From: Planctomycetota bacterium
Lineage (GTDB): Bacteria > Planctomycetota > UBA1135
Direction: 5' to 3'
Length of the DNA stretch: 64,000 bases
Assembly (NCBI GenBank): GCA_024229395.1
Contig: JAAESM010000050.1
Span: 250,758-314,757 of the forward strand
Part shown: piece by piece, positions 1-64,000 of the stretch
How the letters are laid out: each line of letters opens with the position of its first letter
Numbering within the stretch: position 1 is the stretch's first letter
The notes under the pieces: generated by a model
Told to the model about the DNA's origin: nothing
The model's input: only the letters and a program-made list of their open reading frames with translations
Databases searched by the model: none
Translations under genes and position numbers: made by a program

Positions 1-263
1 TGCGCCGTGGTCATGGGCACTTGAGTCTGGTTGCGGTAACCGAAGGCGTCGCGCAGACGATCGGCTTCGCCTGGGAACAAATCGCTCCACACCAAGGTGT
101 AGCGGCCGCCATCACGAGCAGTAGTCAGCATGAAGCCATCGAGGTCATGCTCGACGATCGCCCCCACCAACATGCGGCCGTCGCGGAGACGCACCACTTG
201 ATCGCCGCCATCTTGAGGCATGGCAGGTAGTAGCAGGGTGGTTAACAGAAGTGGAAGGATCAT
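1..263 (-). CDS. hypothetical secreted protein, N-terminal part only (runs off the window); last visible gene of the pseudopilin operon
   Basis: ATG at 263 (cat 261-263), 2 nt after the stop of the upstream gene. The minus-strand frame is open to base 1. Hand translation: MILPLLLTTLLLPAMPQDGGDQVVRLRDGRMLVGAIVEHDLDGFMLTTARDGGRYTLVWSDLF..., with a signal-peptide-like N-terminus. Absent from the ORF track because it has no stop in the window. Confidence 0.4.
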   Translation of the reverse strand, partial: MILPLLLTTLLLPAMPQDGGDQVVRLRDGRMLVGAIVEHDLDGFMLTTARDGGRYTLVWSDLFPGEADRLRDAFGYRNQTQVPMTTA

Positions 264-265
264 GA

Positions 266-709
266 TCATGGCCGCTTGGTGCGTCGCTCGATGGGAACAT
301 CCCTTTCAAGCATAAAGGAAACACGCGTGAGCACGCGCTCTGGTGACTTGCGGTAGAAACGCAATTCTGCCCGACGTAAAGCCGGGTTGTCGCCGGGAGG
401 CCGCACGATCAAGTCGAAACGGTATCCAGACGCGCCTGGCACCTCGGTGCCAGTGTAGGTACGTAAGCCGGTGGGTGCACCGGATTCGTCTAGCAACCAC
501 GCATCGCGGCGTAACTCGGCGATGAGCGGTTCGATGGCGGGCGCCAGTTCGGCGCGCACGCGAGCACTTTGTTCGAGGTTGCCACCGACTTGGAACAAGC
601 CCAAGATGGCAGTGATGCCGAACATGAAGATCGCAATCGCGATAATGACTTCAAGGATGGTGAAGCCCGACGCCTTGCGTTTTGCGATGGTTGCGTTGAC
701 GGAGTTCAT
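266..709 (-). CDS. minor pseudopilin, GspI-like (prepilin-type N-terminal cleavage/methylation domain)
   Basis: N-terminus KRKASGFTILEVIIAIAIFMFGITAILGLF matches the prepilin G|FT(L/I)xE motif plus hydrophobic helix. The size (147 aa) is typical of GspI. ATG at 709 overlaps the upstream TGA (TGATG). Confidence 0.65.
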   Translation of the reverse strand: MNSVNATIAKRKASGFTILEVIIAIAIFMFGITAILGLFQVGGNLEQSARVRAELAPAIEPLIAELRRDAWLLDESGAPTGLRTYTGTEVPGASGYRFDLIVRPPGDNPALRRAELRFYRKSPERVLTRVSFMLERDVPIERRTKRP

Positions 710-1620
710 CAAGGAAGCCTCCGGCCGTCGGCAGCGATGCGGTTGGTGCTCTGATAACGCGACGGCATGTAGACCGGTGTGCGTTGCGAATATTCGCCTG
801 GCAGCGTGTCGCGTTCACCGCGCGCGCTGAAGCGAATGTTCGGGAAGCTGCCGTCGATGCGTACCCATTCGTTGCCAACCAGCGCATATTCCGGAAGGCG
901 AATCGGCGCGATACCACGCAAGCGCACGGCTTCCGGTTCGCCGGCGATTGGATCATCGAGGTTGGCGGGCTGCTTGCGCGCGTTACCGGAAACGAACTCA
1001 ATGGTGAGATCGATCTTCGACGGGAAGTCGAAAGGCATGTCGTTATCGATGCGCACGTTCTTGGTCAGCTGACCATCGGTGTCGTGGGCAATAAACTCAG
1101 TCCACAATACGCCGTCCATCACCGTCAGGCCTTCGTCGCCACGGATCATCTCTTGCAGGGTGCCGCGATCACGCACGCTGCGCTGCGGGTTCTCGATGTT
1201 GGTAAAACGCACCAAGCGCCCGAAACGGGAATTGGGGTCTTCCGGCACGATGGTCCACATGATTTCAACAGGCTCGCGGTTGGTCGGATCCACATCCGTC
1301 AGGGCAGCACCATCAGCTAGGAAACGAATGCGTGGCAGATACCAAGCCGCAACGCCTTCACTGGCGGAGCGCGCTTCCCATTGATCGACGATCAGCCAAC
1401 CGCGGGAACCGGTGTGCAGAGCATTCAAGTCGCCACGGAAACGTTCCACTGCCGCAGCGAAGACCAAGTCCCCCTGGCCGCGGCGCTCACCGCTCGACCA
1501 CAGGTTGACCACCGAGTTCATCACTTGCATGACGAAGGCCGACAGGATGCCGAACAAGGCCAGTGCGATGACCAGTTCCAGCAAGGTCATGCCGCGACGC
1601 TTCTGATCGCTGCGGATCAT
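709..1620 (-). CDS. minor pseudopilin, GspJ-like (prepilin-type N-terminal domain)
   Basis: N-terminus KRRGMTLLELVIALALFGILSAFVMQV is a prepilin motif. There is an ATGA overlap with the upstream gene at 1617-1620. The position between the K-like and I-like genes fits GspJ. Confidence 0.6.
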   Translation of the reverse strand: MIRSDQKRRGMTLLELVIALALFGILSAFVMQVMNSVVNLWSSGERRGQGDLVFAAAVERFRGDLNALHTGSRGWLIVDQWEARSASEGVAAWYLPRIRFLADGAALTDVDPTNREPVEIMWTIVPEDPNSRFGRLVRFTNIENPQRSVRDRGTLQEMIRGDEGLTVMDGVLWTEFIAHDTDGQLTKNVRIDNDMPFDFPSKIDLTIEFVSGNARKQPANLDDPIAGEPEAVRLRGIAPIRLPEYALVGNEWVRIDGSFPNIRFSARGERDTLPGEYSQRTPVYMPSRYQSTNRIAADGRRLP

Positions 1621-4600
1621 TCGACCACCTCCTTGCTGTTCTCAATCCGGGTGCTTGCCCAGTAATCGAACATGACATGACGCAGACGCGGCTCCATCGT
1701 CCAGCCGGTCGCGGTGTAGGTGGTTGGGTCGAATGCACCCGGTCCCCAATCGAACATGAAGCGCGCATCAAGGCGATCGCTGTTCAGCTGCAGGGTCTGC
1801 GGTCCACCACTTGCGGTGCGCCCGCGGTGGAACTCCAGCAAGCCTGGCGTGGTGCGTGGATCGTCTTCCCAGTTCGCCAAACCAGCACGCACCAAAGCGC
1901 GCACAGTAATCGAGTTATCCGGCAGTTCGGCTTGATACGACATGGATTCCCAATGCGCTTGCGGTTCTTCGAAGCTCACTTGGTACCACGCGCCGACCCC
2001 GCTATCGGAGCGTGGGATGTAGTTATCCATCCAACGGTTGGGGAAGGAAATCGCCACCGCGCCATCGGCGTGGTTGGCGGGATCGGTTCCGAAACGTCCG
2101 CGCAACAAGCCCATACCAGGGTCATCGTCGCCGTTGTCACGCGTACGCGGCATTCCAACAAAACCATTGCCGCGCATAGGTGCGTGCATCAACTCCTGAC
2201 CAATCAGAATCATGCCGCTGGTGGCGAAGCCGTTGGTGTTGGTCAGTGGCACAACTTCGCTGCCGATGCCCATACCGCCGTTAAGCGCAACAGATGCACG
2301 GCCATCAACCATCCACACCCGTGCGCCGCGACCATGGCCGCGTGGCTCGGTGCCCATCAATCCACGACCATCCGGTGCGATGGTGATCTCACCATTGCCG
2401 ACGTCGATCTGGTTGTAAGCGATACGCTCGCCATCAATATCGAGGATGCCCGACTGTGGCATGAACCCAAGGTAAGTTCCTTGCGCCACACCCGGCGAAC
2501 CCCAGCGCCGCCCATCCAACGAAAGTTGGCTGCGGTTAACTGTTATGTTGCCAGAGTAGGTGGCATCAAAATCCATTTCCAGGATCATTGCGCCACGCGC
2601 GAAGGCACCTTGCACATTGCCCATGCCGCCGACGTTATGCAGTGAGACTTCATCGACCATGCCGCTGAACTCCGGCGCTGCGCCACTGGTATCGCCACCA
2701 ACAATGAAGTTGGCCAGATTCGCAGGGCGTTCATGGTTCGGGAACTTGCAGATTCGTGGGAACTCGCGCCAGTCGGAATAGAACAGCGGGTTCTGCACCA
2801 GGGTCTGGTAGTCGAACGAGGTCACCGGGTTGACGGTCGAATCCTCGAAGGCAATGTAGGTGCAGCGCGATTCCAGGCGGCCGTCGTTCTCGCGCACAGC
2901 CGTAGCCCATTGCACGGTGTACCAGAATGGCGTTCCGGTGTTGGTTGGATCCATGACCGCAACGCGATCCAAACGACCGACATAACCTTCGCCAGGAATG
3001 CTGTTGAGTGCTTGCGCTCCTGAGAACGGGCGGATGGTCTTGAACACCGGCACGGCACGATCGCCGGCAGTGTGCGGGTGGTCGTGGGTGCCCATGACGC
3101 CACGGAACTGTAAGCGCCATGACCGCTGCCAAATGGTCTCGCCAGCGACATCGGTGTCCCGCCCCTCTTCGGCAATGCCGATGGTCGGGCGCGTTGCCCA
3201 GATATCCTCTGGGTCTTGTTGCAGCGCCGGTGGCTCTGGAATGTCGTAGAACGCAGGCGACACGATCAACGGTGCGTTAGGGGCATTCGGTGCATCGGGC
3301 CCTGACGGCGCAGGCGGAGCGGATGGAGGCTCAACGTCGTCTTCTTCGTCATCCCAAACCAAGCCTTCCTGCATGCGATACAGAGCACCCCATTCATCGC
3401 GCACGAAGCAACCATCAATGATGTTGTCGTAACGCACCCACTCGGTGTTGGCAGGGTCACCGGCAGCGGCGATCTGCACGATCTCCGAGCGGTTCGGCAA
3501 GCCCGGTGAGTAGGTCACGTCGGTGGCGCCGGTGGTCTTCAATGAGATCGGCACGATGTAGACATCGAGCTGGTGGATCTCACTGAGCATGCGCCCATCG
3601 GCGAGCTGTAGGTTGTCCTCCCAGTTGGTGACGAAGGTGTTGCCAGCTTCATTGAAGACGCCATCGGTGGCTTCGACCACGCCAGGAGTCTGCACGTTGC
3701 GCTCGGACAAGGTTAGCGTGGTGCCGGTGCGCGAGCTGTAACGCACGACTTCCCAACCACCGATGCGGCTTTCGTCCTCGGCGTTGCGCAGTGCCAACGG
3801 GCCTTGGAACATGAAGGCGAAACCGCCGTCACTCTGGAAGGCTTCGGCGTAGTACTCATCCTCGGCGTCGAAACGCATCAATGGGCTTAGTTCGATCGGG
3901 CCGAGGTAATCGCCGGAGATGCCTTGGCCGAGTCCGATTGGCACCAACAACGGTGGAATCAAGGCGATGATCTCATCGATACCGGTGGTGCAAGTTGCGA
4001 TCGACCATGGGCCGACTTCGCCCGACAAGGTATGGCCGCCTGGTGGCAAGCGCTCAAGGATGGCGGCCGAGTAACCGTACAACTCCACGCCCGCACCCAG
4101 CGGATGCTCAGTACCGGTAGATAAGGCGAGCAAGTCGGTGCCTTCGCGCAAGGAGCGACCACCAATGAACAAGCCAGGATCCCAATCAAGCACGAAGGAG
4201 TTGGAAGTCTTGGAACTGTAATCGACCAGCTCATTGCCGATCCGTAAAACGCCGCGGTCCGGGAAACCTTCGGTGCCTTCGACGTAAATCTCACCACCCG
4301 CGGCGGCGGTGAAGGCATCCATGGCTGCAGTCAGATGGGTGAAGCCATCGATCTCGCCACGTGGGACGCCGTCGATGCAGACCTGAATGCCGCGCGCCGA
4401 TTGGTTGCGCATGGTCACCGAGATGTGGAACCATCGATTGGTCAGCGCGTACTCGGCAAAATCCAAGCGCTGGGTGACCGCCTCCTGCAGCGAGAATGGA
4501 TCACCTGGATCTTCGCCCATGGTGCTCCAGCAGCGCACGATTAACTCGTTGTTTTCAATCGCCACACTGACGCGGTTGCGATCGGTCTCAAAACCGGCAA

Positions 4601-6548
4601 GGTCAAAGACATGGCCGTTGTTGAGGTTGTCAGCACGGAACCAACCCTGGAAGTGCAGCGGCTCAATATTGCTGATGGAATTGCCTTCGCCGACCCCCCA
4701 CTCATTGAGCGGCTGGTTGTACGGGCCGAACTCATTGATGTTGCGACCAAGCGGAGAGGTTTCGTAATCGAAGTGTTCGGTACGCCCACGACCATTGTGC
4801 GGGAATGTATCGCTTTCGCGCGCCGGCACCGGCACCACGGAGCTGACTTCATAATCTTTCTCTGGCAGGCTGCGACCAGGGCGTGTCAAAGCCCCCACTT
4901 GCATGGTTGGGCCGTTCATCGGCTGGCCGAACTCGTTGGTAAAACTGCCCATCGCGTTTGGCAAGGTCGTCACGCCATGCAAGCCGCGCGACCAACGTCC
5001 GAAGTCTTCAAAGACCTCTTGGTTGTTCAGCAAGGAGACAGCTGCATCCGACTGCGCACTCGGGGCGGCATGCACGCGTTGCTCATAGGAGGCGCGCGCC
5101 AAGGTGCGGCCGAGTCGCGAGCGGATCGCGGCATTGACGCGATGCTGATAGAGGTTGCCGGTGCGATAACCGAACGATGTGGTGCTCTGGCGCAGAGTGC
5201 CGTTGTTCGGATCGATGCTGTTGACGTAGATTGCCCAGGCATCGATGTCGGTCAAGCCGCCTTCGTCAGCCATCGGTCCAAGTACGCGGCCCCACAAATC
5301 GGCTGGACCCTGCAGCGGTCGCGCAGCCATCACACGTTCGGTGAAAGCGCGTGCTTCGGTCTCACTGACCCATTCGCGACCACGTGCACCACTGGTCTGA
5401 CGATCACTGATCACCGGCGGATTGCCGCGGAAGGCCAAGCCCGTGACCATGGCAGTGATGATCTCTGGCTGACATGCGTTGATGTCAATCGGCTCGCGGC
5501 GCAACGGATGGATGCGCGTTTGAAACGGCACGAACCAAGTTGGCACCGGCGCGGACAACAACAAGCGCCCTCCATTGGCCACCATCACCAGACGGTCGAC
5601 GGCATCGATCAAATCGCCGTCTTCCGGGATGATGCGCACCACGGTTCCGGCGTTGAACAAAGTGGCGTCGCTGATCGAGATGATCTCGGGGTTCTCCGGA
5701 TCGATCGCGCGCGTCAGCCAACCGCCGGGTTCCCATTCGGCACTGCCATAGGAACCAGTGTCCAAACTGGAGTAGGACTGGATGCGACTCTTATCGGCCT
5801 CGGGTAAGACTTCGGCATCGGCAGTGCCAAAGTTGAAGTTCAGCATGTCGCCGAAGAACTCCGGTGCATGATGTTGGCCGGTCTGGAAGCGCGACAGCAC
5901 CAAAGCTTGCACACGCGGATCCTGAATCTCGCGGCCACGTCGGAAGCGCGTTTGATCAAGGTCTTCTGGCGCATCCAAGTCTTGTTGGACTTCGGTGAAC
6001 TTACGTGCCTCGATGCCACCATAGACCACCCACTTCGAACCGATCCACAACAGGCCGGTTTCGGGGAAGCCGTCGGTAGAGGTGACTTGTAATTCGCTGT
6101 CGCCGTGTGCTGCATCGGCGGTCAGGAAGCACGGGTGGATCAAGTTCTGCAGCAGCATCACCGGCGCTGTGGCCAAAGAGACCTTCGACTGCAGGCTTTC
6201 GATTTCAGCGCCCCATGCTTCGGTGGAACCTAACCAATCATCGCCAAGGCTATGCGGCAACGGTCCAAGAATGCTGCCATCCCATTCATCGGTGGAATCC
6301 CAAAGCGGCGTCGGATCCATCGATGGATGGCTCAAGGCTTCGTGGAAGGCGGTCACGCGCGAAGCCGAATCGACCGCAATGCGTGCGCGCGAACGGTCAT
6401 AAGTTTCGCTGGCCGCTTCCGAACGCATACGACTGGCGAACAGGAAAGGAACGCCGAGCGAGAACAGAACTGCCAACGACATCAACACGATCAGCAACGC
6501 GGCGCCACGTCGGCGGCCGACGGCGGTGGACATCCATGCGGTGCTCAT
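1617..6548 (-). CDS. giant (1643 aa) GspK-like pseudopilin-tip protein with an internal LamG/ConA-like region
   Basis: N-terminus GRRRGAALLIVLMSLAVLFSLGVPFLF resembles the GspK N-terminus (RGxALLxVL...). The segment WFHISVTMRNQSARGIQVCIDGVPRGEIDG looks like a LamG jelly-roll. There is a Pro/Ala-rich linker, PSAPPAPSGPDAPNAPNAP. ATGA overlaps occur at both ends (6545-6548 and 1617-1620). Confidence 0.55.
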   Translation of the reverse strand: MSTAWMSTAVGRRRGAALLIVLMSLAVLFSLGVPFLFASRMRSEAASETYDRSRARIAVDSASRVTAFHEALSHPSMDPTPLWDSTDEWDGSILGPLPHSLGDDWLGSTEAWGAEIESLQSKVSLATAPVMLLQNLIHPCFLTADAAHGDSELQVTSTDGFPETGLLWIGSKWVVYGGIEARKFTEVQQDLDAPEDLDQTRFRRGREIQDPRVQALVLSRFQTGQHHAPEFFGDMLNFNFGTADAEVLPEADKSRIQSYSSLDTGSYGSAEWEPGGWLTRAIDPENPEIISISDATLFNAGTVVRIIPEDGDLIDAVDRLVMVANGGRLLLSAPVPTWFVPFQTRIHPLRREPIDINACQPEIITAMVTGLAFRGNPPVISDRQTSGARGREWVSETEARAFTERVMAARPLQGPADLWGRVLGPMADEGGLTDIDAWAIYVNSIDPNNGTLRQSTTSFGYRTGNLYQHRVNAAIRSRLGRTLARASYEQRVHAAPSAQSDAAVSLLNNQEVFEDFGRWSRGLHGVTTLPNAMGSFTNEFGQPMNGPTMQVGALTRPGRSLPEKDYEVSSVVPVPARESDTFPHNGRGRTEHFDYETSPLGRNINEFGPYNQPLNEWGVGEGNSISNIEPLHFQGWFRADNLNNGHVFDLAGFETDRNRVSVAIENNELIVRCWSTMGEDPGDPFSLQEAVTQRLDFAEYALTNRWFHISVTMRNQSARGIQVCIDGVPRGEIDGFTHLTAAMDAFTAAAGGEIYVEGTEGFPDRGVLRIGNELVDYSSKTSNSFVLDWDPGLFIGGRSLREGTDLLALSTGTEHPLGAGVELYGYSAAILERLPPGGHTLSGEVGPWSIATCTTGIDEIIALIPPLLVPIGLGQGISGDYLGPIELSPLMRFDAEDEYYAEAFQSDGGFAFMFQGPLALRNAEDESRIGGWEVVRYSSRTGTTLTLSERNVQTPGVVEATDGVFNEAGNTFVTNWEDNLQLADGRMLSEIHQLDVYIVPISLKTTGATDVTYSPGLPNRSEIVQIAAAGDPANTEWVRYDNIIDGCFVRDEWGALYRMQEGLVWDDEEDDVEPPSAPPAPSGPDAPNAPNAPLIVSPAFYDIPEPPALQQDPEDIWATRPTIGIAEEGRDTDVAGETIWQRSWRLQFRGVMGTHDHPHTAGDRAVPVFKTIRPFSGAQALNSIPGEGYVGRLDRVAVMDPTNTGTPFWYTVQWATAVRENDGRLESRCTYIAFEDSTVNPVTSFDYQTLVQNPLFYSDWREFPRICKFPNHERPANLANFIVGGDTSGAAPEFSGMVDEVSLHNVGGMGNVQGAFARGAMILEMDFDATYSGNITVNRSQLSLDGRRWGSPGVAQGTYLGFMPQSGILDIDGERIAYNQIDVGNGEITIAPDGRGLMGTEPRGHGRGARVWMVDGRASVALNGGMGIGSEVVPLTNTNGFATSGMILIGQELMHAPMRGNGFVGMPRTRDNGDDDPGMGLLRGRFGTDPANHADGAVAISFPNRWMDNYIPRSDSGVGAWYQVSFEEPQAHWESMSYQAELPDNSITVRALVRAGLANWEDDPRTTPGLLEFHRGRTASGGPQTLQLNSDRLDARFMFDWGPGAFDPTTYTATGWTMEPRLRHVMFDYWASTRIENSKEVVE

Positions 6549-7549
6549 AGCGAGGCCTCCTGGGTGAAGCGTCCGACCACGAAGGAGCCGATTTCTTCAT
6601 CCAACTCAAGGATTACGACCGGCACCGAGCTCGCATGTGCTGCGGCATCGAGCATGCCGTTGCGGTCGAACAACAAGGGCAGACCAGCCGGCAGGATCTC
6701 GACGTTTTCGGGGACTTCTGGTCCCAACTCACCAACACGAGCCCACACGGTGAACTCATCAACCAGCCCAATCCAGCCATCCTCGTCGTTGCCAAGAATC
6801 GGTATCGAGCGCGAGGCCTGCAGAATCGGTGGAATCTCCATGCGCGCGACTTCCACCCCATTGATGGCCATCACGAAGCTTTGTTCGGCAGCGACCAATT
6901 TCAGATGCTGCCACTGATTGATCTTCAGGCTATCGGCCGGTGACTCCAGCAACATGTCCTGGAAGAAATCACCGTCACCGGCGCGTACTGTGGCCGCAAC
7001 CACTCCGGAGCGACGGATCTCGATGTTCAGGAAGCCATCCCAACCGAGCAAGTCGCCGCCGTTACCGAGCTCACTGAAGATATCCATATCGAGGCCGAAG
7101 CCTTGGGTCAGATCCGGCATACCGCGCCCTTCGATACTAATGGTGCCGCCTTCGCGCAAGTCACCGCAAGTACCGAAGCGTCCGGTAGCGCCAATCGCGG
7201 CCGAACCAGTGAACTGCAGTCCTTCACGCAACTGGAAGTCTGGTTCGAAGGAAGCCTCGAGTGCACGTCGGTAGACGAAGCGCATCAGACGGCGTTCCCG
7301 CTCTGCAGTGGCTGGCATCTGCTTGACGCTGACTGGATGACCAGAGATGCGTGCGCGATCACGACTGCCTTCCAGGAAAGTCTCGATACTGACTCGCAAG
7401 CCACGGTTACCGGGGTCGAAGCGATCGATGCCGGCGACACTGACTCCGGCCACCACTCCCAAGACCACCATCACGATAATCAACTCCAGCAGGGTGAAGC
7501 CTGCGGAGCGTGAGCGTGATGAGGATTTGAGCAAGGGAGTCACCGACAT
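6545..7549 (-). CDS. GspH-like pseudopilin fused to a LamG-like (concanavalin A-like lectin) domain
   Basis: The motif RSRSAGFTLLELIIVMVVLGVVAGVSVAG is a prepilin N-terminus. The C-terminal part, WQHLKLVAAEQSFVMAINGVEVARME...GWIGLVDEFTVW, matches the LamG pattern (W.H...DG...G.iDE..vW). ATG verified at 7549. Confidence 0.6.
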   Translation of the reverse strand: MSVTPLLKSSSRSRSAGFTLLELIIVMVVLGVVAGVSVAGIDRFDPGNRGLRVSIETFLEGSRDRARISGHPVSVKQMPATAERERRLMRFVYRRALEASFEPDFQLREGLQFTGSAAIGATGRFGTCGDLREGGTISIEGRGMPDLTQGFGLDMDIFSELGNGGDLLGWDGFLNIEIRRSGVVAATVRAGDGDFFQDMLLESPADSLKINQWQHLKLVAAEQSFVMAINGVEVARMEIPPILQASRSIPILGNDEDGWIGLVDEFTVWARVGELGPEVPENVEILPAGLPLLFDRNGMLDAAAHASSVPVVILELDEEIGSFVVGRFTQEASL

Positions 7550-7555
7550 CCTGAA

Positions 7556-8167
7556 TCAATCCGTGAACGAGTAGAGGTCGTCGTCGGTGTTGAAGTAGCC
7601 GTCTGGTCCAGCCGAGATGAGCTGAAAATCATTCGGCTCATGGAAGCTGTTGGTCACACTGCTGCGCTGTGCGAACACCACATCTTCTTCGAAGTAGTCA
7701 TCTTCACCAGCTAAGGCCACGCAGCCGTTCTCATCGGCATAGTGCAAGCTCTCGAAGTAAAGAATCGGGTTGCCCCATTCATCGCCGATCTCGAACAAAG
7801 CGCGCGTGCCGAGCATGGTCAGGTCGCGATTAGCCTCATCGCCATCGGTGTTGACCAGCCATTCTTGCGACGGGCGCGAGCCGGTGTACTTGGAATCGAA
7901 CAAGGCCAGAAAAAGTGCCTCGGCGTTGGCGTTCTTGGCATTCATGGCCACGCCTTTCATCAGGCGGTCATCGGGGTACTCGCCTTCTATGTTGCGGTAC
8001 TCGCGAATCATCGCCTCCAGCGAACGCAGCTTGGCTTGTGCCGCCTTGGTCTTGCTATCGCCGAAGATGTTGCCGCCGAAGCCAACGAACACGGCGCTCA
8101 ACACACCGATGATGACCAGCACGATCATCAACTCCAACAAGGTAAATCCGTTCGCTCTGTTTTTCAT
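7556..8167 (-). CDS. gspG: major pseudopilin, GspG-like
   Basis: The motif MKNRANGFTLLELMIVLVIIGVLSAV is a canonical prepilin N-terminus. The C-terminal SAGPDGYFNTDDDLYSF resembles the GspG Ca-binding tail. It is the first pseudopilin in the operon and has an ATGA overlap with the TPR gene at 8164-8167. Confidence 0.7.
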   Translation of the reverse strand: MKNRANGFTLLELMIVLVIIGVLSAVFVGFGGNIFGDSKTKAAQAKLRSLEAMIREYRNIEGEYPDDRLMKGVAMNAKNANAEALFLALFDSKYTGSRPSQEWLVNTDGDEANRDLTMLGTRALFEIGDEWGNPILYFESLHYADENGCVALAGEDDYFEEDVVFAQRSSVTNSFHEPNDFQLISAGPDGYFNTDDDLYSFTD

Positions 8168-10863
8168 TGCTGGGCAAAAATCATCTCGACGTTATCGATG
8201 CTGGCATTGACATCCAAGGCACCAGAAGTTGCGACGAACAAGCCGCATGCCATCCGCCCGGTCGGGTTACGCAAGTTCGAGACCTGCTCGGAAAACAGGA
8301 CCTCGTCGTTAAACCACACGGTCAGCAACGGTTGCGTGCCTTCGCGGTTGACGCTGAAACGCACCAAGCCACTCTCACCTTCACGCAACTGGAAACGCGT
8401 GACCACTGGCGGATCGACACGCGAGCCGCGCGACATTTCGTAAGTGATTTTGCTCTCGCGATCGCGGAAGACGCGGAAGTACCAAGTCTCCTTGTTGCGG
8501 TTCTGCAAGGCGATGTAAGCACCGGCCTCGCCACGGTGGCCACTACCGATGGTCAAATCGGTGGTGAAGTCACGGAAGGAAATACCGGGTACGGTGCGGT
8601 AGGCCTTGGTTTCACCGACGCCGGAGTGACGTCCGCTGATCCAGAAGGCACCATCTTCAAGGCGTGGCTCCACGCCCAAACGTGCAGCCTCTTGAGTATC
8701 CCAACCTGCACGCAATCGCTTGCCCTCGAAGGCATCGACCCATAGGCGCAACTTGGCATGCTCTTCAACCCGCGCTTGCCAGATCTGCGCGTATTCCGCT
8801 TGTGGATGCCCTTCGGTGTCACGCAAGCTGTCTTGCAAGTAAGCGAACTCGGCGATGGTGGCATCGAAATCACCCTCACGGTAATAGACCATTCCTTTGG
8901 CATTACGCGCGGCGTGCAGTTCGGCATTCATCGACAAGGCTTGGTCAAAAGAACCCATAGCCAACTCCAACTCACCCAAGGCAAGGAAGTTCAAGCCACG
9001 ACGCAAAGTCAGGCCAGCCCAAGCGGGTGCTGATTGCGAGCGCAGCACGCCCTCAGGGAACAACTCTTCCAAGCGGCGGAAAGCCACTTCGGCCTGCACT
9101 TGCGAACCATCGCTGTACAGCAAGGAGCTGAACTCGGCGAGAACTGCAGCACAGTTCGGCTGAATCCGAACCAAGGACTGCAGCTCTTCACGAGCAGCTT
9201 CACTGTCGCCATCGCGCGCCGCCCAGTTGGCCTTCAAGTAACGCGAGTAGAAGTGTTGCGGCGACAAGTCCAAGGCATCGGCCAGGGCGACATCGGCGAG
9301 TTCGCGCTCACCCATGCGGTCCAACCAGAAAGCCATCGCCGATAGCGCTGGAGCGGCATCGAATGGCTGAGCGGCAGCGGCGGCGCGCAAGTCACGAATG
9401 ACTTCACCGGCAGAACCACCGTCGGCGCCTTCGGAGATGCCTCGCAAGTACAACAAGGTGGCGTCGGTGCCGAACTCTTGCAGTGCCGACGTAGCTTGCT
9501 CGCTCGCTTCACTGAAGTTACCGGCCAGATAAGCGGCTGCGATTGCACCCCGACGTGCATTCAGACCTGCACTCTTATTGGTGTTTGCTGCACGTTCGGC
9601 TTCGGCGTAGGCCGTCGATGCGGCCGCCCAAGAACCGGAACGCAATGCTGCTTCGCCAAGCGCCAAGCTGTTGCGCAAGCCCGAGTTCGAGTTGCGATGC
9701 TTCTGCAAGCCCATGGCGCGTTCGAGCAGGTCACGGCCTTCCGCAACACGATCGCTATCCAAGAACAAGATACCCAGCTCCAACAACGGCGCTGGATCTC
9801 CATCATTGAGATCTGCTGCAGCCTGAAGCTGTGGCTCCGCCACTTCATCAAGATCAAGGCTGCGTAGGATCATGCCCATGCGCACGCGTGGTGCGCTGCG
9901 CTTGTCGAAACGGCCTTGCGGCACCTCGATGCCGAAGTCTTCGACCTGCAGCGGCAGGCGATCGCCGCTCAAGGTGGCGTACAAAGCGAAGGCGCGGTCC
10001 AAGTCGAAGGTACGCTCCCACACCTCACCGAGCAACATCCAGTTGTCGATGTCATCCTGATCCAAATTGACGCTGGCGATCGCTAGCTCTTCGGCGTAGA
10101 CAAAGGCACCTGGCACGGCCAAGCCTTGGTCCAACAACCAACGCACGTAGTCGCGCAAAGGAGCGATGCGCGAAGGTGACAGGCGTGCGCGCTGCTCACG
10201 CACTCCGAGTTCTACCTCGTTATGGAGGTTCTCAGCGAATCCAAAGGTGGTGTATTCCTCGGCAGTGAATGGGCGCAAGCCAAAACGCTCGGTACCGGTG
10301 CGTGGGTTGACCTCTTGGAACTGCAGGGTTTCGCCCTTCTTGTAGTCATAACGGTTTTCACCAACCAAGTGGCCGTAGAGAATCGTCAACGGATCGAGAC
10401 GCACCCAATCGTAAGAAGCCTTGTAGCCGTCGGCTTCGTCTTGGAAGACGCTGGCTAGGTCTTCATCGCTGCTGCCCGCGGTGTCTTCTACCGTGCCAGC
10501 ATCGACCAAGTCATTCAAGTCACCCAACAACGATGGGGCCAATTGGAACAGATGCTCACTCCAATAGCTCGGACCGGAATCCGGCATCGGTGGAGGCATC
10601 AACACGGCAAGTGGTGCCAACTGCGGGTCTGGCAACGGCAATGGCTCCAAAGGCTCATCGGCGGCCGGGCGCTTGAACAAGTCACGTCCGCCTGGACCAC
10701 TTCCCAAGGACAACACCGGGTCCTCGGAACCCATGCGGAATTCTTCAAGAGCTTGCGGGTTCGGCGTGCGAGCTTTGCGCGGCGCCTTTTCCTGCAACAA
10801 ACTGTAGGTCATCAAGCCGAGAATCAGCAAGACCACCACGAACATGATTGGTTCTCTTTTCAC
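8164..10863 (-). CDS. membrane-anchored TPR-repeat protein (899 aa) with a C-terminal jelly-roll-like domain
   Basis: N-terminal TM helix IMFVVVLLILGLMTYSLL. The long central region has Ala/Leu-rich 34-aa-type repeats (AFALYATL..., ALGEAALRSGSWAAASTAYAEA..., NAKGMVYYREGDFDATIAEFAY). The C-terminal ~200 aa is beta-rich (WYFRVFRDRESKITYEM...LLTVWFNDEVLF). Confidence 0.7.
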   Translation of the reverse strand: MKREPIMFVVVLLILGLMTYSLLQEKAPRKARTPNPQALEEFRMGSEDPVLSLGSGPGGRDLFKRPAADEPLEPLPLPDPQLAPLAVLMPPPMPDSGPSYWSEHLFQLAPSLLGDLNDLVDAGTVEDTAGSSDEDLASVFQDEADGYKASYDWVRLDPLTILYGHLVGENRYDYKKGETLQFQEVNPRTGTERFGLRPFTAEEYTTFGFAENLHNEVELGVREQRARLSPSRIAPLRDYVRWLLDQGLAVPGAFVYAEELAIASVNLDQDDIDNWMLLGEVWERTFDLDRAFALYATLSGDRLPLQVEDFGIEVPQGRFDKRSAPRVRMGMILRSLDLDEVAEPQLQAAADLNDGDPAPLLELGILFLDSDRVAEGRDLLERAMGLQKHRNSNSGLRNSLALGEAALRSGSWAAASTAYAEAERAANTNKSAGLNARRGAIAAAYLAGNFSEASEQATSALQEFGTDATLLYLRGISEGADGGSAGEVIRDLRAAAAAQPFDAAPALSAMAFWLDRMGERELADVALADALDLSPQHFYSRYLKANWAARDGDSEAAREELQSLVRIQPNCAAVLAEFSSLLYSDGSQVQAEVAFRRLEELFPEGVLRSQSAPAWAGLTLRRGLNFLALGELELAMGSFDQALSMNAELHAARNAKGMVYYREGDFDATIAEFAYLQDSLRDTEGHPQAEYAQIWQARVEEHAKLRLWVDAFEGKRLRAGWDTQEAARLGVEPRLEDGAFWISGRHSGVGETKAYRTVPGISFRDFTTDLTIGSGHRGEAGAYIALQNRNKETWYFRVFRDRESKITYEMSRGSRVDPPVVTRFQLREGESGLVRFSVNREGTQPLLTVWFNDEVLFSEQVSNLRNPTGRMACGLFVATSGALDVNASIDNVEMIFAQQ

Positions 10864-11642
10864 TGCAGGTCCTCCCCTTCTTGCGGCGCGGGAAGGGCGC
10901 CAACTCCAAACTCAAGAAGCAGTTTCTGCTCCATACGCTTCTCATTTCGCGGCAAGACTTCCAAACCCATTAGCCCCAATGGACGCCCGGCTTGTTGTTC
11001 GGCCAGCAGCGCGTTCAAAAACGGGGCGATACTGGTGCGCGCGAAAGTTACCTCCAAGGTAATCGGCGTGATGTCCAACGGCGAAACGTTGCGACCACTC
11101 CGACGCGAACGCTTTTGTGCGATGCGGATCTTGTCGACCTCGGAGGCTCCGAAATCCACTGCCAAGTGCACGACACGATCGACCACATCCAAACCGCGCA
11201 ACACGCGATCGATTTGCTGCGGTTGCGATGGCGATACCGGTGGCAAGCCAAGGGAATCATCGACTTCACAGTTGCGTCGCAAAGCCCAACCGATCAGTTC
11301 GTCACGCATCTCACCTGTCAGCGAGATGTAATGCTGTGCTGCCGATCCTCCAGGTGGAACCTGAAAGCGTTCGCGGAAGGCCGGCAGATTGCGCTCAGCC
11401 AACAGCTCATTGCGATCCTGCAACATGCTCAAGCGCTCTTTCAATTCGGAGACTTGATTGGCTGCATAAAGGTTGTTGCTTGCCATCGTTCGCGAGGCTC
11501 TCGAAATCGAGATCCGCGACCTGCTCAAGCGATCCTTGGCGCCGCCGCCGGTGAAGGCGAGCAGGATGAAGAACACGACCAGTCCACCGGCCATGCCCAT
11601 GATGAAACGACGATGCGTTTGCCAGAATGCGTCAAAGTTCAT
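10860..11642 (-). CDS. PilO/GspM-like inner-membrane assembly protein
   Basis: A single N-terminal TM helix (IMGMAGGLVVFFILLAFTG) is followed by a coiled-coil-like stretch (VSELKERLSMLQDRNELLAERN) and a ~150-aa periplasmic domain. It lies immediately after the PilM-PilN fusion, with ATGA overlaps at both ends. Confidence 0.45.
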   Translation of the reverse strand: MNFDAFWQTHRRFIMGMAGGLVVFFILLAFTGGGAKDRLSRSRISISRASRTMASNNLYAANQVSELKERLSMLQDRNELLAERNLPAFRERFQVPPGGSAAQHYISLTGEMRDELIGWALRRNCEVDDSLGLPPVSPSQPQQIDRVLRGLDVVDRVVHLAVDFGASEVDKIRIAQKRSRRSGRNVSPLDITPITLEVTFARTSIAPFLNALLAEQQAGRPLGLMGLEVLPRNEKRMEQKLLLEFGVGALPAPQEGEDLQ

Positions 11643-13288
11643 TGCATGTCCTCCTCGCCTTCTTCAGAGGGATTTCGTTCTTCGAGGAGTTGAGCGCGCA
11701 TTGACCATTCCAGGACCTTGCCGCGCGGATTCGAACTGGGTTGCAGGTAAGTCTTATCTGCAAGCATGCCTTCCAACGCGACAACGAACACGCCGAAAGC
11801 GGAACTTGCCGCACGCACGTCGTCTTCGGCGCGACCTTCGACCTGCAGAATCGGAACGGGTTGATCCTCTCGCTCCCATTCCTTGCCATCGGTCATCGTC
11901 ACACGCACCTGCTCGACCCACAAGCTGTCAGGCAAGGAAGTACGCAGGTGATCGATGAACTCCGCAGCACTGCGGTTGACGGCGAAACGCGCTTCCAAGT
12001 CGCGGTAAAGCAACTCTTGTTCGCGAATCTGTTCGAGCAACTCCACGGCTTCGGAGTTACTGGTATCGAGAGCCTTCTGGGTGCGCTTGGTGGCAGCCGA
12101 TGCGGTGGCCGCTTCATCAGCCAGCCCACCCATCACGATGAAGTTCACCGCCAAGAAAATCACCGCGGCAGCACCCATCAGGATGTTGAAGATGCCACGC
12201 TCGGCAAAGGCCTTCTTCTTGCGCGCGGCGGCAGTCAGGATCTCCAGGGCGTAGAGGTCTGGGTCGGCGGCACTGAGGGCCAATCCGAGCGCGACCGCAG
12301 CGCCTGGGCCATCGGCTTCAAGCTGATCGGCTTCGTCTTCGGGCAACTCGCTTGGATCGATCATCTCTGCCGGGTTCCAAACACTGACCGGCACGCGCAT
12401 GCGATCGTTCAAGAACTCCACCAGGCCGTTGGCGTTGGCGCCGCCGCCTGTGAGCAGTACGCGATCCAAGTTCAACTCGCTCAAGCGCGTTTGTGCCTTA
12501 CACAAAGTGACCACACCACCAAGCAAGGTAGGCAGGCTTTCGTACAGAGGCAGCAGTGGGCGCGTGACGCGTTCCGCATCGGTGCCCAATCGTTGGCCGG
12601 TAGCCAGGCGCAAATCAAGGTGCTTATGGATTAAGCCCTTGGCGCGTTCGCCATCAATGCCAAGTTGCGCTGCCAAAGTCTGGTCGCGCTTCTCCAAGCT
12701 GGTCGTGACCGAACGTGCGAAGTACAGGTCGGTGCCATTGACCAACGCTAGGTCCAAGGTGCCTTTGCCAAGGCTGGCGATCAAGGTGGTGGATTGCTCG
12801 TGATCCCCCAAGGCCAGGTAACAGTTGTACAAGGCAATCGCGTTCGGTGAGAAAGCCTTGACGGCAATCCCGGGAATGCCACTCATGGTCTCATCGAGCA
12901 GGTCTTCGCGCACCAGGCTCAACAGCATGGTGTCCTCGTCGTCGAGCCCCTTCGGCACCGGCAACAAGTTGTAGGACGACGCCATCGAGGAACCGGAACG
13001 GCCTTCGATCTCGCGGATCTCAAAATCCATCAGGCGCTCCAGGCGCCAGTCCTCTACCGCCGGCACAGGCAAGTAGCGCATCATCAGGTCGGCGCCGGTC
13101 AAACCGACGTGCACCGAGCCGGAGCGTTTGGCACCACTGAATACCGCACGCGCGGCTTCCACTGGAGTTTCGCCACCTTCTGGGGCAGCGGCCAAGTAGC
13201 GCTTCAGGGTGTGGGCTCCCTTGCGCGAGTCCACCATGGCAAGGCGGACCAACGAGTGTCCTAAATCAATTCCGCAGCCACTAGCCAT
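11639..13288 (-). CDS. PilM-PilN fusion (GspL-like actin-fold assembly ATPase-like protein plus TM/periplasmic part)
   Basis: MASGCGIDLGHSLVRLAMVD is a PilM/FtsA-like phosphate-1 motif, and LLTGGGANANGL is an actin-fold ADENOSINE-like motif. These are followed by a TM helix (IFNILMGAAAVIFLAVNFIVMGGL) and a PilN-like coiled coil. The start was moved to the ATG at 13288, which overlaps the FHA gene stop (TGATG). Confidence 0.65.
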   Translation of the reverse strand: MASGCGIDLGHSLVRLAMVDSRKGAHTLKRYLAAAPEGGETPVEAARAVFSGAKRSGSVHVGLTGADLMMRYLPVPAVEDWRLERLMDFEIREIEGRSGSSMASSYNLLPVPKGLDDEDTMLLSLVREDLLDETMSGIPGIAVKAFSPNAIALYNCYLALGDHEQSTTLIASLGKGTLDLALVNGTDLYFARSVTTSLEKRDQTLAAQLGIDGERAKGLIHKHLDLRLATGQRLGTDAERVTRPLLPLYESLPTLLGGVVTLCKAQTRLSELNLDRVLLTGGGANANGLVEFLNDRMRVPVSVWNPAEMIDPSELPEDEADQLEADGPGAAVALGLALSAADPDLYALEILTAAARKKKAFAERGIFNILMGAAAVIFLAVNFIVMGGLADEAATASAATKRTQKALDTSNSEAVELLEQIREQELLYRDLEARFAVNRSAAEFIDHLRTSLPDSLWVEQVRVTMTDGKEWEREDQPVPILQVEGRAEDDVRAASSAFGVFVVALEGMLADKTYLQPSSNPRGKVLEWSMRAQLLEERNPSEEGEEDMQ

Positions 13289-15063
13289 CAGTTCACCTCC
13301 TTCAGCCAAGCGGCAAGTACGGGGTAAGAAGTCGTCAGCGCACCTTGCAGACGTTCGCGGTATTCCGAGGCAGCCTCTTGGCTACCTTGTGCGGCTTGTT
13401 CCGCGCCGATCTCCAAGTCAGCGGCAAGCGCGGTGGCTTGCGGTTCGACGACCGTTCCGGGATAACGCGAAGCCAAGTCGCGTGCATCGTTGGCGAGTTG
13501 CGACATCAGCGAACCAGCACCCACGAAGACCGCGCCACTTGCTTGAATCTGCAAGTTCGCCAAGTCTGCGCGGCCGCGCTCCAAAGCCTCTTGTGAACGC
13601 AACAAAGCCTCTTGCACCTTCAACTCATCGAGTGGCAGATCGCGCAGTAGTTCCGCAGCGGATGCCAATAGTTGACGATCGTTTCCTTCACGCTCGGCGC
13701 GGGTGATCGCTTGAGAAAGACGTGCCGCTTGGGTCATGGCCTCGGCCAAATCCCAATGCAGATGGAATGGCTCAGTAGTGGTCAGACTCGCGCCTCCATC
13801 TTCAAAGCGAATACTGCTGGCTTGATCCAAGGTCAGCAGCAGGCGCGTGGCGCCACCGCCGAGCAAGATGCCAGGGCTGGATTCGACGATCACGCCAGGA
13901 GCGAGACCGACTGGGCCGCCGTCGGCCAACAGCAGGAAGGCGCCTGCTTCCAACAAATCGCCAGAGGCACTGAAGACCACGCTGGCTTCACCATTCGGAG
14001 TGAAGAGCAAGCCGCCGGTTTCGTCACTCCAAGTGCCGTTCTGGCCGCGCGCGGTCAGCAAAGCACCAGAAGAGTTCGACATCATCAAGTTGGCGCCTTC
14101 ATGCAGTGCCGTGCCTATTGGCGACGAGACTTTCTGCGGCGCGCGGGAAGTGGTTTCCACGCTCAACTCGCTAAGACTGCCTTGGCCTTCCAAACGAAGC
14201 GCAATCTGAAACCATTCAGCATCTGCGGGCAGGCTCAAGGTCACGTTGCCTGCTGCTAGGTCGCCGCCTTCCCATGTGCCGACGGGCTGGCTGCTCTCTT
14301 CGCCTTTACCCCAGCTGATCTGAGGAAAGACTTGGTTGCCCGAAACGCTAGCCGAGATCTCTAAAGCAGTATCCATCATAGAGAAGTTACGCCCCAAACG
14401 CGCGGTCGAACGACCACTGCCTGCACTCAAGCGCCCTTCTTCGATGGTTGTGCCTTTACTCAGACTCCATGCCTCTGGTTCTTGGAAATCTCCAAGGCCA
14501 TCGATGGCATCGAGGGCTTGGCTACTGACGCCGCCGTTGGCAGCTGCCGTATTGCCGCTGCCTGGATTGCCTTCTTCAGCGGCACCTCCGCGACCGAAGG
14601 TCCACCAAGCGCCGCCGCCTGCGGCCAGGACCAACACCACGCCAAGCGCCATCTGCAGTGGACCACCTTTGCGCTTACTACTCATGGCGGCCTCGCGGGC
14701 GCGGCGATGGATATCAGAATCATCGTCTTCCACCTCGCTGCTGGCCGTGCTGGACGAGCTGGACGCTCCGCCGCCCTCTGGAACAAGGCGCAATACGCAC
14801 TTGCCGAGTTTAATCTCGCTGCCTGGGAACCATTCGCCCTCGGCGACTTGCACGCCGCCGGACCAGGTACCGTTGGTGGAGCCGAGGTCGCGGAAGCGGA
14901 TTTCGCCCGCCGCGCTGACCGTCAGCTCGAGGTGTCGGCCTGAAACGGATTCAACACCCAAGACGCGGCTGTTCGAAGCAGCACGACCAAGGGTATGTGT
15001 TCCAACGCCCAGATCAAAAATCTGACCGCTTTCAGGACCACTTAGGATCTCAATTTGAACCAT
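13288..15063 (-). CDS. FHA-domain protein with a central TM helix and a large periplasmic domain; first gene of the pseudopilus operon
   Basis: The N-terminus MVQIEILSGPESGQIFDLGVGTHTLGRAASNSRVLGVESVSGRHLELT...FRDLGSTNGTWSGG carries the FHA signature (GR...S..H......D.GS.NGT). A Ser-rich linker follows, then a TM helix (LQMALGVVLVLAAGGGAWW). I prefer the ATG at 15063 (cat 15061-63) over the TTG at 15099. Confidence 0.7.
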   Translation of the reverse strand: MVQIEILSGPESGQIFDLGVGTHTLGRAASNSRVLGVESVSGRHLELTVSAAGEIRFRDLGSTNGTWSGGVQVAEGEWFPGSEIKLGKCVLRLVPEGGGASSSSSTASSEVEDDDSDIHRRAREAAMSSKRKGGPLQMALGVVLVLAAGGGAWWTFGRGGAAEEGNPGSGNTAAANGGVSSQALDAIDGLGDFQEPEAWSLSKGTTIEEGRLSAGSGRSTARLGRNFSMMDTALEISASVSGNQVFPQISWGKGEESSQPVGTWEGGDLAAGNVTLSLPADAEWFQIALRLEGQGSLSELSVETTSRAPQKVSSPIGTALHEGANLMMSNSSGALLTARGQNGTWSDETGGLLFTPNGEASVVFSASGDLLEAGAFLLLADGGPVGLAPGVIVESSPGILLGGGATRLLLTLDQASSIRFEDGGASLTTTEPFHLHWDLAEAMTQAARLSQAITRAEREGNDRQLLASAAELLRDLPLDELKVQEALLRSQEALERGRADLANLQIQASGAVFVGAGSLMSQLANDARDLASRYPGTVVEPQATALAADLEIGAEQAAQGSQEAASEYRERLQGALTTSYPVLAAWLKEVN

Positions 15064-15186
15064 GTGGGAAAGGTGCGTCCCGGCGTGACTCCGGGACAAG
15101 GGAGTCTAGGCCACCCCGACTTCACGGGCAAACCGGGCAGCTTATAGATAGGGCCAACCCCGGCGACAGTAACCTGTTACGTGCCA

Positions 15187-15909
15187 ATGCGATTTTTCTT
15201 CCTTGCCACAGCACCGCAGAGCACCGACGGACCTTGGAACCCTGGTCCGGAGCTCGGCCGCCATCTGCGTGCTCTGAGATTTCAGCCCGGCGACAAGCTG
15301 CTGCTGCTACCGCCAAGCGGAGATGCCATCGTTGCCGTATTCCAGAGTCCCAAGTTGGTGGAGCTAGAGGGCACTCAGCCTCGGCCCGTCCTACCCTTAC
15401 TGGGTCTGACCTTGGCCAGCGCTTGGCCCAAGGGTTCACGCGGCGATGAGCTTGTGCGGCGGGCCACAGAGAGTGGCGTAACCCATTTAGCACCAATATC
15501 TTGCGAACGCAGCGTGGTTGGCCGAGGAGACTTCAGCCCCTCCCGCTTGCAGCGCTGGTCCAAGATTGCGGCAGAGGTTTGCCAACAAAGCCGACGCCCT
15601 GAGCCGCCCCAAATCAGCTCCAATCCAGTGCCATTGGCGGAGATTCGCAGCCTTGCCCCCGACGCACACCCGATTGCTTTGGTGCCCGGAACTTGGCCGT
15701 TGAGCATGGAATTGGACCTGCACCAACCCAGCTCGGTGCTGATTGCGATCGGTCCAGAAGGTGGTTTCAGCCCCGCCGAAGAAACCATACTGCGGGATTT
15801 GGGCTTCAGTTTCTGCGGTTTGGTCCCGACGATTTTGCGCATTGAGGCCGCTGGTCCGCTGGCGGCAGGAATTTGCCAACATCACTTTTTGTCGCGCCAG
15901 GGTCAGTAA
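15187..15909 (+). CDS. rsmE: 16S rRNA (uracil1498-N3)-methyltransferase RsmE
   Basis: The N-terminus MRFFFL and the C-terminal IAIGPEGGFSPAEETILRDLGFSFCGLVPTILRIEAAGPLAAG match the RsmE SPOUT knot motif (GPEGG...E...LG.RILR.ETA). The ATG at 15187 is preferred over the GTG at 15181. Confidence 0.85.
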   Translation: MRFFFLATAPQSTDGPWNPGPELGRHLRALRFQPGDKLLLLPPSGDAIVAVFQSPKLVELEGTQPRPVLPLLGLTLASAWPKGSRGDELVRRATESGVTHLAPISCERSVVGRGDFSPSRLQRWSKIAAEVCQQSRRPEPPQISSNPVPLAEIRSLAPDAHPIALVPGTWPLSMELDLHQPSSVLIAIGPEGGFSPAEETILRDLGFSFCGLVPTILRIEAAGPLAAGICQHHFLSRQGQ

Positions 15910-15939
15910 ACAGCTCCCTCGACTCAGCGCTTGCTGCAA

Positions 15940-16542
15940 TTAGAGCCAGCCTTGCTCCAAGAATGAGGTGAAGCGCCCCGCGCCCACCACCACATGGTCG
16001 AGCAGCTCAATGCCCAATAGACGCCCGGCGCGCTGCAGCCTGCGGGTGGTGGTGCGATCATCGGCCGAAGGCTCGGGATCGCCGGAAGGATGGTTATGCG
16101 CCACCACGATGGCAGCAGCACGGCGCAGCAACGCGGGTGCGAAAACCTCACGCGGATGGACCAAAGACGAACTCAGCGTGCCGCGGCTGACCTCTTGTTC
16201 ATGCAACAGCCGCCCTTTGGTATCCAAGTACAGCACGTAGAAGCATTCGCAGCGCAAATGTGCCAGCCGTGGAGCCAAGTAGTGATAGACATCCTCTCCA
16301 CCGCGGACCGGCTCGCCTAAATGTTGATTGGCCCGCGCCACCCTGCGCCCAAGTTCGAAGGCTGCCGCCACCTGAAAGGAAGCCTTGGCTCCACAACCTA
16401 GTTGCTCCTGTAACTCGGCTGGCTCCATACCTGCAGCGCGCCAAGGCTCGAACTGCAAAGGCAGTTGCACTTGGAAAGGCTTCAACAGCTCTTGATTGCT
16501 CCATTCCTCGAGCTGCGACTTATTAACCTGAATGTTCGACAT
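15940..16542 (-). CDS. radC: RadC-family JAB/MPN domain protein
   Basis: The JAMM motif VVAHNHPSGDPEPSADDRTTTRRLQRAGRLLGIELLDHVVVG is present. The internal ATG at 16542 (cat 16540-42) removes the overlap with the upstream gene. Confidence 0.8.
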   Translation of the reverse strand: MSNIQVNKSQLEEWSNQELLKPFQVQLPLQFEPWRAAGMEPAELQEQLGCGAKASFQVAAAFELGRRVARANQHLGEPVRGGEDVYHYLAPRLAHLRCECFYVLYLDTKGRLLHEQEVSRGTLSSSLVHPREVFAPALLRRAAAIVVAHNHPSGDPEPSADDRTTTRRLQRAGRLLGIELLDHVVVGAGRFTSFLEQGWL

Positions 16543-16583
16543 ACTGCAGCGATGACGGTCCAGCTGCGCCGCGGTCACGGTCT

Positions 16584-17933
16584 TTATAGTTGTTCGCGAA
16601 ACAACATATCGGCGGCGGCAAGGTCTACGCCGAAGGTCAACAGCCAAGCGTCTTGAAAGGAGCGCCCCTCCAAGTTGAGAAATAGATTCGCCATCACGGA
16701 TTCGCTGTACTCCTGGCGCAACCAGGTGCAGAAGGCCAAGGCATAGGCATAAGCCTCGGTGACTTGATCGCGGTCGGTCCAGGTAGTCCAGTTGCCATCC
16801 ATCTGCTCCAGGCTCAACTTCGGGGATCCGTCGGCGAAGTAAGAAGCGGCGGCGTGGCTATCACGCCCTTCTGCCGACTGCGCCATGCCTTCATGCAACC
16901 AAGTCGGCAATGGCGTGCCCATGGTGTGCAAGACCGCGTGGGTTAACTCATGGCGCAGCGTGCGGCGAATCGAAGCCTTCTGGCGTTCGTAGTCCTCGAT
17001 CACGATGCGCACGCGGCCATCAAAAAGGGCAGCAGACCACTCTGGCGCCTGCCAACGGTAACTTTCGGCATCCAACCAAATCACCAACAAGCGATCACGC
17101 GGCTGCACGCCCAAAACGTCGACCACATCCTGCCACGCATCTTCAAGGTCGCGGTTCAAGTCGGTCAAAGAATCGACAATGGCGCGGTCTTGGGGGTTGT
17201 AGCGACTATCGAAATGTGCGGTGGCATCGGTGAGATAATTCTGGAAGGCATCGCGCTCGGCATGCAGTTGATCGGCGCGATCCTGCAGATTTGCATTTTC
17301 GGGATCGAGTGCCAAGGCTTGATCAATCAAGCTGACCGATTGATCCAACTCCCCTTCGACGGCGGCCAAGTCGGCGCGTTTGCGCAACAGCAAGGCATGT
17401 TCGATTCCCAAGTCCAAGGCTTCATCGAGTACGGCCTTGGCGGCGTCGCGGTCACCTTGCCCCAGATAGAGGTGCGCCAACCAATATGGCCCGCTCGGGT
17501 CTTCGGTCTGCAGGGCAACGGCGCGTTTTAAGGTTTCGATCGCCGCACGATGGTCGCCTCCCTCTTGTTGTTGGAGCGCCAACGAGACTAAGGCAGTCGC
17601 CAAGTTCAGCTTCAAGGTGGCATGTTGCGGCGCAAGCGCAAGCGCGGCTTCAAAGGCTTCGATTGCGGCTAGCGACTCTTCCTTATCTAAGGCCGCCAAA
17701 CCCTTGCGGTTGAGTGCGAAGACTTCATCCGGCAAGGCATCCTGACTGTTGAACTCGGTAGCGACCGGCGCTTGTTCCTTGGGTTGCTTGGGGTGAACCT
17801 CGGTACGCTGCAGGCCGCCATTGCTGATCGGCGGCTCGACGGTCTCTTCGTTTGGTGCGGGCGATATCCACAACCAAACACCTCCACTACCGAGCAATAG
17901 CACGACGAACAGGAGGGTGAGGAGACGATTCAT
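16584..17933 (-). CDS. secreted/anchored TPR protein with a C-terminal peptidase-MA-like HExxH domain
   Basis: Signal/anchor MNRLLTLLFVVLLLGSGG. TPR-like repeats are present (AIEAFEAALALAPQHA..., AHLYLGQGDRDAAKAVLDEAL). LRHELTHAVLHTMGTPLPTWLHEGMAQSAEG matches the Peptidase_MA_2 pattern HExxH...W..EG.A. The start ATG at 17933 overlaps the upstream stop (ATGA). Confidence 0.6.
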   Translation of the reverse strand: MNRLLTLLFVVLLLGSGGVWLWISPAPNEETVEPPISNGGLQRTEVHPKQPKEQAPVATEFNSQDALPDEVFALNRKGLAALDKEESLAAIEAFEAALALAPQHATLKLNLATALVSLALQQQEGGDHRAAIETLKRAVALQTEDPSGPYWLAHLYLGQGDRDAAKAVLDEALDLGIEHALLLRKRADLAAVEGELDQSVSLIDQALALDPENANLQDRADQLHAERDAFQNYLTDATAHFDSRYNPQDRAIVDSLTDLNRDLEDAWQDVVDVLGVQPRDRLLVIWLDAESYRWQAPEWSAALFDGRVRIVIEDYERQKASIRRTLRHELTHAVLHTMGTPLPTWLHEGMAQSAEGRDSHAAASYFADGSPKLSLEQMDGNWTTWTDRDQVTEAYAYALAFCTWLRQEYSESVMANLFLNLEGRSFQDAWLLTFGVDLAAADMLFREQL

Positions 17934-18625
17934 GACAACGGAGGTAAGCCACCGCGCTCGGCCCACCCTTCCTTGCGGTCAGCGAGCAAACGTGGCCAAG
18001 CGGCGCTGGACCAAGGATAACCGCTGTCGCTGGCAAGGTTTTGAAGCTGCTGTCCAAGCTCCACCAGCAACTGCGGGTCGAAGATGTGACGCTCGACACC
18101 GCTGGCCAAGAACAAGTCGATCTCAAGACTGTTAGCCCAACGGACCGTCTCACCTGCTTCCGTCCGCTCCACCAGCTCATGCTCTTGTCGCTGCAACAAG
18201 GCATCCAAGACTTGCGCAACTTGCGGCAAGACCTGCAGGGCCATCTCAGGATCCGGGAAGCGTTGAATGCCTGGGCAATACTGCGCAGCGCGATGCAAGG
18301 CCTGTGGGTCATCCAACAGCTCCGGCCAATAAGGAAAGCTGCGGCATTGCTCAGGACGTTGCTGGTAAATCGAACAACGGTTTTGGCCATCCAGCAGGAT
18401 GCAGCGGCCGTCGGCACGTTCGCGCAAAGAAAGGCGCTCGCCGACTTGCTTCACGTTCAAATCCACAAAGGCTTGAGTGCTAGTGCCGGTCAACTGAGCG
18501 TATTCTGCAAGGTCACTTGCTTTGATCCAGACATGACCGGTGCCCACGCGGCAGCAATTGCCCGAACGCTGACAGGAAAAGTAAAACGGCGGCGTGGAAT
18601 TTGATTCCGAAGACGTGGCCATCAA
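17930..18625 (-). CDS. YkgJ-family cysteine-cluster (Zn/Fe-binding, UPF0153) protein
   Basis: CQRSGNCCRVGTGHVWI ... GRCILLDGQNRCSIYQQRPEQCRSFPYW is the CxxxxxCC ... C.(F/L)L....C.IY..RP..CR.(F/Y)P signature. Confidence 0.7.
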   Translation of the reverse strand: MMATSSESNSTPPFYFSCQRSGNCCRVGTGHVWIKASDLAEYAQLTGTSTQAFVDLNVKQVGERLSLRERADGRCILLDGQNRCSIYQQRPEQCRSFPYWPELLDDPQALHRAAQYCPGIQRFPDPEMALQVLPQVAQVLDALLQRQEHELVERTEAGETVRWANSLEIDLFLASGVERHIFDPQLLVELGQQLQNLASDSGYPWSSAAWPRLLADRKEGWAERGGLPPLS

Positions 18626-18657
18626 TCAGTGCGACTTGGGAACACGAATGCCACAGG

Positions 18658-19665
18658 TTATCGCGACAAGTGAGCGCGAATGTCTTCGATCAACTCGGTC
18701 GGCGTGGAGTAACGCACATCACGATCCTTGGCCATCATTTTCTCGATGAAGAAGTGCAGCATAGGCGAGATACCAAGCCCCTTCAAAGCCGATCCTTTCA
18801 GGCTTTCCAGCACTTGCGCGCGCACCATCTCTTGGTCGTCCTCGGCACTAAAAGGCAGTTCGCCGATCACCAAGTGATAAAGAGTGGCACCCAGCGAATA
18901 GATATCAGCGCGGCCATCCAAGGACTCTTCGCCGCGCGCTTGTTCAGGCGCGAGATAAGCCGCAGTACCCAAGGTAGTACCGGCACCATGGGTGCCCTCC
19001 ATGCCTTCGCCGGCGAATCCCAAATCGATCAACTTGACAACACCGTTCTTGTCGATCATCACATTGCCAGGTTTCAAGTCACGATGAACCACACCACTGG
19101 CACGCATGCCCTCTAAGGCTTCGGCCACTTGCACGACGACCCTCAAAGCATCGACTTCGGAGAAGCGCTGCCCTTCGGCGAGCATCTCTTCCAAGGTGCG
19201 ACCAGGTACACGTTCCATCTCAAGGACGATCGTGTCCATGAAACGGAAGGCGCGATAACCACGCACAACACCAGGAACATCGAGATCCTTCAGCAGTTTG
19301 GCCTCTTGGGCAAAACGCTTGGCCGCGACCGGATCCTTTGCAAGGTTCGGGCGCAGGATCTTCAAGGCCACGCGTTTGAAATCCTTCTGGCGTTGCGCAC
19401 TGAAGACTTCTGCAGTAGCACCGGTGCCAAGCATGGCCTCTACCTTGAAACCAGGAATCTCCGGCTGGGTCATGGCCTTGGTCCTACGCAAATAATCAAT
19501 GCGTTGATCATCCCAATCGGTTACCGCACCAAGGGCATCATCAAAGGGAACCTCCTTAGCGGCTTCCATGACCAGCTGCGCCTGCTCACGTGGCAAGAAG
19601 CCACGGTGTACGAGTTGAACCAAGAAATCCTGATCCTGGTTTTGGGCGGGGTCGACAGCCGACAT
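18658..19665 (-). CDS. cytoplasmic Ser/Thr protein kinase (Hanks type), with no sensor or TM domain
   Basis: Glycine loop GTGATAEVF, VALKIL (catalytic Lys), HRDLKPGNVMI, KLIDLGFA (DFG-like DLG), and TAAYLAPEQ (APE). Confidence 0.9.
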   Translation of the reverse strand: MSAVDPAQNQDQDFLVQLVHRGFLPREQAQLVMEAAKEVPFDDALGAVTDWDDQRIDYLRRTKAMTQPEIPGFKVEAMLGTGATAEVFSAQRQKDFKRVALKILRPNLAKDPVAAKRFAQEAKLLKDLDVPGVVRGYRAFRFMDTIVLEMERVPGRTLEEMLAEGQRFSEVDALRVVVQVAEALEGMRASGVVHRDLKPGNVMIDKNGVVKLIDLGFAGEGMEGTHGAGTTLGTAAYLAPEQARGEESLDGRADIYSLGATLYHLVIGELPFSAEDDQEMVRAQVLESLKGSALKGLGISPMLHFFIEKMMAKDRDVRYSTPTELIEDIRAHLSR

Positions 19666-19806
19666 GAAGCTGACATCCTATATCGGCGCTTCCAATGTGC
19701 GAACTTAAGCCGCTCGGCTGAGATTTCTGCGACTCAAGAAACAGTTACGACTTTCCCGAAAAGACCATGACGGCGGGCAACAACCCAAACCGCGGTCCAT
19801 CTTCAA

Positions 19807-21087
19807 ATGTCTAACAGCGCAGGAATCGTCTACAAATACTTCGACCTGATTGATGGCTTCATCAGGGTTCGGATACTCTCCCAGGAGGAATCACTACCCG
19901 CCTTGCAGAAAGGCGTCGGTGAGCCCCCTAGTCGCCGCGAATACCGTCGCATGGTGGTGGAAAGCTGTGTGGTAGGCGTCGCCGACGACGTCTTCCCGAA
20001 GGTGCATGCCATCTATCCTGAAGACACCGTCGCCGCCGAGGATCTGCTCTACCAGATCGTCATCGATGTGAACCCCAACCTTGAGATCCATTCTGTGGCG
20101 CTGCCTGCCGAATCTGAAGAAGGCGTTCAGGCCGAGGACAATGAAGAGTTCTTCCAGCGCGCTGCATCGTTGGAGAAGAATGTGTTGCAGGAATTGGTTG
20201 GCCAAGACGAGGCTGTGGCAAAGATCTGCCGCGCTGTGCGCAAATCGGCATCGGGGATTGCCGATCCATTGCGCCCCATCGGTTCTTTCATGCTGGTCGG
20301 GCGTACCGGTACCGGCAAGACCGAGTTAGCCAAATCGCTGGCACGCCATCTCTTCGCCAGCAACAACTTGATCCGTATTGACTGCTCCGAATTTGCGCTC
20401 CCACACGAGACCGCCAAACTGATCGGAGCCCCCCCTGGATATGTTGGGCATAACGACGGCGGCACCTTGACCGAGGCACTGATGCGTGATCCGAAAGCTG
20501 TGATCCTGTTCGATGAGATCGAAAAGGGGCACGAGAAGCTGCACAACATGTTGCTGCAGATCCTCGATGAAGGTCGTTTGACCGACAGCAAAGGTAAGAC
20601 CGTGGTCTTCAACCAGGCTTTGGTATTGATGACGTCGAACGTAGGTACTGCGGATTACCGCACTGCTTCGAATCGCGTCGGCTTTGGTCGCGATGCTGGT
20701 CTCGATCAGCATGACTTCCATGCCATCACCGACGCTGCCCTGCGCGCCAACTTCAAGCCTGAGATGCTCAACCGCTTGGATGGCACGCTGACTTTTCGCG
20801 CCTTGGATAATGACGATTGCACGCGCATCGCGCAGATGCAGTTGCAGAAACTGAACGCGCGTATGCATAACGCCGGCATTGACCTGCGCTGGTCTAAGAG
20901 TTTGGCTGCTGCTGTGGCTGAAGCCGGTTATTGCGAGGAATATGGTGCACGTGAAGTGCGTCGAGCGTTGGCAAGGATGGTCGAAGAACCGTTATCCAGC
21001 GCGATTCTCGATGGCGAGTTCTCTCCGGGAACGACGGTCTACGCCGGCTGGCGTGGTGGCAAGTTGTCGCTGCGTGCTGCCGCCTGA
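19807..21087 (+). CDS. stand-alone ClpA/ClpB D2-type AAA+ ATPase with an unrecognised ~130-aa N-terminal domain
   Basis: LVGQDEAVAKICRAVRKSASGIADPLRPIGSFMLVGRTGTGKTELAKSLA...IRIDCSEF...LIGAPPGYVGH...VILFDEIEKGH...ILDEGRLTDSKGKTVVFNQALVLMTSNVG is the Clp D2 module (Walker A/B, sensor). A ClpB_D2-small-like C-terminus follows. There is no D1 domain and no Clp N domain. Confidence 0.8.
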   Translation: MSNSAGIVYKYFDLIDGFIRVRILSQEESLPALQKGVGEPPSRREYRRMVVESCVVGVADDVFPKVHAIYPEDTVAAEDLLYQIVIDVNPNLEIHSVALPAESEEGVQAEDNEEFFQRAASLEKNVLQELVGQDEAVAKICRAVRKSASGIADPLRPIGSFMLVGRTGTGKTELAKSLARHLFASNNLIRIDCSEFALPHETAKLIGAPPGYVGHNDGGTLTEALMRDPKAVILFDEIEKGHEKLHNMLLQILDEGRLTDSKGKTVVFNQALVLMTSNVGTADYRTASNRVGFGRDAGLDQHDFHAITDAALRANFKPEMLNRLDGTLTFRALDNDDCTRIAQMQLQKLNARMHNAGIDLRWSKSLAAAVAEAGYCEEYGAREVRRALARMVEEPLSSAILDGEFSPGTTVYAGWRGGKLSLRAAA

Positions 21088-21178
21088 TCCACCGTCAGGA
21101 AGCGTCCCAACCTCCAGATTCGGCCCCACACGAATCGGGGCGTAACCCAAATCCGCAGACGGGCTATCCTGTGGCCAA

Positions 21179-22549
21179 ATGTTGGCTGCCCTCCTCCTTT
21201 GTCTGCCAGTGGCGCTTGCTGCGTCGCCCTCTCAAACGCCCGAATTGGGTGAAGACGTGGTTGCCGTATGGAACGGCGGTTCCGTCAGCACCAAGCAGTT
21301 CGACCGTTTCCTGGGCCAGCATGCCCACCGCCAGCAGCAGGGTAATGATGCGCTGACCCACATGTTGCAACTGCAGCTTGTCGAGTTCGAAGCCGCCGAG
21401 GCCGGAATGACCGTCAGCCCGGTTGCCGTGGATGCCCGCATCGAAGACGCCCGCAGTCAGATCGAGGCCGCCGGCCAGGACCTCGATGCCATTCTCGCCG
21501 CTCGCCAACTGAGCCAGAAGGAGTTTCGCAAGCTAATCGCCGACTCACTGCTGCACGAGAAGCTGGTGCGTAAGACCAATAACCTGGCCGACAACGCCGA
21601 AGTCACGCCCGACATGCTCAATGCTTGGAGCCAAGAGCGTATCGCCTCGCTGATTGAAGCCTCGGCCGTCGCCCCCGCCGGCATGGCCCTCGATGTTGCC
21701 CCCTACCACATCACCTTGGAGAAACTCGGCACCACCGTACGCCGCACCATGGGCGATCGTGATCTGCAGGATCGCGTCGATCAGTTGGTGCTTGGCTTGA
21801 CCTTGCCGCAGTGGGCCCAGCAGCAGAAGTTGGTCTTGACCGACGTCACCCTGCACGAGGAAATCGAATGGCGTCGCAAGCGGGTCGAAGAGAACCCGGC
21901 CTACGGCGGAGTCAGCTATGAAGACTTGCTAAAGTCGCGCGGTGCCACCATTGAAACCGTGTTGAAGTCTGAGGAGTTGCGCGTTGCGGGTTATATGCGT
22001 TTGTTGGCCGAGCAGCGTTTCCCCGATCTGTGGTTCGCCGAGCTCAGTGAAGAGCAGCAGTTGGAGCTCGATACCATGTTCGGCCCAAGCCGCATGGTTG
22101 GCTGGATCCTGTTGCACGCTCTCGAAGAGAAGGCCGATGAACTGGACCTCGATTTCGATGAGGCCGCCGCCGAGCTGAAGCTACTCAGTGAGCGCATCCG
22201 CTCGACCAAGGATTTCCACCAGATCGCGTCGGACTACTCCGAGCATGAAGTCACGCGGCGCCGAGATGGCATGCTTGGGCGCATCCACCGCAGTGAGGAA
22301 GGGGTTCCACAAGCCTTGTGCGACGCCGCCTTCGCAGTCGAGAAGCCTGGCATCTATGGGCCGGTCAAGATCGTCGATTCGAACCCATTCGCCCCGACCA
22401 GCGGCATGGCCTTGATTTTGGTACAGGACTTCGATCCAGGCCCAACGTCAGAACAGTTCCGCGCCCTGGTGCGACGCGGACAGCATCGCGACCTACGTAA
22501 GCAGTTCCTTGCTGAGATCGGTCTGCGTTCGCTTTGGTCGAAGAAGTAA
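21179..22549 (+). CDS. periplasmic SurA-like chaperone / PpiC-type peptidyl-prolyl isomerase
   Basis: Signal peptide MLAALLLCLPVALAASP, then a long helical SurA_N-like region. A parvulin-like C-terminal domain follows (FHQIASDYSEHEVTRRRDGMLGRIHRSE...AFAVEKPGIYGPVK). Confidence 0.65.
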   Translation: MLAALLLCLPVALAASPSQTPELGEDVVAVWNGGSVSTKQFDRFLGQHAHRQQQGNDALTHMLQLQLVEFEAAEAGMTVSPVAVDARIEDARSQIEAAGQDLDAILAARQLSQKEFRKLIADSLLHEKLVRKTNNLADNAEVTPDMLNAWSQERIASLIEASAVAPAGMALDVAPYHITLEKLGTTVRRTMGDRDLQDRVDQLVLGLTLPQWAQQQKLVLTDVTLHEEIEWRRKRVEENPAYGGVSYEDLLKSRGATIETVLKSEELRVAGYMRLLAEQRFPDLWFAELSEEQQLELDTMFGPSRMVGWILLHALEEKADELDLDFDEAAAELKLLSERIRSTKDFHQIASDYSEHEVTRRRDGMLGRIHRSEEGVPQALCDAAFAVEKPGIYGPVKIVDSNPFAPTSGMALILVQDFDPGPTSEQFRALVRRGQHRDLRKQFLAEIGLRSLWSKK

Positions 22550-22565
22550 GCCCTAAAGCGGGCGC

Positions 22566-23963
22566 TTAGCAACTCAACTGGAAGCTTTCGCGCGCGGCGA
22601 AGGTGGCTTGGATTTCGGCAGCACGCTGCTCGAATCCTTCGCAACCCATCAGCGCCAAGGCGGCGATCTTGCCAGCTTCTACACCGGGTTGATCGAAAGG
22701 ATCAATACCCATGATGCCACCGGCATAAGCGGTCGCGATCTGTAGGAACTGGAAGTACTGACCAAGGTGGAAGGCGTCCATGCCACACATCTCAATCAAG
22801 CACACCGGCCGATTGGCGTCCAACAACGCCACTTCCGTGCCACAACGCTCCTGCTCCATCAGCTCGCTGAGCTTGCGCCCGCGTAAGTGCTCGAAGGCCT
22901 GCGACTTGACGAAGGGCTCGGGGATTTCGACCTCGCGACCGAACTTGCGCAACTTCAGCATGGTGTAGACCTTGTCGTTAGGACCTTCCACGTAAAGTTG
23001 AGCCTGACTGTGCTGATCGGTTGGCCCTACGGCCTTGACCGGCGTTGGCCCCACATGCACCACTTCGCCGGCGGCATTCAAGCGTTTGCCCAGCGATTCT
23101 GCCCACAGTTGCTTGTACCAATCGGCCAAGAAACGCAAGCGATGCGCATAAGCGAAGTGCACATGAACCGGCTTTCCGCCTTCCATGTACAACACATGCG
23201 CCAGCGCGTAGAGCAAGGCTGGATCGTCTTCCGGCGCACATTCCGCCAAGTTCTTATCCACGCGCGCTGCACCAGCATGAATCGATGCGCAATCGAAACC
23301 AGCCATGGCAGCGGTGAACATGCCCACTGGCGACATCACCGAGAAGCGTCCGCCGACGCCATCGGGTACTGGCAAGGTGAAGAAGCCAAGTTCATCACAG
23401 AAGCCACGGAAGTGTCCCGTCTTGGGATCGGTGGTGATGGTGAAACGAGCACGCGCTGCATTTTCATCGCCACAGCAAGCTTGCTTCATGGCGTCGAAAG
23501 CAATCAGGAACTGCGAACTGGTCTCGATGGTGCCACCGGACTTGGAGATTACATTGATGTGCGTGCGCTCCAGTGGCACGCTGGCGAAGAACTCGCCCAA
23601 CCAATCCGGATCGACATTGTCCAACACGAAGACGCGCGGTTGGCCAGGTTCAGGATTCCATTCTTGGAACACTGGTGCCAAGGCAGAGACCATGGCGGTG
23701 TTGCCTAGGGCCGAACCACCAATGCCAAGGACCACGAAATAATCGACGTCGCCGGCTGCTTTGACTTGTTTGGCACGCGCATCACAGGCGGCTTGTAGAT
23801 CACCTTGTGCATGCAAGCTGCGCCACTTGGGAAGGTTGGCCAAATGGGCTTCACGGGCAGCGATCGCGCGCGGCATGGCGCTAGCAAGTTGCTCACGAGT
23901 GAGGCGCCCAGCGCTCTCGGAAGTTGGGTCAAAGAGACCACTAAGGTCGAGGTGCAGAGCCAT
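22566..23963 (-). CDS. pgi: glucose-6-phosphate isomerase
   Basis: FVVLGIGGSALG, GGRFSV, GPTDQHSQ.QL and the overall length (465 aa, short bacterial/archaeal-type PGI). The start overlaps the upstream stop (TGATG). Confidence 0.9.
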   Translation of the reverse strand: MALHLDLSGLFDPTSESAGRLTREQLASAMPRAIAAREAHLANLPKWRSLHAQGDLQAACDARAKQVKAAGDVDYFVVLGIGGSALGNTAMVSALAPVFQEWNPEPGQPRVFVLDNVDPDWLGEFFASVPLERTHINVISKSGGTIETSSQFLIAFDAMKQACCGDENAARARFTITTDPKTGHFRGFCDELGFFTLPVPDGVGGRFSVMSPVGMFTAAMAGFDCASIHAGAARVDKNLAECAPEDDPALLYALAHVLYMEGGKPVHVHFAYAHRLRFLADWYKQLWAESLGKRLNAAGEVVHVGPTPVKAVGPTDQHSQAQLYVEGPNDKVYTMLKLRKFGREVEIPEPFVKSQAFEHLRGRKLSELMEQERCGTEVALLDANRPVCLIEMCGMDAFHLGQYFQFLQIATAYAGGIMGIDPFDQPGVEAGKIAALALMGCEGFEQRAAEIQATFAARESFQLSC

Positions 23964-24649
23964 CAGTTTCGTCTTCCTCCGAAGATCATGAACAGGTAGT
24001 AAAGCAGCATGGCGATTCCAGCCAAGGCCGCGGCCACATAGGTTAGGGCGGCGGCGTTCAAGACGGCAGCCGCGCCATGAGCCTCTTCTTCGGTCTGAAG
24101 CAGGCGCAGCTCATCGAGGTTTTCCAGCGCGCGTTTGGAGGCGTCGAGTTCGACCGGCAAAGTGATGAGCTGGAGGAGGATGACGCCGAGGTAGAAGAGC
24201 GCTCCGAGGATGGCCAGCAGCGGAATGTGCAGGATTGCGCCGAACAGCAGCAAAGGCAGGCCGATGGCGTTGCCCAGTTGGGCGCTCGGGATGGCCAAGC
24301 TGCGCACCGTCAGCGGCGCGTAGGCCATGGCATCTTGTAGGGCGTGGCCGGCTTCGTGAGCAGCGACCCCCATCGCGGCGACGGAACGGCCATCGTGGAC
24401 TTCTTCGGTCAGCCGCAGCACGCGCTTTTTCGGGTCGTAATGGTCTCGCAAAGGACCACCCGGCAACTTTTCGATGGTCACATCATCAATTCTGGCACGG
24501 CGCAGGATGGCTGCTGCCACCTCAGCCCCGGTCATCGCGGCGCGGTTGGGAATCTGGAGGTAGCGCTTGTAGTTGCGCACCACCTGGTTTTGGGCCCAAA
24601 AGCCCAGCAGGGCGGCCCCAATGACCAGTAAAAAAGGGAGTACCAGCAT
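23963..24649 (-). CDS. membrane zinc metallopeptidase, YugP-like (Zn_peptidase_2)
   Basis: The N-terminal TM (MLVLPFLLVIGAALLGFWAQNQVVRNYKRY), the motif RVLRLTEEVHDGRSVAAMGVAAHEAGHALQD (HExxH) and the C-terminal TM helices fit this family. ATG verified at 24649. Confidence 0.8.
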   Translation of the reverse strand: MLVLPFLLVIGAALLGFWAQNQVVRNYKRYLQIPNRAAMTGAEVAAAILRRARIDDVTIEKLPGGPLRDHYDPKKRVLRLTEEVHDGRSVAAMGVAAHEAGHALQDAMAYAPLTVRSLAIPSAQLGNAIGLPLLLFGAILHIPLLAILGALFYLGVILLQLITLPVELDASKRALENLDELRLLQTEEEAHGAAAVLNAAALTYVAAALAGIAMLLYYLFMIFGGRRN

Positions 24650-24779
24650 GGCAGACGGTGATTTTAGCGGAACCTCTGAGAAATCCAGCACTTGGAAGTC
24701 CAGGATTGCCGATAAAGAAGGCAAGATTCCCGGCTCCCGGTGCGTCACAACGACGGCACCCTACGCCCCGACAACCACC

Positions 24780-26819
24780 ATGTCTCGTCTTCAGTCTGGC
24801 ACCTCACAAGTCCTCGGCCTCATCGCCGTCGCCATCACCATCATCGCTGCAGCGGTGTTCGTTTTCATGTCTAGTGACCCGGCCACTCCGATTGAGGAGA
24901 CCAATCTGGTCACCGAGACCAATGGGACAGAGGAACTCGAAGATGTCCCGGGTTTGGATCCGAATCTAGCCAATGGTGGCCCGAGCCGCACCGAGGTTGA
25001 GCGTACCCCGACTGTGATGCCCGGAGCTGGCAAGGTGGATGACTTTGGTGACTTGATTGGTGCTGCCATTAGTGGGCGCGTGGTGAATCAAAATGGTCAG
25101 GCGGTCAGCGGAGCCGCCATCACGCTGAGCCAGCGTTACTCCAACAGCACCTTGATGCGTGGCTACAACCGCGGCGAACGCTTCGAAACTACCAGTGGTG
25201 CCGATGGAACGTTCCACTTCCGCAACCTAGCGGCCGGGATCGAGATGAACATGTGGGTGGCGCACTCGGAATACGCACCGAGCGCTGGCCCTCCCTTCGC
25301 TTCGTTGCAAGGCGAGGCCCAATATCTTGGCGACATCACCCTCACTGAGGGATTCAGCATTCACGGCACCGTCACCGATGAAGCCGGCAACCCGCTTGCC
25401 GCCGCCGTCGAAGTGCGCATGCAACCCAACGACGCCTTCCGCCTCGGTAGCAGTACCGAACTGCGCGAAGTGGATGAAGGCATGGGGCGTTTGTTGACGG
25501 TCATCGCCGATGAGCAAGGCAATTTCAAGGTCAACAAGTTGGCCGCCAACATCTGGAATGTCACCGCACGTTTGGAAGGCTACGCCAGTTCGCCAAAGAA
25601 CGCGATCTCCCTGCATGGGAAGCCGCGGCCACGCACCGAACCGATCCTCATCAAGCTAGGCGAGGAGTTCCACATCGCTGGTATCGTCCAAGATGAGAAT
25701 AAGAATCCGATTGCCGGTGCCATCATCAATGTTGCGCGCGCGCAACCTCGTCCGGTCGTCACCGCCGACGCCATCAGTGATGAGAACGGTCAATTCGATG
25801 TGCGTGGCCTGCAAAAGGGCATCTATAGCCTTTCCGCCCAAGCTGAAGGTTTCTCCAACGGGCGCGCTGGCCGCGTTGATGCCAACACCACGGACTTGAT
25901 CATGGTGCTGCAAGTGAAGGGTGGCGTTAGCGGTCGGGTCACCGATGCCAACGGCAGCCCGGTGCAGAAGTTCTCCCTTGAGGTTCTCCGCACCCGCTCC
26001 GGTAACGCCATGTACAGCTTGACTGGCTTGGTCCATCGCCTGGAGAGTGCCGACGGCAGTTACTCGCTTGGCAACTTGGATCCCGGCAGCTACATCTTGC
26101 TTGCCCGCGCCGACGGTTTGGCCGCAACCTACTCTGCAGGATTCTCGGTGCAACGCGACATGGTCGACGGCATCGATATCCCAATGAATCAAGGCGGCAT
26201 CATCTCTGGTCGTGTAGTTGATGCGGAGGGCATTCCGATCGCTGGCGCTGAGGTCAGCCTGCATGGCGATGAGTACAGTCCCGACGAGTTGAACTCCTTG
26301 TTCGGTGCATCTTTGGGTGATCCCAACAACGTTCCCACCACCAAAGTGCGCAGTGGTCGCGACGGCCAGTTCCGCCTCGAAAACGCTTACCTCGGTTCAG
26401 TCCAAGTGATGGTCAAGCATCAGCTTTACCTACCGCAGTTGGTTCCGTCCTCTGTAAGCAATGGTGGCCTCAACGAACTTGGCGATGTACGCCTGTACCG
26501 CGGTTCGTCAATCTTCGGCGTGGCCAAGGATCACGATGGCAACCTCTTGACTGGAGGTAGCGTCAATCTCACCAGCAAGGACAGCAACGCTTTCTTCCAC
26601 CGCTCAACCACCATCGACGCCCGTGGTCGCTACCGTTTCGACGGACTGAAGGCCGGTTCCTATCAAGTGGTGGCTCTACCAAGTGCTGCCGAGAACAGCT
26701 TCATGTTCCCGCCAGAAACCGATCAGCGCAGCATTTTCCTCAATGAAGGCCAAGATTCTGAGGTCGACCTCAGCTCAACGCTGATGCAGAAGGCCAAGAA
26801 GCCTGGCGACAGACGCTAG
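24780..26819 (+). CDS. membrane-anchored protein made of ~6 carboxypeptidase-regulatory-like (CarboxypepD_reg / Ig-like) repeats (paralog 1)
   Basis: N-terminal anchor VLGLIAVAITIIAAAVFVF. The repeated motif is ISGRVVNQNGQAVSGAAITL / IHGTVTDEAGNPLAAAVEV / IAGIVQDENKNPIAGAIINV / VSGRVTDANGSPVQKFSLEV / ISGRVVDAEGIPIAGAEVSL / IFGVAKDHDGNLLTGGSVNL. Each repeat is followed by G.F.(F)..L..G.Y. ATG verified at 24780. Confidence 0.7.
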   Translation: MSRLQSGTSQVLGLIAVAITIIAAAVFVFMSSDPATPIEETNLVTETNGTEELEDVPGLDPNLANGGPSRTEVERTPTVMPGAGKVDDFGDLIGAAISGRVVNQNGQAVSGAAITLSQRYSNSTLMRGYNRGERFETTSGADGTFHFRNLAAGIEMNMWVAHSEYAPSAGPPFASLQGEAQYLGDITLTEGFSIHGTVTDEAGNPLAAAVEVRMQPNDAFRLGSSTELREVDEGMGRLLTVIADEQGNFKVNKLAANIWNVTARLEGYASSPKNAISLHGKPRPRTEPILIKLGEEFHIAGIVQDENKNPIAGAIINVARAQPRPVVTADAISDENGQFDVRGLQKGIYSLSAQAEGFSNGRAGRVDANTTDLIMVLQVKGGVSGRVTDANGSPVQKFSLEVLRTRSGNAMYSLTGLVHRLESADGSYSLGNLDPGSYILLARADGLAATYSAGFSVQRDMVDGIDIPMNQGGIISGRVVDAEGIPIAGAEVSLHGDEYSPDELNSLFGASLGDPNNVPTTKVRSGRDGQFRLENAYLGSVQVMVKHQLYLPQLVPSSVSNGGLNELGDVRLYRGSSIFGVAKDHDGNLLTGGSVNLTSKDSNAFFHRSTTIDARGRYRFDGLKAGSYQVVALPSAAENSFMFPPETDQRSIFLNEGQDSEVDLSSTLMQKAKKPGDRR

Positions 26820-26894
26820 CCAAAAAAATCCTGCATTGGGGTCATATTCCCGTATCCTTCTCCGTCCCGTGAGAAGTTGCGGGCAACCATCATC

Positions 26895-28133
26895 ATGATT
26901 CTAAGCACGATTCTTCTTTCCGCGGCAGCTTTTCAGGAGCCGCTACAAGCCGAGGTTCGGGTAGCTGACCTCAAAGCCCACATCGGTTTCTTCACCAGCG
27001 AGGAGCTGGAAGGCCGCGAAGCGGGCAAGCGTGGCGCCCATCTTGCCGCCAGCTACATCGAGAACCAGTTTCGCCGCCTGGGCTTGAAGCCTCTCGGTGA
27101 GGAAGGCTCTTACCGTCTGCCCTTCGCCCTGCGCAAGGACACCGCTTACAACGTGGTCGGCATCTTGCCGGGAACCGATCCGGAACTCTCCAAGAAGTTC
27201 ATCGCCGTCGGTGGTCACCATGACCATGCGGGCTTGGGCTCAGGCATGTCCGGAGCCATGGGTTTCCCCTACGAGATCCACAATGGCGCCGACGACAACG
27301 CTTCGGGCGCCTCGGGTGTCTTGGAGTTGGCCGAGTACTACGCCGCTCATCCAAGCAAGCACTCGATGATCTTCATGACCTTCAGTGCTGAAGAACGTGG
27401 TTTATTGGGCAGTAAGCACTTGGTGCAAAGTGGCATCCTGCCGAACGATGACATCCTCTTCATGGTCAACCTCGACATGATCGGCCGCCTGACGGAAGAC
27501 AAGCTGTTCGTCGGTGGGCTCGGAACCGCAGAGGAATTGCATGACTACCTCGATCCTGTCTTCGAGGCCTGCAAATTGGATCTAGAGCTCGACGATCGCG
27601 GCGAAGCCCCTTCGGACAACACCAGCTTCTTCCACGGTGGTATCCCGGCGCTGTTCTTCTTCACCAACATTCACGAGGACTACCACATGCCAAGTGATGA
27701 TGCCGAGCGCATCAACTACGTCGGCGAGGTCAAGGTGCTCAACTTGGTGCAACGGGTCATCGCCAAGCTCGATGGCGCACCTTCGCTGACCTTCCGCAAT
27801 CACGGCGGTATGGGCATGCCAGAGGATTTCATGGCGCGCATGAACACGCACTACCGCAGTATTGCCAAGCGCAAAAGCATGAAGGGCAAGCTCGGCGTGC
27901 GAGCTGGCGACGTGGTCGGCAACGGCTTGTTGGTGGATTCCGTCCGTGATGGCAGTGCGGCCGCTGAAGCCGGCATGAAGGACGGCGACGTCTTGCTGGC
28001 GATTAATGACCGCAACACTATCGACATGATGGCGCTGCGCCGTGCGCTCGCCAGTGGCTTGAAGGGCGATGAGATCAATATCAAGGTCTTGCGCGGTGAA
28101 ACCACGGTGAGATTGACCGCTGTCCTGAAGTAA
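26895..28133 (+). CDS. secreted M28-family aminopeptidase with a C-terminal PDZ domain
   Basis: Signal MILSTILLSAAAFQ. M28 motifs are VGGHHDHAG, GADDNASGASGVLELAEY, FSAEERGLLGSKH and DYHMPSDD. A PDZ-like segment is present (LGVRAGDVVGNGLLVDSVRDGSAAAEAGMKDGDVLLAINDRN). A TTG at 26877 is an alternative start. Confidence 0.85.
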   Translation: MILSTILLSAAAFQEPLQAEVRVADLKAHIGFFTSEELEGREAGKRGAHLAASYIENQFRRLGLKPLGEEGSYRLPFALRKDTAYNVVGILPGTDPELSKKFIAVGGHHDHAGLGSGMSGAMGFPYEIHNGADDNASGASGVLELAEYYAAHPSKHSMIFMTFSAEERGLLGSKHLVQSGILPNDDILFMVNLDMIGRLTEDKLFVGGLGTAEELHDYLDPVFEACKLDLELDDRGEAPSDNTSFFHGGIPALFFFTNIHEDYHMPSDDAERINYVGEVKVLNLVQRVIAKLDGAPSLTFRNHGGMGMPEDFMARMNTHYRSIAKRKSMKGKLGVRAGDVVGNGLLVDSVRDGSAAAEAGMKDGDVLLAINDRNTIDMMALRRALASGLKGDEINIKVLRGETTVRLTAVLK

Positions 28134-28153
28134 TCAGCAGGTTAATCCCCATT

Positions 28154-28189
28154 AAGGCCGGTAGCGATTGGAATCGCTACCGGCCTTTT
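28154..28189 (+). terminator. rho-independent terminator after the M28-PDZ gene
   Basis: Perfect inverted repeat aaggccggtagcgatt (28154-28169) / aatcgctaccggcctt (28172-28187), running into TTTT (28186-28189), 20 nt after the stop. Confidence 0.7.
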
Positions 28190-28196
28190 GCGTAGA

Positions 28197-31187
28197 ATGG
28201 CCGCGGCTATGCGCAAGAATCCCATTCTCGCTGGTGGAATTGCAGGATTGCTGATCCTGGTCGTGGCTGTATTTGACCCATTCGGCCTTTTCAACGGCCC
28301 CCAGACCCCGGTCAACGAGATCACCGATGTCGATCCTGAGCTGGAGCAGGGCGCTCCCCCACAGGAAGAAGCTCAGCTCGAGACCAGCAAACGCGTAGTC
28401 GCGATGGAATCCGCCGAGGAGCAAGCCAAGGATGTGGTGTTCTTCGCGCGTACTTCCGAAGGTGCCCAGCGCTTTGAAGCCGGACGTGGTTGGGCGCGCA
28501 TTCCATTGAATACAGAAGCCACCACCCCCGTAGCCGCTTTGAGTTTGTCGACTTGGTCTGCGGTCGTGGAGCTGCCAGAAGCCAGCGTCACGGTCAGCGA
28601 AGAGATTCTGCTGAACCTGGATATTCCGGCCTCGGATCTAGAACTGAACGTCAGCGTGGCTGGTCAAGAGGAAATGGCTCTGCCGCATGCCACCATCCAC
28701 CCAGTCGATGAATCGTTGGTGGCCAGTGCCGCGGAGATGTATCTCGAGGAGATCAGTGCCGGAAGCTCCCTGTTCCAAGGATCGGAAGGCAAGCTGTCTT
28801 GGGTCGACCTGCCGCCAGGCCCTTATGAGATTGAAATCAAGCATAAGGATTGTGTCACGCAAAGACTGCAGGTCCGCTTGACTTCCGGACAAGCGACGCA
28901 GATGCCGGTTGAGTTGCAACGCAGTGGTGGCATCAGCGGCGAGGTCGCCAACGCCGCTGGCGAGAAGTTGATCGGTGCACAAGTCGCACTGTGGCAGCGC
29001 GAAGGAGCATCCACCTTGGAAGATCCGCTGTTGGCCTTCAAGACCTACGGCTTCTTCCCACGCTTGGATTCAAGCTTGCGTACAACTACCGCTGAAGACG
29101 GCAGTTTCCGATTCGAGAACTTGGCGCCTGGCGATTGGACGGTGCTGGTGCATGCCAGCGATTATCGCCCCTTAGTTGGTGGCAGCACCATTCAAGTGGT
29201 TTCCGCGGATACCGCCAAGACCGGCACTTTGACACCCGTCGCTGGCTTCAACCTCACCCTGAATCTGGTTGGCGTCGATGGCCAGAGCGTCAGTGGTGCC
29301 AGCGTTCGTTGGATGAAGCGGCCGCCATCGGGGCGCGCCTTGCCACAACAAGCCAGCTCTTCGCCACTGGCCAGCGATGCCAATGGCCAATGTCTATTAG
29401 CTGGCTTGCCGAATGGCCGCGTTCACCTGCAAGTGGTCCATGATGACTTTGCCGTGGCCGAACAAGCAATCGACATCCAAGCCGATCCTGCAACTCCAGA
29501 ACTGCTGGAGATCGTACTCCATGAAGGCCGCAAGTTGAACGGCCGCGTGCTTGACATCATCACCGAGGTACCCATCGCAGGAGTCGACCTGAAGATCGTG
29601 CCACGCATGGGCGGCACGCGCAGCCTGGCCGGCTTTGGCCCGGGCTTCACTACCGAGGCCATCACCGATGAAGACGGCGCTTTCAGTTTCTCAAGCTTGC
29701 CGCCGGATGATTACCTGCTGATCGCCCACCACTCGGAGTACGCGCAGACCTTGTCGCCATCGATCGCGGTCGGCGATGGCATGAGTGATGAGACCCAATT
29801 GTTCATCTCCCCAGGAGCCAACTTGGCGGTGGAACTGCTCGATACCACCGGTGCGCCCTTGCCCAACACTTGGGTCATCGCGCTGGGTGAAGTGAACCAG
29901 GATTTCCGTCGCCAGCAGACCGATGAAGGCGGTGTTGCTCGCTTTGAGCATATGCCCGCTGGCACCTACAAAGTCATGCAAGCCGATTCGGTCGCGCAGG
30001 CCACCAGTAGGTCCGGGCGCCTGCACCGCGATTACGAATATTGCAGCTTGATGGACTTGGAGAATCGCGAGGTGCTGCTCGGCGGCCGCGAAGTCTTCTC
30101 CACCCTCGAAGGCTTCGTGTTGCTCGGCGGCAAGGCCGTCAGCGGCCGACGCGTGGTGTTGCTGGCTGATGATGGCACGCGCATAGCCACTTCTGACCAG
30201 AGCGGTTTCTATCAGTTCGAAGATCTCGTTCCGGGTAACTACCTGTTCCAGGTCACCACTGGCGCTTCCTCGCTCGGCGGGAGTTTCTTCGGCAGTGTCA
30301 GCGTCACTTCCGACGCCATCTCTAATCGCGACATCATCCTGCCCTCAGCCGAGCTCGAGGTCCATATCGCCGATGCCCGCGGCGGCCGACCAGTTCCGCG
30401 CATTCCGATCAACTTGCGCCCCGCCGACGGCACCGCAGTAGCTGGCGGTCAGTTCCAATCCAGCGACGACAACGGTGTCGCCACCTTCAAGACTTTGCGC
30501 CCGGGTAAATACCTAGTCTGCGCTGGCGAGGCCGCCATGCCATTCTTCGGCGGCACCGGCATGTTCGGTGCCAAGATGACCGAGATCGAGATCAAGCCTG
30601 GGCAAAAGAACACCCAGCGCCTCGACCTTCGTCTCCCGCGCAGCGCAACCTTCACCGCCAATGTCCGCGACATCCAAGGTCGTCCGCTCGACAATGTGCA
30701 CCTGCATTACGAGAACAAACAAGGTCAAGTGCTGAATCGCATGTCGATGACTGGCAGCAACGCCAATGGCTTGATCGAGCTGCGCGGCCTGCCACCGGGC
30801 AACGGCGTCATCGTGGCGCGCCACCCAAGCTTTGGCTTGTCGCGCACACCGATCGAATTGGTCGAGGGCCAACGTGCCTCGCGCACCATCACCTTGCAGC
30901 CCGCATCCTTGGTCTTTGTGCAGATGGTCGACCCCGACGGCCGCCCGCTGACTGGAGTCATTGCCACCATCGTCGAAAAAGATGGCCGCGTGATCGGCCG
31001 TCTCAACACCATGAAAGAAGCCCAAGAGACCCGCTTGGCTTACTTGCGTGGCATCGAGCAGAAACTGGGGCCACTGCTACCAAGCAGCTACTCGGTGAAG
31101 ATGTTCCGCCCCGGTGAGAAGCCTCGCTTCCACCCGGTCGAAGTGCTACCGAACGCGCGCGATCAGCATCTGCGCCTAGTCTACTAG
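28197..31187 (+). CDS. membrane-anchored CarboxypepD_reg-repeat protein (paralog 2, ~996 aa)
   Basis: Anchor ILAGGIAGLLILVVAVF. Repeats include ISGEVANAAGEKLIGAQVAL, LNGRVLDIITEVPIAGVDLKI and FTANVRDIQGRPLDNVHLHY. The C-terminal ~250 aa aligns by eye with the C-terminus of 32235..35303. The ATG at 28197 is preferred because the TTG at 28188 lies inside the terminator. Confidence 0.7.
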   Translation: MAAAMRKNPILAGGIAGLLILVVAVFDPFGLFNGPQTPVNEITDVDPELEQGAPPQEEAQLETSKRVVAMESAEEQAKDVVFFARTSEGAQRFEAGRGWARIPLNTEATTPVAALSLSTWSAVVELPEASVTVSEEILLNLDIPASDLELNVSVAGQEEMALPHATIHPVDESLVASAAEMYLEEISAGSSLFQGSEGKLSWVDLPPGPYEIEIKHKDCVTQRLQVRLTSGQATQMPVELQRSGGISGEVANAAGEKLIGAQVALWQREGASTLEDPLLAFKTYGFFPRLDSSLRTTTAEDGSFRFENLAPGDWTVLVHASDYRPLVGGSTIQVVSADTAKTGTLTPVAGFNLTLNLVGVDGQSVSGASVRWMKRPPSGRALPQQASSSPLASDANGQCLLAGLPNGRVHLQVVHDDFAVAEQAIDIQADPATPELLEIVLHEGRKLNGRVLDIITEVPIAGVDLKIVPRMGGTRSLAGFGPGFTTEAITDEDGAFSFSSLPPDDYLLIAHHSEYAQTLSPSIAVGDGMSDETQLFISPGANLAVELLDTTGAPLPNTWVIALGEVNQDFRRQQTDEGGVARFEHMPAGTYKVMQADSVAQATSRSGRLHRDYEYCSLMDLENREVLLGGREVFSTLEGFVLLGGKAVSGRRVVLLADDGTRIATSDQSGFYQFEDLVPGNYLFQVTTGASSLGGSFFGSVSVTSDAISNRDIILPSAELEVHIADARGGRPVPRIPINLRPADGTAVAGGQFQSSDDNGVATFKTLRPGKYLVCAGEAAMPFFGGTGMFGAKMTEIEIKPGQKNTQRLDLRLPRSATFTANVRDIQGRPLDNVHLHYENKQGQVLNRMSMTGSNANGLIELRGLPPGNGVIVARHPSFGLSRTPIELVEGQRASRTITLQPASLVFVQMVDPDGRPLTGVIATIVEKDGRVIGRLNTMKEAQETRLAYLRGIEQKLGPLLPSSYSVKMFRPGEKPRFHPVEVLPNARDQHLRLVY

Positions 31188-31191
31188 AACA

Positions 31192-32172
31192 GTGATTGCC
31201 CTGTTGATGCAAGCGGCTGAGCCGCCATTCCGTGGTGCCGGAGAGTTCTCAGCTCTTGGTGGCGCGCTGGTTTGGGCGATCGCCTCGATCCTCTACGCCA
31301 AGTCCTTTCGCAAGGGCGGCACCAACGACGCCGTCTGGTTCAAGAACTTCATCAGCACCGTCGTCCTGGGCCTGATCGCTCTGGTCATCGGACGCGAATA
31401 TGGCGGCGGCTTACCGGCTATGCATGAGTTCGGCTGGATCCTCGCCTCTGGCCTGTTCGGCATGTGGATCGGCGACTGGATGTACTTCATCGCGTTGACC
31501 CATTTGGGTGTCAGTCGCTCGGTCATCTTGACCATGGCAACTCCTGCATTGACCGCCATGTTCGCATGGTGGATCTATGGCGAAGTCCTAATCGTCGGCC
31601 AATGGATCGGCATCTTGTGCGTGGTCGGTGGCAGCATCCTGGTCGAGAGCCGACGCCTGAAGCCTGCCGCTGCTGAGCCCCAGGATGAGAAGGAAGGCGC
31701 CGCCGCTGCAGAAGAAAGCCTGGCACCGGTGCGCTCCCTGAAGGTGGGCTATCTCTCCTGCCTTACCGCAACCTTGGCCTGGACTCTCAGCAACCTGTTG
31801 GTTCGCAAGGGCCTGGTCGAGACCGGCGCCGTCACCGGTGGCGCCCTGCGCTTGGCCGCAGGTACCTTCGGATTCGCCGTGTGGTTCCTGTTTCGCGGAC
31901 AACTACGCCAGCAGATACGCAAGCTCGGCACCTGGGATAGTTGGCGCAAGTTCGCCTTCCCTACCTTTCTGGGCACGGTGGTCGGCATGAGCCTCTATGT
32001 GGCCGGCTTCAAATGGGCGCCACAGGGCGTGGCCTCGAGTCTGGCGTCTACGGTGCCGTTGTTCGCCTTGCCGCTGTCGATCTGGCTGCTGCACGAGAAA
32101 TCGAGCTGGCGTGGCTGGCTAGGCAGCATCGTGGTCGTGATTGGCGTTTTCTTGGTCGGGAAAGTGCTCTAA
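31192..32172 (+). CDS. EamA/DMT-superfamily permease (10 TM)
   Basis: Two EamA-like halves of hydrophobic helices (GGALVWAIASILYAK..., LSCLTATLAWTLSNLLVRKG...). There is a GTG start 4 nt after the upstream stop. Confidence 0.75.
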   Translation: MIALLMQAAEPPFRGAGEFSALGGALVWAIASILYAKSFRKGGTNDAVWFKNFISTVVLGLIALVIGREYGGGLPAMHEFGWILASGLFGMWIGDWMYFIALTHLGVSRSVILTMATPALTAMFAWWIYGEVLIVGQWIGILCVVGGSILVESRRLKPAAAEPQDEKEGAAAAEESLAPVRSLKVGYLSCLTATLAWTLSNLLVRKGLVETGAVTGGALRLAAGTFGFAVWFLFRGQLRQQIRKLGTWDSWRKFAFPTFLGTVVGMSLYVAGFKWAPQGVASSLASTVPLFALPLSIWLLHEKSSWRGWLGSIVVVIGVFLVGKVL

Positions 32173-32234
32173 ACCCTTCTGTTCACGCCATTTTCGCAAA
32201 ATATCGCCCGCGATTGGCGAATTAGTGCGTAACA

Positions 32235-35200
32235 ATGAGCAAGGTGAACAAACGACTAATCCCCCTACTCCTGGTCGCCGGCGTCATTGCACTTGCTGTC
32301 TATCTGATCAGATCGATCAACGACCCCGATTCCACCACGAATGGTGGTGGCACAACCCCTCCCACTGCTTCCGGCGAAAACGCCGAACTGGAGCAGGCAG
32401 AGCTCGAAAACAATAGCGATATCCCGCTTCCTGATTCGGACCTCAGCTTCGAGCCACAAGCACTGGAGCGCTCTGAATTCTCCAACGCGGCGCTGATCGT
32501 CGACGTGGTTCTCGACAGCCAAGGAACGACCGCCGATTCCTTCGATCTGTTGCTAGTCGATTTCGATGAGGAGATCACCACCTTGCATCAGCGTTCCGAA
32601 CATGTCGACCTGGCGAATATCAGCAATGTCGAATATGTATGTGCTCGTGGACCGGAGGGATGGTCCAAGATGTACGCGGTTGCCGATGCAGAAGATATTG
32701 ACGGCACCCCGCATGTGCAAGTCACCTTGGATCAACCTCGCGTTGGTTTCCAAATCACCAGCCACAGCAGCGATGGCGTATCCACCGCCAATGCCAAGCT
32801 CACCCTGGAAGCTATCAACGGCGTAGCCGTCAGTTATCTACGCAGCAGTCTGGCCAGCGCCAAGATGGATGCTGACACCACCGGCACCTTCCGACTCGAA
32901 GAAATGCCGCCGGCGGTCTACGAAGGCAGTTTGACCTTGGCAGGTCATGTGCCGCAAACCCTGTCGATCGACCTCAGAGAAGCAAGCGATCATTCGCTGG
33001 ATGTCAGTTTTGAGCCTTCTGGAAGTACGTCGGGGCGCATCGTTTCTGAGGGCAAAGGTCTGGCAGAAACCACCGTCGCTCTTCTTTCCGCCGATTTCCA
33101 AGACAACCTGTTTGGTTTTGGACTCGATGACTTCCGCAGTGTCGGCGAAATGCCCGACGCCGTAGAAGCATTCAACATCACCACCACCGACGCCAACGGC
33201 AACTTCCAGCTGAGCCTAGCTGCCGCCGGCGAGTATCAGATCCTGGTCGCGGCTGAGGGTTTCTTGCCGTTGATCAGCGCCGACCCCATCACCGTGATTG
33301 CGCATGAGAATACCGATTGCGGCGATATCGAGATGGAGCTCGGCTTCGGCTTGAACTTGGTGGTGGTTGATTCCAAGGCGATCGCCGTGCCTGATGTCAG
33401 CGTGCGTTGGTATCGCAATGCGGGCAGCAACCTAGTGGAAGCTAGGCGTCGCGGCACAGTGGAACAACACACCACCAATGATCGTGGTGTCTTGAAGTTG
33501 CGTGGTCTGCCTGCTGCGCAGATCACCTTGGAGCTGACCCATCCGGATTATGCCCATTTAGTCCTGGAGCATGATTTCTCCGGTCGCACCAAGAAGACCA
33601 ATGATCCGCTCGAGGTGGTACTTCAAGTTGGTGCTTCGGTCGCCGGTTCGGTGATTGATGGGCGCAGCGGCATGCCAATCGCGGACGCCAGCCTCGAGTT
33701 ACATACGACCAGCAACAACTCGGGCTTCGGTGCCTTGATTCGTGGTTCCGATTGGGATGCTACCAGTGGCCAAGATGGCAAATTCGATTTTGCCCACCTG
33801 CCAAGTGATGAGTACATCTTGATCGCGCGTCACAGCGACTTCGCCGAGACCCAAGTCGGTCCGCTGACGGTCGAAGGCAGCGCCGTCGAGAACATCACCG
33901 TGATGATGCACCCCGGTGGAACGCTGTTGGTTTCGGTGTTGGACAGTGATGGTGTTGGAATCGCCGAAGCTACTGTGCAAGCCGTCAACACCGAAGCGCA
34001 GCAAGTGCTGACTGGTGACACCGATGAAGAGGGATTGGCGCGCATCGAGAACGTCGCGCCCGGTAACTACCAGATCGCCTTCACCGACATCTCTGCCTTC
34101 GATACCGATAACAACACCGGCAATATCGACGTCCGTTTCAAGTTCGTCACGGTCGAAGAGAACCAAGAAGTCGAAGTGGTCCTTGGTGGTCCGATCCTCA
34201 GCGCCGACGTCGAAGGTGTGGTGCGCATGGGCAGTGAGTTGATCAATGCCGCGACCGTCGCCATCATCACCGATAGTGGCATCAAGACTGATAGTTCCGA
34301 TGAGACGGGTGCCTACAAGATTGAAGGTGTGCCACTTGGCGCTTACACCATCCTGGTTCGCACCGGCTTACCGCTACGCGGTGGTTCGACCTTCTACGAT
34401 TACATTGCGATCGATCACGAAGGCACCATTACGCGCGATATCGATATACCCAATGCTGGTGTTGAGATCACCGTGATCGGCGCTGCGGATCGCATAGGCT
34501 TGGCTAGCATTCCAGTAACCGTACGGCCAATGGATGGCAGCAATATCTCCGGTGGCGATTTCGGTCTGACTGATGAAGCTGGCGTGGTTAGGTTCCCAAG
34601 CTTGCCCGCAGGTGAGTACATCATCTCGGCCGGTAATGCCGCCGCCAGTTTCTTGGCGTCGTCGGAAGCCGGCTTCGGTTCCTTGCAGAAGAGTCACGTT
34701 TTTATCGAAGAAGGATCCGGCATCCAGAAGATCGAGATGGCCTTGCAATTAGGAGCCACTTTCAAGGTGCAGGTCACCGACCCTGAAGGCAATCTGCTTT
34801 CAGGAGTGCATATGCATTACCTCGATGCCGAAGGCCAGCCTTTGAACATCCTGTCCTTCAAAGGAACCAATAGCAAAGGTGTGGCCGAGATGACTGGCTT
34901 GCCCGCTGGTCCTGGCATCATCCATGTGCGTCATCCGCAACTGGGTAGCAAGGAGATCCAGGTCAACCTGAAGGCCGGCGAAGCCACCAAGCAACGGGTC
35001 CAACTGGAACGTGGCACCGTGGTCTACGTCAGCGTGACGGATGCCAGCGGCGCCCCTCAATCGGGTGTCTTGGCGACCGCCTTGGATCGCCGAGGCTCGC
35101 CGATCTCCTACCTGTGGAGCCAAGAAGAGACCCAAGCGACCAACGCTGCTTTCTTCAGCGGTGGGGAACAGAAGCTCGGTCCATTGCCGGATGGGGACTA

Positions 35201-35303
35201 CCTGATCCAGCTCTATCGCCCCGGCAACCCACCAGTGAGGCATGTCGTGGCGGTCAAGGGAGAGCAGGAAATGCATCTGAGCCTTCCCTATTCGGCCGAG
35301 TAA
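32235..35303 (+). CDS. membrane-anchored CarboxypepD_reg-repeat protein (paralog 3, 1022 aa)
   Basis: Anchor LIPLLLVAGVIALAVYLI. Repeats include TSGRIVSEGKGLAETTVAL, VAGSVIDGRSGMPIADASLEL, VEGVVRMGSELINAATVAI and FKVQVTDPEGNLLSGVHMHY. The C-terminus is paralogous to 28197..31187 (EQKLGPLPDGDYLIQLYRPG vs EQKLGPLLPSSYSVKMFRPG). Confidence 0.7.
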   Translation: MSKVNKRLIPLLLVAGVIALAVYLIRSINDPDSTTNGGGTTPPTASGENAELEQAELENNSDIPLPDSDLSFEPQALERSEFSNAALIVDVVLDSQGTTADSFDLLLVDFDEEITTLHQRSEHVDLANISNVEYVCARGPEGWSKMYAVADAEDIDGTPHVQVTLDQPRVGFQITSHSSDGVSTANAKLTLEAINGVAVSYLRSSLASAKMDADTTGTFRLEEMPPAVYEGSLTLAGHVPQTLSIDLREASDHSLDVSFEPSGSTSGRIVSEGKGLAETTVALLSADFQDNLFGFGLDDFRSVGEMPDAVEAFNITTTDANGNFQLSLAAAGEYQILVAAEGFLPLISADPITVIAHENTDCGDIEMELGFGLNLVVVDSKAIAVPDVSVRWYRNAGSNLVEARRRGTVEQHTTNDRGVLKLRGLPAAQITLELTHPDYAHLVLEHDFSGRTKKTNDPLEVVLQVGASVAGSVIDGRSGMPIADASLELHTTSNNSGFGALIRGSDWDATSGQDGKFDFAHLPSDEYILIARHSDFAETQVGPLTVEGSAVENITVMMHPGGTLLVSVLDSDGVGIAEATVQAVNTEAQQVLTGDTDEEGLARIENVAPGNYQIAFTDISAFDTDNNTGNIDVRFKFVTVEENQEVEVVLGGPILSADVEGVVRMGSELINAATVAIITDSGIKTDSSDETGAYKIEGVPLGAYTILVRTGLPLRGGSTFYDYIAIDHEGTITRDIDIPNAGVEITVIGAADRIGLASIPVTVRPMDGSNISGGDFGLTDEAGVVRFPSLPAGEYIISAGNAAASFLASSEAGFGSLQKSHVFIEEGSGIQKIEMALQLGATFKVQVTDPEGNLLSGVHMHYLDAEGQPLNILSFKGTNSKGVAEMTGLPAGPGIIHVRHPQLGSKEIQVNLKAGEATKQRVQLERGTVVYVSVTDASGAPQSGVLATALDRRGSPISYLWSQEETQATNAAFFSGGEQKLGPLPDGDYLIQLYRPGNPPVRHVVAVKGEQEMHLSLPYSAE

Positions 35304-35319
35304 GGGTAGGCTCTCCGCC

Positions 35320-36672
35320 ATGTTCCACCGCGTCTTCATCGCGAACCGTGGGGAGGTGGCTGCACGATTGGTGCGCGCCTGCCGCGACATGGGAATCGAG
35401 CCGGTTTGCGCCGCCTCCGAACCCGACCTAGCCGCTGGCTTCCCCTATCTTGAGCAGGCCGCCGAGGTTGTTTGCCTTGGCCCTGGTGCCGCTGCGGATT
35501 CCTACCTGAAAATGGAGGAAGTCGTGCAGGCCGCACGCCAAAGCCATTGCACGGCTCTGCACCCAGGCTGGGGATTCCTGGCCGAGAACAGTTTGTTTGC
35601 AGCCTTATGCGAACAGCATGGCGTCAAGTTCATCGGACCATCACCAGCTGTGATGGATCAGATGGGTTTGAAGGTCGCCGCGCGCGCCGCTGCCAGTGCT
35701 GCCGGCCTGCCGGTGGTACCCGGTTCCGATGGCATGTTGACCAGTGTCGAAGAAGCTGTGGCGATGGCCGAAAGCATTGGCTTCCCAGTGGTACTGAAGG
35801 CCGATGCCGGTGGCGGTGGCCGCGGCATCCGCCGCTGCGACAACTCCAACGAGATCAAAGAAGCCTTCGTATCCGCGGCGCGTGAATCCCTTGCCGCATT
35901 CGGCAATGGTGACTTGTACATGGAGAAGTACTTGGTCGGCGGACGCCACATCGAGTTCCAGGTCATTGGCGATGGTCTAGGCAACGCAATCCATCTCGGC
36001 GAACGCGAGTGCTCGATCCAGCGTCGGCATCAGAAGTTGTTGGAAGAAGCTCCTTCTCCTGCGCTGAACGCAGAGCAACGTGATTACTACGGCGGCCTTT
36101 CTGCAGCGGCTGCCGCGCAATGGAACTACGCCGGTGTTGGCACTATGGAGTACTTGTTGGCCGACGACGGCAAGCTGTACTTCCTGGAGATGAATACGCG
36201 CTTGCAGGTGGAGCATCCGGTCACCGAATGCATTACTGGCATCGATTTGGTCCAAGCGCAGATTCGCATTGCTGCCGGCGAAGGCTTGCCATGCAAACAA
36301 GAAGATGTGCAATGGAATGGTCATGCCATTGAAGTGCGTTTGAATGCCGAGGATCCCGAGCAAGATTTCCGTCCGGCACCTGGTCGTTTGGATTGTTTCG
36401 ATCTTCCGGATCTGGAAGGCGTGCGGGTCGATAGCCACCTCACCACCGGCTCGAAGATTCCGCCGCACTACGATTCGCTGATCGCCAAAGTCATTGCCCA
36501 CGGCAGCAATCGCTCCACAGCCACCAGCACCATGCTGAGTGCTCTGGAGCAGACCAAGATCGAAGGTGTGCCCACCACCGCAGGGCTGCATACACGCATT
36601 CTGAGCTGTGAGGACTTCCAAAAAGGGGCTTTTGACACCCTTTGGCTGACAGATTTCCTTGAACGTAGCTAG
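35320..36672 (+). CDS. accC: biotin carboxylase subunit of a biotin-dependent carboxylase
   Basis: MFHRVFIANRGEVAARLVRACRDMGIE, the ATP-grasp motifs (GFPVVLKADAGGGGRGIR, EMNTRLQVEHPVTE), and the length of 450 aa. Confidence 0.9.
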   Translation: MFHRVFIANRGEVAARLVRACRDMGIEPVCAASEPDLAAGFPYLEQAAEVVCLGPGAAADSYLKMEEVVQAARQSHCTALHPGWGFLAENSLFAALCEQHGVKFIGPSPAVMDQMGLKVAARAAASAAGLPVVPGSDGMLTSVEEAVAMAESIGFPVVLKADAGGGGRGIRRCDNSNEIKEAFVSAARESLAAFGNGDLYMEKYLVGGRHIEFQVIGDGLGNAIHLGERECSIQRRHQKLLEEAPSPALNAEQRDYYGGLSAAAAAQWNYAGVGTMEYLLADDGKLYFLEMNTRLQVEHPVTECITGIDLVQAQIRIAAGEGLPCKQEDVQWNGHAIEVRLNAEDPEQDFRPAPGRLDCFDLPDLEGVRVDSHLTTGSKIPPHYDSLIAKVIAHGSNRSTATSTMLSALEQTKIEGVPTTAGLHTRILSCEDFQKGAFDTLWLTDFLERS

Positions 36673-36693
36673 ATTTACCCCCTGAAAACCCTC

Positions 36694-37316
36694 ATGAAGC
36701 AGGACTTCGCAATCCTCCTGCTGGCTGGCCTTGCTGTCGTCAGCCTGTCCTTCCAAGAGCCTACAGCCAGTCAAGAACCGCCTGCCCCTCAGAATCCAGC
36801 GGATATGGATCCAATGGAGCTGATGGCCAAAATGATGAAGGTTGGCCAGCCTGGCGAGCCACACAAGGCGTTGATGGCCATGGCCGGCAATTGGGAGACC
36901 AAAATCAAGATGAAGATGGCTCCTGATGCTCCTTGGGAGGAGTAGACCGGCAAGTCGAAGATTCAGAAGGCCCTTGGCGGCCGCTACATCATCGAGAAGT
37001 TCTCGGCTGAGTTGGGCATGATGGGCAAATTCGAAGGTCTGCTGATCCTCGGCTAAAACAACCTCACCGAAGAGTACGAGTCGATCTGGATGGACAACTT
37101 CTCCACGTCGCCAGCGCGCGCTGCTGGCAACCACAACGATGCCGGTGCCATGGTCATGAAAGGCTTGATGAAGGACCTAATCACCCCAGATGGCCGTCCT
37201 TACCGCCACGAGACCACGCCAAAAGACGACGATCACCAGTTGATGCAGATATTCGATACCATCCCCCTCACGGCGACGTGATGGTGATGGAATTTGAATA
37301 TACGCGGGTCAAGTAA
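36694..37316 (+). pseudogene. DUF1579-family secreted protein, disrupted (two in-frame stops plus one frameshift)
   Basis: A single frame runs 36694-37281, with a TAG at 36946-48 and a TAA at 37054-56. The text either side reads as one protein (signal MKQDFAILLLAGLAVVSLS ... NWETKIKMK ... ALGGRYIIEKF ... YESIWMDNFST ...). The expected C-terminus ...[17 protein letters not shown] is in the -1 frame, ending at the TAA at 37314-16. This implies a 1-nt-deletion-type shift near 37255-37270. Confidence 0.6.
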
Positions 37317-37345
37317 GACCCTCGGCGGAGTTACCCTTTTGCCCC

Positions 37346-39082
37346 ATGGCGATTGTCCCCCTCCACCCCTTCGGAAGCCCACAGGAACGCTTACTTGACC
37401 GCAAAGAGGTCAAGAGCAACTCGGTTTTTATGGCCGGCCTTGCTGAAACTTTGGCCGCCAATCGCGCCAAGGTGAAAGCCGGCTGGGGCGAGAAGTATGT
37501 GGAGCGTGTTCACGCCAAAGGAAAGCTCACGGCCTGGGAACGGGTCGAAGCACTCAAAGATGAAGGTGCCCCGGTTTATCCGTTGGGCACTTTCGTGAAT
37601 TGGGAGCGCGATTTCGATCAGGGCGGACGCATCCTGCAGGCTCCTGGCGCAGGAGTCGTCACGGTATTCACCAAGGTCGAGGATCGTTGGGTGATGGTGA
37701 TCGCCAACGACAACACGGTTGCATCCGGTTCCTGGTGGCCACAAACGCCTGAGAAGATCGAACGTGCCCAAGAGATCGCCCTGCGCTTGCGTCTGCCGGT
37801 GGTCTACTTGGTGGACTGCAGTGGTCTGTTTCTGCCGGAACAAGCCAAGTCCTTCCCGGGCCAAACCGGTGCTGGACATATCTTCATGAAGAACTCGCAG
37901 CTGTCGGCTGCGGGCGTGCCACAGATCGCTGGCGTATTCGGCGACTGCATTGCCGGTGGTGGTTATATGCCGATCATCTCCGATCGCGTCTACATGACCG
38001 AACAGGCCTATATGGTGATCGCTGGTGCAGCCTTGATCAAAGGCGCCAAGTCTCAACATCTGACTTCGCTCGGCATCGGTGGCCCTGAAGTCCATGTCAG
38101 TCGTTCCGGTTGCGCCGATGAACGCGTACCGGATGATGAAGCTTGCCTGCGCGCCATTCGTGAAGAAGTCGCGCGCACTGCCGCAAGCGGCGCCGACTTC
38201 CGACGTGGCGGCGTAGAGCCAGCTCCCCCACGCTTTGAAGCGACCGAGTTGGATACCTTATTCCCGCCGGACCACCGTACCTTCTACGATTCCCGCGAAG
38301 TGCTGGCGCGCTTGGTCGATCGCTCCTTGTTCTGGGAGTTGATGCCAGGTTTCGGTCAAGAGATGGTGGTTGGCGTTGGTCGCGTGAATGGTCTTTACTG
38401 TGGCTTCATCGCCAACGTGCAAGGTCCAGTGCCTGATCCAGAGCGCCCCGGCAAGGTGCGCCCTGGCGGCATCTTGTATCGCGACGGCATTGCCAAGATC
38501 TCGCAGTTCTCGCGCGCTTGCAACTCCGACGGCATCCCGATTGTGTGGTTGCAAGACATCTCTGGCTTCGACATCGGCACCGACGCTGAAGCGCGCGGCT
38601 TGCTCGGTTATGGATCCAACTTGATCTACACCAACAGCAGCAATGAAACGCCCATGTTCACTGTGCTGATGCGCAAGGCCAGCGGCGCGGGTTACTACGC
38701 CATGGCGGGCCTGCCTTACGAGCCCGTGGTGCAACTAAGCACCACCATCGCGCGCCAATCGGTGATGGAAGGGCGCACTCTGGCGATCGCCGCTTACAAC
38801 ACCAAATTGGATGATGACTTCAACATCGCCAGCGAAGATGAAGCCGAACGCGAAGCCATCGCCAAGGGCATGGCCGCCGTGGAAGAGCGCATCGAAGGCG
38901 ACATGGATCCCTACAAAGCCGCCAGTCAACGTGACACCGATGAAATCGTGTCGCCGGCGGAACTGCGCGGTTGGTTGGAATGCTTGGTCGAATCGGCTTA
39001 TCAAGCGCAAGGCTATCGCCGCGTCAAGAACCCGCGCATCTGGTCGCTGCATGATCTTGCAGCCATCTCTGGAGGTGCATAA
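37346..39082 (+). CDS. acyl-CoA carboxylase carboxyltransferase (beta) subunit family protein
   Basis: [19 protein letters not shown] matches the GKLTARERI motif. There are two crotonase-like CT halves, with ...AGGGYMP... and ...[35 protein letters not shown]...[14 protein letters not shown]. Substrate specificity cannot be read from the sequence. Confidence 0.8.
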
Positions 39083-39093
39083 GCATTACCATC

Positions 39094-39678
39094 ATGGAAG
39101 TTCGCGCAATGGAACTATTGTCCAAGTCTTCCGCTGACGGCGAAGGCTGGAGCTTGCACTGCCCAGCGGTCGGACGCGTGGTCGACTTGCCCATGCCCGG
39201 AGTACGTCTGGTGCCCGGACAGCAATGTGGTGCCATCGACATCCTTGGCGTACGCCATCGCCTGCTGGTTCCTTCTGGCGTTGCAGGATTTGTGACAGAT
39301 TCCGTGGATCGCAGTCAACGGCTGCACTCCTGCGGCTACGGCGAAGTGCTGTTCACTGCTCAAGAAGCCACCGATGCCGTGGCGTCGGCGTTCAAGACCG
39401 CGGTCGATGCCGCCGAGACTGCTGGCCATTACATCAGTGCACCGCAAGATGGCCGTTTCTATCAACGCCCTGATCCCGACAGCCCACCCTTCGTGCAAGT
39501 CGGCGATGAGATCGAGTACGGCCGCACGGTCGGTCTGCTGGAAGTCATGAAGACCTTCAGTCCGGTCAAGTACACCGAGCAGCCGGGTCATCCGCCGCGG
39601 GCCAAGGTCAAGGCCATCCTGGTGGATGACAACGCCGACGTCGAAGACGGCCAAGCCTTGATCGAGATCGAATCTTGA
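39094..39678 (+). CDS. biotin carboxyl carrier protein (BCCP)-like with an extra N-terminal lipoyl-like half-domain
   Basis: The C-terminal ISAPQDGRFYQRPDPDSPPFVQVGDEIEYGRTVGLLEVMKTFSPVK...VEDGQALIEIE aligns to the BCCP consensus (SP..G.FY..P.P...PFV.VGD.V..G..L..IEAMK...). The biotinyl-Lys context here is E-V-M-K-T. Confidence 0.7.
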   Translation: MEVRAMELLSKSSADGEGWSLHCPAVGRVVDLPMPGVRLVPGQQCGAIDILGVRHRLLVPSGVAGFVTDSVDRSQRLHSCGYGEVLFTAQEATDAVASAFKTAVDAAETAGHYISAPQDGRFYQRPDPDSPPFVQVGDEIEYGRTVGLLEVMKTFSPVKYTEQPGHPPRAKVKAILVDDNADVEDGQALIEIES

Positions 39679-40256
39679 GCGATTCCAAGTCGCCGCAACA
39701 GCAACTGCTTTTGGCGGAGCTGCATGGCTACACCGCTGCTGATTCCACCGAGGAGCAGCACCGTCGCGACATGATCGATTTGGTCGATGCGCAAGAGGCC
39801 TGGTGGCATCGCGATACCTTGCCCGGACACATCACCGCCAGCGCCTTCGTGGTTTCACCGGATCTGCATAACTTGCTGCTGCACTTTCATCGCAAGCTAG
39901 ATCGCTGGTTGCAGTTCGGCGGCCATGATGAAGGCGAGCAACATCCGGCCAAGGCGGTCTTGCGCGAGTTAGTCGAGGAAAGCGGCTTGCAGCACTTCGA
40001 TTTTTTCGGCGACCCCGCCTTCTTCGATCTGGATATCCATCCGATCCCGGAATCTCCGAAGATGGCGGCGCACTTGCACTACGACGTACGATTCCTGTTT
40101 GTCGCCGATGACCGCCAAGAACTCAATCCAGCCGATGGCGAAAGTGACCTACTGCGCTGGATGAGCCTTAAAGATGCCACCGAAGCTCTCGACGAAGACG
40201 CTTCGCAGCGGGTCTACCGTAAGATGTTGGATTTGCGAGATGCCAGAAAACAGTAG
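39675..40256 (+). CDS. NUDIX hydrolase
   Basis: NUDIX box GGHDEGEQHPAKAVLRELVEESGL (Gx5Ex7REUxEExGU). The TTG start overlaps the BCCP stop, so the start is uncertain. Confidence 0.8.
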   Translation: MSDSKSPQQQLLLAELHGYTAADSTEEQHRRDMIDLVDAQEAWWHRDTLPGHITASAFVVSPDLHNLLLHFHRKLDRWLQFGGHDEGEQHPAKAVLRELVEESGLQHFDFFGDPAFFDLDIHPIPESPKMAAHLHYDVRFLFVADDRQELNPADGESDLLRWMSLKDATEALDEDASQRVYRKMLDLRDARKQ

Positions 40257-40286
40257 CAGGCCTTTTTTTCGTGGTAGGCTTATTTC

Positions 40287-42659
40287 ATGCCACCCGATTT
40301 TTGGCTCATCGCTTCTCAAGCCTTGGCTGTCGGTAGCTTAGTAGTTATCGGGATCCAGATATATAAGCAGCGTCAAACGCGACGCCGAGTTCATCACTTA
40401 GTCGATGAACTCGCAAGCGGCAGACGTGACTTGATGCAACTGCGTTATCGTTCGAACTCCAACACTATGTTGATGGAGGTCTCGAGCCTATTCATTCGTA
40501 GCCACAGCGACGACGTCGATGACGTAGTCGATCGTGGCCTGGAAACGCTCGGTGACTTCATGCGCACCGACCGCGCTTATGTGTTCATGTTCGACATGCA
40601 TAGTTGGACCATGTCGAATACCCATGAGTGGTGTGAAGATCCTCTGCTCACCGAAAAGGATGGCCTGCAGGATTTGAACATTCGCGATTTCGGTTGGTTC
40701 GTGAATCGCATCCTGGCACGCCAAGTCGTACAAATTCCGGTGGTCGCACGGATCCCAGAGGAGGCGGAGAATTTTCGCCGCGTACTGGAGCAACAATCAA
40801 TCTTATCGCTGGTTGCAGTTCCTATGATCTGCCGCGACAACGTCATCGGTTTCATCGGTCTGGATAGCGTGCGCCGACAACGCACATGGTCCGACGACGA
40901 GACCGCCGTACTGCGTACCGTGTCTGAGATCTTCGCTTCGGAACTTTCGCACCGCACCGCCGAGAGTGAAGCGCAAACCAACCGCCAGCAGTTCGAGACC
41001 CTGCTGTCCTATGCGCCAGTAGCTATGTTCGTCTTCGACCGCCAGGGCAAAGTTCTGCTAGCTGTTGGACGTGCCCTCGCACGTGCTGGCATGATCACCA
41101 GCCAACTGCCTGGAAAGTCTGGTTTTGACCTGTTGAGCAAATCGCCGCAGATGCTGCTGGACCTGGAGAAAGGCCTTTCTGGCCAAGAGTTCCGCTCCGA
41201 AGTGGTGTTCGGCAAACGCGTCTTCGACAGTTATTACACGCCAGTTTTCTCTGAGTTCCAGAAGCTCGACAAGCTCATCGTGATCGCCACCGACGTCACC
41301 GAGCGCACCTTGGTCGAGGAGCAGCTAAACCAGGCCAAGCTTTACGATCCAGTCACGCTGCTACCAAACCGCAGCTTGTTCTTGGATCGCTTGCGCTTGT
41401 TCATCGACAAGCGATATCTCGATCATTCGCAATCAGCTGCAGTCTTGTTCTTCGACCTGGATCGCTTCGTACCGCTGAATGATGCGCTCGGCATGGAAGC
41501 CGCTAACGAGGTGCTGCGCCAAGTCGCGAAAATCCTTAAGGATTTCTTCTCGCCAGCGACTTTGATCGCGCGTGTCGGTTCCGACGAGTTCGCGGTCCTT
41601 ATCGAGAACGTGCGCTCCGAAAACGAGATCACCAGCATCGCCGCGGAAGCGCAGGAAGCCCTGCGCAGTGGCGTCGCCGTCAGCGGGCGCCGCATTGCAT
41701 GTACCGCCAGTATCGGCATCTCGATGTCGTCGGAGCAGCACAAGGCACCGGAGGATTGGTTACGCGAATCGCATACCGGCATGGTGGCAGCCAAGCGCAA
41801 AGGTGGTGCAATTGCCGAGGTCTTCCGCCCAGTCATGCACACCCACATCCTCTCCAGTTGGAAGCTTGAGGAGGAACTCAACAACGCCATTGAGAAGGAT
41901 CAGATCGATGCCTGGTTGCAGCCGATCGTTGACCTGGAGAGTGGCACGCCCGTCGGCTTCGAGGCGCTGGCGCGCTGGTCGCACCCGGAAGGCGGCATGA
42001 TCCCACCGGCGCAGTTCATTCCGATCGCCGAAGATAACGGCAGCATCGGCGAAATCTCGTGGACGATGTTGCGCAAGGCCAGCGCTATGTTGAAGATGTG
42101 CCACGAGCTTGGCGAGAAATGGCATGACCTTTACGTCAGCGTGAACCTGTCGCCAAAACAACTTGGTGATCCGTCGATTCTGGAACGCACGTGCGACATC
42201 TTGCGCGAGCATGGACTCGAGCCACGCCATCTCAAATACGAGATCACCGAGCGCGACGCCATCAACCCTGGCGAGGATGTGCTGCCGATCCTGGAGTCCT
42301 TCCAGATGGCCGGCATTCAACTGAGCTTGGATGACTTTGGCACCGGCTACAGCTCCTTGAGTTACTTGAACCAATTGCCCGCATCATCGATGAAGATCGA
42401 CCGCAGCTTCGTAGTCAGCATGGACCGTTCCAGCACCGGCCGCAAGGTCATCTCATCGATCCTGCTGCTCGGCCAAGGATTGAATATGGAGATCATCGCC
42501 GAAGGCATTGAGACCGCCGAGCAACGCGAACAGCTGTCCGGCATGGGATGTGGCCTCGGCCAAGGTTTCCTGTTCGCGAAACCGATGCCACTCCCCGCCG
42601 TCATCGCCTACTTGGATAAGAATCAGTTCCTTGGCGCCATGGCGTCGGCTTCCAAGTAA
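40287..42659 (+). CDS. membrane-anchored GAF-PAS-GGDEF-EAL cyclic-di-GMP signalling protein (GGDEF degenerate, EAL intact)
   Basis: TM helix LIASQALAVGSLVVIGIQIY. GAF-like (RTDRAYVFMFD...LVAVPMI...IGFIGLD) and PAS-like segments are present. The GGDEF domain starts at DPVTLLPNRSLF and has GSDEF (RVGSDEFAVL) in place of GG(D/E)EF. EAL motifs are EALARW, NLSP, EITER, DDFGTGYSSLSYL, KIDRSF, EGIET and QGF. Confidence 0.85.
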   Translation: MPPDFWLIASQALAVGSLVVIGIQIYKQRQTRRRVHHLVDELASGRRDLMQLRYRSNSNTMLMEVSSLFIRSHSDDVDDVVDRGLETLGDFMRTDRAYVFMFDMHSWTMSNTHEWCEDPLLTEKDGLQDLNIRDFGWFVNRILARQVVQIPVVARIPEEAENFRRVLEQQSILSLVAVPMICRDNVIGFIGLDSVRRQRTWSDDETAVLRTVSEIFASELSHRTAESEAQTNRQQFETLLSYAPVAMFVFDRQGKVLLAVGRALARAGMITSQLPGKSGFDLLSKSPQMLLDLEKGLSGQEFRSEVVFGKRVFDSYYTPVFSEFQKLDKLIVIATDVTERTLVEEQLNQAKLYDPVTLLPNRSLFLDRLRLFIDKRYLDHSQSAAVLFFDLDRFVPLNDALGMEAANEVLRQVAKILKDFFSPATLIARVGSDEFAVLIENVRSENEITSIAAEAQEALRSGVAVSGRRIACTASIGISMSSEQHKAPEDWLRESHTGMVAAKRKGGAIAEVFRPVMHTHILSSWKLEEELNNAIEKDQIDAWLQPIVDLESGTPVGFEALARWSHPEGGMIPPAQFIPIAEDNGSIGEISWTMLRKASAMLKMCHELGEKWHDLYVSVNLSPKQLGDPSILERTCDILREHGLEPRHLKYEITERDAINPGEDVLPILESFQMAGIQLSLDDFGTGYSSLSYLNQLPASSMKIDRSFVVSMDRSSTGRKVISSILLLGQGLNMEIIAEGIETAEQREQLSGMGCGLGQGFLFAKPMPLPAVIAYLDKNQFLGAMASASK

Positions 42660-43117
42660 CCGCTGAAGAAGATCCTGCGGTTACATTCGTTCACTGGCGA
42701 CGAACGATAGTGCATCCAGACTTCACGACCGCTGGTGAAGCAGACGCCGGTCTCCCAGCGCAATGGATAAGGCAGCTCGCGCATGGGTGAATCGAAGACC
42801 ACACGGCGATCACGCTCGTAGCGACTCTCGATCCACAGACGATCGCTGTGGTTGATCTTGATAATCTCATCCTCGTAGGAAAGGAACCACATGTCAGTGA
42901 GCACGAAGCGCAAGCCATCGGGCACCACGAGCAGCTGCGTCTCGGTGTTCTCTTCGAAACGGATGCTATCCCAGATCGGCTGACGCTGTGGCACGACTGC
43001 ATAATTGGTGTAGCCTTCTACGGTGGCGGCACGTGGTGCGAACACGACAAGCAAAGGCGCGGCAATCAGGACCGCGAGAAGAAATGTTGAAGAAGTAAGT
43101 TTCATGGTCGTAGACAA
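42623..43117 (-). CDS. hypothetical secreted protein
   Basis: Signal peptide MKLTSSTFLLAVLIAAPLLVVFA. No recognisable motifs. The 3' end overlaps the convergent EAL gene by 37 nt. Confidence 0.4.
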   Translation of the reverse strand: MSTTMKLTSSTFLLAVLIAAPLLVVFAPRAATVEGYTNYAVVPQRQPIWDSIRFEENTETQLLVVPDGLRFVLTDMWFLSYEDEIIKINHSDRLWIESRYERDRRVVFDSPMRELPYPLRWETGVCFTSGREVWMHYRSSPVNECNRRIFFSGYLEADAMAPRN

Positions 43118-43137
43118 AGCGGAGAATCCGCTGAGCG

Positions 43138-44541
43138 ATGTTAACCTGTGATGGCATGAAGCATGTACTTGTACTGAACCTGGTGGGGCTAAACCGCGCC
43201 CTGATCGACTCTGGCGCCATGCCAGCGGTGCAAGCCTATGCCCAAAAGCAGCGGCTGCTTGAGGTCGTGCCTCCTTTGCCAGCGGTCACATGCACAGCTC
43301 AGGCCGACATGATGATGGGCTGTAACGCCAATCAGCACGGCGGTGTGGCCAATGGTTGGTACTTCCGTGACCTCGCGGAAGTGTGGCTATGGCGGCAATC
43401 GGTCAAGTTGATTGACGGCAACGGTGCACTCGAATCGATCTTCCAACGCTGGAAGCGCGCCTACCCCGAGTCCACGACTGCCCAAGTATTCTGGTGGTGG
43501 AACCTGCCTGGTCATGCCGATCTGTGCATCACGCCGCGCCCCACCTATTATGCCGACGGCCGCAAGAGCCCTGATACGCATAGCTCGCCGCCGTCGTATC
43601 GCCTTGAGTTGCAGGAAGAGCTGGGTGATTTCCCGCTGTTCCGTTTCTGGGGACCGGGTGCTGACATCGCCAGCACGCGTTGGATCGCCGAGGCCGTGCG
43701 TCACACCATGCGCAAGCACAAGCCCGGCCTAGTCATGGGTTACTTGCCACACTTGGACTATGACCTGCAGCGCTATGGTCCGAACTCCTCGCAAGCCAAG
43801 GCCGCAGCCGCCGAGTTGGATAAAGAAGTCGCGCGCCTACTCGAAGAAGCCGAGTTGCTCGGTTATGAAGTCATCTTGCTGAGCGAGTATGGCATCGAGG
43901 AAGTCAACCAAGCGGTGTTCCCGAATCATGTCTTGCGTGATGCCGGTTTGCTGGAAGTTCATCCTGCACGCAATGGTGCCTTGTTGGACCCGGGCAACTC
44001 ACGCGCCTTCGCGGTTTGTGATCACCAACTCGCACATGTCTATGTCGATGACCCTGCCGACTTGGCTAAAGTGCGCGAACTACTGAGCAATCTGGAAGGC
44101 GTCGAGCAGTGTTATGGCAGTGAGGAACTGGAGGCACTCGGCTTGGCCCATGCGCGTAGCGGTGAGCTGGTCCTTGTTGCAGAACAGGGTTTCTGGTTTG
44201 CCTACCCCTATTGGACCGGCAATGATCAAGAACCGGACTTCGCGCGCACCGTCGACATCCACCGCAAGCCAGGATACGACCCATGCGAGTTGCTGTTCGA
44301 TCCGAACATCTCATGGCTGAAGCCACGGCTAGCCTTGAAGCTGCTCGGCAAGAAGCTCGGTCAACGCACGATGATGAACGTCATCCCCACCGATACTTCC
44401 TTGGTGCGCGGTTCGCACGGACGCCCACCATCGTCGGCAGAAATGGCACCCGTGTGGATCGGCCCGGTAGACTTGGCGCCGCATGGACAAAAGACAACCG
44501 CGGCCAACGTCTTTCAACGTCTAGCCGCGGTTGATGAATAG
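43138..44541 (+). CDS. alkaline-phosphatase-superfamily protein (type I phosphodiesterase / nucleotide pyrophosphatase-like)
   Basis: HVLVLNLVGLN...PPLPAVTCTAQADMMMG matches the metal-site/nucleophile-Thr context of PF01663-type enzymes, together with later GYLPHLDY and SEYG motifs. An alternative ATG lies at 43156. Confidence 0.65.
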   Translation: MLTCDGMKHVLVLNLVGLNRALIDSGAMPAVQAYAQKQRLLEVVPPLPAVTCTAQADMMMGCNANQHGGVANGWYFRDLAEVWLWRQSVKLIDGNGALESIFQRWKRAYPESTTAQVFWWWNLPGHADLCITPRPTYYADGRKSPDTHSSPPSYRLELQEELGDFPLFRFWGPGADIASTRWIAEAVRHTMRKHKPGLVMGYLPHLDYDLQRYGPNSSQAKAAAAELDKEVARLLEEAELLGYEVILLSEYGIEEVNQAVFPNHVLRDAGLLEVHPARNGALLDPGNSRAFAVCDHQLAHVYVDDPADLAKVRELLSNLEGVEQCYGSEELEALGLAHARSGELVLVAEQGFWFAYPYWTGNDQEPDFARTVDIHRKPGYDPCELLFDPNISWLKPRLALKLLGKKLGQRTMMNVIPTDTSLVRGSHGRPPSSAEMAPVWIGPVDLAPHGQKTTAANVFQRLAAVDE

Positions 44542-44574
44542 CCGAGCAGTGTGCGTCTGCTCCGCTAGCTGTTC

Positions 44575-45969
44575 CTAGTGCCAGCGTGCGATGCTGTTCT
44601 CGCGCTTGGCACCGAGGTCGAAGACCCATTGTGCGCCAACGGTGAAGAACTTCTCTTCCACATAACCTGGGTTTGTGTGGGTCATGAACATCGAGAAGCG
44701 GTTGTTCTCGTTAACCGAGTAGGTCACGAAGCCAGAGTGGTAAGAGGCATCGTTATCGATAGGGCCAGCGATACCGAGCACGTCGTTGCGAGACAGCAAC
44801 GCACCTGCGGACCAACTGGCATCGTAGACGAATTCGTACATCATCCATTCACCACGCGACTCATCATCTGCCAAGGTGCCTGGGCCGGAGCGGAACTCCG
44901 CATCGCTGATCCACAATTCGGCGGACAGTTCGTGCGACATGGTCGAATCGGGGACTTCCCAAAGGAATCCGAGGTCGAAACCGCGCAGGGTATTGCGGGC
45001 GTCGAGGCGTTCGGTGGAGCCACCACCCAAGTCGGTGAACAGCGGTTGTTCTGGAGCGTAGTAAGCACTGGCTCCGGCACGCCCTTTCATGCCACTACCG
45101 AAGTTCAACTGCAAGGAAGCACGTGCGGTACCTGCCCAGTTGGAGAAGCCGCGACGACCGACGCCGGCAGGCCCGCTGGAATCCAGACCGTTACCGAAGC
45201 CATCGACGTCTTGGCTTTCGACGTCGCCAGCCAAACCGACCGACCAACGGAAGTAGCCATCCTCGATCGGCATGCCGTGGTGCAGTTCGGCACCAGTCAT
45301 GACCATGTTGCCGCCGAGAAAGGAGCGGCGTACACCATCCAAGGAAGGTGCTGCGAACTCATTCGCCATCACGGTGTTCCATGCGCCAAGGTCAGCAAGA
45401 TACTTACCGACTTGTGCATCCATGCGGCCGGGGACGAAGTCACCAGCGAAGTCTTCGATCCATGCACCTGCTTCGCGCAACACGAAGTCGGTGCCGTTGC
45501 CACCGTCGGAGAAATCCAAGGTCGCGAAGGCGTGGCCCGTGCCATAAACAGGACTTGCGAAGTTGATCTGTGCACTACGGATGCGCAAGTCGTTGAACTC
45601 CTCGATCGAGTCTTCCTTCTCGGTGAACTCGGCGAATAAATCCAAGGTCAAACCGAAGGACATGTCGCGGATGAAACGACCGGTCGGGGAATCCCACTCG
45701 GGACCGTCTTCTGCCAACCAAGCAGCTAAGGCTTCAGCCTCCACATCGGTGACAGGCGGCTCTAGGCCCATTGGTACTTCTACGACGATTGGCTCCTGCG
45801 GCTCCTGCGGCTCCTGCGGCTCCTGCGGCTCCTGCGGCTCCTGCGGCTCCTGCGGCTCGTCGGCCACCAAGGCATCGAAGATGGATGGTCCCTCTTCGAC
45901 GACCGGTTCGACCGGCTCCTGGAATAGCGGCAGCGGTGCAAAAAGTAGGAGTTGAGCGGTGATTAACAT
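44575..45969 (-). CDS. putative outer-membrane beta-barrel (porin-like) protein with an N-terminal (EPQ)7 repeat linker
   Basis: Signal MLITAQLLLFAPLPLFQEP (ATG verified at 45969), followed by an acidic linker. About 380 aa then show alternating hydrophobic beta-strand periodicity and many G/Y/F/W/D/N residues. The terminal strand is ...FTVGAQWVFDLGA.... Confidence 0.45.
   Translation of the reverse strand: MLITAQLLLFAPLPLFQEPVEPVVEEGPSIFDALVADEPQEPQEPQEPQEPQEPQEPQEPIVVEVPMGLEPPVTDVEAEALAAWLAEDGPEWDSPTGRFIRDMSFGLTLDLFAEFTEKEDSIEEFNDLRIRSAQINFASPVYGTGHAFATLDFSDGGNGTDFVLREAGAWIEDFAGDFVPGRMDAQVGKYLADLGAWNTVMANEFAAPSLDGVRRSFLGGNMVMTGAELHHGMPIEDGYFRWSVGLAGDVESQDVDGFGNGLDSSGPAGVGRRGFSNWAGTARASLQLNFGSGMKGRAGASAYYAPEQPLFTDLGGGSTERLDARNTLRGFDLGFLWEVPDSTMSHELSAELWISDAEFRSGPGTLADDESRGEWMMYEFVYDASWSAGALLSRNDVLGIAGPIDNDASYHSGFVTYSVNENNRFSMFMTHTNPGYVEEKFFTVGAQWVFDLGAKRENSIARWH
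45791..45853 (-). repeat. perfect 9-bp tandem repeat x7 (ggctcctgc; coding strand CCGCAGGAG, giving EPQ)
   Basis: Seven identical head-to-tail copies span 45791-45853, followed by a degenerate eighth copy (ggctcgtcg). It is in-frame and encodes EPQEPQEPQEPQEPQEPQEPQ. Confidence 0.95.
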
Positions 45970-46154
45970 GATGGTCACTTCGTTTACGGGTGCAGCCAGT
46001 ACGGGGCGTCGACCGCGTATGAAAACTAGGTTATAGGATACCCAAGTACAGTCCAAATCCAAGCTTAGCGATGACTTTTGCCCGCTTTTTGATAGGCCAA
46101 AAAGACCCGAAGTCGGTGGTTCTAGATACAATGCCTGCCCACAGGAGTGGAAGA

Positions 46155-47063
46155 ATGGCTGACAACACTGAGCACCCGGTCTACGGTTCCACTTCGGAAA
46201 CGGCCCCAACTGAGCGCCAAATGCCGTCCAAAGTGACGGTGCCAAGCTTGGTTGCCCGCAAAGGAACGGCGAAAAAGATCCTTTGCCTAACGGCTTATGA
46301 CTACCCCACTGCGCGGCTGGTAGATGAAGCAGGCTTCGACTTGATCCTGGTCGGTGATTCGATGGCCAACGTCGTGCTAGGCCACGCCAGCACCTTGAAG
46401 ATCTCCTTGGACCAAATCATCAGTGCCACGCGTGCAGTGAAACGCGCTGCAGACCGGCCCTTAGTCGTGGCCGACATGCCCTTCGGCACTTACCACGTGT
46501 CGCCTGCCGATACCGCGAGTAACGCACTGCGTTTGATTCGCGAAGGTGGTGCTCAAGCAGTCAAGTTGGAAGGTGGTGAAGCACGTGCACATCTGGTGCG
46601 CACCTTGGTCGACGCCGATATCCCAGTAATGGGTCACATCGGTTTGTTGCCACAGTCCGTCAACGCGCGCGGTGGTTATCGCGTGCAAGGCAAGACTGCC
46701 GAAGGCGCCCGGCAATTGTTGAATGATGCCCTAGCGCTGGAAGAAGCTGGAGTCTTCGCCATCGTGCTCGAAGGTGTTCCGGCCAACGTTGCTGAAAGAA
46801 TCAGTGAACGTCTGACCGTGCCGACCATTGGCATCGGTGCTGGTGGTGGTTGCGATGGACAAATCCTGGTCTTCCACGACGTGATGGGATTGTCACTTGG
46901 GCCAGCACCGAAGTTCGTCAAGCGCTACGCGAATGTAGCGGAGATCATGCGCACGGCTTTGGGTGAGTTGGTGGATGATATGCGTACCGGTGATTTCCCG
47001 GCCGAGGAGCATACTTACCCCACCCACGAAGAGCTTCCCGACGATTGGGACTACGGCATCTAG
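46155..47063 (+). CDS. panB: 3-methyl-2-oxobutanoate hydroxymethyltransferase
   Basis: KKILCLTAYDYPTARLVDEAGFDLILVGDSMANVVLGH, ADMPFGTY, VKLEGG, MGHIGLLPQS and VLEGVP. The ATG at 46155 has GGAG upstream; the ORF-track start at 46071 is probably too long. Confidence 0.9.
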   Translation: MADNTEHPVYGSTSETAPTERQMPSKVTVPSLVARKGTAKKILCLTAYDYPTARLVDEAGFDLILVGDSMANVVLGHASTLKISLDQIISATRAVKRAADRPLVVADMPFGTYHVSPADTASNALRLIREGGAQAVKLEGGEARAHLVRTLVDADIPVMGHIGLLPQSVNARGGYRVQGKTAEGARQLLNDALALEEAGVFAIVLEGVPANVAERISERLTVPTIGIGAGGGCDGQILVFHDVMGLSLGPAPKFVKRYANVAEIMRTALGELVDDMRTGDFPAEEHTYPTHEELPDDWDYGI

Positions 47064-47067
47064 CCGA

Positions 47068-49005
47068 TCAGAATTCCTTCTCGACCGTGATGCGCTTGCC
47101 CTGCATGAAGTGTCCGGCATTGGCGATATCCGGAGCAATCTTCACAGTCTCTCCCAAACCATGCGTTCCCTGGAGTTTGGCATGCGCACTTCGTAGGCCA
47201 CCTAACCACCAGCGCCTGTCGCAAAGGTAGACCAGGTCGCCTTCATTGGCGGATAAGTGGTGCATGCCTTCTGGGTCTACGCAGACCGTGCCTTCGGCCA
47301 GACTGTCATCGACTTCCCAGGTCATTGGCAACTTGAAGCCGGGCGTATCGTTGGGTTCACCACCCTTGAAGTAACGGCGCGCGTAAGACAACGTCCATAG
47401 CGTGAGGCCCTCGAGCTTGCGATCCTTGCTGGGTGTCAGCAGGCTGGCGATGATGCCGATGCCGAAGCAGGCCAACAGGTTGTAGAGCGCACCGATGTAG
47501 GTGTACGGCGCCTTACCCCCTTCCGGCAATGGGATGCCATGCGAGAACAAGCCGATGATCTGTTCTGGCCAAGTGCGGCCGAGGATGATCAACAAGATGC
47601 CTCCAGCGAAGGTCGCGATTGCACCCGCGGAGTTGAAACGCTTCCAGAAGATGCCAAGGAAGATGCAGGCCACAAGTGGTGGCGAGATGGTGCTCTGGAA
47701 GAAGGCGTGGGCGGTGTAGAGGTCCTCGAACTGCGCAAACATCCAAGCCGCTGCCACACCAATCAAGGTGCCGATGGCAGAGATAATCATGGCCGCGCGC
47801 AGGAAGTGCTTGTCGCCACGTTCCTTGTTGCGCCATTTCATAATCGGCTTGTAGATATCGTTGATCGCGATCGCTGCCGAAGCGTTGATGTAGGTGTCCA
47901 CCGACGACATCAAAGCCGCAGTCACTGCTGCCACGAAGAAGCCGAAGCCTGCCGTTGAGGTGAGCAGTTGCGTGACCATCACGAACACCGTGTCCGGTGC
48001 CATGTCATCAGGGAGAATGCCGGGCTCAGTCTCGACCATGCCTGCGCCAATCCAACCGGCACAACACACTGCGATTGCCGATAGCGGCAAGGCGAACAGC
48101 ACGTTGAAGGCTGCAGCCTTACGACCATGATCGACCGAACGGCATGCCATGAAGCGCATGATCAAGCCCTGACTCATGAACAGGAATGCGATCGAACCAG
48201 CGATCGCATCTTGCCAGAAGATGCCGACGAAGTTGAAACTCGGGTCATCGTTGAAGTTCGCCAGTGGCAACTTGAACTCGTCGGGCAAGGCATTCCAGAA
48301 GGCGTCGAAACCGCCAAACCAGTTCAATCCAAGCAGGAAGAGCATCAGGCCAGCGAACAGCAGGATGAAACCCTGCAGCAGGTCGGTGAAGATCACCGCA
48401 GTCTGTCCACCGAAGGTGATGTAGACACCAGCGACCACCGCCACCACCCAGATGATGTCCATCAGGCTCCAACCCAGAGCGCCTCCGACGATGGGCTCCA
48501 AGGTGCGTGCCATGGTCAAGAAACCAATACCCACATAGCCGATCATGTAGACCAGCTGCACCAAGGTGGCGAGCAGGCGCACGAAGGGATTGAAGCGTCG
48601 TTCGAAATACTCCGGGATCGAACGCACCTTCATGTAATAGACGATTGGTAACCAACCGAAGATGAACAACGGCATGAAGAACCAGTCGTTCATGTACGCC
48701 ATTGAACCGGAGAACCCGTTCTCGAAACTCTTGGCGCTGTACTTGACGAAGCTATGACTGCCGACGCCGGTCGCGACGATCGACATGGTGATCAGCCACC
48801 AGGAGAAACGTCGGCCGCCGAAGAAGAAGTCCGAGGTGGAGCGGTTGAACTTGGCGAAGTAAGAACCGAAACCAAGCACCACCACGAAGTAACCGATCAG
48901 GATGCTCCAGAACAGTGGCGATTCGCCGGCAGCCGCGGCGGCTTGCGAGGCGGCATCGGATGGAGTCTCGGCCGCGTGTTGCAGCAACATCAAGGGCAGG
49001 TTCAT
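47068..49005 (-). CDS. sodium:solute symporter (SSF) family transporter with a ~100-aa soluble C-terminal extension
   Basis: The N-terminal FFFGGRRFSWWLITMSIVATGVGSHSFV is typical of SSF, followed by about 13-14 hydrophobic helices. The C-terminal EVDDSLAEGTVCVDPEGMHHLSANEGDLVYLCDRRWWLGG...ITVEKEF is non-membrane. The ATG at 49005 (cat 49003-05) avoids overlap with the upstream small ORF. Confidence 0.85.
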   Translation of the reverse strand: MNLPLMLLQHAAETPSDAASQAAAAAGESPLFWSILIGYFVVVLGFGSYFAKFNRSTSDFFFGGRRFSWWLITMSIVATGVGSHSFVKYSAKSFENGFSGSMAYMNDWFFMPLFIFGWLPIVYYMKVRSIPEYFERRFNPFVRLLATLVQLVYMIGYVGIGFLTMARTLEPIVGGALGWSLMDIIWVVAVVAGVYITFGGQTAVIFTDLLQGFILLFAGLMLFLLGLNWFGGFDAFWNALPDEFKLPLANFNDDPSFNFVGIFWQDAIAGSIAFLFMSQGLIMRFMACRSVDHGRKAAAFNVLFALPLSAIAVCCAGWIGAGMVETEPGILPDDMAPDTVFVMVTQLLTSTAGFGFFVAAVTAALMSSVDTYINASAAIAINDIYKPIMKWRNKERGDKHFLRAAMIISAIGTLIGVAAAWMFAQFEDLYTAHAFFQSTISPPLVACIFLGIFWKRFNSAGAIATFAGGILLIILGRTWPEQIIGLFSHGIPLPEGGKAPYTYIGALYNLLACFGIGIIASLLTPSKDRKLEGLTLWTLSYARRYFKGGEPNDTPGFKLPMTWEVDDSLAEGTVCVDPEGMHHLSANEGDLVYLCDRRWWLGGLRSAHAKLQGTHGLGETVKIAPDIANAGHFMQGKRITVEKEF

Positions 49006-49009
49006 CAGG

Positions 49010-49225
49010 CTACAGATTGATAGCGGCGAGAGTGCCAAGTCCGTGGATGGCTGCGTACCAGCAGAAGCCGAAGAGCAAGACGCCGAGCCAACGACGATGT
49101 GAACGGCGCTTCCAATCCAACGCGCCGCTCTTCAGGACCAGCAGGATGCCGCTGAAGAAGCAGAAGCCTCCAACTCCGTACAGATAGATGTACGGCAACC
49201 AAACGCGATCAAAGGGCAAGTCCAT
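49010..49225 (-). CDS. small (71 aa) two-TM membrane protein immediately upstream of the symporter (possible symporter-associated subunit)
   Basis: ATG at 49225 (cat 49223-25). MDLPFDRVWLPYIYLYGVGGFCFFSGILLVLKSGALDWKRRSHRRWLGVLLFGFCWYAAIHGLGTLAAINL has two hydrophobic helices. The stop lies 4 nt before the symporter ATG. The rest of the 211-aa track ORF is antisense to the riboswitch and leader. Confidence 0.45.
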   Translation of the reverse strand: MDLPFDRVWLPYIYLYGVGGFCFFSGILLVLKSGALDWKRRSHRRWLGVLLFGFCWYAAIHGLGTLAAINL

Positions 49226-49333
49226 CGGCACAACATCATAGCCGCGCCTGCGCTTGTCGAGCGCCGGCCTGCGGCTTTGCTGGGTGGAAGCATGGTGGGA
49301 GTTGTGCTGCATCCGCGCACCGCTTAGAATCGC

Positions 49334-49430
49334 CCCTGCATCTAGACGGGAGGAGGGTAAGGCCCTGCGAATCTCGGCCAACCGGCACAGCACGGTGGCA
49401 ATGCCTTTCGCTGCGGCGAAGCGATGCGGG
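49334..49430 (+). promoter_or_regulatory. candidate SAM-I (S-box) riboswitch aptamer in the 5' leader of the homocysteine methyltransferase/MTHFR gene
   Basis: An ungapped by-eye alignment to the T. tengcongensis SAM-I core compares UAGACGGGAGGAGGGUAAGGCCCUGCGAAUCUCGGCCAACC with AAGAGAGGUGGAGGGACUGGCCCGAUGAAACCCGGCAACC. GGUGGCAAUGCC compares with GGUGCCAAUUCC. The helices can be drawn as follows: P1 is CCUGCAUC (49335-42) / GAUGCGGG (49423-30). P2b is GGG/CCC with a 5-nt loop. The K-turn GA/GA is kept. P3 is ACCG/CGGU (49381-84/49393-96). P4 is UUCGC-UGCG-GCGAA (49407-20). The pseudoknot is AAGGC/GCCUU. Confidence 0.55.
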
Positions 49431-49462
49431 AGTCCTCTCCTACCGTCGGTGGTGCATTCTTC

Positions 49463-51337
49463 ATGAATCCAAGCCCTCCACCACGGCCCGACCTTCAAAC
49501 CACCCTCGAAAGCAGCATCCTGGTGCTCGACGGCGCCATGGGCACGCAACTGCACGAACGCGGCATCGCCTTCAATAGTAGCTTCGAGACCGCCAACGTC
49601 GACAAGCCGAACTGGGTGCAGGAAGTCCATCAATCCTTCCTGCAAGCGGGCGCCGACGCCATCCTAACCAATACCTTTGGTGCCAACCGCTATCGCCTTG
49701 GCCGCCACCAACTTGGCGATCAGCTGCAGGCCTTGCTCGAAGCTGGTGGCAGTTTGGCACGCGAAAGTGCCGGCGATCAGGCTTATGTGATCGGTTCGCT
49801 TGGACCGCTAGGTGTGGAGCTGGAACCGATCGGACGTCTGGAAGAAGCCGAGGCGCGCTTGGCCTTCGCCGAGAGTGCCAAGATCTTGGCGCCTTTCGTG
49901 GATGGCTTCTCGCTCGAGACCTTCGATAACATCGCCGAGCTCGAGCAAGCGATTCGCGCTGTGCGTGAAGTCAGTGACCTTCCGGTCATGGCATTCCTGA
50001 CGGTAGGCGATGACACGCGCACCCAACATGGTGCAACGGCTTCCTCAGTCGCTGTGCGTGCCGCAAATGCCGGCGCCAGCATGGTCGGCTTCAACTGCAG
50101 TAGTGGCCCGCGCGTGGTGCTGGAGGCGGTGCGCCAAGCCAGTCAAGAGATTGAACTGCCACTCGGCGCCAAGCCCAATGCCGGTATGCCGCGCCAAGTG
50201 GATGGGCGCATCTTCTACGAGAACGACCCGGATTATTTCGCACGTTTCGCACGGCGCTTCCTGCAGGTGGGCGGCCAGGTGATCGGTGGGTGCTGCGGCA
50301 CGACCCCGGAGCACATTCGCGCCATTACCCGCGCAGCCCGCGCCGGACGTCAGCATATGCACCATGTCGGTGCGCATCCACATCAGGTCAGCGCCAAGCC
50401 GAAGAAAGCAAGCCCTGGCGTGGAACCTGTACCGCTGAAGCGCCGCTCGGCTTTCGGCAGTGCCTTGGCCAGTGGACGCACTGTGATCAGTGTGGAGTTG
50501 GTGCCACCGCGCACCACCGATACCAGTAAGTTGATCCATGCTGCGCGTGAATTGCATGTTGCAGGCGTGGATGCGGTGAACTTGCCGGATGGACCGCGAG
50601 CATCGGCACGCTTGTCGAATATGGCCACCGCCACCATATTGTTACGCGAGACCCGGATTGAACCGTTGCTGCATTTCTGTTGCCGCGACCGCAACCTGCT
50701 AGGCATGCAGTCAGACCTGCTCGGTGCTGCCGCTTTGGGTTTGCACAATCTGTTGATCGTGACTGGCGACCCACCTTATCAAGGGGACTATCCCGATCTG
50801 ACCGCGGTCTTCGATGTCGACGCCATCGGCTTGTGCAACATCGTCGCCAACTTGAATCGTGGTCTGGACCTTGGCGGCAACCCATTGGGATCCCCCACCG
50901 CATTCTGCTTCGGCGGGGCCTTGAACCATACTGCACTGGACATGGAGCGCGAGTTGGAACGTCTGAAGTGGAAGGTTGAATCAGGCGTGAACTACCTAAT
51001 CACTCAACCGGTATTCGACGCCGCTTCCTTACTCGAGATGGAAGCGCATTTCCCCGACGATATGCCGCCCGTACTGGCTGGCATTTGGCCGCTGCGCAGC
51101 TTGCGCAATGCCGAGTTCCTGCATTCCGAGGTTCCTGGCGTACGATTACCGCAAGTGATACTGGAGCGTATGCGTAAGGCCGAGGATGCCGGGCGTGCCG
51201 CCGAGGAAGGCTTGCTGATCGCAACCGAGACCATCAAAGATTTGCAGGGCAAGGTCGCTGGATTCCAGGTTGCTGCCCCCTTCAACAAGGTCGAACCGGC
51301 CCTCGAGCTTACGGAGCTGATTCGCGCAGGCGATTGA
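49463..51337 (+). CDS. bifunctional homocysteine S-methyltransferase / 5,10-methylenetetrahydrofolate reductase (YitJ-like)
   Basis: The N-terminal Hcy-binding domain has ILVLDGAMGTQLHERGI, NTFGAN and GGCCGTTPEHI. The C-terminal MTHFR domain has ISVELVPPRT, LLHFCCRDRN, LLIVTGDPP and YLITQPVFD. The start is at the ATG at 49463 or the ATG at 49424. Confidence 0.85.
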   Translation: MNPSPPPRPDLQTTLESSILVLDGAMGTQLHERGIAFNSSFETANVDKPNWVQEVHQSFLQAGADAILTNTFGANRYRLGRHQLGDQLQALLEAGGSLARESAGDQAYVIGSLGPLGVELEPIGRLEEAEARLAFAESAKILAPFVDGFSLETFDNIAELEQAIRAVREVSDLPVMAFLTVGDDTRTQHGATASSVAVRAANAGASMVGFNCSSGPRVVLEAVRQASQEIELPLGAKPNAGMPRQVDGRIFYENDPDYFARFARRFLQVGGQVIGGCCGTTPEHIRAITRAARAGRQHMHHVGAHPHQVSAKPKKASPGVEPVPLKRRSAFGSALASGRTVISVELVPPRTTDTSKLIHAARELHVAGVDAVNLPDGPRASARLSNMATATILLRETRIEPLLHFCCRDRNLLGMQSDLLGAAALGLHNLLIVTGDPPYQGDYPDLTAVFDVDAIGLCNIVANLNRGLDLGGNPLGSPTAFCFGGALNHTALDMERELERLKWKVESGVNYLITQPVFDAASLLEMEAHFPDDMPPVLAGIWPLRSLRNAEFLHSEVPGVRLPQVILERMRKAEDAGRAAEEGLLIATETIKDLQGKVAGFQVAAPFNKVEPALELTELIRAGD

Positions 51338-52220
51338 CCAAACGTGGCAAGGCGGTGACATGCGGCACGATGAAGTCGATGTCTTGCGGGCGCGGACCTA
51401 CCGACTCCAACACCCAATCAGGTGTATGCGGCAGATGCATGATGCCAATGCCACGTGGCGCGACGGCTTCACCGGCAGCGCGCATTGCCAATGGCATGGC
51501 AAGGTCTAAGGAAAGTACATCCCCAACCAATAGGTCTGGGTTCTCACGCTCGATGATGGCGCGATACTGCGGGCGATCAACATGGACCTCACGCCCGGCG
51601 AAGTCCATCACTTGATGGCTATCGCCTAGCCACTGCTTGCCGGCACGACCGTAGACGCGCAGCGGTACCTCACCGGGTTCGGTAGTGGCTGCATCCGCCA
51701 CGCCGAAACCATGGTGCGCGAACCAACCGACGATCTTCTCGGCCGGTGCATTGGTTGCGAAGACCACATGGACATCGTTGCTGCACAACCATTGCAGCAC
51801 GCGCTCGGCGCCTTCGGTGAGATCGTGGTCGACCTCGGCGCGGAAACGCGCGCAAGTGTCGTGGTAGCAGTAGTCGAGGAACTCCAACACCGAACCGAAA
51901 TCACGCAGCACCGCTTCTTTCAAACTGCCTGTGGTCTTGCATGGCGCTTGATCGATGTATTGGCCGATCGAAGTGGGCACGGCGAAGTAATCCTCATCCA
52001 CATAGGAGCTCAAGCGGCCCTCGATCTTCCAACCATGCTGGTCCGGCGAGGCCAAGACGGCGGCGCGGAAGCTGTCATAGGCCCCCTGCAGCTCGTCGGG
52101 AGACATGCCGGCTAGACGTGCCAGTTCATCGCGCACGGTGGTGTGCACGGCCTGCAGCTCGCGCCACGGGTTGGTCCAGACTCCATCGAAGTCCGTTAAA
52201 AAAGCTAAGGGGCTCGCCAT
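51309..52220 (-). CDS. HAD-superfamily hydrolase-like protein
   Basis: Motif I is FLTDFDGVWT (DxDG), motif II is VVFATNAP, and motif IV is LLVGDVLSLD (GDxxxxD). It has a large cap insertion. The 3' end overlaps the convergent MTHFR gene by 29 nt. Confidence 0.5.
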   Translation of the reverse strand: MASPLAFLTDFDGVWTNPWRELQAVHTTVRDELARLAGMSPDELQGAYDSFRAAVLASPDQHGWKIEGRLSSYVDEDYFAVPTSIGQYIDQAPCKTTGSLKEAVLRDFGSVLEFLDYCYHDTCARFRAEVDHDLTEGAERVLQWLCSNDVHVVFATNAPAEKIVGWFAHHGFGVADAATTEPGEVPLRVYGRAGKQWLGDSHQVMDFAGREVHVDRPQYRAIIERENPDLLVGDVLSLDLAMPLAMRAAGEAVAPRGIGIMHLPHTPDWVLESVGPRPQDIDFIVPHVTALPRLVNRLRESAP

Positions 52221-52232
52221 GAGCCCCTTAGC
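52198..52232 (-). terminator. terminator-like hairpin plus U-tract on the minus strand, enclosing the HAD-like gene start codon
   Basis: The minus strand reads GCTAAGGGGCTC-ATGGC-GAGCCCCTTAGC-TTTTTT: a 12-bp perfect stem, a 5-nt loop containing the ATG at 52220, then six T. It lies 48 nt downstream of the lipoprotein gene stop. Confidence 0.5.
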
Positions 52233-52279
52233 CTAGTGTCCGCGGGCGCGGACGCAAAGAGTCTTGCTATGAAATCAGC

Positions 52280-53152
52280 TTATTCCGCAGCTGGAGCAGG
52301 ATCCACCTTGCTCAGTCCGGCGACACCGGAACCCAACAGCGAGTCGAAGCCTGGGCCCCCGATCAAGGTGCCGTCTTCGTCGATCAAGGCGTAGGTGAAG
52401 AACAACACCGAGCCATCGTCGGCGTTGATCTGCACGTTGTCCATACGACCCACAGAATCGTTGGTCAAGGTGAACACGTTGGCTGCACTGGCCGAGTAGG
52501 TGTGTTGCACGAAGCTGTCATGAGGACGAATCATCTGACCGGATAGCACTGCACCGGCTACATCCAGAGTCAGTTCGATGAAACGACGCTTGCCGCGACT
52601 GTTGGCACCCGTACCCTTCCAGACTCCGTCCATCAGGTCTGCGCTGAACTGGCCAGCACCCATGCTGCGCTTCAGCACGAAGCTTCCTTCGATCAAGATG
52701 TCGGCGGCGTTGAGGTGGCTGAACTCACCGGTGAGGGTGGATAGCGCATCATTCATCTGGGCCGTCAGGACCAAGTTGTTGGTGACCAAAACCGATTCGA
52801 TGTTGGCCGCCATGACTCCGTCTACGTTGAAATCGAGGCTAGTGGTATCGATCGATGTCCATTGGTTACCAAGGCTATCGGCGGATTCCACAATCTGACC
52901 GCCGACCACGGTGAAGTAGAAGTTGCGTACATCCCTGGCAAGGCTGTCTGGAGTCAGCTGGCCGAACCAGTCGCCTTCCATGTCATCGAGGGAGAAGACA
53001 ATCGGCGGTGGGTCAACCGTGCCGCCGCCAGTGGCTCCACCGGTGATATTGGCAACGCCAGGACCGGGGTGCGAGCATGCGACAAAACCGCCGAGCAACA
53101 AAACTGCAAGGCTGCGTGTTGGCAGGGAAAGTGATCGTGAGAGGGTACTCAT
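52280..53152 (-). CDS. hypothetical lipoprotein
   Basis: MSTLSRSLSLPTRSLAVLLLGGFVAC has a lipobox-like L-G-G-F-V-A-C, followed by a Gly/Thr-rich linker. The remainder is beta-rich with no recognised motif. ATG verified at 53152. Confidence 0.5.
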   Translation of the reverse strand: MSTLSRSLSLPTRSLAVLLLGGFVACSHPGPGVANITGGATGGGTVDPPPIVFSLDDMEGDWFGQLTPDSLARDVRNFYFTVVGGQIVESADSLGNQWTSIDTTSLDFNVDGVMAANIESVLVTNNLVLTAQMNDALSTLTGEFSHLNAADILIEGSFVLKRSMGAGQFSADLMDGVWKGTGANSRGKRRFIELTLDVAGAVLSGQMIRPHDSFVQHTYSASAANVFTLTNDSVGRMDNVQINADDGSVLFFTYALIDEDGTLIGGPGFDSLLGSGVAGLSKVDPAPAAE

Positions 53153-53457
53153 GAATTCGTTTATGTGACTGGTGCGAGAGTGAAGATCCAGTTTGGCAAT
53201 CCGCAACGAAAGAGTGCGTTGTGAATGCCATTTCGTATGAATGATATTGCCTAAGTCATTGGTTCACAGAAATTTCCCAGGAATTCTTGTTTACAAACGC
53301 TAGGATGTCGTAAAGGCCCAAAAGACGCGAAACCCCCGTAATTATGGGTTCCAACAAATCCCCCAGATGTTAGAAAGGAGTTGGAACAAATAAGCGAAAC
53401 CGCCGTCCCATCTAATGGATAAGTGCTTTCTCCCCTTCTCCTTTCACCAATCCTCCA

Positions 53458-56373
53458 ATGATTCGAAGATCCCTAGCAGCCTCTTTGGCCGTGCTTGGCG
53501 CTTTGGCGCTGAATGCACCCGCCTACTCCCAAAATAGTCAGGAATCCGTCGACCCTGTCACCAAAGCCTTCCAAGGTTGGCAAGATGACAGCGGTATGGC
53601 TTGGCGTCTCACACGCCACACTGATCAGCCTACCGGTCAATTCCTGTATGGCGGCAAGCTCGCAGCTCCTTTCACCCCTGTCCTCGACGCCGACTGGTAC
53701 GAGCTCGCTCTGCAGTCCTTCGACCAGGCTTACGACGTCTTCGCGATTAGCGAGCAGACTCTGATCCCAATCCGGGTGAAGCACTTGGCCCTGAGTCAGA
53801 TCGGCACCACTGATAAGGTTGCCGTCGAGTTCATGCAGGCCGTTAACGGCGTGCCAGTGATTGATGGTTCGGTCCAGGCCCTGTTCACCCTACAGGGTGA
53901 GCTGCTTGCTTTGGACAGCTTGGCCATCGCCGGAGTTGAGAACCTCCGCACCCGCCCAGCATCTAACGCTTATCAGGCTGCCAACGCTGCAGTCACTGAC
54001 TACATCAATCTGGAGCAACGCGAGCCCTTCGAGGTCAGCGATCCAGAACTAGTCATCATCAAGCATGCTTCGGGTAAGTACATCGAAGGTCGCTTGGCTT
54101 GGGCTTTCGAGCTACGCAACCGCGAGAACCCTGAGAATCCTGCTGGTCGCGAGATCTTCATCTCCGCCGACGATTCTTCGCTGGTCATGCTGAAAGAGAA
54201 GAATCTGATTCATCATCAGCAGGCAAGCGGAACCATCGAGTCTTACGCGACTCCAGGAACGGCTGCTCCCTCCGCGAGCAACCCTCCGACCGTGCAGATC
54301 ATGCCGTTCATGAACTTGACTTCGAGTGCTGGTAACACCACCACCGATGAAAACGGCAACTTCAGCATCAACGTTGGTAACAGCAACCCGCTGGATATCA
54401 CCGCGACTTACGCTGGTCCTTACTGCCGCGTTTACAACCAGGCCGGTGGCGATCACAGCACCACGACTTCGTTCACCCCTGGCGTTCCTGGCACTTTGAC
54501 CATGAACACCGGGCAGACCGAATTCGTTACTTCTGAGGCATCGTGCTTTGACTCGGTCTTGGATGTACGTACGTGGTTGAAGTCGATCGACCCGAGCGAC
54601 AACACCCTCGACTTCCAGGTGCGCACCAACGCCAACCTGAACTCGACCTGTAACGCCTACTACGATGGTGTCTCGATCAACATGTACCGTTCCGGCGGTG
54701 GCTGCAACAACACTGGTTTCAGCACTGTGGTCGCGCACGAAGAAGGTCACTGGGCCAACTCCCTGTACGGCAGTGGCAACGGCGCCGATGGTTTCGGTGA
54801 AGGTAACGCCGACGTGCTTGGGATGTACGTCTACGACGTCGCTGTGATCGGTTCCGACTTCTTCACCAACGGTGGCATCATCCGCACCGGCAACAACACC
54901 CGCCAGTTCTGTGGCGACAATAACGGTGGCTGCTACGGCCAAGTCCACGCTGATGGCGAGGTCCTTGGTGGTGCTATGTGGAAGGTGCGTCAACGCCTCA
55001 ACGCTACCTTGGGTAACGCTGCAGGCGACCTAACGGCCAACACCCTCTGGGTAGCTTGGATGAACTCCTACAACGATGGCCAGATCAAGACTGTCATCGA
55101 AGAGCACTGGCTCGCATTGGACGACAACGACGGCAACATCTTCAACGGTACGCCGAACTTCGCAGACATCGATGGTGGTTTCCGCGACCAGGGTTTCCCA
55201 GGCGTAGATCTTGCCTTGATCGAAATCGACCACACTCCACTCGGTGACAGCCTCAGTGAAGCCGGTCCTTACGTGGTTGATGCTGACATCAACAGCGGCA
55301 TTGGTGCCGTCGTCACTGGCGCTGAAGTGCACTACACCGTGAATGGTGGTGCTGAAATGATCGTTGCAATGTCCAACCCTTCCGGCACCAACTGGACCGC
55401 CGGCATCCCTGGACAAGCTTCCCCAGCTCGCCTGACCTACTGGATCACCGCTGAGGATTCCATGGGTAACGATGAGCGTCTGCCACGCAACTCCGAGTAC
55501 GAGTTCGTCGTCGGTGTACGCACGCAGGTTTACTTCAACGACTTCGAAGGTGCTACCGACGAAGGTTGGACGCACGTACAAGTCGCAACCCAAGATGACT
55601 GGCAGCGTGGTACGCCTCAAGGCCAAGGCGGCGACCCAGGTGGCGCTTACTCGGGCAACAATGTCTGGGCAAACGACCTTGGTGCGTCCGGTTGGAACGG
55701 CACTTACGCCACCAACACCAACAACTACCTTGAGTCTCCGGTCATTGACTGCACCGGTGCGAGCGGCGTGACCTTGGGTTTCGCTCGTCACCTCTCGGTG
55801 GAAGAAGGCATCTACGACCAGGCAACCGTCCGCGTCAATGGCACCACCGTTTGGGCTAACCCCTTGAACGGCCACACCACCGATTCGGAATGGACCATGG
55901 TCGAGTACGACATCTCGGCAATCGCTGATAACAACCCATCCGTTCAGGTCCGCTTCACCATGCAGAGTGATGGTGGTCTTGAGTTCGGTGGCTGGAACAT
56001 CGATAACTTCGAGCTCTACACCTTGGATTCCGTCCCAGGTGGCGGCACCGACGTGATCCTGCTGACTGGCGACGCTAACGGCAACGCTGGTGGTCTGGTT
56101 TCCTACACCTTTAGCGGTATGGAAGCTGGTCGTCCTTGGCAAATGATTGGCGGTCTGTCCAACGCAGGCAGTGTAATCTTCGGTCACACCTTCGACATCG
56201 GTCCTGGATACCGTCAGCTCGGTTCCGGCATTGCTACCCCTTCCGGCGATGGCGCAGTCTCCTTCACGATCCCAGCCAGCCTTCCATCCGGAACGGTCGG
56301 CTATCTTGAAGTCGGTGCGCAATCTTCCAGCGGAATCGTCGATTCCAATCTCTTCAGCGTAACTGTTAACTAA
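53458..56373 (+). CDS. secreted gluzincin metalloprotease (thermolysin M4 / fungalysin M36-like catalytic core) with a C-terminal Ig-like + jelly-roll + beta-sandwich module
   Basis: Signal LAASLAVLGALALNAPAYSQ. The catalytic VVAHEEGHWANSLYGSGNGADGFGEGNADVLG gives HExxH plus a third-ligand Glu in a GEGxxD context, as in M36/M4. The C-terminal ~370 aa is shared with the next gene. Confidence 0.7.
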   Translation: MIRRSLAASLAVLGALALNAPAYSQNSQESVDPVTKAFQGWQDDSGMAWRLTRHTDQPTGQFLYGGKLAAPFTPVLDADWYELALQSFDQAYDVFAISEQTLIPIRVKHLALSQIGTTDKVAVEFMQAVNGVPVIDGSVQALFTLQGELLALDSLAIAGVENLRTRPASNAYQAANAAVTDYINLEQREPFEVSDPELVIIKHASGKYIEGRLAWAFELRNRENPENPAGREIFISADDSSLVMLKEKNLIHHQQASGTIESYATPGTAAPSASNPPTVQIMPFMNLTSSAGNTTTDENGNFSINVGNSNPLDITATYAGPYCRVYNQAGGDHSTTTSFTPGVPGTLTMNTGQTEFVTSEASCFDSVLDVRTWLKSIDPSDNTLDFQVRTNANLNSTCNAYYDGVSINMYRSGGGCNNTGFSTVVAHEEGHWANSLYGSGNGADGFGEGNADVLGMYVYDVAVIGSDFFTNGGIIRTGNNTRQFCGDNNGGCYGQVHADGEVLGGAMWKVRQRLNATLGNAAGDLTANTLWVAWMNSYNDGQIKTVIEEHWLALDDNDGNIFNGTPNFADIDGGFRDQGFPGVDLALIEIDHTPLGDSLSEAGPYVVDADINSGIGAVVTGAEVHYTVNGGAEMIVAMSNPSGTNWTAGIPGQASPARLTYWITAEDSMGNDERLPRNSEYEFVVGVRTQVYFNDFEGATDEGWTHVQVATQDDWQRGTPQGQGGDPGGAYSGNNVWANDLGASGWNGTYATNTNNYLESPVIDCTGASGVTLGFARHLSVEEGIYDQATVRVNGTTVWANPLNGHTTDSEWTMVEYDISAIADNNPSVQVRFTMQSDGGLEFGGWNIDNFELYTLDSVPGGGTDVILLTGDANGNAGGLVSYTFSGMEAGRPWQMIGGLSNAGSVIFGHTFDIGPGYRQLGSGIATPSGDGAVSFTIPASLPSGTVGYLEVGAQSSSGIVDSNLFSVTVN

Positions 56374-56379
56374 ACGCGA

Positions 56380-58890
56380 ATGTTCCTACCTCTACTTCTC
56401 GCCTCCCTGCTTCAGCAGGGAGCCGACGTTCTCGGTCCCCCTCCAGGGACCGAGGCGACGGCTCAAGTCCCAACCACGGAAAGCGACATCGCTGTCTATA
56501 CCTATGGCACCGACACCGCCTTGCGCGATCAGCTGATTCGCAACGGCGAGATGTACGATGACATGGGCGGCCTGATCGCCGGTCGCACCGACACACAGCT
56601 CGCCCAACGTCTGGGCGTGCCGATGAAGGTGCTGCCTGCCCTGGCCGCCGATGAAGAACTCTTCACCTTGGTAGCTCACCATGATGAAGAGGAAGCGGGT
56701 CCCGTAGCCTCTTCTGGCCGCGAGATCTGGCGCTCCGAGGATGGTCGTGTGCGTTTGCGCGCCCTGACCAAGGCACAGTTGGCCACCATGGTCAACCCTG
56801 GCTTCCGCTGCCACGGCGCAGTCCGCCAGATCGGTGGCAACGCCATCAAGCCAGTCTCGGCACAGAGTTATGGCGGTCGCCTGAACGCCATCACCCCTGA
56901 CCCTGTGATTGCCTCTTGGGTAGCACAGGTATCGGACACCAACATCGCCACGGACATCGCCACCATGGAGGCTTTCGGCACACGCCGTCACGGTCAACCT
57001 GGTTCGATCAACGCGCAGAACTGGTTGGTCTCCGAAATGAACGGTCTTGGCCTGACCACGACCACCTTCAGCTACGACAGCGACGCCGATGTCGTCATCG
57101 GTGAGAAGCAGGGCATTACCGATCCGAGCAAGATCGTCATCATTGGCGCTCACTACGACTCGGTGAACTGGCAAGGTTCCGCCACGTCGCCGGCACCAGG
57201 TGCTGACGATGATGCTTCCGGTACCGCCGGTGTCTTGGAGATCGCTCGCATCTTGGCGGCGAATGATTTCGATTACACCATCCGCTTCTGTGCCTTCTCC
57301 GGTGAGGAGCTGGGTTTGCTCGGTTCCGAGGCCTACGCCGCGCATCTGGACAACATCAACGCCAACGTGATCGGCATGGTGCAGCTGGATATGACCGCTT
57401 ACCGCGCTCCTGGCGATACGCGTTCGGTCGGTTTCATCACTAACGACACCGACACCAACATGAACAACTTCGCGATGGACGTCTACGCCGCGTATGTTCC
57501 AACCCTACCGATCAACATCGGCCCATTGAGTGGCGGTACCAGTGACCACCGCTCCTTCTTTAACCACGGCTTCCCGGCAATCTTCCCATTCGAGGACCTG
57601 GGGCAATACAGCCCTTACATTCACACCTCAAGCGATGTCACCGGCACTTCCGCCAACGACTTCGTCTTGGCTGAGATGATTACGGCAGGTGCTTTGGCAA
57701 CCGTCGCCGAACTGGCTCGCCCAGTGTCGATGACCTTGAGCCACTCGCCTTTGGGCAACACCCAAGATGAAGTCGGTCCTTACGTGGCAACCGCCGATGT
57801 GGTCTCGCAGACCGCAGCTTCGGTCAATACCGTGGAACTGAACTGGCGCCTTGAAGGTGGTAACTGGAACAGCGTGGCAATGAGCCCGACTGGAACTCCG
57901 GATCAATGGTCCGGCGATATTCCTGGTCAGGTCAGCCCGGCGCGCGTCGAGTACTACATCGTGGCCACCGACACCAACAGTCGCAGCATCTGGACTCCTG
58001 AAGGCTTCGCCCCAGGTGACAGCGTGCACCGCTTCGTCATCGGCATCTACAACCGCATCGCTTTCGACGACTTCGATGGCGCCAGCGACAACGGTTGGAC
58101 TCACACGCAGGTCGCAACCCAAGACGACTGGCAGCGCGGTACGCCTCAGGGCAACGGCGGTGATCCAGGTGGTGCCTACTCGGGCGCCAACGTGTGGGCT
58201 AACGACCTTGGCCTGTCCGGCTGGAATGGCACCTACGCCACCAACACCAACAATCACTTGGACTCGCCTCCATTCGATTGCACCGGTGCAAGCGGTGTTT
58301 ACCTGCGCTTCGCGCGCTGGTTGACGGTTGAAGATGGCGCTTACGACCACGCTCGCATTGAAGTGAATGGCCAAACGGTCTGGTCGAACCCAACCGGCAG
58401 TGACTTGCTCGATAACGCTTGGAGCATCCAAGACATCGACATCTCTGCTATCGCCGATGGCAACCCATCGGTTTCGGTTCGTTTCCACCTCGATTCCGAC
58501 GGCGGCCTGGAATATGGCGGCTGGAACATCGACGACTTCGAGCTCTACACCTTGGAGCCTGTCGGTGGCCCTGGCGGTCCAACCCTCGCTGCTCCTGGTT
58601 CGGTGAATGCCGGCTCGGCTGTGACCATCGACTTGTCGAATGCTCCTAGCAACAGCCCATGGTGGTTGCTCTACAGCTTCAGCAATAGTGGCACGGTGAT
58701 CTCCGGCTTGAGCTTCGAGATCGGCGCGCCTTGGGTGCTGCTGCACAACGGCTCGGCTGACGGCAACGGTGATGCTTCCTACACCAAGACGATTCCACCA
58801 ATCGCAAGTGGCCGGACGGTCTACCTGGAAGCCGCAACCAGCGGTGGTACTCCAACGACCACCAACATGCTGACCTTGCAGATCCTCTAG
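56380..58890 (+). CDS. secreted M28-family aminopeptidase carrying the same C-terminal module as the preceding protease
   Basis: Signal MFLPLLLASLLQQGA. M28 motifs are IIGAHYDSV, GADDDASGTAGVLEIARIL, FCAFSGEELGLLGSEAYA and SDHRSF. The C-terminal FDDFDGASDNGWTHTQVATQDDWQRGTPQGNGGDPGGAYSGANVWANDLG... is nearly identical to the equivalent stretch of 53458..56373. Confidence 0.8.
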   Translation: MFLPLLLASLLQQGADVLGPPPGTEATAQVPTTESDIAVYTYGTDTALRDQLIRNGEMYDDMGGLIAGRTDTQLAQRLGVPMKVLPALAADEELFTLVAHHDEEEAGPVASSGREIWRSEDGRVRLRALTKAQLATMVNPGFRCHGAVRQIGGNAIKPVSAQSYGGRLNAITPDPVIASWVAQVSDTNIATDIATMEAFGTRRHGQPGSINAQNWLVSEMNGLGLTTTTFSYDSDADVVIGEKQGITDPSKIVIIGAHYDSVNWQGSATSPAPGADDDASGTAGVLEIARILAANDFDYTIRFCAFSGEELGLLGSEAYAAHLDNINANVIGMVQLDMTAYRAPGDTRSVGFITNDTDTNMNNFAMDVYAAYVPTLPINIGPLSGGTSDHRSFFNHGFPAIFPFEDLGQYSPYIHTSSDVTGTSANDFVLAEMITAGALATVAELARPVSMTLSHSPLGNTQDEVGPYVATADVVSQTAASVNTVELNWRLEGGNWNSVAMSPTGTPDQWSGDIPGQVSPARVEYYIVATDTNSRSIWTPEGFAPGDSVHRFVIGIYNRIAFDDFDGASDNGWTHTQVATQDDWQRGTPQGNGGDPGGAYSGANVWANDLGLSGWNGTYATNTNNHLDSPPFDCTGASGVYLRFARWLTVEDGAYDHARIEVNGQTVWSNPTGSDLLDNAWSIQDIDISAIADGNPSVSVRFHLDSDGGLEYGGWNIDDFELYTLEPVGGPGGPTLAAPGSVNAGSAVTIDLSNAPSNSPWWLLYSFSNSGTVISGLSFEIGAPWVLLHNGSADGNGDASYTKTIPPIASGRTVYLEAATSGGTPTTTNMLTLQIL

Positions 58891-58911
58891 GGTCTGCCGC
58901 TCGGCAAAATC

Positions 58912-58955
58912 AAGAAGCCCTGATTCGCGCACAACAGCGTGAATCAGGGCTTCTT
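58912..58955. terminator. long hairpin between convergent genes (likely terminator, best for the minus-strand GT4 gene)
   Basis: Perfect 15-bp inverted repeat aagaagccctgattc (58912-26) / gaatcagggcttctt (58941-55) with a 14-nt loop. On the minus strand it is followed by GATTTTG. The right arm overlaps the GT4 stop codon. Confidence 0.6.
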
Positions 58956-60174
58956 AACTTGAGGCCGCGAGTTCCTGGAATAGCAGCTCGTAGGCTTCGG
59001 CTGCCTTATCCCAAGAATGCAGGCGCGCCATCACTTCGCGCCCTTGCTTACCGAGCTGCTTACGCTTGGCCTCATCATCCAAGAGCACGCACACCGCCTT
59101 GGCGAAGTCGGTTGGGTGATCGGCTAGGCACAGCAAGTCACGGACCTCGGAGTGCATGGCTTCAACGCCAGTGGAGTTGGTGACGACTGGCTTTTCGACC
59201 GCCATCGCCTCCAGCACCTTGTTCTTGATCCCTGCACCGAAACGCATTGGTGCGACCAACATGGTGGCGCGTTGGATCCACGGCTTCAGGTCCTCGACTC
59301 GTCCGGTGACTTCGACACCTTGGATCTCGGCGAGTGCCTGCACTTCCGGTAGCGGGTTGGTCCCCACCACTGTGAAGGTGACGTGCGGATGCGTCTTGCG
59401 AACGATTGGCAGGATGTCGGTGGCGAAGTGGATCGCTGCGTCGTAGTTGGGCAGGAAATCCATATTGCCGAATACGATCAGGTTGCCTGGTTCCTCCTCC
59501 ACTCCTTCGACGGGTTGAAACATCTCCAGATCCACGCCATTCGGAATCAACTCGACGCGACAACCCGGCTTTAAGCGTTGCAGACAATCGCGGTCCAACG
59601 GCGACACCACTGTGGACATGGGGTAGCGCTCCAGAGTGAAGGTTTCGTAGCGGTTGAAACGATGCAGCAACTGCTTGGTGCGCAAACGCTCCTTGAATCC
59701 GAGAGCGCCGCGTTCAAGCCTGCGCTCGTAGAACATGGTGCGACAGTCGCAAACATCCAACAGCGTAGGGATCTCCAAGGCGGCATCGCTGAACCACAAG
59801 TCCGCCCATGGATCAAAGACATAAGCCGCATCCAATTCAAGAGCGGCCTTCATGACGCGCACCTCCTCTTGTAGGGCTTGACGGAAGCCTGGGTATTCGG
59901 CGTGGAAAGCCGATACCGGTGCGATCCCCAAGTTGGTGCGCAAGCGCCCAACCACATTGCGCGCCGGCACATCACGCATGGTGATGGACTTGAAGATGCC
60001 TTGGCTTTCGACACCGCCTAGCTTGGCACGCTGCTCGTCCTCGTGGTTGAGGGCAAGCAGGTGAATCTCATGACGCTGCGCAAGCCTGCGGAAGATATGC
60101 AGGATGCGTAGGTGGTAACCCTCCGATATCGGCCAGGGCAAACCGCGGTAGACCACGAGTAAGCGCATGCCCAA
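58954..60174 (-). CDS. glycosyltransferase family 4 (GT-B, Glycos_transf_1)
   Basis: The C-terminal FGAGIKNKVLEAMAVEKPVVTNSTGVEAM matches the GT1/GT4 E(x7)E-type motif. The length and two-Rossmann layout also fit. Confidence 0.75.
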   Translation of the reverse strand: MGMRLLVVYRGLPWPISEGYHLRILHIFRRLAQRHEIHLLALNHEDEQRAKLGGVESQGIFKSITMRDVPARNVVGRLRTNLGIAPVSAFHAEYPGFRQALQEEVRVMKAALELDAAYVFDPWADLWFSDAALEIPTLLDVCDCRTMFYERRLERGALGFKERLRTKQLLHRFNRYETFTLERYPMSTVVSPLDRDCLQRLKPGCRVELIPNGVDLEMFQPVEGVEEEPGNLIVFGNMDFLPNYDAAIHFATDILPIVRKTHPHVTFTVVGTNPLPEVQALAEIQGVEVTGRVEDLKPWIQRATMLVAPMRFGAGIKNKVLEAMAVEKPVVTNSTGVEAMHSEVRDLLCLADHPTDFAKAVCVLLDDEAKRKQLGKQGREVMARLHSWDKAAEAYELLFQELAASS

Positions 60175-60218
60175 CTATAAGGCCATCGACCCTCGGAAGC
60201 TCTGCCTGATTCGGCAGC

Positions 60219-60548
60219 TCAGCTGGTGCTTTCGGTCGGCAAGACCTTGTCGAGCATGGCGCGCAACTCACCGTTGGCATGGAGCTCGTGAAGGATGTCG
60301 CCGCCGCCGATGAACTCACCGCCGAGGAAAATCTGCGGCGTGGTTGGCCAGTTGCTGATTTCCACCAGTGCTGGCTTGATGCCTTCATGCTGGAAGATAT
60401 CTATGACCTCGAAGGGCACCTGCATGCTGTTCATGATGTCGATCACGGCCTTCGAGAAGCCACAACGCGGAAACATTTTGTTGCCCTTGGCGAACACCAG
60501 GATGGGCTGTTCGGCGATGGCCTGTTGTAGAGATTCTTTGATGTTCAT
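60219..60548 (-). CDS. grxD: monothiol glutaredoxin (Grx4/GrxD type)
   Basis: ILVFAKGNKMFPRCGFSKAVIDIM has the CGFS active site, and WPTTPQIFLGGEFIGGGDI is also present. The ATG at 60548 overlaps the bolA-like stop (ATGA). Confidence 0.85.
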   Translation of the reverse strand: MNIKESLQQAIAEQPILVFAKGNKMFPRCGFSKAVIDIMNSMQVPFEVIDIFQHEGIKPALVEISNWPTTPQIFLGGEFIGGGDILHELHANGELRAMLDKVLPTESTS

Positions 60549-60787
60549 GATGCTGCTGGGCAAGTGGTCTTGATCTGGACGGCGTGAACCGAGTTATCGC
60601 CCTCGGACATGAAGGGGCGCATGACGTCGAGCACCTTACGATGCTGTTCGAGCAGGGGCAGGCCTTCAAAGCCAGCCCATGAGATCTGGAGATTCCAGTG
60701 ATCCATGGTGCCGGTCAGGTCTGTGGCAACGCAGGATGAGCCCTCTAGGCCATCCATGACAATTTTTTCGACTGCGGAAGCTTCCAT
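60545..60787 (-). CDS. bolA: BolA-family protein
   Basis: 80 aa with ...GTMDHWNLQISWAGFEGLPLLEQHRKVLDVM...VHAVQIKT, matching the BolA pattern (F.G......HR.V...L.....HA..I.T). It is translationally coupled to the CGFS glutaredoxin. Confidence 0.7.
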   Translation of the reverse strand: MEASAVEKIVMDGLEGSSCVATDLTGTMDHWNLQISWAGFEGLPLLEQHRKVLDVMRPFMSEGDNSVHAVQIKTTCPAAS

Positions 60788-60887
60788 CGATTGGGTATTT
60801 TATCCTGTTGAGTCCAGATTCGGGAACCAACCCCCGTTTTCTGGTACTAAAGTGCCCAGGTCCGTTTCTAGGACAGGAATCTGAACG

Positions 60888-61142
60888 ATGGCAAAAATCG
60901 AAATCTACTCTAAAACTACCTGCCCCTACTGTGTCATGGCCAAGCGCTTGTTCGAGAGCAAAGGTCAGGCCTTCGAGGAGATCAACCTCAACCTGAACCC
61001 CGAGCGCACCGACGAAATGGTAGAGCGCGCCGGTGGCAGGATGACCGTGCCGGAGATCTTCATCGATGACAAGCTGATCGGCGGTTACGACGACCTGGCT
61101 GCCTTGGAGCAGGAAGGCAAGCTCGACCCACTCCTAGCCTAA
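60888..61142 (+). CDS. grxC: dithiol glutaredoxin (Grx3 type)
   Basis: MAKIEIYSKTTCPYCVMAKRLFESKG has the CPYC active site. TVPEIFIDDKLIGGYDDL is present, and the length is 84 aa. Confidence 0.85.
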   Translation: MAKIEIYSKTTCPYCVMAKRLFESKGQAFEEINLNLNPERTDEMVERAGGRMTVPEIFIDDKLIGGYDDLAALEQEGKLDPLLA

Positions 61143-61160
61143 TCGGCCCGAATCTGTGCC

Positions 61161-62252
61161 CTATTTACCCAGCAGGAAGTGCGCGACGTCGCCTTCCCGC
61201 ATCTGGTAATCGCGCCCTTCGGTGCGCAGCTTGCCAGCTGCACGAATGGCAGATTCAGAGTGAAGCTCCTCCAAATCTGTAACCGAGTAGACCTCGGCGC
61301 GGATAAAGGCCTTCTCGAAATCGGTGTGGATCACACCAGCAGCTTTCGGCGCGACATCGCCAGCGTGGATGGTCCAAGCGCGCACTTCCTTCTCACCAGC
61401 GGTGAAGTAGGTCTGCAGGCCGAGCAACTGATAGACGGTGCGGATCAAGCGCTCTAAACCGAGCTGCTTCACTCCCAGATCCTCCATGAACATGGCGCGG
61501 TCCTCCTCTTCCATCGAGCGCAACTCCAGCTCCAGGTCGCCGCAGATCGGGATCCATTGCGAGCCCTGTTTGGAGGCATGCTCCGCCACCTGCTTGCACC
61601 ACTGGTTGTCGCCTTCGAGGTCATCGTCGCCAACGTTGGCCACGTAGAGCACTGGCTTCATGGTCATCAGGAACAACGGCTTCAACGACAGGCGCTGACG
61701 ATCGTTCCAATCAAATTCGCGCAGCTGCTGGCCTGCGTCGAGCATGGCAATCGCCTTTTCGAAAGTCTCGGAATCAAACAACGCATCCTTGTCACCAGCA
61801 CGACCTTTCTTGGCCACCCGGTCAGCGGCGCGGCGCAAGGTCTCCAAGTCCGCCATGGCCAATTCCAACTCGATGACCTCGATGTCACCGATGGGATCGA
61901 TATCGCCCTCGCGCAGCACCTTCTCGCCACCGAAGCAACGCACCACCTGCATGATGGCATCGCATTCCTTGATGTTGCCGAGGAACTTATTGCCCATGCC
62001 CTCGCCTTCCGACGCGCCAGCCACCAAGCCAGCGATATCGACAATCTTGACGACCGCCGGTAGGACTTTCTGGGTCTCGATGAATCCATGGATAATCTCC
62101 AGGCGCTCATCGGGTACTTCCACCACCGCCACGTTGGGTTCGATGGTGCAGAACGGGAAGTTGCCGACCTCTGCTTTGGCAGAAGACAGGGCGCTAAAAA
62201 TGGTGGACTTGCCGACGTTCGGAAGCCCTACGATGCCGCAGGAGACGCTCAT
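61161..62252 (-). CDS. ychF: redox-regulated ribosome-binding ATPase YchF
   Basis: MSVSCGIVGLPNVGKSTIFSAL (G1), DIAGLV.GAS.GEG.GN.FL, and the C-terminal TGS/YchF tail IHTDFEKAFIRAEV. ATG verified at 62252. Confidence 0.9.
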   Translation of the reverse strand: MSVSCGIVGLPNVGKSTIFSALSSAKAEVGNFPFCTIEPNVAVVEVPDERLEIIHGFIETQKVLPAVVKIVDIAGLVAGASEGEGMGNKFLGNIKECDAIMQVVRCFGGEKVLREGDIDPIGDIEVIELELAMADLETLRRAADRVAKKGRAGDKDALFDSETFEKAIAMLDAGQQLREFDWNDRQRLSLKPLFLMTMKPVLYVANVGDDDLEGDNQWCKQVAEHASKQGSQWIPICGDLELELRSMEEEDRAMFMEDLGVKQLGLERLIRTVYQLLGLQTYFTAGEKEVRAWTIHAGDVAPKAAGVIHTDFEKAFIRAEVYSVTDLEELHSESAIRAAGKLRTEGRDYQMREGDVAHFLLGK

Positions 62253-62328
62253 GTGACCCGGCATTGTACCCATTCCTGGCCATCCGGCGCAGGTCCCCAG
62301 GCGAGCAAAGCGCCCCGATTCAGAGCGA

Positions 62329-64000
62329 CTAGGCCGGTTGATTCAAGGCTTGCTGCACCGATTCGAGCAGTTCGCTGGCGGTAAACGGCTTGCGCAAGAA
62401 TGGGATCCCCTGCGCTTCGGGCTTAGCATCAGGGAAGACACGGTCGACAAAGCCAGACATCAGCAAGATCGGCACATCCGGGAAGGACTTGGCGAAGCGT
62501 CGGGCTAGTTCCAGGCCATCGACGCCGGGCATGATCACATCGGAGACCAACAGGTCGAATGCTTGGTTGGCTTCTGTTACGAGCTGCAGAGCGTCTTCGC
62601 CATTACTCGCCACCACAACCTTGAAGCCTTGCAGGCGCAGGCTATCGGCAGCAAAGCGACGCACAGGTTCTTGATCCTCCGCCAAGAGGATGCGACAGCC
62701 ATGAGCTAGAGGGACGGGCTCATCCTCTACCGCCACTGGCGATTCCGCCTCTGTGGGCAATTGCGGAAGTCGGAAGCGGCACAAGGTGCCACCGCTCTCT
62801 CCATCTTCGATCTCGATTTCGCCGCCGGCGCGTTTCATCACACCATAGACCGCTGACAATCCAAGACCGGTGCCGTGGCCGACTTCCTTCGTGGTGAAGA
62901 ACGGCTCGAAGATGCGTCGGCGAACTTCCTCGGACATGCCACCACCATCATCCTCGATTTCGAAGACCACGGATGCTGGTCGATCGGATTCGGCAAGCCC
63001 GTCTTCGACGAACACACGAATCCTCAAGGTTCCTTTCAGGCCGATGGCATCCTTGGCATTGACCGCCAAGTTCATCATGATCATCTCCAGTTCGCCTGGC
63101 TCCAGGAAGACCGAGCCGAGCTTGTCGCCGAACTCCAACTGCAAACGCAAGGTCTCGCCGATCAGCGGCCGCAACATCAACTCCAAACCGGACAAGACTT
63201 ATCCCACATCCACCGATTGTGGATCCAGTGATTTCTGCTTGCGGCTGAACTCCAATAGTTGCCGCACCGCCGCGGCCGAACTTTCGCCGGCGTTGAAGAT
63301 AGCTTGCAGCTTGGCGCGTTTCTCGGCACGAAGATCCGGATCATCGAGCAACAACGACGAGTAGCCGAGAATCACTGTCAGGGTGTTATTGAAGTTATGC
63401 GCGATGCCACCAGCCAACAGGCCGACGGCTTCCATCTTGTGAGCCTGGTGCAACTGTTCCGTCAAAGTCAGTTGCTCCATCAAGGTGGCGGCACGATCCA
63501 AGGCGGTGGCAAGGAGCACACCCAATCGCGAAAGAAAGCGACGCAGACGCGGGCTATCCTCGAGTTGAGGCTCATTGCGCCGGTTGGCGATCGAGAAATG
63601 AGCACACCGACCGCCACTCAAGTCACCTGCCAGGATCTCTGCGATCTGCACCAAGTTGCGTGAGTCCAGCTCCTCATCGCGAATGACGACAGTGTAGTCA
63701 TAGAGGTGCCGGACCTTGCCGTCGGCGCGCACGAAGTGGTAGGCCTGCTCGAAGCTCTAGAGATCCAAGGACACGGCCTCAGAGACCTCCAAGGCGATGC
63801 GCTCCAGATCATCTGGGTGCATCACACTGGCATAAGGTACATCGCCGCTCAGCAGCGACTCGGCACTATGACCGAACATGTCCAAGACGTTCGGCGTGAC
63901 GAACTCCACCGGCCAACCCGGCTCGTTGCGCCAACGAAATACGACCACCGGCCCACCACGCAAACTTCTCCATGCCCCCTCGCGCGGGCGGTTTGATGGG
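62329..64000 (-). pseudogene. hybrid sensor histidine kinase (PAS-HisKA-HATPase_c-REC) interrupted by two in-frame stop codons; the 5' end lies beyond the window
   Basis: One continuous minus-strand frame runs from 64000 to 62329. It has a PAS segment (VVVFRWRNEPGWPVEFVTPNV...), then a TAG at 63757-59, then ...SFEQAYHFVRADGKVRHLY. HisKA follows (HKMEAVGLLAGGIAHNFNNTLTVILGY) with ...SVDVG, then a TAA at 63199-201. After that come VLSGLELMLRPLIGE, HATPase_c (MNLAVNAKDA, GHGTGLGLS) and REC (ILLAEDQEP...LLVSDVIMPGVDG). Confidence 0.65.

What the first reader, a model, noticed from the sequence alone, without database searches (positions are those of the whole stretch)
1..15063. Translationally chained pseudopilus operon of non-canonical composition and order (FHA - PilMN - PilO - TPR - G - H - giant K - J - I - secreted protein)
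At least ten consecutive minus-strand genes are separated by 6 nt or less or overlap. ATGA overlaps occur at 11639-42, 10860-63, 8164-67, 6545-48 and 1617-20, and TGATG overlaps at 13288 and 709. They combine T4P-type inner-membrane parts (an actin-like PilM fused to PilN, then a PilO-like protein) with a T2SS-type pseudopilin set. That set has a G-like major subunit and H-, K-, J- and I-like minor subunits. The minor-subunit order is H-K-J-I rather than the canonical H-I-J-K. An FHA-TM protein and a 899-aa TPR protein are built into the same operon. No GspE/PilB ATPase, GspF/PilC platform, secretin or prepilin peptidase is present anywhere in the 64 kb. I do not recognise this hybrid architecture with signalling and lectin-like add-ons as a described T2SS, T4aP, Tad or Com arrangement.
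Basis: partly seen in the sequence, partly recalled or inferred. Interest (0 to 1): 0.8.

Follow-up and report, generated by a model that had tools for sequence, protein, structure and literature searches.

The report
Lectin-tipped pseudopilus operon in Planctomycetota
A tightly packed 11-gene operon, conserved across the Saltatorellus/OM190 branch of planctomycete bacteria, encodes the filament subunits and inner-membrane scaffold of a pilus-like machine, but not its motor; three of its proteins, including a 1,643-residue tip-type subunit, carry sugar-binding-type domains, and I found no description or experimental test of this arrangement.

Summary
Nine complete minus-strand genes and the start of a tenth are chained by 1- or 4-nt overlaps, with one 6-nt gap. 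One reported ATGA is really GTGA. The operon runs off the window; source contigs show 11 genes ending before scpB.

Supported parts:
- FHA-TM protein with intact phosphothreonine-binding residues
- true PilM-PilN fusion
- membrane-anchored TPR protein ending in a ConA-like domain
- GspG-like major pseudopilin
- GspH-like pilin with a LamG module
- giant GspK-like pilin without Glu+5

Not supported beyond topology or N-terminus: the "PilO-like" 260-aa protein and the "J" and "I" labels. The last two genes encode a secreted protein with a DnaJ-type zinc finger and a parvulin lipoprotein.

No GspE/F/D/O homologue lies within the 64 kb, or within ±10 kb in about 100 related loci. The gene order is conserved down to about 30% identity, including cultured Saltatorellus ferox, which has a separate canonical T4aP cluster.

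Best reading: the filament and alignment module of a second type IV filament machine, using motor parts encoded elsewhere and displaying lectin modules. I rate it a new variant of a known kind; function is untested.

The parts
13288..15063 (-). FHA-TM protein (591 aa from the ATG at 15063). Cytoplasmic FHA domain (aa ~5-105), one TM helix (~138-156), then about 430 unassigned periplasmic residues.
   Evidence: Pfam FHA 37.3 bits (cut-off 20.7) and Yop-YscD_cpl 45.7 bits (cut-off 33.2). PDB profile hits GarA, FhaB and OdhI FHA domains at 1.8e-18. The GR, SxxH and NG phosphothreonine-binding residues are invariant in about 20 orthologues, and the TM helix is predicted. The periplasmic part is unassigned.
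11639..13288 (-). PilM-PilN fusion (549 aa). Actin-like PilM domain, TM helix at ~361-379, then a PilN-like coiled coil and periplasmic domain.
   Evidence: Pfam PilM_2 6.4e-9. NCBIfam Amuc_1101_fam 1e-19 and TIGR01175 pilM 6e-10, both below cut-off. PDB profile hits Myxococcus PilM 3jc8_M at 1.5e-20 (positions 5-341) and PilN 3jc8_N at 5.5e-4 (positions 349-465). E. coli GspL gives no hit.
10860..11642 (-). 260-aa bitopic protein (TM 11-29, coiled coil, C-terminal domain) sitting where PilO or GspM would be. Family unassigned.
   Evidence: No Pfam or NCBIfam hit. No PDB profile hit. hhalign vs E. coli GspM is negative. Only the TM plus coiled-coil part aligns to the PilN part of the fusion (E 0.005, probability 7%). 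Conserved in 63 of 74 eligible loci.
8164..10863 (-). 899-aa protein (GTG start). N-terminal membrane anchor, TPR region (~340-675), C-terminal ~200-aa ConA-like/DUF1080 beta-sandwich.
   Evidence: TPR_2 above the Pfam cut-off; TPR_16/_8/_19 sub-threshold. Weak PilW and PrsT TPR hits. C-terminal domain: 3keto-disac_hyd in 6 of 21 orthologues (best 1e-6) and Laminin_G_3 in 4 of 21. TM helix at 1-19 and no lipobox.
7556..8167 (-). GspG-like major pseudopilin (203 aa). Class III signal peptide G|FTLLE with Glu+5. Conserved W-x-NP and SAGPDGxFGTxDD motifs. Longer than GspG: 203 aa against 145 aa for E. coli GspG.
   Evidence: N_methyl 1.6e-8 and T2SSG 0.0047. TIGR01710 gspG 5.6e-11, below cut-off. 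Best PDB profile hit is GspG 5wda at 4.7e-13, with a very weak second stretch (2.3 bits) over the C-terminal loop. E. coli GspG hits 72 orthologues, up to 4e-16. Alignment.
6545..7549 (-). Modular minor pilin (334 aa). GspH-like N-terminus plus a Laminin_G_3 (ConA-like lectin) module.
   Evidence: N_methyl 1.1e-7 and Laminin_G_3 29.3 bits (cut-off 27.6). TIGR01708 gspH 4.6e-6 over positions 16-76. E. coli GspH hits 24 orthologues at about 2e-6.
1617..6548 (-). Giant GspK-like minor pseudopilin (1,643 aa). N-terminal hydrophobic helix without Glu+5. GspK-like core in residues ~1-500 with inserted beta-barrels. LamG domain at ~610-750. Further beta-rich modules. Residues 1200-1643 were not modelled.
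   Evidence: All 21 orthologues lack Glu+5. Pfam T2SSK hits 5 of 21 orthologues, best 1.6e-4. PDB profile hit to XcpX/GspK 5vtm_X at E 0.14. AF2 model of residues 1-520 has pLDDT 87 and pTM 0.81. In Foldseek, 5vtm_X has the highest target-normalised TM (0.50) but E 0.62. Four of five distant family members have T2SS_GspK NF037980 as their only NCBIfam hit, at 1.8e-5 to 2.9e-9. The LamG domain matches laminin LG and neurotoxin Hc in Foldseek at 2e-4. The family has 312 representative clusters.
709..1620 (-). Minor pilin in the 'J' position (303 aa). Class III signal peptide G|MTLLE. C-terminal ~45-aa module shared with K and with phage tail-tip proteins.
   Evidence: N_methyl 1.7e-7. Weak gspJ, gspH and gspI N-terminal hits. 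hhalign to E. coli GspJ aligns only residues 7-43. The C-terminal module matches phage Chi minor tail protein 8vjh_A at 1.6e-5 and K residues 1371-1413.
266..709 (-). Small minor pilin in the 'I' position (147 aa). Class III signal peptide G|FTILE.
   Evidence: N_methyl 2.1e-6. Weak gspI (0.002) and pilV (0.029) hits. hhalign to E. coli GspI aligns only the N-terminal helix. Alignment.
1..269 (-). First 89 codons of operon gene 10, a 492-aa secreted protein (signal peptide MIMILPLLLTTLLLPA) ending in a DnaJ-type CxxCxGxG zinc finger. Gene 11, a 307-aa parvulin-type lipoprotein, lies beyond the window edge.
   Evidence: Translation. Full genes on source contigs L001-L003. DnaJ_CXXCXGXG is sub-threshold in 4 of 5 orthologues (1.7e-5 to 1.7e-3). 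Rotamase is above cut-off in the L092 orthologue (1.3e-9) and Rotamase_2 is sub-threshold in closer ones.
15064..15180 (.). 117-bp divergent intergenic region between the FHA gene and rsmE. It is the only place for the operon's promoter.
   Evidence: Coordinates. The sigma-70 consensus scan found nothing here and nothing above chance in 1-16000.

Best explanation
This is the filament-plus-alignment module of a second type IV filament machine, related to the T2SS pseudopilus and the T4aP, in Saltatorellota/OM190-type Planctomycetota.

**Proposed mechanism**
- The five prepilin-type proteins are processed by a prepilin peptidase encoded elsewhere.
- The four minor subunits form a priming or tip complex. 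They are GspH-like plus LamG, the giant GspK-like protein, and two small pilins.
- The GspG-like major subunit polymerises beneath that complex.
- Assembly takes place on an inner-membrane scaffold made of the PilM-PilN fusion and the 260-aa bitopic partner.
- The FHA-TM protein couples assembly to Ser/Thr-kinase signalling through phosphothreonine binding.
- The membrane-anchored TPR-ConA-like protein spans the periplasm.
- The two terminal genes (DnaJ-type zinc-finger protein, parvulin lipoprotein) act as periplasmic folding helpers, probably for the 1,643-aa tip subunit.
- The ATPase, platform and outer-membrane channel are supplied in trans.
- ConA/LamG-type modules sit on the tip subunits and the TPR protein, so the filament most likely binds glycans, for adhesion or for polysaccharide capture.

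**Shown:** the gene set, domain identities, conservation, and absence of motor genes nearby.

**Inferred:** filament assembly, tip location of K, supply of the motor in trans, kinase coupling, chaperone roles, glycan binding.
For: **Operon structure.** Overlapping or near-abutting genes with internal ribosome-binding sites. All 11 genes are present on the source contigs.

**Component identities.**
- PilM and PilN.
- GspG-like major subunit with conserved W-x-NP and SAGPDGxFGTxDD motifs.
- GspH-like plus Laminin_G_3.
- GspK-like giant protein, from five independent weak-to-moderate signals that all point to GspK.
- Exactly one pilin without Glu+5, as in T2SS and T4aP minor-pilin sets.
- FHA with invariant phosphothreonine-binding residues.
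- ConA-like domains in three proteins.
- Zinc-finger and parvulin genes at the operon end.

**Conservation.**
- 289 tblastn-positive stretches among GTDB species genomes.
- Operon genes found in eligible loci: G 59/60, K 50/50, TPR 56/62, p260 63/74, FHA 60/70.
- The full 11-gene order plus scpB is kept at about 26% K identity and in seven metagenome loci.

**Motor parts exist elsewhere in a cultured relative.** S. ferox has pilA/B/C/D-like/T/U/Q/O/M at Poly30_38940-39200. The operon is at Poly30_197xx.

**Precedents.**
- Modular lectin pilins (PMC8179133).
- A PVC-group PilM-containing pilus-like locus tied to glycan attachment and uptake in Akkermansiaceae (PMC13174399).
- Dextran-binding fibres on planctomycetes (PMC5394234).
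Against: - No ATPase, platform, peptidase or secretin is linked in any of about 100 loci, so there is no direct evidence that a filament is ever assembled.
- The 260-aa protein has no detectable PilO or GspM homology.
- The J and I identities are unproven.
- The structural match of K to GspK is not statistically significant on its own (Foldseek E 0.62).
- ConA/LamG folds are not always lectins; DUF1080/3-keto-disaccharide hydrolase is an enzyme family.
- The link to the Ser/Thr kinase at 18658-19665 may be mere conserved synteny.
- No expression or experimental data exist.
Confidence: 0.6

Rival explanations
1. It is the pseudopilus and assembly-platform half of a bona fide type II secretion system. 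Its GspD/E/F/O genes are encoded at another locus. The short periplasmic pseudopilus pushes folded exoproteins, such as glycoside hydrolases, through a secretin. The lectin-type domains would recognise glycosylated cargo or the cell wall rather than external glycans.
For: - The major subunit's best hits are GspG, not T4a pilins.
- It has a five-member G/H/K/+2 pseudopilin set with a single subunit lacking Glu+5.
- The S. ferox orthologue is auto-annotated 'Type II secretion system protein G'.
- S. ferox already has a complete separate T4aP cluster, so this is a second system of another function.
Against: - The scaffold protein matches PilM and PilN, not GspL.
- No GspC, GspM or GspD homologue is present.
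- A 1,643-aa tip subunit is hard to fit in a periplasmic piston under a secretin (inference).
- A separate GspD/E/F set in these genomes could not be shown.
Confidence: 0.22
2. It has no machine of its own. It encodes an alternative pilin and minor-pilin set, plus accessory factors, that is loaded onto the canonical T4aP machine (PilB/C/D/Q/T). This would give that pilus a different, lectin-bearing tip under particular conditions.
For: - A canonical T4aP cluster with all motor parts exists in the cultured relative.
- No motor genes are ever linked to the operon.
- Alternative minor-pilin/PilY1 sets on one machine are known from Myxococcus (my own knowledge, not tested here).
Against: - The operon carries its own PilM-PilN scaffold, a PilO-position protein, an FHA-TM protein and a TPR protein. 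These would be redundant with the T4aP cluster's PilM and PilO.
- The major subunit is GspG-type rather than T4a pilin-type.
Confidence: 0.13
3. The pilin-like proteins are not polymerised at all. The operon would encode a static, membrane-anchored periplasmic or envelope complex, for example a glycan-sensing or cell-envelope organising complex, that merely uses class III signal peptides as anchors.
For: - There is no linked motor.
- It has unusual extras: FHA, TPR, zinc-finger protein, parvulin.
- Saltatorellota have unusual envelope plasticity (10.1101/817700).
Against: - Glu+5 is strictly conserved in G, H, J and I and absent only in K.
- The GspG-type motifs are conserved.
- A PilM-PilN scaffold is present.
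- All three are hallmarks of machines that do polymerise pilins (established knowledge).
Confidence: 0.05

Closest known systems
Type II secretion system pseudopilus and platform (GspG-H-I-J-K with GspL/GspM; Pul, Xcp, Gsp)
   Same: - GspG-like major subunit with conserved W-x-NP and SAGPDGxFGTxDD motifs.
- GspH-like N-terminus.
- GspK-like subunit that alone lacks Glu+5.
- Five pilin-type genes in one translationally coupled block.
- A cytoplasmic actin-like domain fused through one TM helix to a periplasmic domain, which is the GspL architecture.
   Different: - Gene order is H-K-x-x, not H-I-J-K.
- K is five times larger (1,643 vs 327 aa for E. coli GspK) and carries LamG and beta-barrel modules.
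- H carries a lectin module.
- The fusion matches PilM/PilN, not GspL.
- No GspC, M, D, E, F or O is in the locus.
- Extra FHA, TPR-lectin, zinc-finger and parvulin genes are present.
- All Gsp HMM scores are below curated cut-offs.
Type IVa pilus alignment subcomplex and core minor pilins (PilMNOP; FimU-PilVWX-PilY1)
   Same: - PilM and PilN are the best sequence matches of the scaffold protein.
- Four minor pilins plus one very large tip-associated protein encoded together.
- Motor genes encoded at other loci, as is usual for T4aP (established knowledge).
   Different: - PilM and PilN are fused.
- No PilP or PilQ is present.
- The PilO equivalent is undetectable by homology.
- The large tip protein is itself a pilin (K-like) rather than a non-pilin PilY1.
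- The major subunit is GspG-type.
- The same genome (S. ferox) has a separate canonical T4aP cluster.
Akkermansia MUL2 locus (amuc_1099-1102; Amuc_1101 PilM-like protein)
   Same: - It is from the PVC group.
- Amuc_1101_fam is the best NCBIfam hit of the scaffold protein (1e-19).
- It is a pilus-like system tied to binding and uptake of complex glycans (PMC13174399; PMC12418764).
   Different: - The score of 70.9 bits is far below the family cut-off of 650.
- MUL2 has four genes with an archaeal-type pilin-like Amuc_1102. As described it lists no GspG/H/K-like set, FHA or TPR gene.
- No experimental link exists for the operon studied here.
Modular type IV pilins (S. sanguinis PilB with vWA and PilC with ConA-like lectin; CofB; ComZ)
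   Same: A functional module is grafted onto a pilin module for display by the filament. PF13385/ConA-like lectin is one of the recurrent modules (PMC8179133). H fits this exactly, and K fits as an extreme case.
   Different: K is much larger than the 860-residue protein that paper names as its most extreme multi-domain case, and its modules are inserted into and appended to a GspK-type core. Here two modular pilins plus a lectin-bearing non-pilin (the TPR protein) co-occur in one operon.
MSHA pilus operon (MshI = PilM/N-like, MshJ, MshN = TPR, MshQ = very large protein). From my own knowledge, not tested here.
   Same: It has a fused PilM/PilN-like protein, a TPR protein and a very large pilus-associated protein, encoded together with pilins.
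   Different: - MSHA operons include the secretin MshL, the ATPase MshE and the platform MshG in the same locus.
- No MSH-specific model matched any protein here at E <= 0.1.
- There is no FHA protein in MSHA.
Verru_Chthon cassette (TIGR02596-TIGR02600). The cassette description is from my own knowledge.
   Same: It is a PVC-group cassette of prepilin-type proteins that includes one very large member, with function unknown. Weak hits: G to cassette protein D (0.0016) and I to cassette protein B (0.056).
   Different: The hits are N-terminal only and far below cut-offs. K has no hit to any NCBIfam model. No paper was found on the cassette.

Membership tests
Type II secretion system (Gsp) | GspE ATPase, GspF platform, GspD secretin and GspO peptidase are part of the system | tested here: not met
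   None is in the 64-kb window or within ±10 kb in about 100 related loci: phmmer with E. coli GspD/E/F/O gave zero hits in 1.55 Mb plus 12 further loci. Walker-A and secretin motif scans gave zero hits. Whether they exist elsewhere in the genome could not be tested.
Type II secretion system (Gsp) | GspG major pseudopilin | tested here: inconclusive
   TIGR01710 scores 42.6 bits against a cut-off of 88.85. However, the best PDB profile hit is GspG at 4.7e-13, E. coli GspG hits 72 orthologues, and GspG-type motifs are conserved.
Type II secretion system (Gsp) | GspL and GspM inner-membrane platform; GspC | tested here: not met
   E. coli GspL, GspM and GspC give no hits. hhalign of the 260-aa family against GspM is negative. 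The fusion protein has GspL-like architecture but PilM/PilN sequence affinity.
GspK minor pseudopilin | Pilin-type N-terminal helix lacking Glu+5; GspK alpha-domain inserted in the pilin fold | tested here: inconclusive
   - Glu+5 is absent in all 21 orthologues.
- Pfam T2SSK hits 5 of 21, best 1.6e-4.
- NF037980 is the sole hit in 4 of 5 distant family members, at 1.8e-5 to 2.9e-9, well below the cut-off of 130.
- XcpX 5vtm_X has TM 0.50 (target-normalised) but E 0.62.
- The signals are consistent, yet every one is sub-threshold.
GspI / GspJ minor pseudopilins | Globular domains homologous to GspI and GspJ, forming the I-J-K tip trimer | tested here: inconclusive
   Only the N-terminal helices align. 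PDB profiles give no GspI or GspJ hit.
Type IVa pilus | PilM and PilN | tested here: met
   The PDB profile hits PilM at 1.5e-20 and PilN at 5.5e-4 in consecutive parts of one protein. Pfam PilM_2 scores 35.6 bits against a cut-off of 27.
Type IVa pilus | PilO, PilP, PilQ secretin, PilB/PilC/PilT in the system; T4a-type major pilin | tested here: not met
   There is no PilO signal for the 260-aa protein. No secretin or ATPase is in the locus. The major subunit is GspG-type. The cultured relative carries these genes in a different, canonical cluster.
Amuc_1101 family (NF045709) / MUL2 locus | Score at or above the curated cut-off of 650 bits; neighbours amuc_1099, 1100 and 1102 | tested here: not met
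   The score is 70.9 bits. The neighbours differ.
FHA domain (phosphothreonine reader) | FHA fold with conserved Arg (GR), Ser/His (SxxH) and Asn (NG) | tested here: met
   Pfam FHA scores 37.3 bits against a cut-off of 20.7. PDB profile hit at 1.8e-18 to GarA and FhaB. The residues are invariant across orthologues. Binding itself is not testable here.
Modular type IV pilins (pilin plus ConA-like lectin module) | Class III signal peptide (IPR012902/N_methyl) plus a non-pilin functional domain | tested here: met
   H has N_methyl at 1.1e-7 plus Laminin_G_3 above cut-off. K has a pilin-type N-terminus plus a LamG domain. Definition taken from PMC8179133.
MSHA pilus | MshI-Q proteins, including MshL secretin and MshE ATPase, in one locus | not tested
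   No MSH sequences or models were at hand. No MSH-named NCBIfam model matched at E <= 0.1. The resemblance is recalled from memory only.

The most novel reading that the evidence does not exclude
The operon encodes a glycan-harpooning filament. This would be a dynamic, Ser/Thr-kinase/FHA-gated pseudopilus whose giant GspK-derived tip and LamG-bearing H subunit capture polysaccharides and deliver them to the periplasm. The membrane-anchored TPR-ConA-like protein would act as the periplasmic receiver. That would give a genetic handle on macromolecule uptake by pilus-like fibres in planctomycete-type bacteria, seen as dextran-binding fibres in Planctomycetes with no encoding genes named in that paper (PMC5394234). 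It would also define a new functional class of type IV filament machine alongside adhesion, motility, DNA uptake and secretion.
Probability: 0.15. Interest if true: 0.85.

Novelty: new variant of a known kind. Interest (0 to 1): 0.55.

Why it matters
- **A new conserved layout.** Type IV filament machines are among the most widespread prokaryotic nanomachines. Their classification (T2SS, T4aP/b/c, MSH, Com) rests mostly on proteobacterial and firmicute models. This operon is a clade-wide layout in a poorly studied lineage, Saltatorellota/OM190, which is common in marine samples.
- **An unusual combination.** It joins a natural PilM-PilN fusion, phosphothreonine-reader input, three ConA-type domains, and a large family of about 1,600-aa GspK-derived pilins (312 representative clusters). 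The members whose source annotations I saw are named only 'hypothetical protein' and carry no precomputed Pfam domain.
- **Possible function.** If the filament binds glycans, it would be a candidate for polysaccharide capture or uptake in planctomycete-type bacteria. That process has been seen microscopically, but the paper reporting it names no encoding genes.
- **Testability.** Saltatorellus ferox Poly30 is a cultured carrier with a complete genome, so the prediction can be tested.
- **Annotation.** "Competence protein A" and "T2SS protein G" in these genomes belong to one unrecognised system.

Tried and rejected
- A metagenome scan with a three-sequence alignment of the 'J' pilin found no relatives. 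The 21-sequence K alignment was too divergent to derive patterns. An eight-sequence alignment worked.
- hhalign of family profiles against single E. coli GspM, GspJ and GspI sequences was uninformative. It gave only N-terminal helices, or nothing.
- PDB profile searches for the 260-aa protein, the 'I' pilin and the TPR C-terminus gave only chance-level hits.
- Foldseek of the whole 1-1200 K model is dominated by the LamG domain. The 1-520 model gave no hit below E 1e-3. The viral library gave only local beta-sandwich matches to phage structural proteins.
- A CBM70 (hyaluronate lyase) hit for the periplasmic part of the FHA protein (E 1.5e-4) was not reproduced with a profile of that part alone, nor by Pfam. 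I do not count it.
- Sigma-70 promoter and intrinsic terminator scans of 1-16000 found no more sites than shuffled sequence.
- A literature search for 'Verru_Chthon cassette' found no paper.
- I considered that the giant protein might be a PilY1-type non-pilin. I rejected this because of its pilin-type N-terminus and consistent GspK signals.
- I considered a mobile or horizontally acquired island. I rejected this because composition is uniform and the flanking housekeeping genes (rsmE, radC, scpB) are syntenic across the clade.
- I could not locate the ATPase, platform or secretin genes of the source genome, because no tool gives whole-genome access.
- I left one protein-database search unused. 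Its top-120 listing would have returned only orthologues.

Full report
**1. The observation**

The region holds an unbroken chain of minus-strand genes:

| Gene | Coordinates | Size |
|---|---|---|
| PilM-PilN | 11639-13288 | 549 aa |
| 260-aa protein | 10860-11642 | 260 aa |
| TPR protein | 8164-10863 | 899 aa |
| G | 7556-8167 | 203 aa |
| H | 6545-7549 | 334 aa |
| K | 1617-6548 | 1,643 aa |
| J | 709-1620 | 303 aa |
| I | 266-709 | 147 aa |
| secreted protein | 1-269 | first 89 codons only |

I read the junctions directly.
- TGATG occurs at 13288 and 709.
- A 6-nt gap lies at 7550-7555.
- The one error is that 10860-63 is GTGA (GTG start).
- GGAGG-like ribosome-binding sites lie inside the end of the upstream gene at most junctions.
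- Base composition is uniform with the rest of the window.

**2. The window cuts the operon**

Exact look-up of the G-like protein found the source contigs, which are marine Planctomycetota MAGs GCA_024230235.1 and GCA_024225175.1 plus Logan assemblies. On these contigs the chain continues with the full 492-aa secreted protein and a 307-aa lipoprotein that overlaps it by 4 nt. Then scpB follows. Upstream, rsmE is divergent. The unit is therefore 11 genes.

**3. What each part is**

*FHA protein*
- Pfam FHA and Yop-YscD_cpl both score above their cut-offs.
- The family profile hits the phosphothreonine-reading FHA domains of GarA, OdhI and FhaB at 1.8e-18.
- The GR, SxxH and NG residues are invariant in about 20 orthologues, and one TM helix follows.
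- Its ~430-residue periplasmic part stays unassigned.

*Scaffold protein*
- The family profile hits Myxococcus PilM (1.5e-20, positions 5-341) and then PilN (5.5e-4, positions 349-465).
- A TM helix lies at 361-379.
- This is a genuine natural PilM-PilN fusion.
- E. coli GspL does not hit it.
- Its best NCBIfam hit is the Akkermansia Amuc_1101 family, far below cut-off.

*260-aa protein*
- It has a TM helix, a coiled coil and a C-terminal domain.
- It shows no similarity to PilO or GspM by Pfam (also scanned over 21 orthologues), NCBIfam, PDB profile or hhalign.
- Only the TM plus coiled-coil part weakly aligns to the PilN part of the fusion.
- "PilO-like" is therefore an inference from position and topology.

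*TPR protein*
- It is membrane-anchored with no lipobox.
- It ends in a ~200-aa ConA-like domain: 3keto-disac_hyd in 6 of 21 orthologues (best 1e-6) and Laminin_G_3 in 4 of 21.

*G*
- It has a canonical class III signal peptide with Glu+5.
- Its best PDB match is GspG at 4.7e-13.
- E. coli GspG recognises 72 orthologues.
- It has conserved W-x-NP and SAGPDGxFGTxDD motifs.

*H*
- It has a GspH-like N-terminus.
- It carries a Laminin_G_3 module above the Pfam cut-off.

*K*
- All 21 orthologues lack Glu+5.
- Five of 21 hit Pfam T2SSK.
- The profile's only pilin-specific PDB hit beyond the helix is XcpX/GspK (E 0.14).
- The AlphaFold model of residues 1-520 is confident (pLDDT 87, pTM 0.81). It shows a 60-residue N-terminal helix, inserted beta-barrels, a three-helix bundle and a terminal beta-hairpin.
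- In Foldseek, XcpX has the highest target-normalised TM-score (0.50), but the match is not significant (E 0.62).
- Four of five distant members of the family have T2SS_GspK as their only NCBIfam hit, at 1.8e-5 to 2.9e-9.
- Residues ~610-750 form a LamG domain, matching laminin LG and neurotoxin Hc at 2e-4.
- I accept "GspK-derived giant pilin" at moderate confidence.

*J and I*
- Both are prepilin-type proteins with Glu+5.
- Nothing beyond the N-terminal helix ties them to GspJ or GspI.

*Genes 10 and 11*
- Gene 10 ends in a DnaJ-type CxxCxGxG zinc finger.
- Gene 11 has a lipobox and a parvulin/PpiC domain, clear in the distant orthologue and sub-threshold in close ones.

**4. The missing parts**
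- Pfam scans of the remaining 30 large ORFs show housekeeping and envelope genes only.
- phmmer with E. coli GspC/D/E/F/L/M/O against every ORF of the window and 93 loci (1.55 Mb) gave no hit for D, E, F or O. The same was true in 12 further loci.
- A Walker-A and secretin motif scan was also empty.
- The absence is real and holds across the whole clade, not only in this window.

**5. Distribution**
- A scan of one genome per GTDB species found 289 confirmed relatives of the fusion protein. The 80 best are nearly all labelled Planctomycetota or simply 'uncultured bacterium'; a few carry other labels (Singulisphaera, Brocadiaceae, Paracoccaceae).
- Where the fetched DNA reaches far enough, the operon genes are present: G 59/60, K 50/50, TPR 56/62, p260 63/74, FHA 60/70, H 42/54.
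- Loci at 30-35% identity keep the same order and even the same flanks (rsmE, radC).
- One locus at ~26% K identity keeps all 11 genes plus scpB. Seven K-centred metagenome loci do likewise.
- One carrier is cultured and complete: Saltatorellus ferox Poly30, at 2.68-2.70 Mb. There the genes are Poly30_19720 "Competence protein A", _19730 hypothetical, _19740 TPR and _19750 "T2SS protein G".
- The preprint describing Saltatorellota equates that lineage with GTDB UBA1135, UBA8108 and GCA-002687715 and with SILVA OM190. One locus here is from UBA1135.
- The preprint's T4P table lists a separate canonical cluster, pilA/C/B/U, PilD-like, pilT, pilQ, pilO and pilM at Poly30_38940-39200, and does not include this operon.
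- The N-terminal 520 residues of K recover 312 representative clusters at 50% identity, 177 of them at E <= 1e-10. Full-length members are almost all 1,550-2,150 aa.
- The 57 K relatives from the protein-database search carry no name beyond "hypothetical protein" (one is auto-named a YgcG-like membrane protein). Only the most distant has a precomputed Pfam domain.

**6. How it most likely works**

The parts list is what a type IV filament needs at the membrane and in the filament:
- a PilM/PilN(+partner) alignment scaffold,
- a major subunit,
- four minor subunits, one lacking Glu+5, which is the hallmark of the priming or tip complex in T2SS and T4aP (established knowledge).

It lacks what provides energy, the platform, processing and the outer-membrane passage. 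My best explanation (confidence 0.6) is a second filament module that works with motor parts encoded elsewhere.

ConA/LamG-type domains sit on H, K and the TPR protein. Lectin-bearing modular pilins are a documented strategy (PMC8179133). So the filament most likely binds glycans.

Other inferences:
- The FHA domain suggests gating by a Ser/Thr kinase. A kinase gene lies 3.5 kb upstream (18658-19665) and stays there in distant relatives, but that may be plain synteny.
- The zinc-finger and parvulin proteins are plausibly periplasmic folding helpers.

The gene content and its conservation are shown; none of the mechanism has been demonstrated.

**7. Rivals**
- A split bona fide T2SS (0.22). It is favoured by the GspG-type major subunit. 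It is disfavoured by PilM/PilN rather than GspL, the absence of GspC and GspM, and the size of K.
- An alternative pilin set loaded on the canonical T4aP (0.13). It is favoured by the unlinked motor. It is disfavoured by the operon's own scaffold genes.
- A non-polymerising envelope complex (0.05). It is disfavoured by strict Glu+5 conservation.

**8. Comparison with known systems**
- The operon works like a T2SS/T4aP filament module but passes the membership test of neither (see the membership table).
- The closest characterised relative by HMM is the Akkermansia MUL2 PilM-like protein. Its locus is implicated in glycan attachment and uptake (PMC13174399). The score is about a tenth of the family cut-off, and the neighbours differ.
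- The MSHA operon and the TIGRFAM "Verru_Chthon cassette" resemble it in some features. I recall these from memory. Only weak N-terminal hits to cassette proteins B and D were seen.
- My literature searches found no description of this arrangement.

**9. Verdict**
- The finding is real and well observed. Its labels are mostly right: PilM-PilN, G, H, K, FHA and TPR hold; PilO, J and I are unproven.
- The operon is conserved across a deep lineage.
T4aP and T2SS are homologous part for part, and T4aP genes are typically dispersed.
- What is new is the fixed combination: a PilM-PilN fusion, FHA, TPR-lectin, a GspG-type filament, a giant GspK-derived modular tip pilin, and two folding factors.
- I rate it a new variant of a known kind, interest 0.55.
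- The most novel reading not excluded is a glycan-capturing, kinase-gated filament relevant to polysaccharide uptake in planctomycete-type bacteria (dextran-binding fibres: PMC5394234). I give it a probability of about 0.15.

Noticed in passing
window 49335-49430 (+): A SAM riboswitch (Rfam RF00162, 66 bits, E 3.9e-13) sits directly upstream of the homocysteine S-methyltransferase/MTHFR fusion gene at 49424-51337.
   Followed up: no
window 18658-19665 (-): A Ser/Thr protein kinase gene lies about 3.5 kb upstream of the FHA gene. It holds the same relative position in distant relatives (L006, L011). It could be the FHA protein's partner, or just part of a long syntenic block: rsmE, radC, TPR-peptidase_MA, CxxCxxCC, kinase, ClpX-like, rotamase.
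   Followed up: partly
window 709-1620 (J, aa 238-292) and 1617-6548 (K, aa 1371-1413 and fragments): A ~45-aa module (E-W-V-R ... RG-x-x-T ... H..G..V) at the C-terminus of the J pilin recurs in the giant K protein. It matches the phage Chi tail-tip minor tail protein 8vjh_A (E 1.6e-5) and the JBD30 tip attachment protein J. K's inserted beta-barrels also resemble N-terminal domains of phage tailspikes.
   Followed up: partly
window 1-269 (-) and L002:17905-19383: Operon gene 10 is a signal-peptide-bearing, presumably periplasmic protein whose C-terminus is a DnaJ-type CxxCxGxG zinc finger. The hit is sub-threshold but recurrent in orthologues. This is an unusual place for that motif.
   Followed up: partly
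window 24573-26819, 28188-31187, 32235-35303 (+): Three large paralogous proteins (748-1,022 aa) are built from CarboxypepD_reg/prealbumin-like beta-sandwich repeats. They are interleaved with an M28 peptidase-PDZ gene and an EamA transporter gene.
   Followed up: no
window 13288-15063 (FHA protein, aa ~194-330): The full-length family profile hit the CBM70 carbohydrate-binding module of hyaluronate lyase (4d0q_A, E 1.5e-4). The hit was not reproduced with a profile of the periplasmic part alone, nor by Pfam. This is a possible fourth glycan-binding-type domain, unconfirmed.
   Followed up: yes
L093:127-8965: A more distant relative of the pilin block was found on a JGI metagenome contig. It has a LamG protein of 252 aa, a K-like protein of 2,059 aa, a 427-aa protein and a 177-aa pilin, followed by unrelated genes. 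The contig ends just upstream, so I could not see whether the scaffold genes are present.
   Followed up: no
L083 (Saltatorellus ferox NZ_CP036434.1, 2,683,252-2,704,715): The orthologous operon in the cultured strain is annotated piecemeal: "Competence protein A", hypothetical, TPR protein, "Type II secretion system protein G" (Poly30_19720-19750). It is not listed among the T4P genes in the paper describing the organism.
   Followed up: yes

Follow-up and report, generated by a model that had tools for sequence, protein, structure and literature searches.

GspK is known as a small subunit that starts and caps the fibres of type II secretion systems and type IV pili. In the 64,000-nucleotide stretch of Planctomycetota DNA analysed here (the window; JAAESM010000050.1:250758-314757), a gene lying among pilin-like genes encodes a protein of 1643 residues, which raises the question of whether so large a protein is a GspK relative and, if so, what it might do on a fibre. 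The gene occupies 1617..6548 of the minus strand; all features given below are on this strand too. Its frame runs from ATG to stop, with an AGGAGG ribosome-binding site 6–12 nt 5' of the start. In the sequence ATGA, this start codon overlaps with the stop codon of the gene upstream (translational coupling). End-to-end homologues of 1600–1770 residues are found at identities from 100% down to 26%. The frame is far beyond chance and is a real gene, belonging to a Planctomycetota lineage that is uncultured and mostly marine. The preliminary description had thus called the frame correctly, and the three peptides that it quoted lie at residues 12–29 (RRRGAALLIVLMSLAVLF), 706–732 (WFHISVTMRNQSARGIQVCIDGVPRGE) and 1073–1091 (PSAPPAPSGPDAPNAPNAP). 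The five-fold expansion that it estimated agrees with the 327 residues of E. coli K-12 GspK; the GspK homologues retrieved have 286–393 residues, and the giant protein lies outside the ~300–350 typical of GspK.

The giant protein is a real relative of GspK, residues 1–495 being homologous to and collinear with it. Its N-terminus is of the class III type, in which a leader ending in Gly precedes ~20 hydrophobic residues that open a long α1 helix. Here (residues 1–71; 6336..6548) the short basic leader ends at Gly15, the junction with the mature part reads RRRG followed by AALLIVLMSLAVLFSLGVPFLF, and AF2 places a 64-residue helix at residues 8–71 with pLDDT 81–90. In profile–profile alignment by hhalign, this N-terminus pairs with QRG followed by VALLIVLMLLAL in E. 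coli GspK, and with a GspK alignment. Position +5 of the mature protein is Ile, and by a heuristic call of the cleavage site none of 162 long family members has Glu there, whereas Glu5 is present in each of the neighbours G, H, J and I, which read G followed by (F/M)T(L/I)(L/I)E. This matches the rule that K, unlike all other (pseudo)pilins, lacks Glu at mature +5 (PMC13533445).

The rest of the core follows in the order expected of GspK. Residues 110–129 (6162..6221) hold the first pilin β-strand (AF2 strand 110–118) and the motif WGAEIESLQSKVSLATAP, the counterpart of GspK 'v.i.D.Q.cFNLN' in the profile alignment. Residues ~350–447 (5208..5501), with REPIDINACQPEIITAMVTGL and ARPLQGP, correspond to the helix-hairpin-helix-like part of the GspK α-domain, as indicated by AF2 (helices 361–368, 396–409, 415–429 and 434–445; pLDDT >90), by hhalign and by Pfam matches in relatives. 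A β-hairpin at residues ~452–493 (5070..5195) would complete the pilin-type sheet; its AF2 strands (452–454, 466–476 and 482–493) fall opposite the last strands of GspK where the hhalign alignment is of low confidence. That alignment, between a family N-terminal alignment with the window protein as its first row and 38 GspK sequences, reached a probability of 96.4% (E 1.3e-9). Its confident part pairs window residues 7–127 with GspK 1–108, and at a looser threshold it stays collinear out to residue 483 against GspK 327, with INACQPE..IITAM over INvNT..lL.AL.

Curated models tell the same story through the relatives. NCBIfam T2SS_GspK (NF037980) matches 25 of 28 divergent relatives (best 9.1e-14) over profile positions 1–105 plus a second stretch, with a best score of 48.7 bits among the 28, far under the equivalog cutoff of 130. 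Pfam T2SSK (PF03934) matches nine of the 28 in the segment homologous to the α-domain helices; P0048 gives 1.3e-3, and P0066, at 24.9 bits, is the sole one above the gathering score of 24.2. The 1643-residue protein and its fragments have no direct match to Pfam T2SSK, N_methyl or the NCBIfam GspK model, and the protein stays below the cutoffs of NF037980 (130 bits), PF03934 (24.2 bits) and PF21687; its link to GspK therefore runs through family profiles. In the AF2 model of residues 1–620 (pLDDT 82, pTM 0.81), the elements come in the order α1, strand, insert with four helices, and β-hairpin, which would suit a pilin fold whose β-sheet is interrupted by an α-domain. A structural resemblance of the N-terminal part to GspK or PilX had also been envisaged, and here the preliminary description fared less well. 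When the whole 620-residue model was searched against the PDB with Foldseek, the best 50 matches contained neither GspK (3CI0), XcpX (5VTM), PilX nor any minor pilin; they were small β-barrels, none at E<=1e-3. The GspK-like N-terminus stands on the hhalign and NCBIfam matches and on the missing Glu5, but the core is not a contiguous 300 residues: it spans residues 1–495 and is split by an insert of ~220.

Some 1,300 residues of the giant protein, or ~80%, are extensions beyond the GspK-type core, with domains resembling lectins and phage tail proteins. The first is the insert itself (residues ~140–345; 5514..6131), which is β-rich, with AF2 strands at 153–209 and 276–349. Foldseek finds local matches of 80–97 residues between it and small β-barrels (lambda gpJ, tailspike N-domains and F1-ATPase N-domains). 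After the core come ~1150 residues modelled as well-folded β domains; AF2, which was run on two separate halves (1–620 and 591–1643), gave the second pLDDT 87 and pTM 0.83. The LamG/ConA-like stretch pointed out earlier is borne out as a jelly-roll domain at residues ~620–745 (4314..4691). Pfam Laminin_G_3 (PF13385) matches residues 636–742 (E 1.6e-4; 22.2 bits, below the gathering score of 27.6) and 14 of the 28 relatives (best 1.4e-8). The C-terminal model matches laminin LG4-5, Gas6, neurexin and BoNT Hc in Foldseek (E 5.5e-5 to 1e-3; laminin LG pairs at ~1e-4), and the BFVD matches to this region are ConA-like phage proteins. The predicted fold is thus that of the LamG/ConA-like lectin superfamily, with putative sugar binding.

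Another recurrent element is a module of ~60 residues, with the pattern 'GFPxxG-IGxExIxY ... RGxxGT..H..G..V', of which there are at least three copies and up to five. A partial first copy sits inside the core insert (GFPETGLLWIGSKWVVYGG at 160–178; self-hhalign 161–183, E 4e-4), and another copy occupies residues ~758–826 (4071..4277; self-hhalign 762–821, probability 50%, E 1.6e-4). The two best-preserved copies (1359–1418 and 1441–1505) are in tandem (residues 1359–1505; 2034..2474; probability 88%, E 3.5e-6). Between the copy at ~758–826 and this tandem pair lies an acidic and Pro/Ala-rich segment (residues ~1061–1111; 3216..3368), recognized from the start as a linker. It is disordered in the model (pLDDT <50 at 1067–1111) and ranges from 12 to 93 residues among homologues. 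Possibly this segment is a loop interrupting a further copy of the module (EWVRYD at 1036–1041 and FRGVMGTHDHPHTAGD at 1148–1163), and self-hhalign gives a partial module match at 1149–1168 (E 8e-3). The module occurs also in phage tail-tip (J-type) proteins: Pfam Rcc01698_C matches six of the 28 relatives (best 1.1e-4), and a PDB profile match joins the tandem region to the tip attachment protein J of phage JBD30 (8rk3_o) at a non-significant E of 0.16. The chain ends in a β-sandwich and a conserved tail (residues ~1510–1643; 1620..2021), with AF2 strands at model positions 908–1040 (pLDDT ~90). With the C-terminal half modelled alone, pLDDT drops to 40–66 over the final ~13 residues, yet these are conserved in alignments.

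The gene has pilin-like neighbours on both sides. Upstream lie an H-like pilin of 334 residues (6545..7549) and a GspG-like major (pseudo)pilin of 203 residues (7556..8167; N_methyl 1.6e-8; TIGR01710 gspG 5.6e-11, below cutoff). The former combines a prepilin N-terminus bearing Glu5 (N_methyl 1.1e-7; gspH N-terminus 4.6e-6) with LamG (Laminin_G_3 29.3 bits, above the gathering score of 27.6), and its homologue at locus L057 matches Laminin_G_3 at 1.1e-13. Downstream lie two prepilin-type proteins with Glu5, one of 303 residues in the 'J' position (709..1620; N_methyl 1.7e-7) and one of 147/148 residues in the 'I' position (266..712; N_methyl 2.1e-6). The preliminary description had called these J- and I-like. 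Their adjacency and prepilin N_methyl motifs hold good, but hhalign confines the alignment with GspJ and GspI to the N-terminal 29 residues in each case; the labels 'I' and 'J' are taken only from prepilin N-termini and gene position. The 'J'-position protein also carries the second half of the ~60-residue module at its C-terminus (261–285; E 1.1e-4). The upstream part of the operon (8164..15099), delineated by Pfam/NCBIfam matches, contig gene calls and synteny, encodes an FHA/TM protein (13288..15099), a PilM-like protein with a C-terminal TM part (11639..13309), a 260-residue protein (10860..11642) and an 899-residue TPR protein (8164..10863).

This arrangement is conserved. Among 53 MAG loci, all those of sufficient length have the order FHA-PilM-X-TPR-G-H(LamG)-K-J-I, which holds down to ~26% identity of K and is seen also at L056 and L057. 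The K gene invariably lies between the LamG-bearing H-like pilin and the two Glu5 pilin-like genes, downstream of the G-like pilin and the PilM-type platform protein. There is synteny with the housekeeping genes RadC, RsmE and ScpB, and PPIase-like genes follow just downstream. The 64-kb window, and up to 10 kb in relatives, contain no secretin, GspE/PilB ATPase, GspF/PilC platform protein or prepilin peptidase; within the same bounds GspC, D, E, F, L and M are absent, and PilM-like, FHA and TPR proteins are encoded instead. The locus is not a canonical T2SS: PilM takes the place of GspL, and GspD, GspE and GspF are not found nearby.

We consider it reasonably probable that the gene product is a minor pilin of the K type (GspK/PilX/PilK class) in a type IV filament machine, which would sit at the tip and bind a ligand. 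As described for GspK and PilK (PMC13533445), it is the subunit lacking Glu5 that takes the most apical position and nucleates the initiation complex, I-J-K(-H), and we place the giant protein at the tip because of these established roles. On this model, the N-terminal helix would insert the protein into the inner membrane, and a prepilin peptidase encoded elsewhere would probably process it. It would then pair with the H-like pilin and both of the pilins encoded downstream, prime polymerization of the 203-residue major pilin, and remain at the fibre tip to show its head of ~120 kDa. The PPIase-like proteins from just downstream may aid the folding of so large a periplasmic or exported protein. 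With the extra domains on K, a very large binding head probably forms the end of the fibre. Lectin-type domains in both K and H point to a glycan, or a glycosylated surface, as the ligand; if so, the fibre would be adhesive or substrate-capturing, not a bare secretion piston. We would note that a head of ~120 kDa on a K core would have to cross an outer-membrane channel, which counts against this reading, as does the absence of a secretin, ATPase, platform protein and prepilin peptidase from the window and, in relatives, from the nearest 10 kb.

The protein could instead cap a strictly periplasmic, T2SS-type pseudopilus, its head acting within the (large) planctomycetal periplasm and never being displayed at the surface; it might, for example, recognize or push secretion substrates or gate a channel. 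GspK of the T2SS is indeed the nearest sequence family, the major subunit is closest to GspG, and neither a pilus retraction ATPase nor a secretin was seen near the locus. However, the platform protein resembles PilM or Amuc_1101 instead of GspL, the GspC, GspD, GspE, GspF and GspM genes are missing, and adhesive pili with lectin-type modules on their tip pilins are known (PMC8179133). We regard a periplasmic cap as unlikely, although the computed results are compatible with either model.

It is quite improbable, in our view, that a GspK has been exapted as a membrane-anchored, periplasmic or surface glycan-binding protein, its pilin-derived helix serving as a signal anchor that does not polymerize. 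The share of non-GspK extensions would fit such a protein, as would the lack of direct matches to the N_methyl and GspK models, and for an adhesin locus such stable synteny with RadC, RsmE and ScpB is unusual. Yet conservation extends beyond the helix to the entire GspK core and includes the absence of Glu5, and the gene is invariably found, translationally coupled, among Glu5-bearing pilin genes, all of which speak against this reading.

The family is large. Hundreds of proteins of 1500–1850 residues from uncultured Planctomycetota are conserved end to end with the window protein, the N-terminal profile matches 363 clusters (50% identity) at E<=1e-30, and the same architecture with near-constant segment lengths recurs in hundreds of metagenome clusters and in over 50 MAGs that are independent of one another; the size expansion is thus kept in orthologous loci, as the preliminary description had proposed to check. 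This end-to-end conservation refutes the idea of an assembly chimera, or of several genes run together into one, which had been suspected from the unusual length alone; the even composition along 1617..6548 and the confident AF2 models of both halves speak against it too.

How does the K-type minor pilin proposed here compare with known systems? First, GspK/XcpX (3CI0, 5VTM; PF21687, PF03934; NF037980) share with it the leader ending in Gly, the hydrophobic α1 without Glu5, the N-terminal strand motif, the helix-hairpin-helix (INxNTA...L.AL ... RP) and the closing β-strands, all collinear, and are likewise encoded alongside G-, H-, I- and J-type pilins (I and J being assigned here by N-terminus and position). 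The differences are the five-fold greater size, with ~220 β-rich residues inserted into the core and ~1150 residues of β domains behind it, the gene order (G-H-K-J-I here vs G-H-I-J-K), PilM in place of GspL, the lack of GspC, D, E, F and M, scores that fall short of the family cutoffs, and the absence of GspK and XcpX from the best 50 Foldseek matches. Second, PilK/PilX with PilC/PilY1, the tip adhesin of type IVa pili that acts in trans (PMC13533445), offers a binding protein of >100 kDa atop a K-I-J(-H) complex, an arrangement that we infer for the giant protein. Here, however, the adhesin-sized part is covalent to K, in cis, rather than a separate protein, and no homology extends beyond the K core; a PilY1/Neisseria_PilC β-propeller has no Pfam match in the window protein (E<=0.1) or in the 28 relatives, and Foldseek finds no propeller. 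Third, CpaL of the Caulobacter Tad pilus is a minor-pilin-like protein of ~600 residues with an internal adhesin region (PMC13533445, PMC11870444), likewise a single chain with a pilin-like N-terminal module, a large non-pilin region and a proposed K position at the tip, whereas the present protein is ~3 times larger, of another filament class and with other added domains. CpaL's very C-terminal end comes back as a β-strand to the pilin module (PMC13533445); the poorly modelled ~13-residue tail is compatible with such a return, without being evidence for it.

A further very large protein of the PVC superphylum is Verru_Chthon cassette protein A (TIGR02600, model length 1296). Its N-terminus matches five of the 28 relatives (model positions 1–58; 18–20 bits vs a cutoff of 332); the window protein has no TIGR02600 match, and beyond positions 1–58 the two are unrelated. 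Its name, and weak matches of the Verru_Chthon B and D cassette models to the pilins neighbouring the giant K gene, indicate that cassette protein A is also encoded with prepilin-type proteins.

Lastly, a modular pilin, as defined by Raynaud et al. (2021), is an N-terminal pilin module joined to at least one module that is not peculiar to pilus biology (PMC8179133); examples are S. sanguinis PilB (vWA) and PilC (ConA-like lectin), CofB and ComZ (PMC8179133, PMC9934059). The giant protein is of this composition, with a K-type core, a LamG/ConA-like fold and other β modules, and shares with these pilins the grafting of functional modules, including the PF13385 ConA-like lectin, onto a pilin module for filament display; it differs in that some modules interrupt a GspK core and others follow it. 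In the InterPro survey of 2021, no modular pilin exceeded 860 residues, the size of the largest, and the survey required the IPR012902 motif (PMC8179133). This motif (N_methyl), undetected in the 1643-residue protein, is lacking in K-type pilins such as this one. We read the giant protein as an extreme variant of the already known modular-pilin, or tip-adhesin, theme, of which the neighbouring 334-residue H-like gene is a textbook example.

The reading frame at 1617..6548 (-) is uninterrupted from ATG to stop and encodes a protein of 1643 aa. The sequence AGGAGG lies directly upstream of its start codon, an ATG that shares an ATGA overlap with the preceding gene's stop, an arrangement typical of translational coupling within an operon. 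GC content is even along the gene (0.59–0.61), and the three peptides quoted in the preliminary description were all found, at residues 12–29, 706–732 and 1073–1091. Among 5.8 billion proteins searched, 57 homologues were recovered, nearly all 1600–1770 aa long and covering the query end to end, at identities from 100% to 26%; those that are named are entered as ‘hypothetical protein’ of Planctomycetota MAGs. When one genome per GTDB species was scanned with an alignment of the main clade only, the gene was present in 53 loci from uncultured Planctomycetota MAGs, one of which carries the label Myxococcota. Segment lengths are near constant across a 53-sequence alignment, the sole variable being the Pro-rich segment (12 to 93 aa). 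The size expansion put forward earlier is thus conserved in orthologues. Because full length and segment lengths are maintained among both the homologues and the MAG loci, the assembly chimera that had been raised as a possibility is ruled out.

The N-terminal 505 residues of the family, used as an HMM in an exhaustive search, retrieved 3020 representative proteins at E ≤ 1e-3, 363 of them at E ≤ 1e-30. The best 150 of the 3020 matches were mostly 1500–1850 aa, the shorter ones looking like fragments; giant relatives were found throughout these 150, with no bridge to ordinary GspKs. Although the family numbers hundreds of sequence clusters in ocean Planctomycetota, it has no annotation at all.

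When the window protein and its fragments were scanned directly against Pfam and NCBIfam, no T2SSK, GspK or N_methyl match was obtained, and the case for a relationship with GspK therefore rests on profiles. Compared by hhalign with 38 aligned GspK sequences of diverse origin, the family N-terminus scored a probability of 96.4% (E 1.3e-9). The confident span pairs window residues 7–127 with GspK 1–108, from alpha1 up to the ‘D.Q.cFNLN’ strand. At a lower posterior threshold, a collinear extension of low confidence reaches residue 483 against GspK 327, skipping residues ~150–345, in which PIDINACQPE..IITAM is paired with INvNT..lL.AL and MAARPLQGP with the ‘RP’ segment of GspK. When the alignment of the first 505 residues was set against the single E. 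coli K-12 GspK sequence, the N-terminal 57 columns already aligned (E 7.7e-5; RRRGAALLIVLMSLA versus QRGVALLIVLMLLA). Among 28 divergent family members, NCBIfam T2SS_GspK matched 25 (best 9.1e-14), with profile positions 1–105 falling on the first ~130 residues of each and a second stretch also aligned, and Pfam T2SSK matched nine at the homologous helix-hairpin-helix segment; in the protein P0066 the T2SSK score is just over the gathering score. Several further relatives carry precomputed PF03934 matches. Glu at position +5, whose absence is a hallmark of K-type pilins (PMC13533445), occurs in none of the 162 long family members.

A confident AF2 model of residues 1–620 (pLDDT 82, pTM 0.81) contains an N-terminal helix of 64 residues, a strand at 110–118, beta-rich inserts, four helices at 361–445 and a beta-hairpin at 466–493. 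In the model, the order of elements matches the ‘alpha-domain inserted in the pilin sheet’ of GspK. Searched against the PDB, the family N-terminal profile reached no more than a type IV pilin N-terminus at a non-significant level (E about 0.8–0.9). The 50 PDB matches that Foldseek listed for the whole 620-aa model were all small beta-barrels; neither GspK nor XcpX nor any other minor pilin was among them. Thus, the GspK-like N-terminus noted in the preliminary description holds at the profile level, where homology to GspK is established, and is not matched by a structural hit among those 50; judging from the model, the N-terminus likely shares the GspK fold.

According to gene calls for the whole 92-kb contig of origin, combined with family scans, the giant gene is seventh in an operon. 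Along transcription, the operon encodes an FHA/TM protein, a PilM-like protein (NCBIfam Amuc_1101 family, 1e-19), a 260-aa protein (X below), an 899-aa TPR protein (8164..10863, -), a GspG-like pilin of 203 aa (7556..8167, -), an H-like pilin of 334 aa with a LamG domain (6545..7549, -), the giant K protein, prepilin-type proteins of 303 aa (709..1620, -) and 147 aa (266..712, -), a conserved secreted protein of 494 aa and a PPIase-like protein of 320 aa (Rotamase_2, 6.5e-5); ScpB and a PpiD-like protein follow 3' of the last. The order is kept in every MAG locus long enough, down to 41% K identity (tblastn), and two far more distant relatives, one on a 6.56-Mb contig, are likewise surrounded by the core PilM-X-TPR-G-H-K-J-I. 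The housekeeping flanks comprise RadC and an RsmE-type methyltransferase upstream and ScpB downstream (positions 7..1362 of locus L001, 1..814 of locus L056 and ~15181..16647 of the window), and all three are equally placed around the distant relative on the 6.56-Mb contig (P0291). Synteny this stable is unusual for pilus or adhesin loci and hints that the function is core, not accessory. Neither the 64-kb window nor the flanks of the two distant relatives contained a secretin, GspE/PilB, GspF/PilC or prepilin peptidase, and no GspD, E, F or PilB, C, Q was detected among window ORFs of at least 200 aa.

All four neighbouring pilin genes read G|(F/M)T(L/I)(L/I)E, that is, with Glu5. The H-like pilin has a prepilin N-terminus and weak GspH similarity, and its Laminin_G_3 domain is over the Pfam threshold (29.3 bits; 1.1e-13 in the homologue at locus L057). 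It is a modular pilin itself, and the putative tip complex would therefore bear lectin-type domains on two subunits. Compared by hhalign with single E. coli GspJ and GspI sequences, the 303-aa protein and the I-position gene aligned over the prepilin segment alone; a faint T2SSJ record for a distant homologue was not reproduced. Beyond window position 1, locus L001 (16280..21381) carries the 494-aa secreted protein, the 320-aa PPIase-like protein, ScpB and a 598-aa protein; the first of these genes (-) begins near window position 270. The L056 homologue of the PPIase-like protein matches Rotamase_3 above threshold, and the 598-aa protein is PpiD-like by eye, with an N-terminal TM segment and a weak Rotamase_2 match (E 0.016). 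Products of this downstream stretch may be dedicated folding helpers. The TPR protein has an N-terminal TM segment, and its C-terminal ~190 residues, beta-rich and jelly-roll-like by eye, match no Pfam family at E ≤ 0.1.

The remainder of the giant protein (residues 591–1643) is confidently modelled by AF2 as nearly all beta (pLDDT 87, pTM 0.83), the sole disordered part being the acidic and Pro/Ala segment at 1067–1111. Foldseek against the PDB retrieved LG-domain pairs (laminin LG4-5, Gas6, neurexin) and the lectin-like Hc of clostridial neurotoxins (E 5.5e-5 to 1e-3). Against predicted viral structures, it retrieved large structural proteins of phages, several of them bearing ConA-like or LamG annotations (best 4.5e-9). 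Both searches gave low TM-scores, as is to be expected when a multidomain query matches locally through its domains. Pfam Laminin_G_3 matches residues 636–742 of the window protein (E 1.6e-4, under the gathering score) and 14 of the 28 relatives (best 1.4e-8). Agreeing with the first reading, the giant protein thus contains a LamG/ConA-like stretch.

Self profile-profile comparison uncovered a repeated ~60-aa module, GFPxxG.L.IG.E.I.Y ... RG..GT....H..G..V, with copies at residues 1359–1418, 1441–1505 (probability 88%, E 3.5e-6) and 762–821 (E 1.6e-4), and partial matches at 161–183 and 1149–1168. Its second half recurs at the C-terminus of the 303-aa pilin (residues ~247–285; hhalign E 1.1e-4), which ends in a conserved E-W...RG.R.T....H..G..V motif, and the module therefore seems common to two subunits of the presumed complex. 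A PDB search with the full-length profile returned nothing significant, only a weak phage J-protein motif. Sequence comparison suggests that such a module may be common to pilus tips and phage tail tips, the best copy resembling a segment of the phage JBD30 tip-attachment protein J at a non-significant level (8rk3_o, E 0.16) and six of the 28 relatives matching Rcc01698_C, a GTA/phage tail family. As to the proposed Pro/Ala linker, it is disordered in the model; the partial match at 1149–1168, together with EWVRYD at 1036–1041, suggests a loop splitting one ~60-aa module rather than a simple inter-domain tether. The N-terminal profile also matches P0197, an unrelated 5123-aa giant protein from a Candidatus Firestonebacteria MAG, 12 times at profile positions 135–209, the small beta-barrel module, which therefore forms long tandem arrays outside Planctomycetota too.

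Tip subunits determine both the binding target of a type IV filament and the onset of its growth. The T2SS tip solution is a small K pilin alone, that of T4aP a K pilin with a separate PilY1/PilC adhesin, and CpaL is a ~600-aa pilin-adhesin fusion. The giant-K family would be the extreme of this series, working like a GspK-plus-adhesin in a single chain. Broadly, it falls under the modular-pilin concept, being well beyond the largest in the 2021 survey (860 aa; PMC8179133), whose motif filter would have missed it; with a GspK core and about 1,300 extra residues, it is roughly twice that size. As a GspK proper, it fails the model cutoffs, the size and the T2SS context. Assignment to TIGR02600 (‘Verru_Chthon cassette protein A’) was rejected, as the matches of relatives are confined to the N-terminal helix, the first ~58 positions of the model, and homology to PilY1 was rejected for want of a propeller. 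Topic searches on planctomycete pseudopilins and on GspK tip complexes found no description of such a protein.

K subunits, which are without Glu5, are apical and nucleate the I-J-K(-H) initiation complex, and large adhesins are either docked on K in trans (PilC/PilY1) or fused in cis to a K-like module (CpaL) (PMC13533445). Pilins onto which lectin or vWA modules have been grafted serve as tip adhesins (PMC8179133, PMC9934059). By analogy, we infer that giant K and its three pilin neighbours most likely prime filament assembly of the 203-aa major pilin, and that giant K most likely stays at the tip, presenting a ~120 kDa head rich in lectin-type folds to which the H-like neighbour would add a LamG domain. 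The adjacent PPIase-like genes would fit the need for folding a large exported protein. [quoted passage not shown]

Planctomycete polysaccharide-binding fibres bind dextran, and the uptake system is molecularly uncharacterised (Boedeker et al. 2017, PMC5394234). Giant K offers a concrete candidate for the end by which planctomycetal fibres bind; that it forms, with the LamG-bearing H, the glycan-catching tip of the dextran-binding fibres, and that the filament underlies macromolecule uptake, is a long shot. If so, a housekeeping, syntenically fixed type IV filament would act as a ‘fishing rod’ bringing high-molecular-weight glycans into the periplasm, its tip built of receptor-binding modules of the kind phage tails also use.

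Elsewhere in the window, the ORFs at 44575..46245, 51309..52220 and 52280..53206 (all -; 556, 303 and 308 aa) gave no Pfam match at E ≤ 1e-3. Three paralogous CarboxypepD_reg/prealbumin-like proteins of 748, 999 and 1022 aa (24573..26819, 28188..31187 and 32235..35303, all +), with 4–6 repeats each, have an M28 peptidase-PDZ protein and an EamA transporter encoded among them; this cluster looks like one of surface or secreted proteins unrelated to giant K.

What the first reader, a model, noticed from the sequence alone, without database searches (positions are those of the whole stretch)
13288..19665. FHA-TM protein heading the pseudopilus operon, with a minimal Hanks kinase 3.6 kb away: possible phospho-threonine gating of assembly
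The first operon gene encodes a cytoplasmic FHA domain, a Ser-rich linker, one TM helix and a ~430-aa periplasmic domain. The topology is reminiscent of FHA-containing basal-body or scaffold proteins in other secretion machines, such as T3SS YscD/CdsD-type proteins and T6SS Fha with PpkA. The nearest kinase (18658..19665) is a bare catalytic domain with no sensor, as expected for a dedicated partner. FHA control of a T2SS/T4P-like pseudopilus is not a standard feature.
Basis: inference. Interest (0 to 1): 0.6.

Follow-up and report, generated by a model that had tools for sequence, protein, structure and literature searches.

The report
FHA membrane subunit heading planctomycete pseudopilus operon
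An uncultured marine planctomycete begins its pilus/secretion-type operon with a membrane protein that has an intact phosphothreonine-reading domain inside the cell, but the nearby kinase is in a separate operon and is only a candidate partner, not a shown one.

Summary
The gene at 13288-15063(-) encodes 591 aa: a cytoplasmic FHA domain, a variable linker, one TM helix and about 410 periplasmic residues. It overlaps the start of a PilM-PilN fusion gene. It has its own conserved promoter-like site, so it is the first gene of the pseudopilus operon.

The pThr-pocket residues (GR, SxxH, S-T-N-G) are invariant in 54 family members down to about 20% identity. The fold is closest to GarA/OdhI/FhaA, not YscD. 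The periplasmic part models as two jelly-rolls plus a helical bundle. It has no ring-building motifs and no GspC/PilP fold.

The kinase at 18658-19665(-) has all catalytic residues, no TM helix and a conserved, unclassified 70-aa N-terminal region. It heads its own unit (kinase, CxxCxxCC, TPR/peptidase-MA, RadC). An opposite-strand rsmE separates that unit from the FHA gene.

Kinase and FHA operon stay 2-12 kb apart across six families (26 kb in one genome). However, the syntenic block also carries rsmE, radC, a ClpB-like AAA+ gene and, in one lineage, pgi. The link is broken in at least three lineages.

So pThr reading by this machine is well supported, while this kinase as its dedicated writer is only plausible (about 0.3).

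The parts
13288..15063 (-). FHA-TM gene (591 aa from ATG 15063; the open frame reaches TTG 15099). It is the first gene of the pseudopilus operon.
   Evidence: Pfam FHA and Yop-YscD_cpl. Collection start at M13. Full-length orthologues (single match) in 20 of the 24 other family genomes, pieces at contig ends in the other four. AF2 model pLDDT 86.
14773..15063 (-). Cytoplasmic FHA domain (res 1-97 of the 591-aa protein) with an intact pThr pocket: G26 R27, S41 xx H44, S62 T63 N64 G65.
   Evidence: Residues invariant in 41 orthologues and in 54 family representatives (T63 at 90% or more). Best fold matches are GarA/OdhI/FhaA at rmsd 1.2-1.6 A.
14590..14664 (-). Single TM helix, preceded by the conserved basic juxtamembrane helix HRRAREAAMSGKRKGGP.
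   Evidence: Hydropathy scan; conserved segment in the alignment.
13291..14517 (-). Periplasmic module: two jelly-roll beta-sandwiches followed by a six-helix bundle. No Pfam model covers it.
   Evidence: AF2 pLDDT 93.9, pTM 0.82. Only weak CBM32/Asp2/ephrin-LBD/SPRY-type fold hits. No Pfam hit even at E=10. All 54 family members matched only the two FHA models.
15077..15131 (-). Promoter-like site of the FHA operon: -35 TTGCCC (15131-15126), 17-nt spacer, -10 TAGACT (15108-15103). A 5'-UTR hairpin follows: GTCCCGG-N7-CCGGGAC (15097-15077).
   Evidence: Sequence. Of 17 upstream regions compared across 13 genera of the family, TA[GA]AC[TC] lies 21-51 nt before the ATG in all 17, a TTTGCC/TTGCC-type -35 box precedes it in about 12, and a downstream hairpin with different stem sequences (-7 kcal/mol or stronger) follows in 14. 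It is below the threshold of the consensus scanner.
11639..13309 (-). PilM-PilN fusion (GspL-like). Its start (TTG 13309 or ATG 13288) overlaps the FHA gene's TGA (13290-13288).
   Evidence: Pfam PilM_2; TM at about res 368-400; TGATG overlap; always follows the FHA gene.
10860..11642 (-). PilO/GspM-like bitopic protein, assigned by position and topology only.
   Evidence: N-terminal TM; no Pfam hit; syntenic in 17 of the 19 related loci that reach its position.
8164..10863 (-). 899-aa membrane-anchored TPR protein.
   Evidence: TPR Pfam hits; N-terminal TM; syntenic.
266..8167 (-). Five pilin-like genes: 7556-8167 (GspG-like), 6545-7549 (LamG-bearing), 1617-6548 (1643 aa), 709-1620 and 266-712.
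   Evidence: N_methyl motif in four of them, T2SSG and Laminin_G_3 hits.
15181..15909 (+). rsmE (16S rRNA methyltransferase). It is divergent from the FHA gene and convergent with radC, and it separates the two minus-strand units.
   Evidence: Pfam Methyltrans_RNA, E 1e-31. Same opposite-strand position in 12 of 15 loci and in L034-L037, L040 and L041.
15940..16647 (-). RadC-like JAB-domain gene, last gene of the kinase unit.
   Evidence: Pfam RadC, E 6e-45.
16584..17966 (-). Exported TPR plus peptidase-MA-like protein.
   Evidence: TPR and Peptidase_MA_2 hits; N-terminal hydrophobic segment.
17930..18625 (-). CxxCxxCC (YkgJ-type) Zn/Fe-chelating protein, 32 nt after the kinase gene.
   Evidence: Pfam PF03692, E 7e-12. 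Its called gene overlaps the kinase gene's end by 4 nt in L036.
18658..19665 (-). Soluble Hanks-type Ser/Thr kinase (335 aa): conserved N-terminal region 1-72 and kinase domain 74-322.
   Evidence: Pkinase, E 1e-47. K102, E121, H194-R195-D196, N201, D214-L215-G216, T234 and P240-E241 are invariant in 21 orthologues. No TM helix. A clear orthologue is present in 40 of the 41 genomes searched, with only a weaker 40%-identity match in G026.
19675..19680 (-). Conserved TAGGAT box 9 nt before the kinase ATG. It is a possible -10 element of a near-leaderless transcript.
   Evidence: ATAGGAT, or the shorter TAGGAT, stands just before the predicted kinase start in the window and in L030, L024, L028, L032 and L026. 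Inference only.
19807..21087 (+). ClpB-D2-type AAA+ gene, divergent from the kinase. It is the kinase's most persistent neighbour.
   Evidence: AAA_2 and ClpB_D2-small. It is adjacent to the kinase in 15 of the 19 related loci inspected, including L039, where the FHA operon is absent.

Best explanation
The 591-aa protein is a dedicated bitopic inner-membrane subunit of a planctomycete type IV filament machine (T2SS/T4P-like). It is made together with the PilM-PilN (GspL-like) and PilO-like platform proteins.

Its cytoplasmic FHA domain is a canonical phosphothreonine reader. A TM helix ties it to a periplasmic module of two lectin-like jelly-rolls and a helical bundle. The likely mechanism is that a Ser/Thr kinase marks a cytoplasmic partner, and FHA binding to that pThr then permits or positions platform and pseudopilus assembly. 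The partner could be the kinase's own activation loop, the PilM domain, or the GspE/GspF-type motor encoded elsewhere. This would work in the manner of Fha/TssL/PpkA in T6SS.

Shown here: the domain architecture, the intact pThr pocket under strong selection, the operon position, translational coupling and a separate promoter. Inferred: that pThr binding gates assembly.

The writer kinase acts in trans and is not identified. The soluble 335-aa kinase 3.6 kb upstream is the leading candidate by persistent synteny, but it is not a demonstrated or obligate partner (about 0.3).
For: - Architecture.
- pThr residues G26, R27, S41, H44, S62, N64 and G65 are invariant in 54 representatives at a mean column identity of 25%; T63 is kept in 90% or more.
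- FHA fold nearest to pThr-dependent GarA/OdhI/FhaA, at rmsd 1.2-1.6 A and 28-31% identity. YscD/PscD match at 19-22% identity.
- The gene always abuts PilMN where both are on one contig.
- TGATG stop/start overlap.
- Conserved -35/-10-like site and UTR hairpin upstream.
- The family is large: about 120 of the best 150 representatives (50%-identity clusters) match over the full length, and 1046 proteins reach E<=1e-30. All 54 sampled carry FHA.
- The kinase has every catalytic residue and activation-loop Ser/Thr.
- The kinase orthologue lies 2-12 kb upstream, on the same strand, in 18 family genomes and in five genera of other families.
- Only about five Hanks kinases were detected in this genome, which is 87% complete.
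- Precedent: Fha binds pThr on the membrane subunit TssL to activate T6SS (PMC3953482).
Against: - No phosphorylation or binding data exist.
- No conserved Ser/Thr lies in the FHA protein's own linker, and PilMN has only one conserved Thr, T71.
- No PP2C phosphatase was found among the roughly 40 ORFs scanned in and next to the window.
- The motor and secretin genes are elsewhere, so the machine's completeness is inferred.
- For the kinase: it has a separate operon and promoter; the synteny also covers housekeeping genes; and the link is broken in L034/L035, L039 and G037.
Confidence: 0.6

Rival explanations
1. One reading: the 335-aa kinase 3.6 kb upstream is the dedicated writer for this FHA protein. 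In this reading it is a PpkA-like partner kept nearby for that purpose.
For: - The orthologue is clearly separable from paralogues: 240-727 bits over the full length, against 181 bits or less and kinase-domain-only matches for paralogues (G012 and G014 hold only contig-end pieces; G026 has no clear orthologue).
- It is on the same contig and strand, 2.4-7.2 kb from the FHA gene, in 18 family genomes (26 kb in G018), and 3.8-12.4 kb away in G028, G036, G031, G033, G029 and G039 of other families.
- It is also linked in L036, L040 and L041.
- It is soluble, sensor-less and catalytically intact.
- It is retained in genomes of 2.0-3.4 Mb that keep only a handful of strong kinase matches.
Against: - It is in a different transcription unit, with rsmE on the opposite strand between, and both units have their own conserved upstream motifs.
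- Its tightest neighbours are the CxxCxxCC gene (overlapping it in L036) and the divergent AAA+ gene.
- Where the block breaks, the kinase stays with AAA+/SurA-like genes and not with FHA (L039). The FHA operon also persists without the kinase unit (L034/L035; G037).
- The same block carries rsmE, radC and, in L041, pgi and a Zn-peptidase gene, so proximity can be inherited gene order.
- The lineage's other FHA-kinase pair is directly adjacent (C33).
Confidence: 0.3
2. The neighbouring kinase serves its own neighbourhood, which has an envelope or proteostasis flavour: CxxCxxCC protein, exported TPR/peptidase-MA, JAB-type RadC, and the divergent ClpB-D2 AAA+ and SurA-like PPIase genes. The FHA subunit is served by another kinase, for example one of the 737-911-aa kinases. 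One of these lies 14-16 kb from a GspE-secretin pair on contig C4.
For: - Compact kinase unit: 32-nt gap between kinase and CxxCxxCC here, and 4-nt overlaps of the called genes (kinase/CxxCxxCC, CxxCxxCC/peptidase-MA) in L036.
- AAA+ is adjacent to the kinase in 15 of the 19 related loci inspected, and the SurA-like gene lies just beyond it in the window, L039 and L041.
- Other kinases are at C4:224099, C73, C33 and C64.
- GspE is at C4:207509 and a secretin at C4:209485.
- A conserved adjacent FHA(687)-kinase(911) pair is on C33, and the same arrangement recurs in G012, G019, G020 and G024.
Against:
- The functional theme of the kinase's neighbourhood is my own reading of the Pfam names.
- Order-wide retention of the kinase near the FHA operon still needs explaining.
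Confidence: 0.35
3. The FHA domain is a phospho-independent structural module, as in T3SS SctD/YscD, and no kinase is involved.
For: The Pfam Yop-YscD_cpl model scores slightly better than FHA. The topology matches SctD.
Against: Every pThr-contact residue is invariant across 54 divergent members. The fold is closer to pThr-dependent FHA domains than to YscD/PscD. The periplasmic part lacks ring-building motifs.
Confidence: 0.08

Closest known systems
T6SS threonine-phosphorylation pathway (PpkA / PppA / Fha1-TagH; in Agrobacterium, Fha binds pThr on TssL; PMC3953482)
   Same: A canonical FHA domain is associated with the membrane complex of a secretion nanomachine. A Hanks kinase is encoded nearby. 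The proposed logic is that pThr recognition licenses assembly.
   Different: Here the FHA domain is fused to a bitopic membrane subunit of a type IV filament platform. There are no T6SS genes. The kinase is soluble and in a separate operon. No PP2C phosphatase was found in the window.
T3SS inner-ring protein SctD (YscD / PrgH / MxiG; chlamydial CdsD, phosphorylated by PknD per my own knowledge)
   Same: Topology is N-terminal cytoplasmic FHA-type domain, one TM helix, then a large periplasmic domain. There is a Pfam PF16697 match.
   Different: The periplasmic part is jelly-rolls plus a helical bundle, not three ring-building motifs. The pThr pocket is intact, unlike YscD-type domains. The gene sits in a pilin/PilM operon, not a T3SS cluster.
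GspC / PilP, the third bitopic component of T2SS/T4P assembly platforms (XcpP-type GspC carries a C-terminal coiled coil; my own knowledge)
   Same: It is encoded with GspL-like (PilM-N) and GspM-like (PilO) genes. It is a single-pass protein with a beta-rich and then a helical periplasmic region, and it could occupy the same place in the platform.
   Different: No HR-domain/PilP fold appeared among the 50 listed fold matches. The periplasmic part is much larger. The cytoplasmic FHA domain has no counterpart in GspC/PilP.
Myxococcus Kil Tad-like apparatus (PMC8460266) and the Sulfolobus archaellum network ArnA/ArnB-ArnC/D (PMC5300886)
   Same: FHA-domain proteins and Ser/Thr kinases are associated with type IV filament-class machines.
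   Different: In Kil the FHA domain is on the ATPase and on soluble proteins. In Sulfolobus the FHA protein ArnA belongs to the regulatory network that controls archaellum expression (PMC5300886). Neither has an FHA-bearing bitopic platform subunit.

Membership tests
Canonical pThr-binding FHA domain (PF00498) | Conserved Gly-Arg (beta3-4 loop), Ser-x-x-His (beta4-5 loop) and Ser/Thr-Asn-Gly (beta6-7 loop), plus the 11-strand sandwich fold | tested here: met
   G26, R27, S41, H44, S62, N64 and G65 are invariant and T63 is kept in 90% or more. Pfam E 4e-9. Fold rmsd 1.2-1.6 A to GarA/OdhI/FhaA.
Canonical pThr-binding FHA domain (PF00498) | Demonstrated phosphopeptide binding | not testable with these tools
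   Needs ITC or pull-down with the purified domain.
T3SS SctD / YscD | Cytoplasmic FHA-type domain followed by a single TM helix | tested here: met
   PF16697, E 8e-12; TM helix.
T3SS SctD / YscD | Periplasmic ring-building motifs (alpha-beta-beta-alpha-beta, three copies) | tested here: not met
   The model shows two jelly-rolls and a six-helix bundle at pLDDT 93.9. No SctD/PrgH chain is among the 50 listed fold hits.
T3SS SctD / YscD | Encoded in a T3SS gene cluster | tested here: not met
   The neighbours are PilM-N, TPR and pilin-like genes.
T6SS threonine-phosphorylation pathway | Kinase, PP2C phosphatase and FHA protein encoded within a T6SS cluster | tested here: not met
   No T6SS or PP2C family hit among the ORFs scanned. 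The kinase is in a separate unit. Genome-wide PP2C was not tested because the genome search closed.
GspC / PilP | HR-domain/PilP beta-sandwich that contacts the secretin N0 domain | tested here: inconclusive
   No GspC/PilP chain in the 50 listed fold matches and no Pfam hit. Contact with a secretin cannot be tested here.
Hanks-type Ser/Thr kinase (PF00069), active RD kinase | Gly-rich loop, VAIK Lys, alphaC Glu, HRD, DFG-type Asp and APE | tested here: met
   G80, G82, K102, E121, H194-R195-D196, N201, D214-L215-G216 and P240-E241 are invariant in 21 sequences. Pkinase E 1e-47.
Type IV filament assembly platform (PilM-PilN-PilO / GspL-GspM) | Actin-like PilM domain with a PilN-type TM segment, a PilO-like bitopic partner, and prepilin-type subunits in one operon | tested here: met
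   PilM_2 hit and TM helix. N_methyl motifs in four pilin-like genes. The PilO-like gene is assigned by position and topology only.
Type IV filament assembly platform (PilM-PilN-PilO / GspL-GspM) | Cognate ATPase, platform protein and secretin | tested here: inconclusive
   There are five strong T2SSE-family (GspE/PilT-type) ATPase matches and five secretin matches elsewhere in the genome, none in the window. Which of them serve this operon is unknown.

The most novel reading that the evidence does not exclude
The FHA-TM/jelly-roll/helical-bundle protein may be a new class of transmembrane coupling subunit for type IV filament machines, widespread in Planctomycetota. It would link a cytoplasmic phosphothreonine signal to a periplasmic lectin-like module. 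In that case filament assembly would be licensed only when a Ser/Thr-kinase signal and a periplasmic glycan or cell-wall cue coincide. The conserved soluble kinase with its unclassified N-terminal domain would be the cognate writer.
Probability: 0.2. Interest if true: 0.65.

Novelty: new variant of a known kind. Interest (0 to 1): 0.45.

Why it matters
FHA- and kinase-based control is established for T6SS and proposed for Tad-like systems and archaella. I found no paper describing it for a T2SS/T4P-type platform subunit.

This family is large, has no Pfam model for two thirds of its length, and keeps a perfect pThr pocket. It is therefore a clean entry point for asking how Planctomycetota, which carry many Ser/Thr kinases, control envelope machines. 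A cultured relative, 'Planctomycetes bacterium Poly30', carries an orthologue of the kinase. Two 7.3-7.6-Mb genomes of the same order carry the whole block. The question is therefore open to experiment.

The kinase part of the claim remains a hypothesis. The synteny evidence alone cannot separate function from inherited gene order.

Tried and rejected
1. SctD/YscD membership was rejected on the periplasmic fold.
2. GspC/PilP fold: no support.
3. I suspected from memory that the kinase's N-terminal FLxLLVHRGxL motif was a GspE_N/MshEN-type module. A profile search of PDB gave nothing below E=0.7. Pfam scans of 21 members gave no T2SSE_N hit and only stray hits. The idea was dropped.
4. The metagenome-contig scan with the family alignment used generic FHA motifs. 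It returned 80 loci of unrelated FHA proteins, none with PilMN-type neighbours, so it was useless for the linkage test.
5. The search for homologous proteins restricted to the periplasmic region reached only close relatives.
6. The sigma-70 consensus scanner found no promoter. The promoter-like site came from comparing orthologous upstream regions.
7. A search for conserved Ser/Thr as candidate phospho-sites gave only PilMN T71 and kinase T62, T84, T234 and T261. This is too thin to name a site.
8. The literature searches found no description of this protein or of an FHA-headed T2SS/T4P operon.
The phylum-wide profile, the other kinase/FHA/GspE loci of this genome and transcript evidence could therefore not be obtained.
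Full report
**What is there.** The window is part of contig C50 of a 3.1-Mb, 87%-complete MAG. Close relatives are labelled Planctomycetota. The same order includes large genomes, and a kinase orthologue comes from 'Planctomycetes bacterium Poly30'.

On the minus strand lies a tight operon:
- the FHA-TM gene (13288-15063)
- a PilM-PilN fusion (11639-13309)
- a PilO-like bitopic gene (10860-11642)
- an 899-aa TPR protein (8164-10863)
- five pilin-like genes (7556-266)

Upstream of the FHA gene are rsmE on the plus strand (15181-15909) and then a second minus-strand unit. That unit holds RadC (15940-16647), a TPR/peptidase-MA exported protein (16584-17966), a CxxCxxCC protein (17930-18625) and the kinase (18658-19665). 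A ClpB-D2-type AAA+ gene (19807-21087) is transcribed divergently from the kinase.

**Observation check.** Pfam finds FHA and Yop-YscD_cpl at the N-terminus. One TM helix follows a strongly basic juxtamembrane segment, and about 410-420 residues lie beyond it. The kinase domain covers residues 74-322 of 335, and the kinase has no TM helix. The description is therefore right, with three corrections:
- The start is ATG 15063 (591 aa), as called for the collection copy of this protein, P0001, and as in all orthologues.
- The Ser-rich linker is lineage-specific and disordered.
- The kinase has a conserved 72-residue N-terminal region with no match in Pfam or PDB.

**The FHA protein.** An AF2 model from 41 homologues (pLDDT 86) shows the FHA domain (1-97), a disordered linker, a helix plus TM segment, and a folded periplasmic region.

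The FHA fold is closest to pThr-dependent domains such as GarA, OdhI and FhaA (rmsd 1.2-1.6 A, 28-31% identity). T3SS YscD/PscD match at 19-22% identity.

The residues that contact phosphothreonine in canonical FHA domains are G26, R27, S41, H44, S62, T63, N64 and G65. They are invariant in 41 orthologues. In 54 representatives at a mean column identity of 25%, T63 is kept in 90% or more and the others stay invariant. That is the signature of a working pThr reader, unlike the degenerate SctD-type domains.

A separate model of the periplasmic part (pLDDT 93.9, pTM 0.82) has two jelly-roll beta-sandwiches and a six-helix bundle. Fold search gives only weak CBM32/Asp2/ephrin-LBD/SPRY-type matches. 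It gives no ring-building motifs, GspC or PilP among the 50 listed matches. No Pfam model covers this part.

A full HMMER scan of 1.84 billion cluster representatives shows a large family. About 120 of the 150 best hits match over the full length, some with an extra N-terminal roughly 100 residues (double-FHA forms). In all, 1046 proteins reach E<=1e-30.

**Operon head.** The FHA stop overlaps the PilMN start (TGATG). I compared the 220 nt upstream of the FHA start in 17 regions from 13 genera of the family. This shows a conserved -35-like TTTGCC/TTGCCC, a 17-18-nt spacer, a -10-like TAGACT 21-51 nt before the ATG, and then a hairpin whose stem sequence differs between genera. In the window these lie at 15131-15126, 15108-15103 and 15097-15077.

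The FHA gene therefore heads its own transcription unit, divergent from rsmE. The kinase gene has its own conserved ATAGGAT motif 9 nt before its ATG.

**Conservation of FHA with the pseudopilus genes.** The protein was found in all 24 other family genomes searched. It is full length (one match) in 20 and lies in pieces at contig ends in four. It directly abuts PilMN wherever both are on one contig. In other families of the order, and in distant metagenomic lineages, a 640-750-aa version occupies the same position. The first 'would refute' condition is not met.

**The kinase.** All catalytic residues are invariant: the Gly-rich loop, K102, E121, HRD 194-196, N201, DLG 214-216 and APE. The activation loop always carries Ser/Thr before the G-T of the P+1 loop. 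The kinase is thus a typical RD kinase that can create pThr sites.

Its orthologue separates cleanly from paralogues in 40 of the 41 genomes searched; G026 shows only a weaker 40%-identity match. Combining the coordinates:
- It lies on the same contig and strand, 2.4-7.2 kb upstream of the FHA gene, in 18 family genomes, and 26 kb upstream in G018.
- The remaining six family genomes have the two genes on different, mostly short, contigs. For G004 the contig demonstrably ends before the expected position.
- It is also linked (3.8-12.4 kb) in G028/G036, G031, G033, G029 and G039 of other families.

tblastn maps of 15 fetched loci show one block throughout: AAA+ <-> kinase-CxxCxxCC-peptidaseMA-RadC -> <- rsmE <-> FHA-PilMN-PilO-TPR-pilins.

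**Why this does not establish partnership.**
1. The block contains genes with no conceivable link to a pilus machine (rsmE, radC). In L041 the synteny extends to the SurA-like gene, pgi and a Zn-peptidase gene, just as in the window at 21179-24748. Proximity can therefore be inherited gene order.
2. Insertions open the block between the kinase and the rest: 10 kb in G039, 5 kb in G023 and 2.7 kb in G017. In each case the kinase stays beside the AAA+ gene.
3. The link is broken in at least three lineages. L034/L035 have AAA+, rsmE and the FHA operon but no kinase unit within 10 kb. L039 has SurA-like, AAA+ and kinase genes followed by unrelated genes, with no FHA/PilM within 10 kb. In G037 the FHA gene has 21 kb of contig upstream, yet the kinase is on another contig. 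Of five lookups not pre-selected for linkage, three were linked.
4. The genome has a second FHA protein (687-aa frame) directly followed by a 911-aa kinase frame on C33. The same pair recurs in G012, G019, G020 and G024. That is what a dedicated pair looks like in this lineage.
5. No PP2C phosphatase was seen among the ORFs scanned.

Two points favour the link. The genome has only about five Hanks kinases. This kinase is soluble, sensor-less and universally retained. I put the dedicated-partner reading at about 0.3.

**Mechanism.** Best supported is a bitopic platform subunit, made stoichiometrically with the GspL-like and GspM-like proteins, that reads a cytoplasmic pThr mark. It is mechanically tied to a periplasmic lectin-like and helical module. 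It occupies the operon position of the third bitopic platform protein (GspC/PilP) but has a different fold.

By analogy with Agrobacterium T6SS, where Fha binds pThr on TssL to activate secretion (PMC3953482), pThr binding would license or position assembly. The pThr carrier is unknown. Candidates are the kinase activation loop, the PilM domain (its only conserved Ser/Thr is T71) or the ATPase. The motor and secretin genes lie elsewhere.

**Comparison and novelty.** FHA domains are known in T6SS (Fha/TagH), T3SS (SctD, CdsD), the Kil Tad-like system (PMC8460266) and the archaellum network (PMC5300886). I found no paper on an FHA-bearing platform subunit of a T2SS/T4P-type operon. This is a new variant of a known theme.

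The scan's own notes show that the same FHA-headed operon has been reported repeatedly from other Planctomycetota genomes. Two first readers proposed the same kinase idea elsewhere. I treated these as leads only.

**Limits.** A phylum-wide presence and linkage profile, inspection of the other kinase/FHA/GspE loci of this genome, and transcript evidence are therefore missing.

Noticed in passing
window 15077-15131 (-): A conserved promoter-like site (-35 TTGCCC, 17 nt, -10 TAGACT) lies upstream of the FHA gene. It is followed by a 5'-UTR hairpin whose stem sequence differs between genera while pairing is kept. The consensus scanner missed the site.
   Followed up: partly
window 19666-19680 (-): An ATAGGAT motif 9 nt before the kinase ATG is conserved in several genera (L024, L026, L028, L030, L032). 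The kinase mRNA may be nearly leaderless.
   Followed up: partly
window 18658-21087; L018-L041: The kinase and a ClpB-D2-only AAA+ gene form a divergent pair kept in 15 of the 19 related loci inspected. The pair is also kept where the FHA operon is absent (L039), and a SurA-like PPIase gene lies just beyond the AAA+ gene in the window, L039 and L041.
   Followed up: partly
G000:C33:131850-134479 (outside the window): A second FHA protein (687-aa frame) is directly followed by a 911-aa kinase frame. The same adjacent pair recurs in G012, G019, G020 and G024. It is an alternative source of pThr signalling in this lineage.
   Followed up: no
G000:C4:207509-224851 (outside the window): A GspE-type ATPase (C4:207509) and a secretin (C4:209485) lie 14-16 kb from an 878-aa kinase frame (C4:224099). 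They may be the motor and channel for the pseudopilus operon. The locus could not be fetched.
   Followed up: no
L041 compared with window 21179-24748: Gene order from the Zn-peptidase and pgi genes through SurA-like, AAA+ and the kinase unit to the FHA operon is retained in a lineage whose kinase is only 47% identical. This is long-range synteny across unrelated functions.
   Followed up: partly
family-wide: Some family members (for example P0299, P0302, P0303, P0312, P0316) are 740-790 aa long and match from about residue 100 onward. This is consistent with a second N-terminal FHA domain.
   Followed up: no
window 40287-42659 (+): A GAF-GGDEF-EAL protein (c-di-GMP turnover) lies 25 kb from the operon. 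No link to the operon was examined.
   Followed up: no
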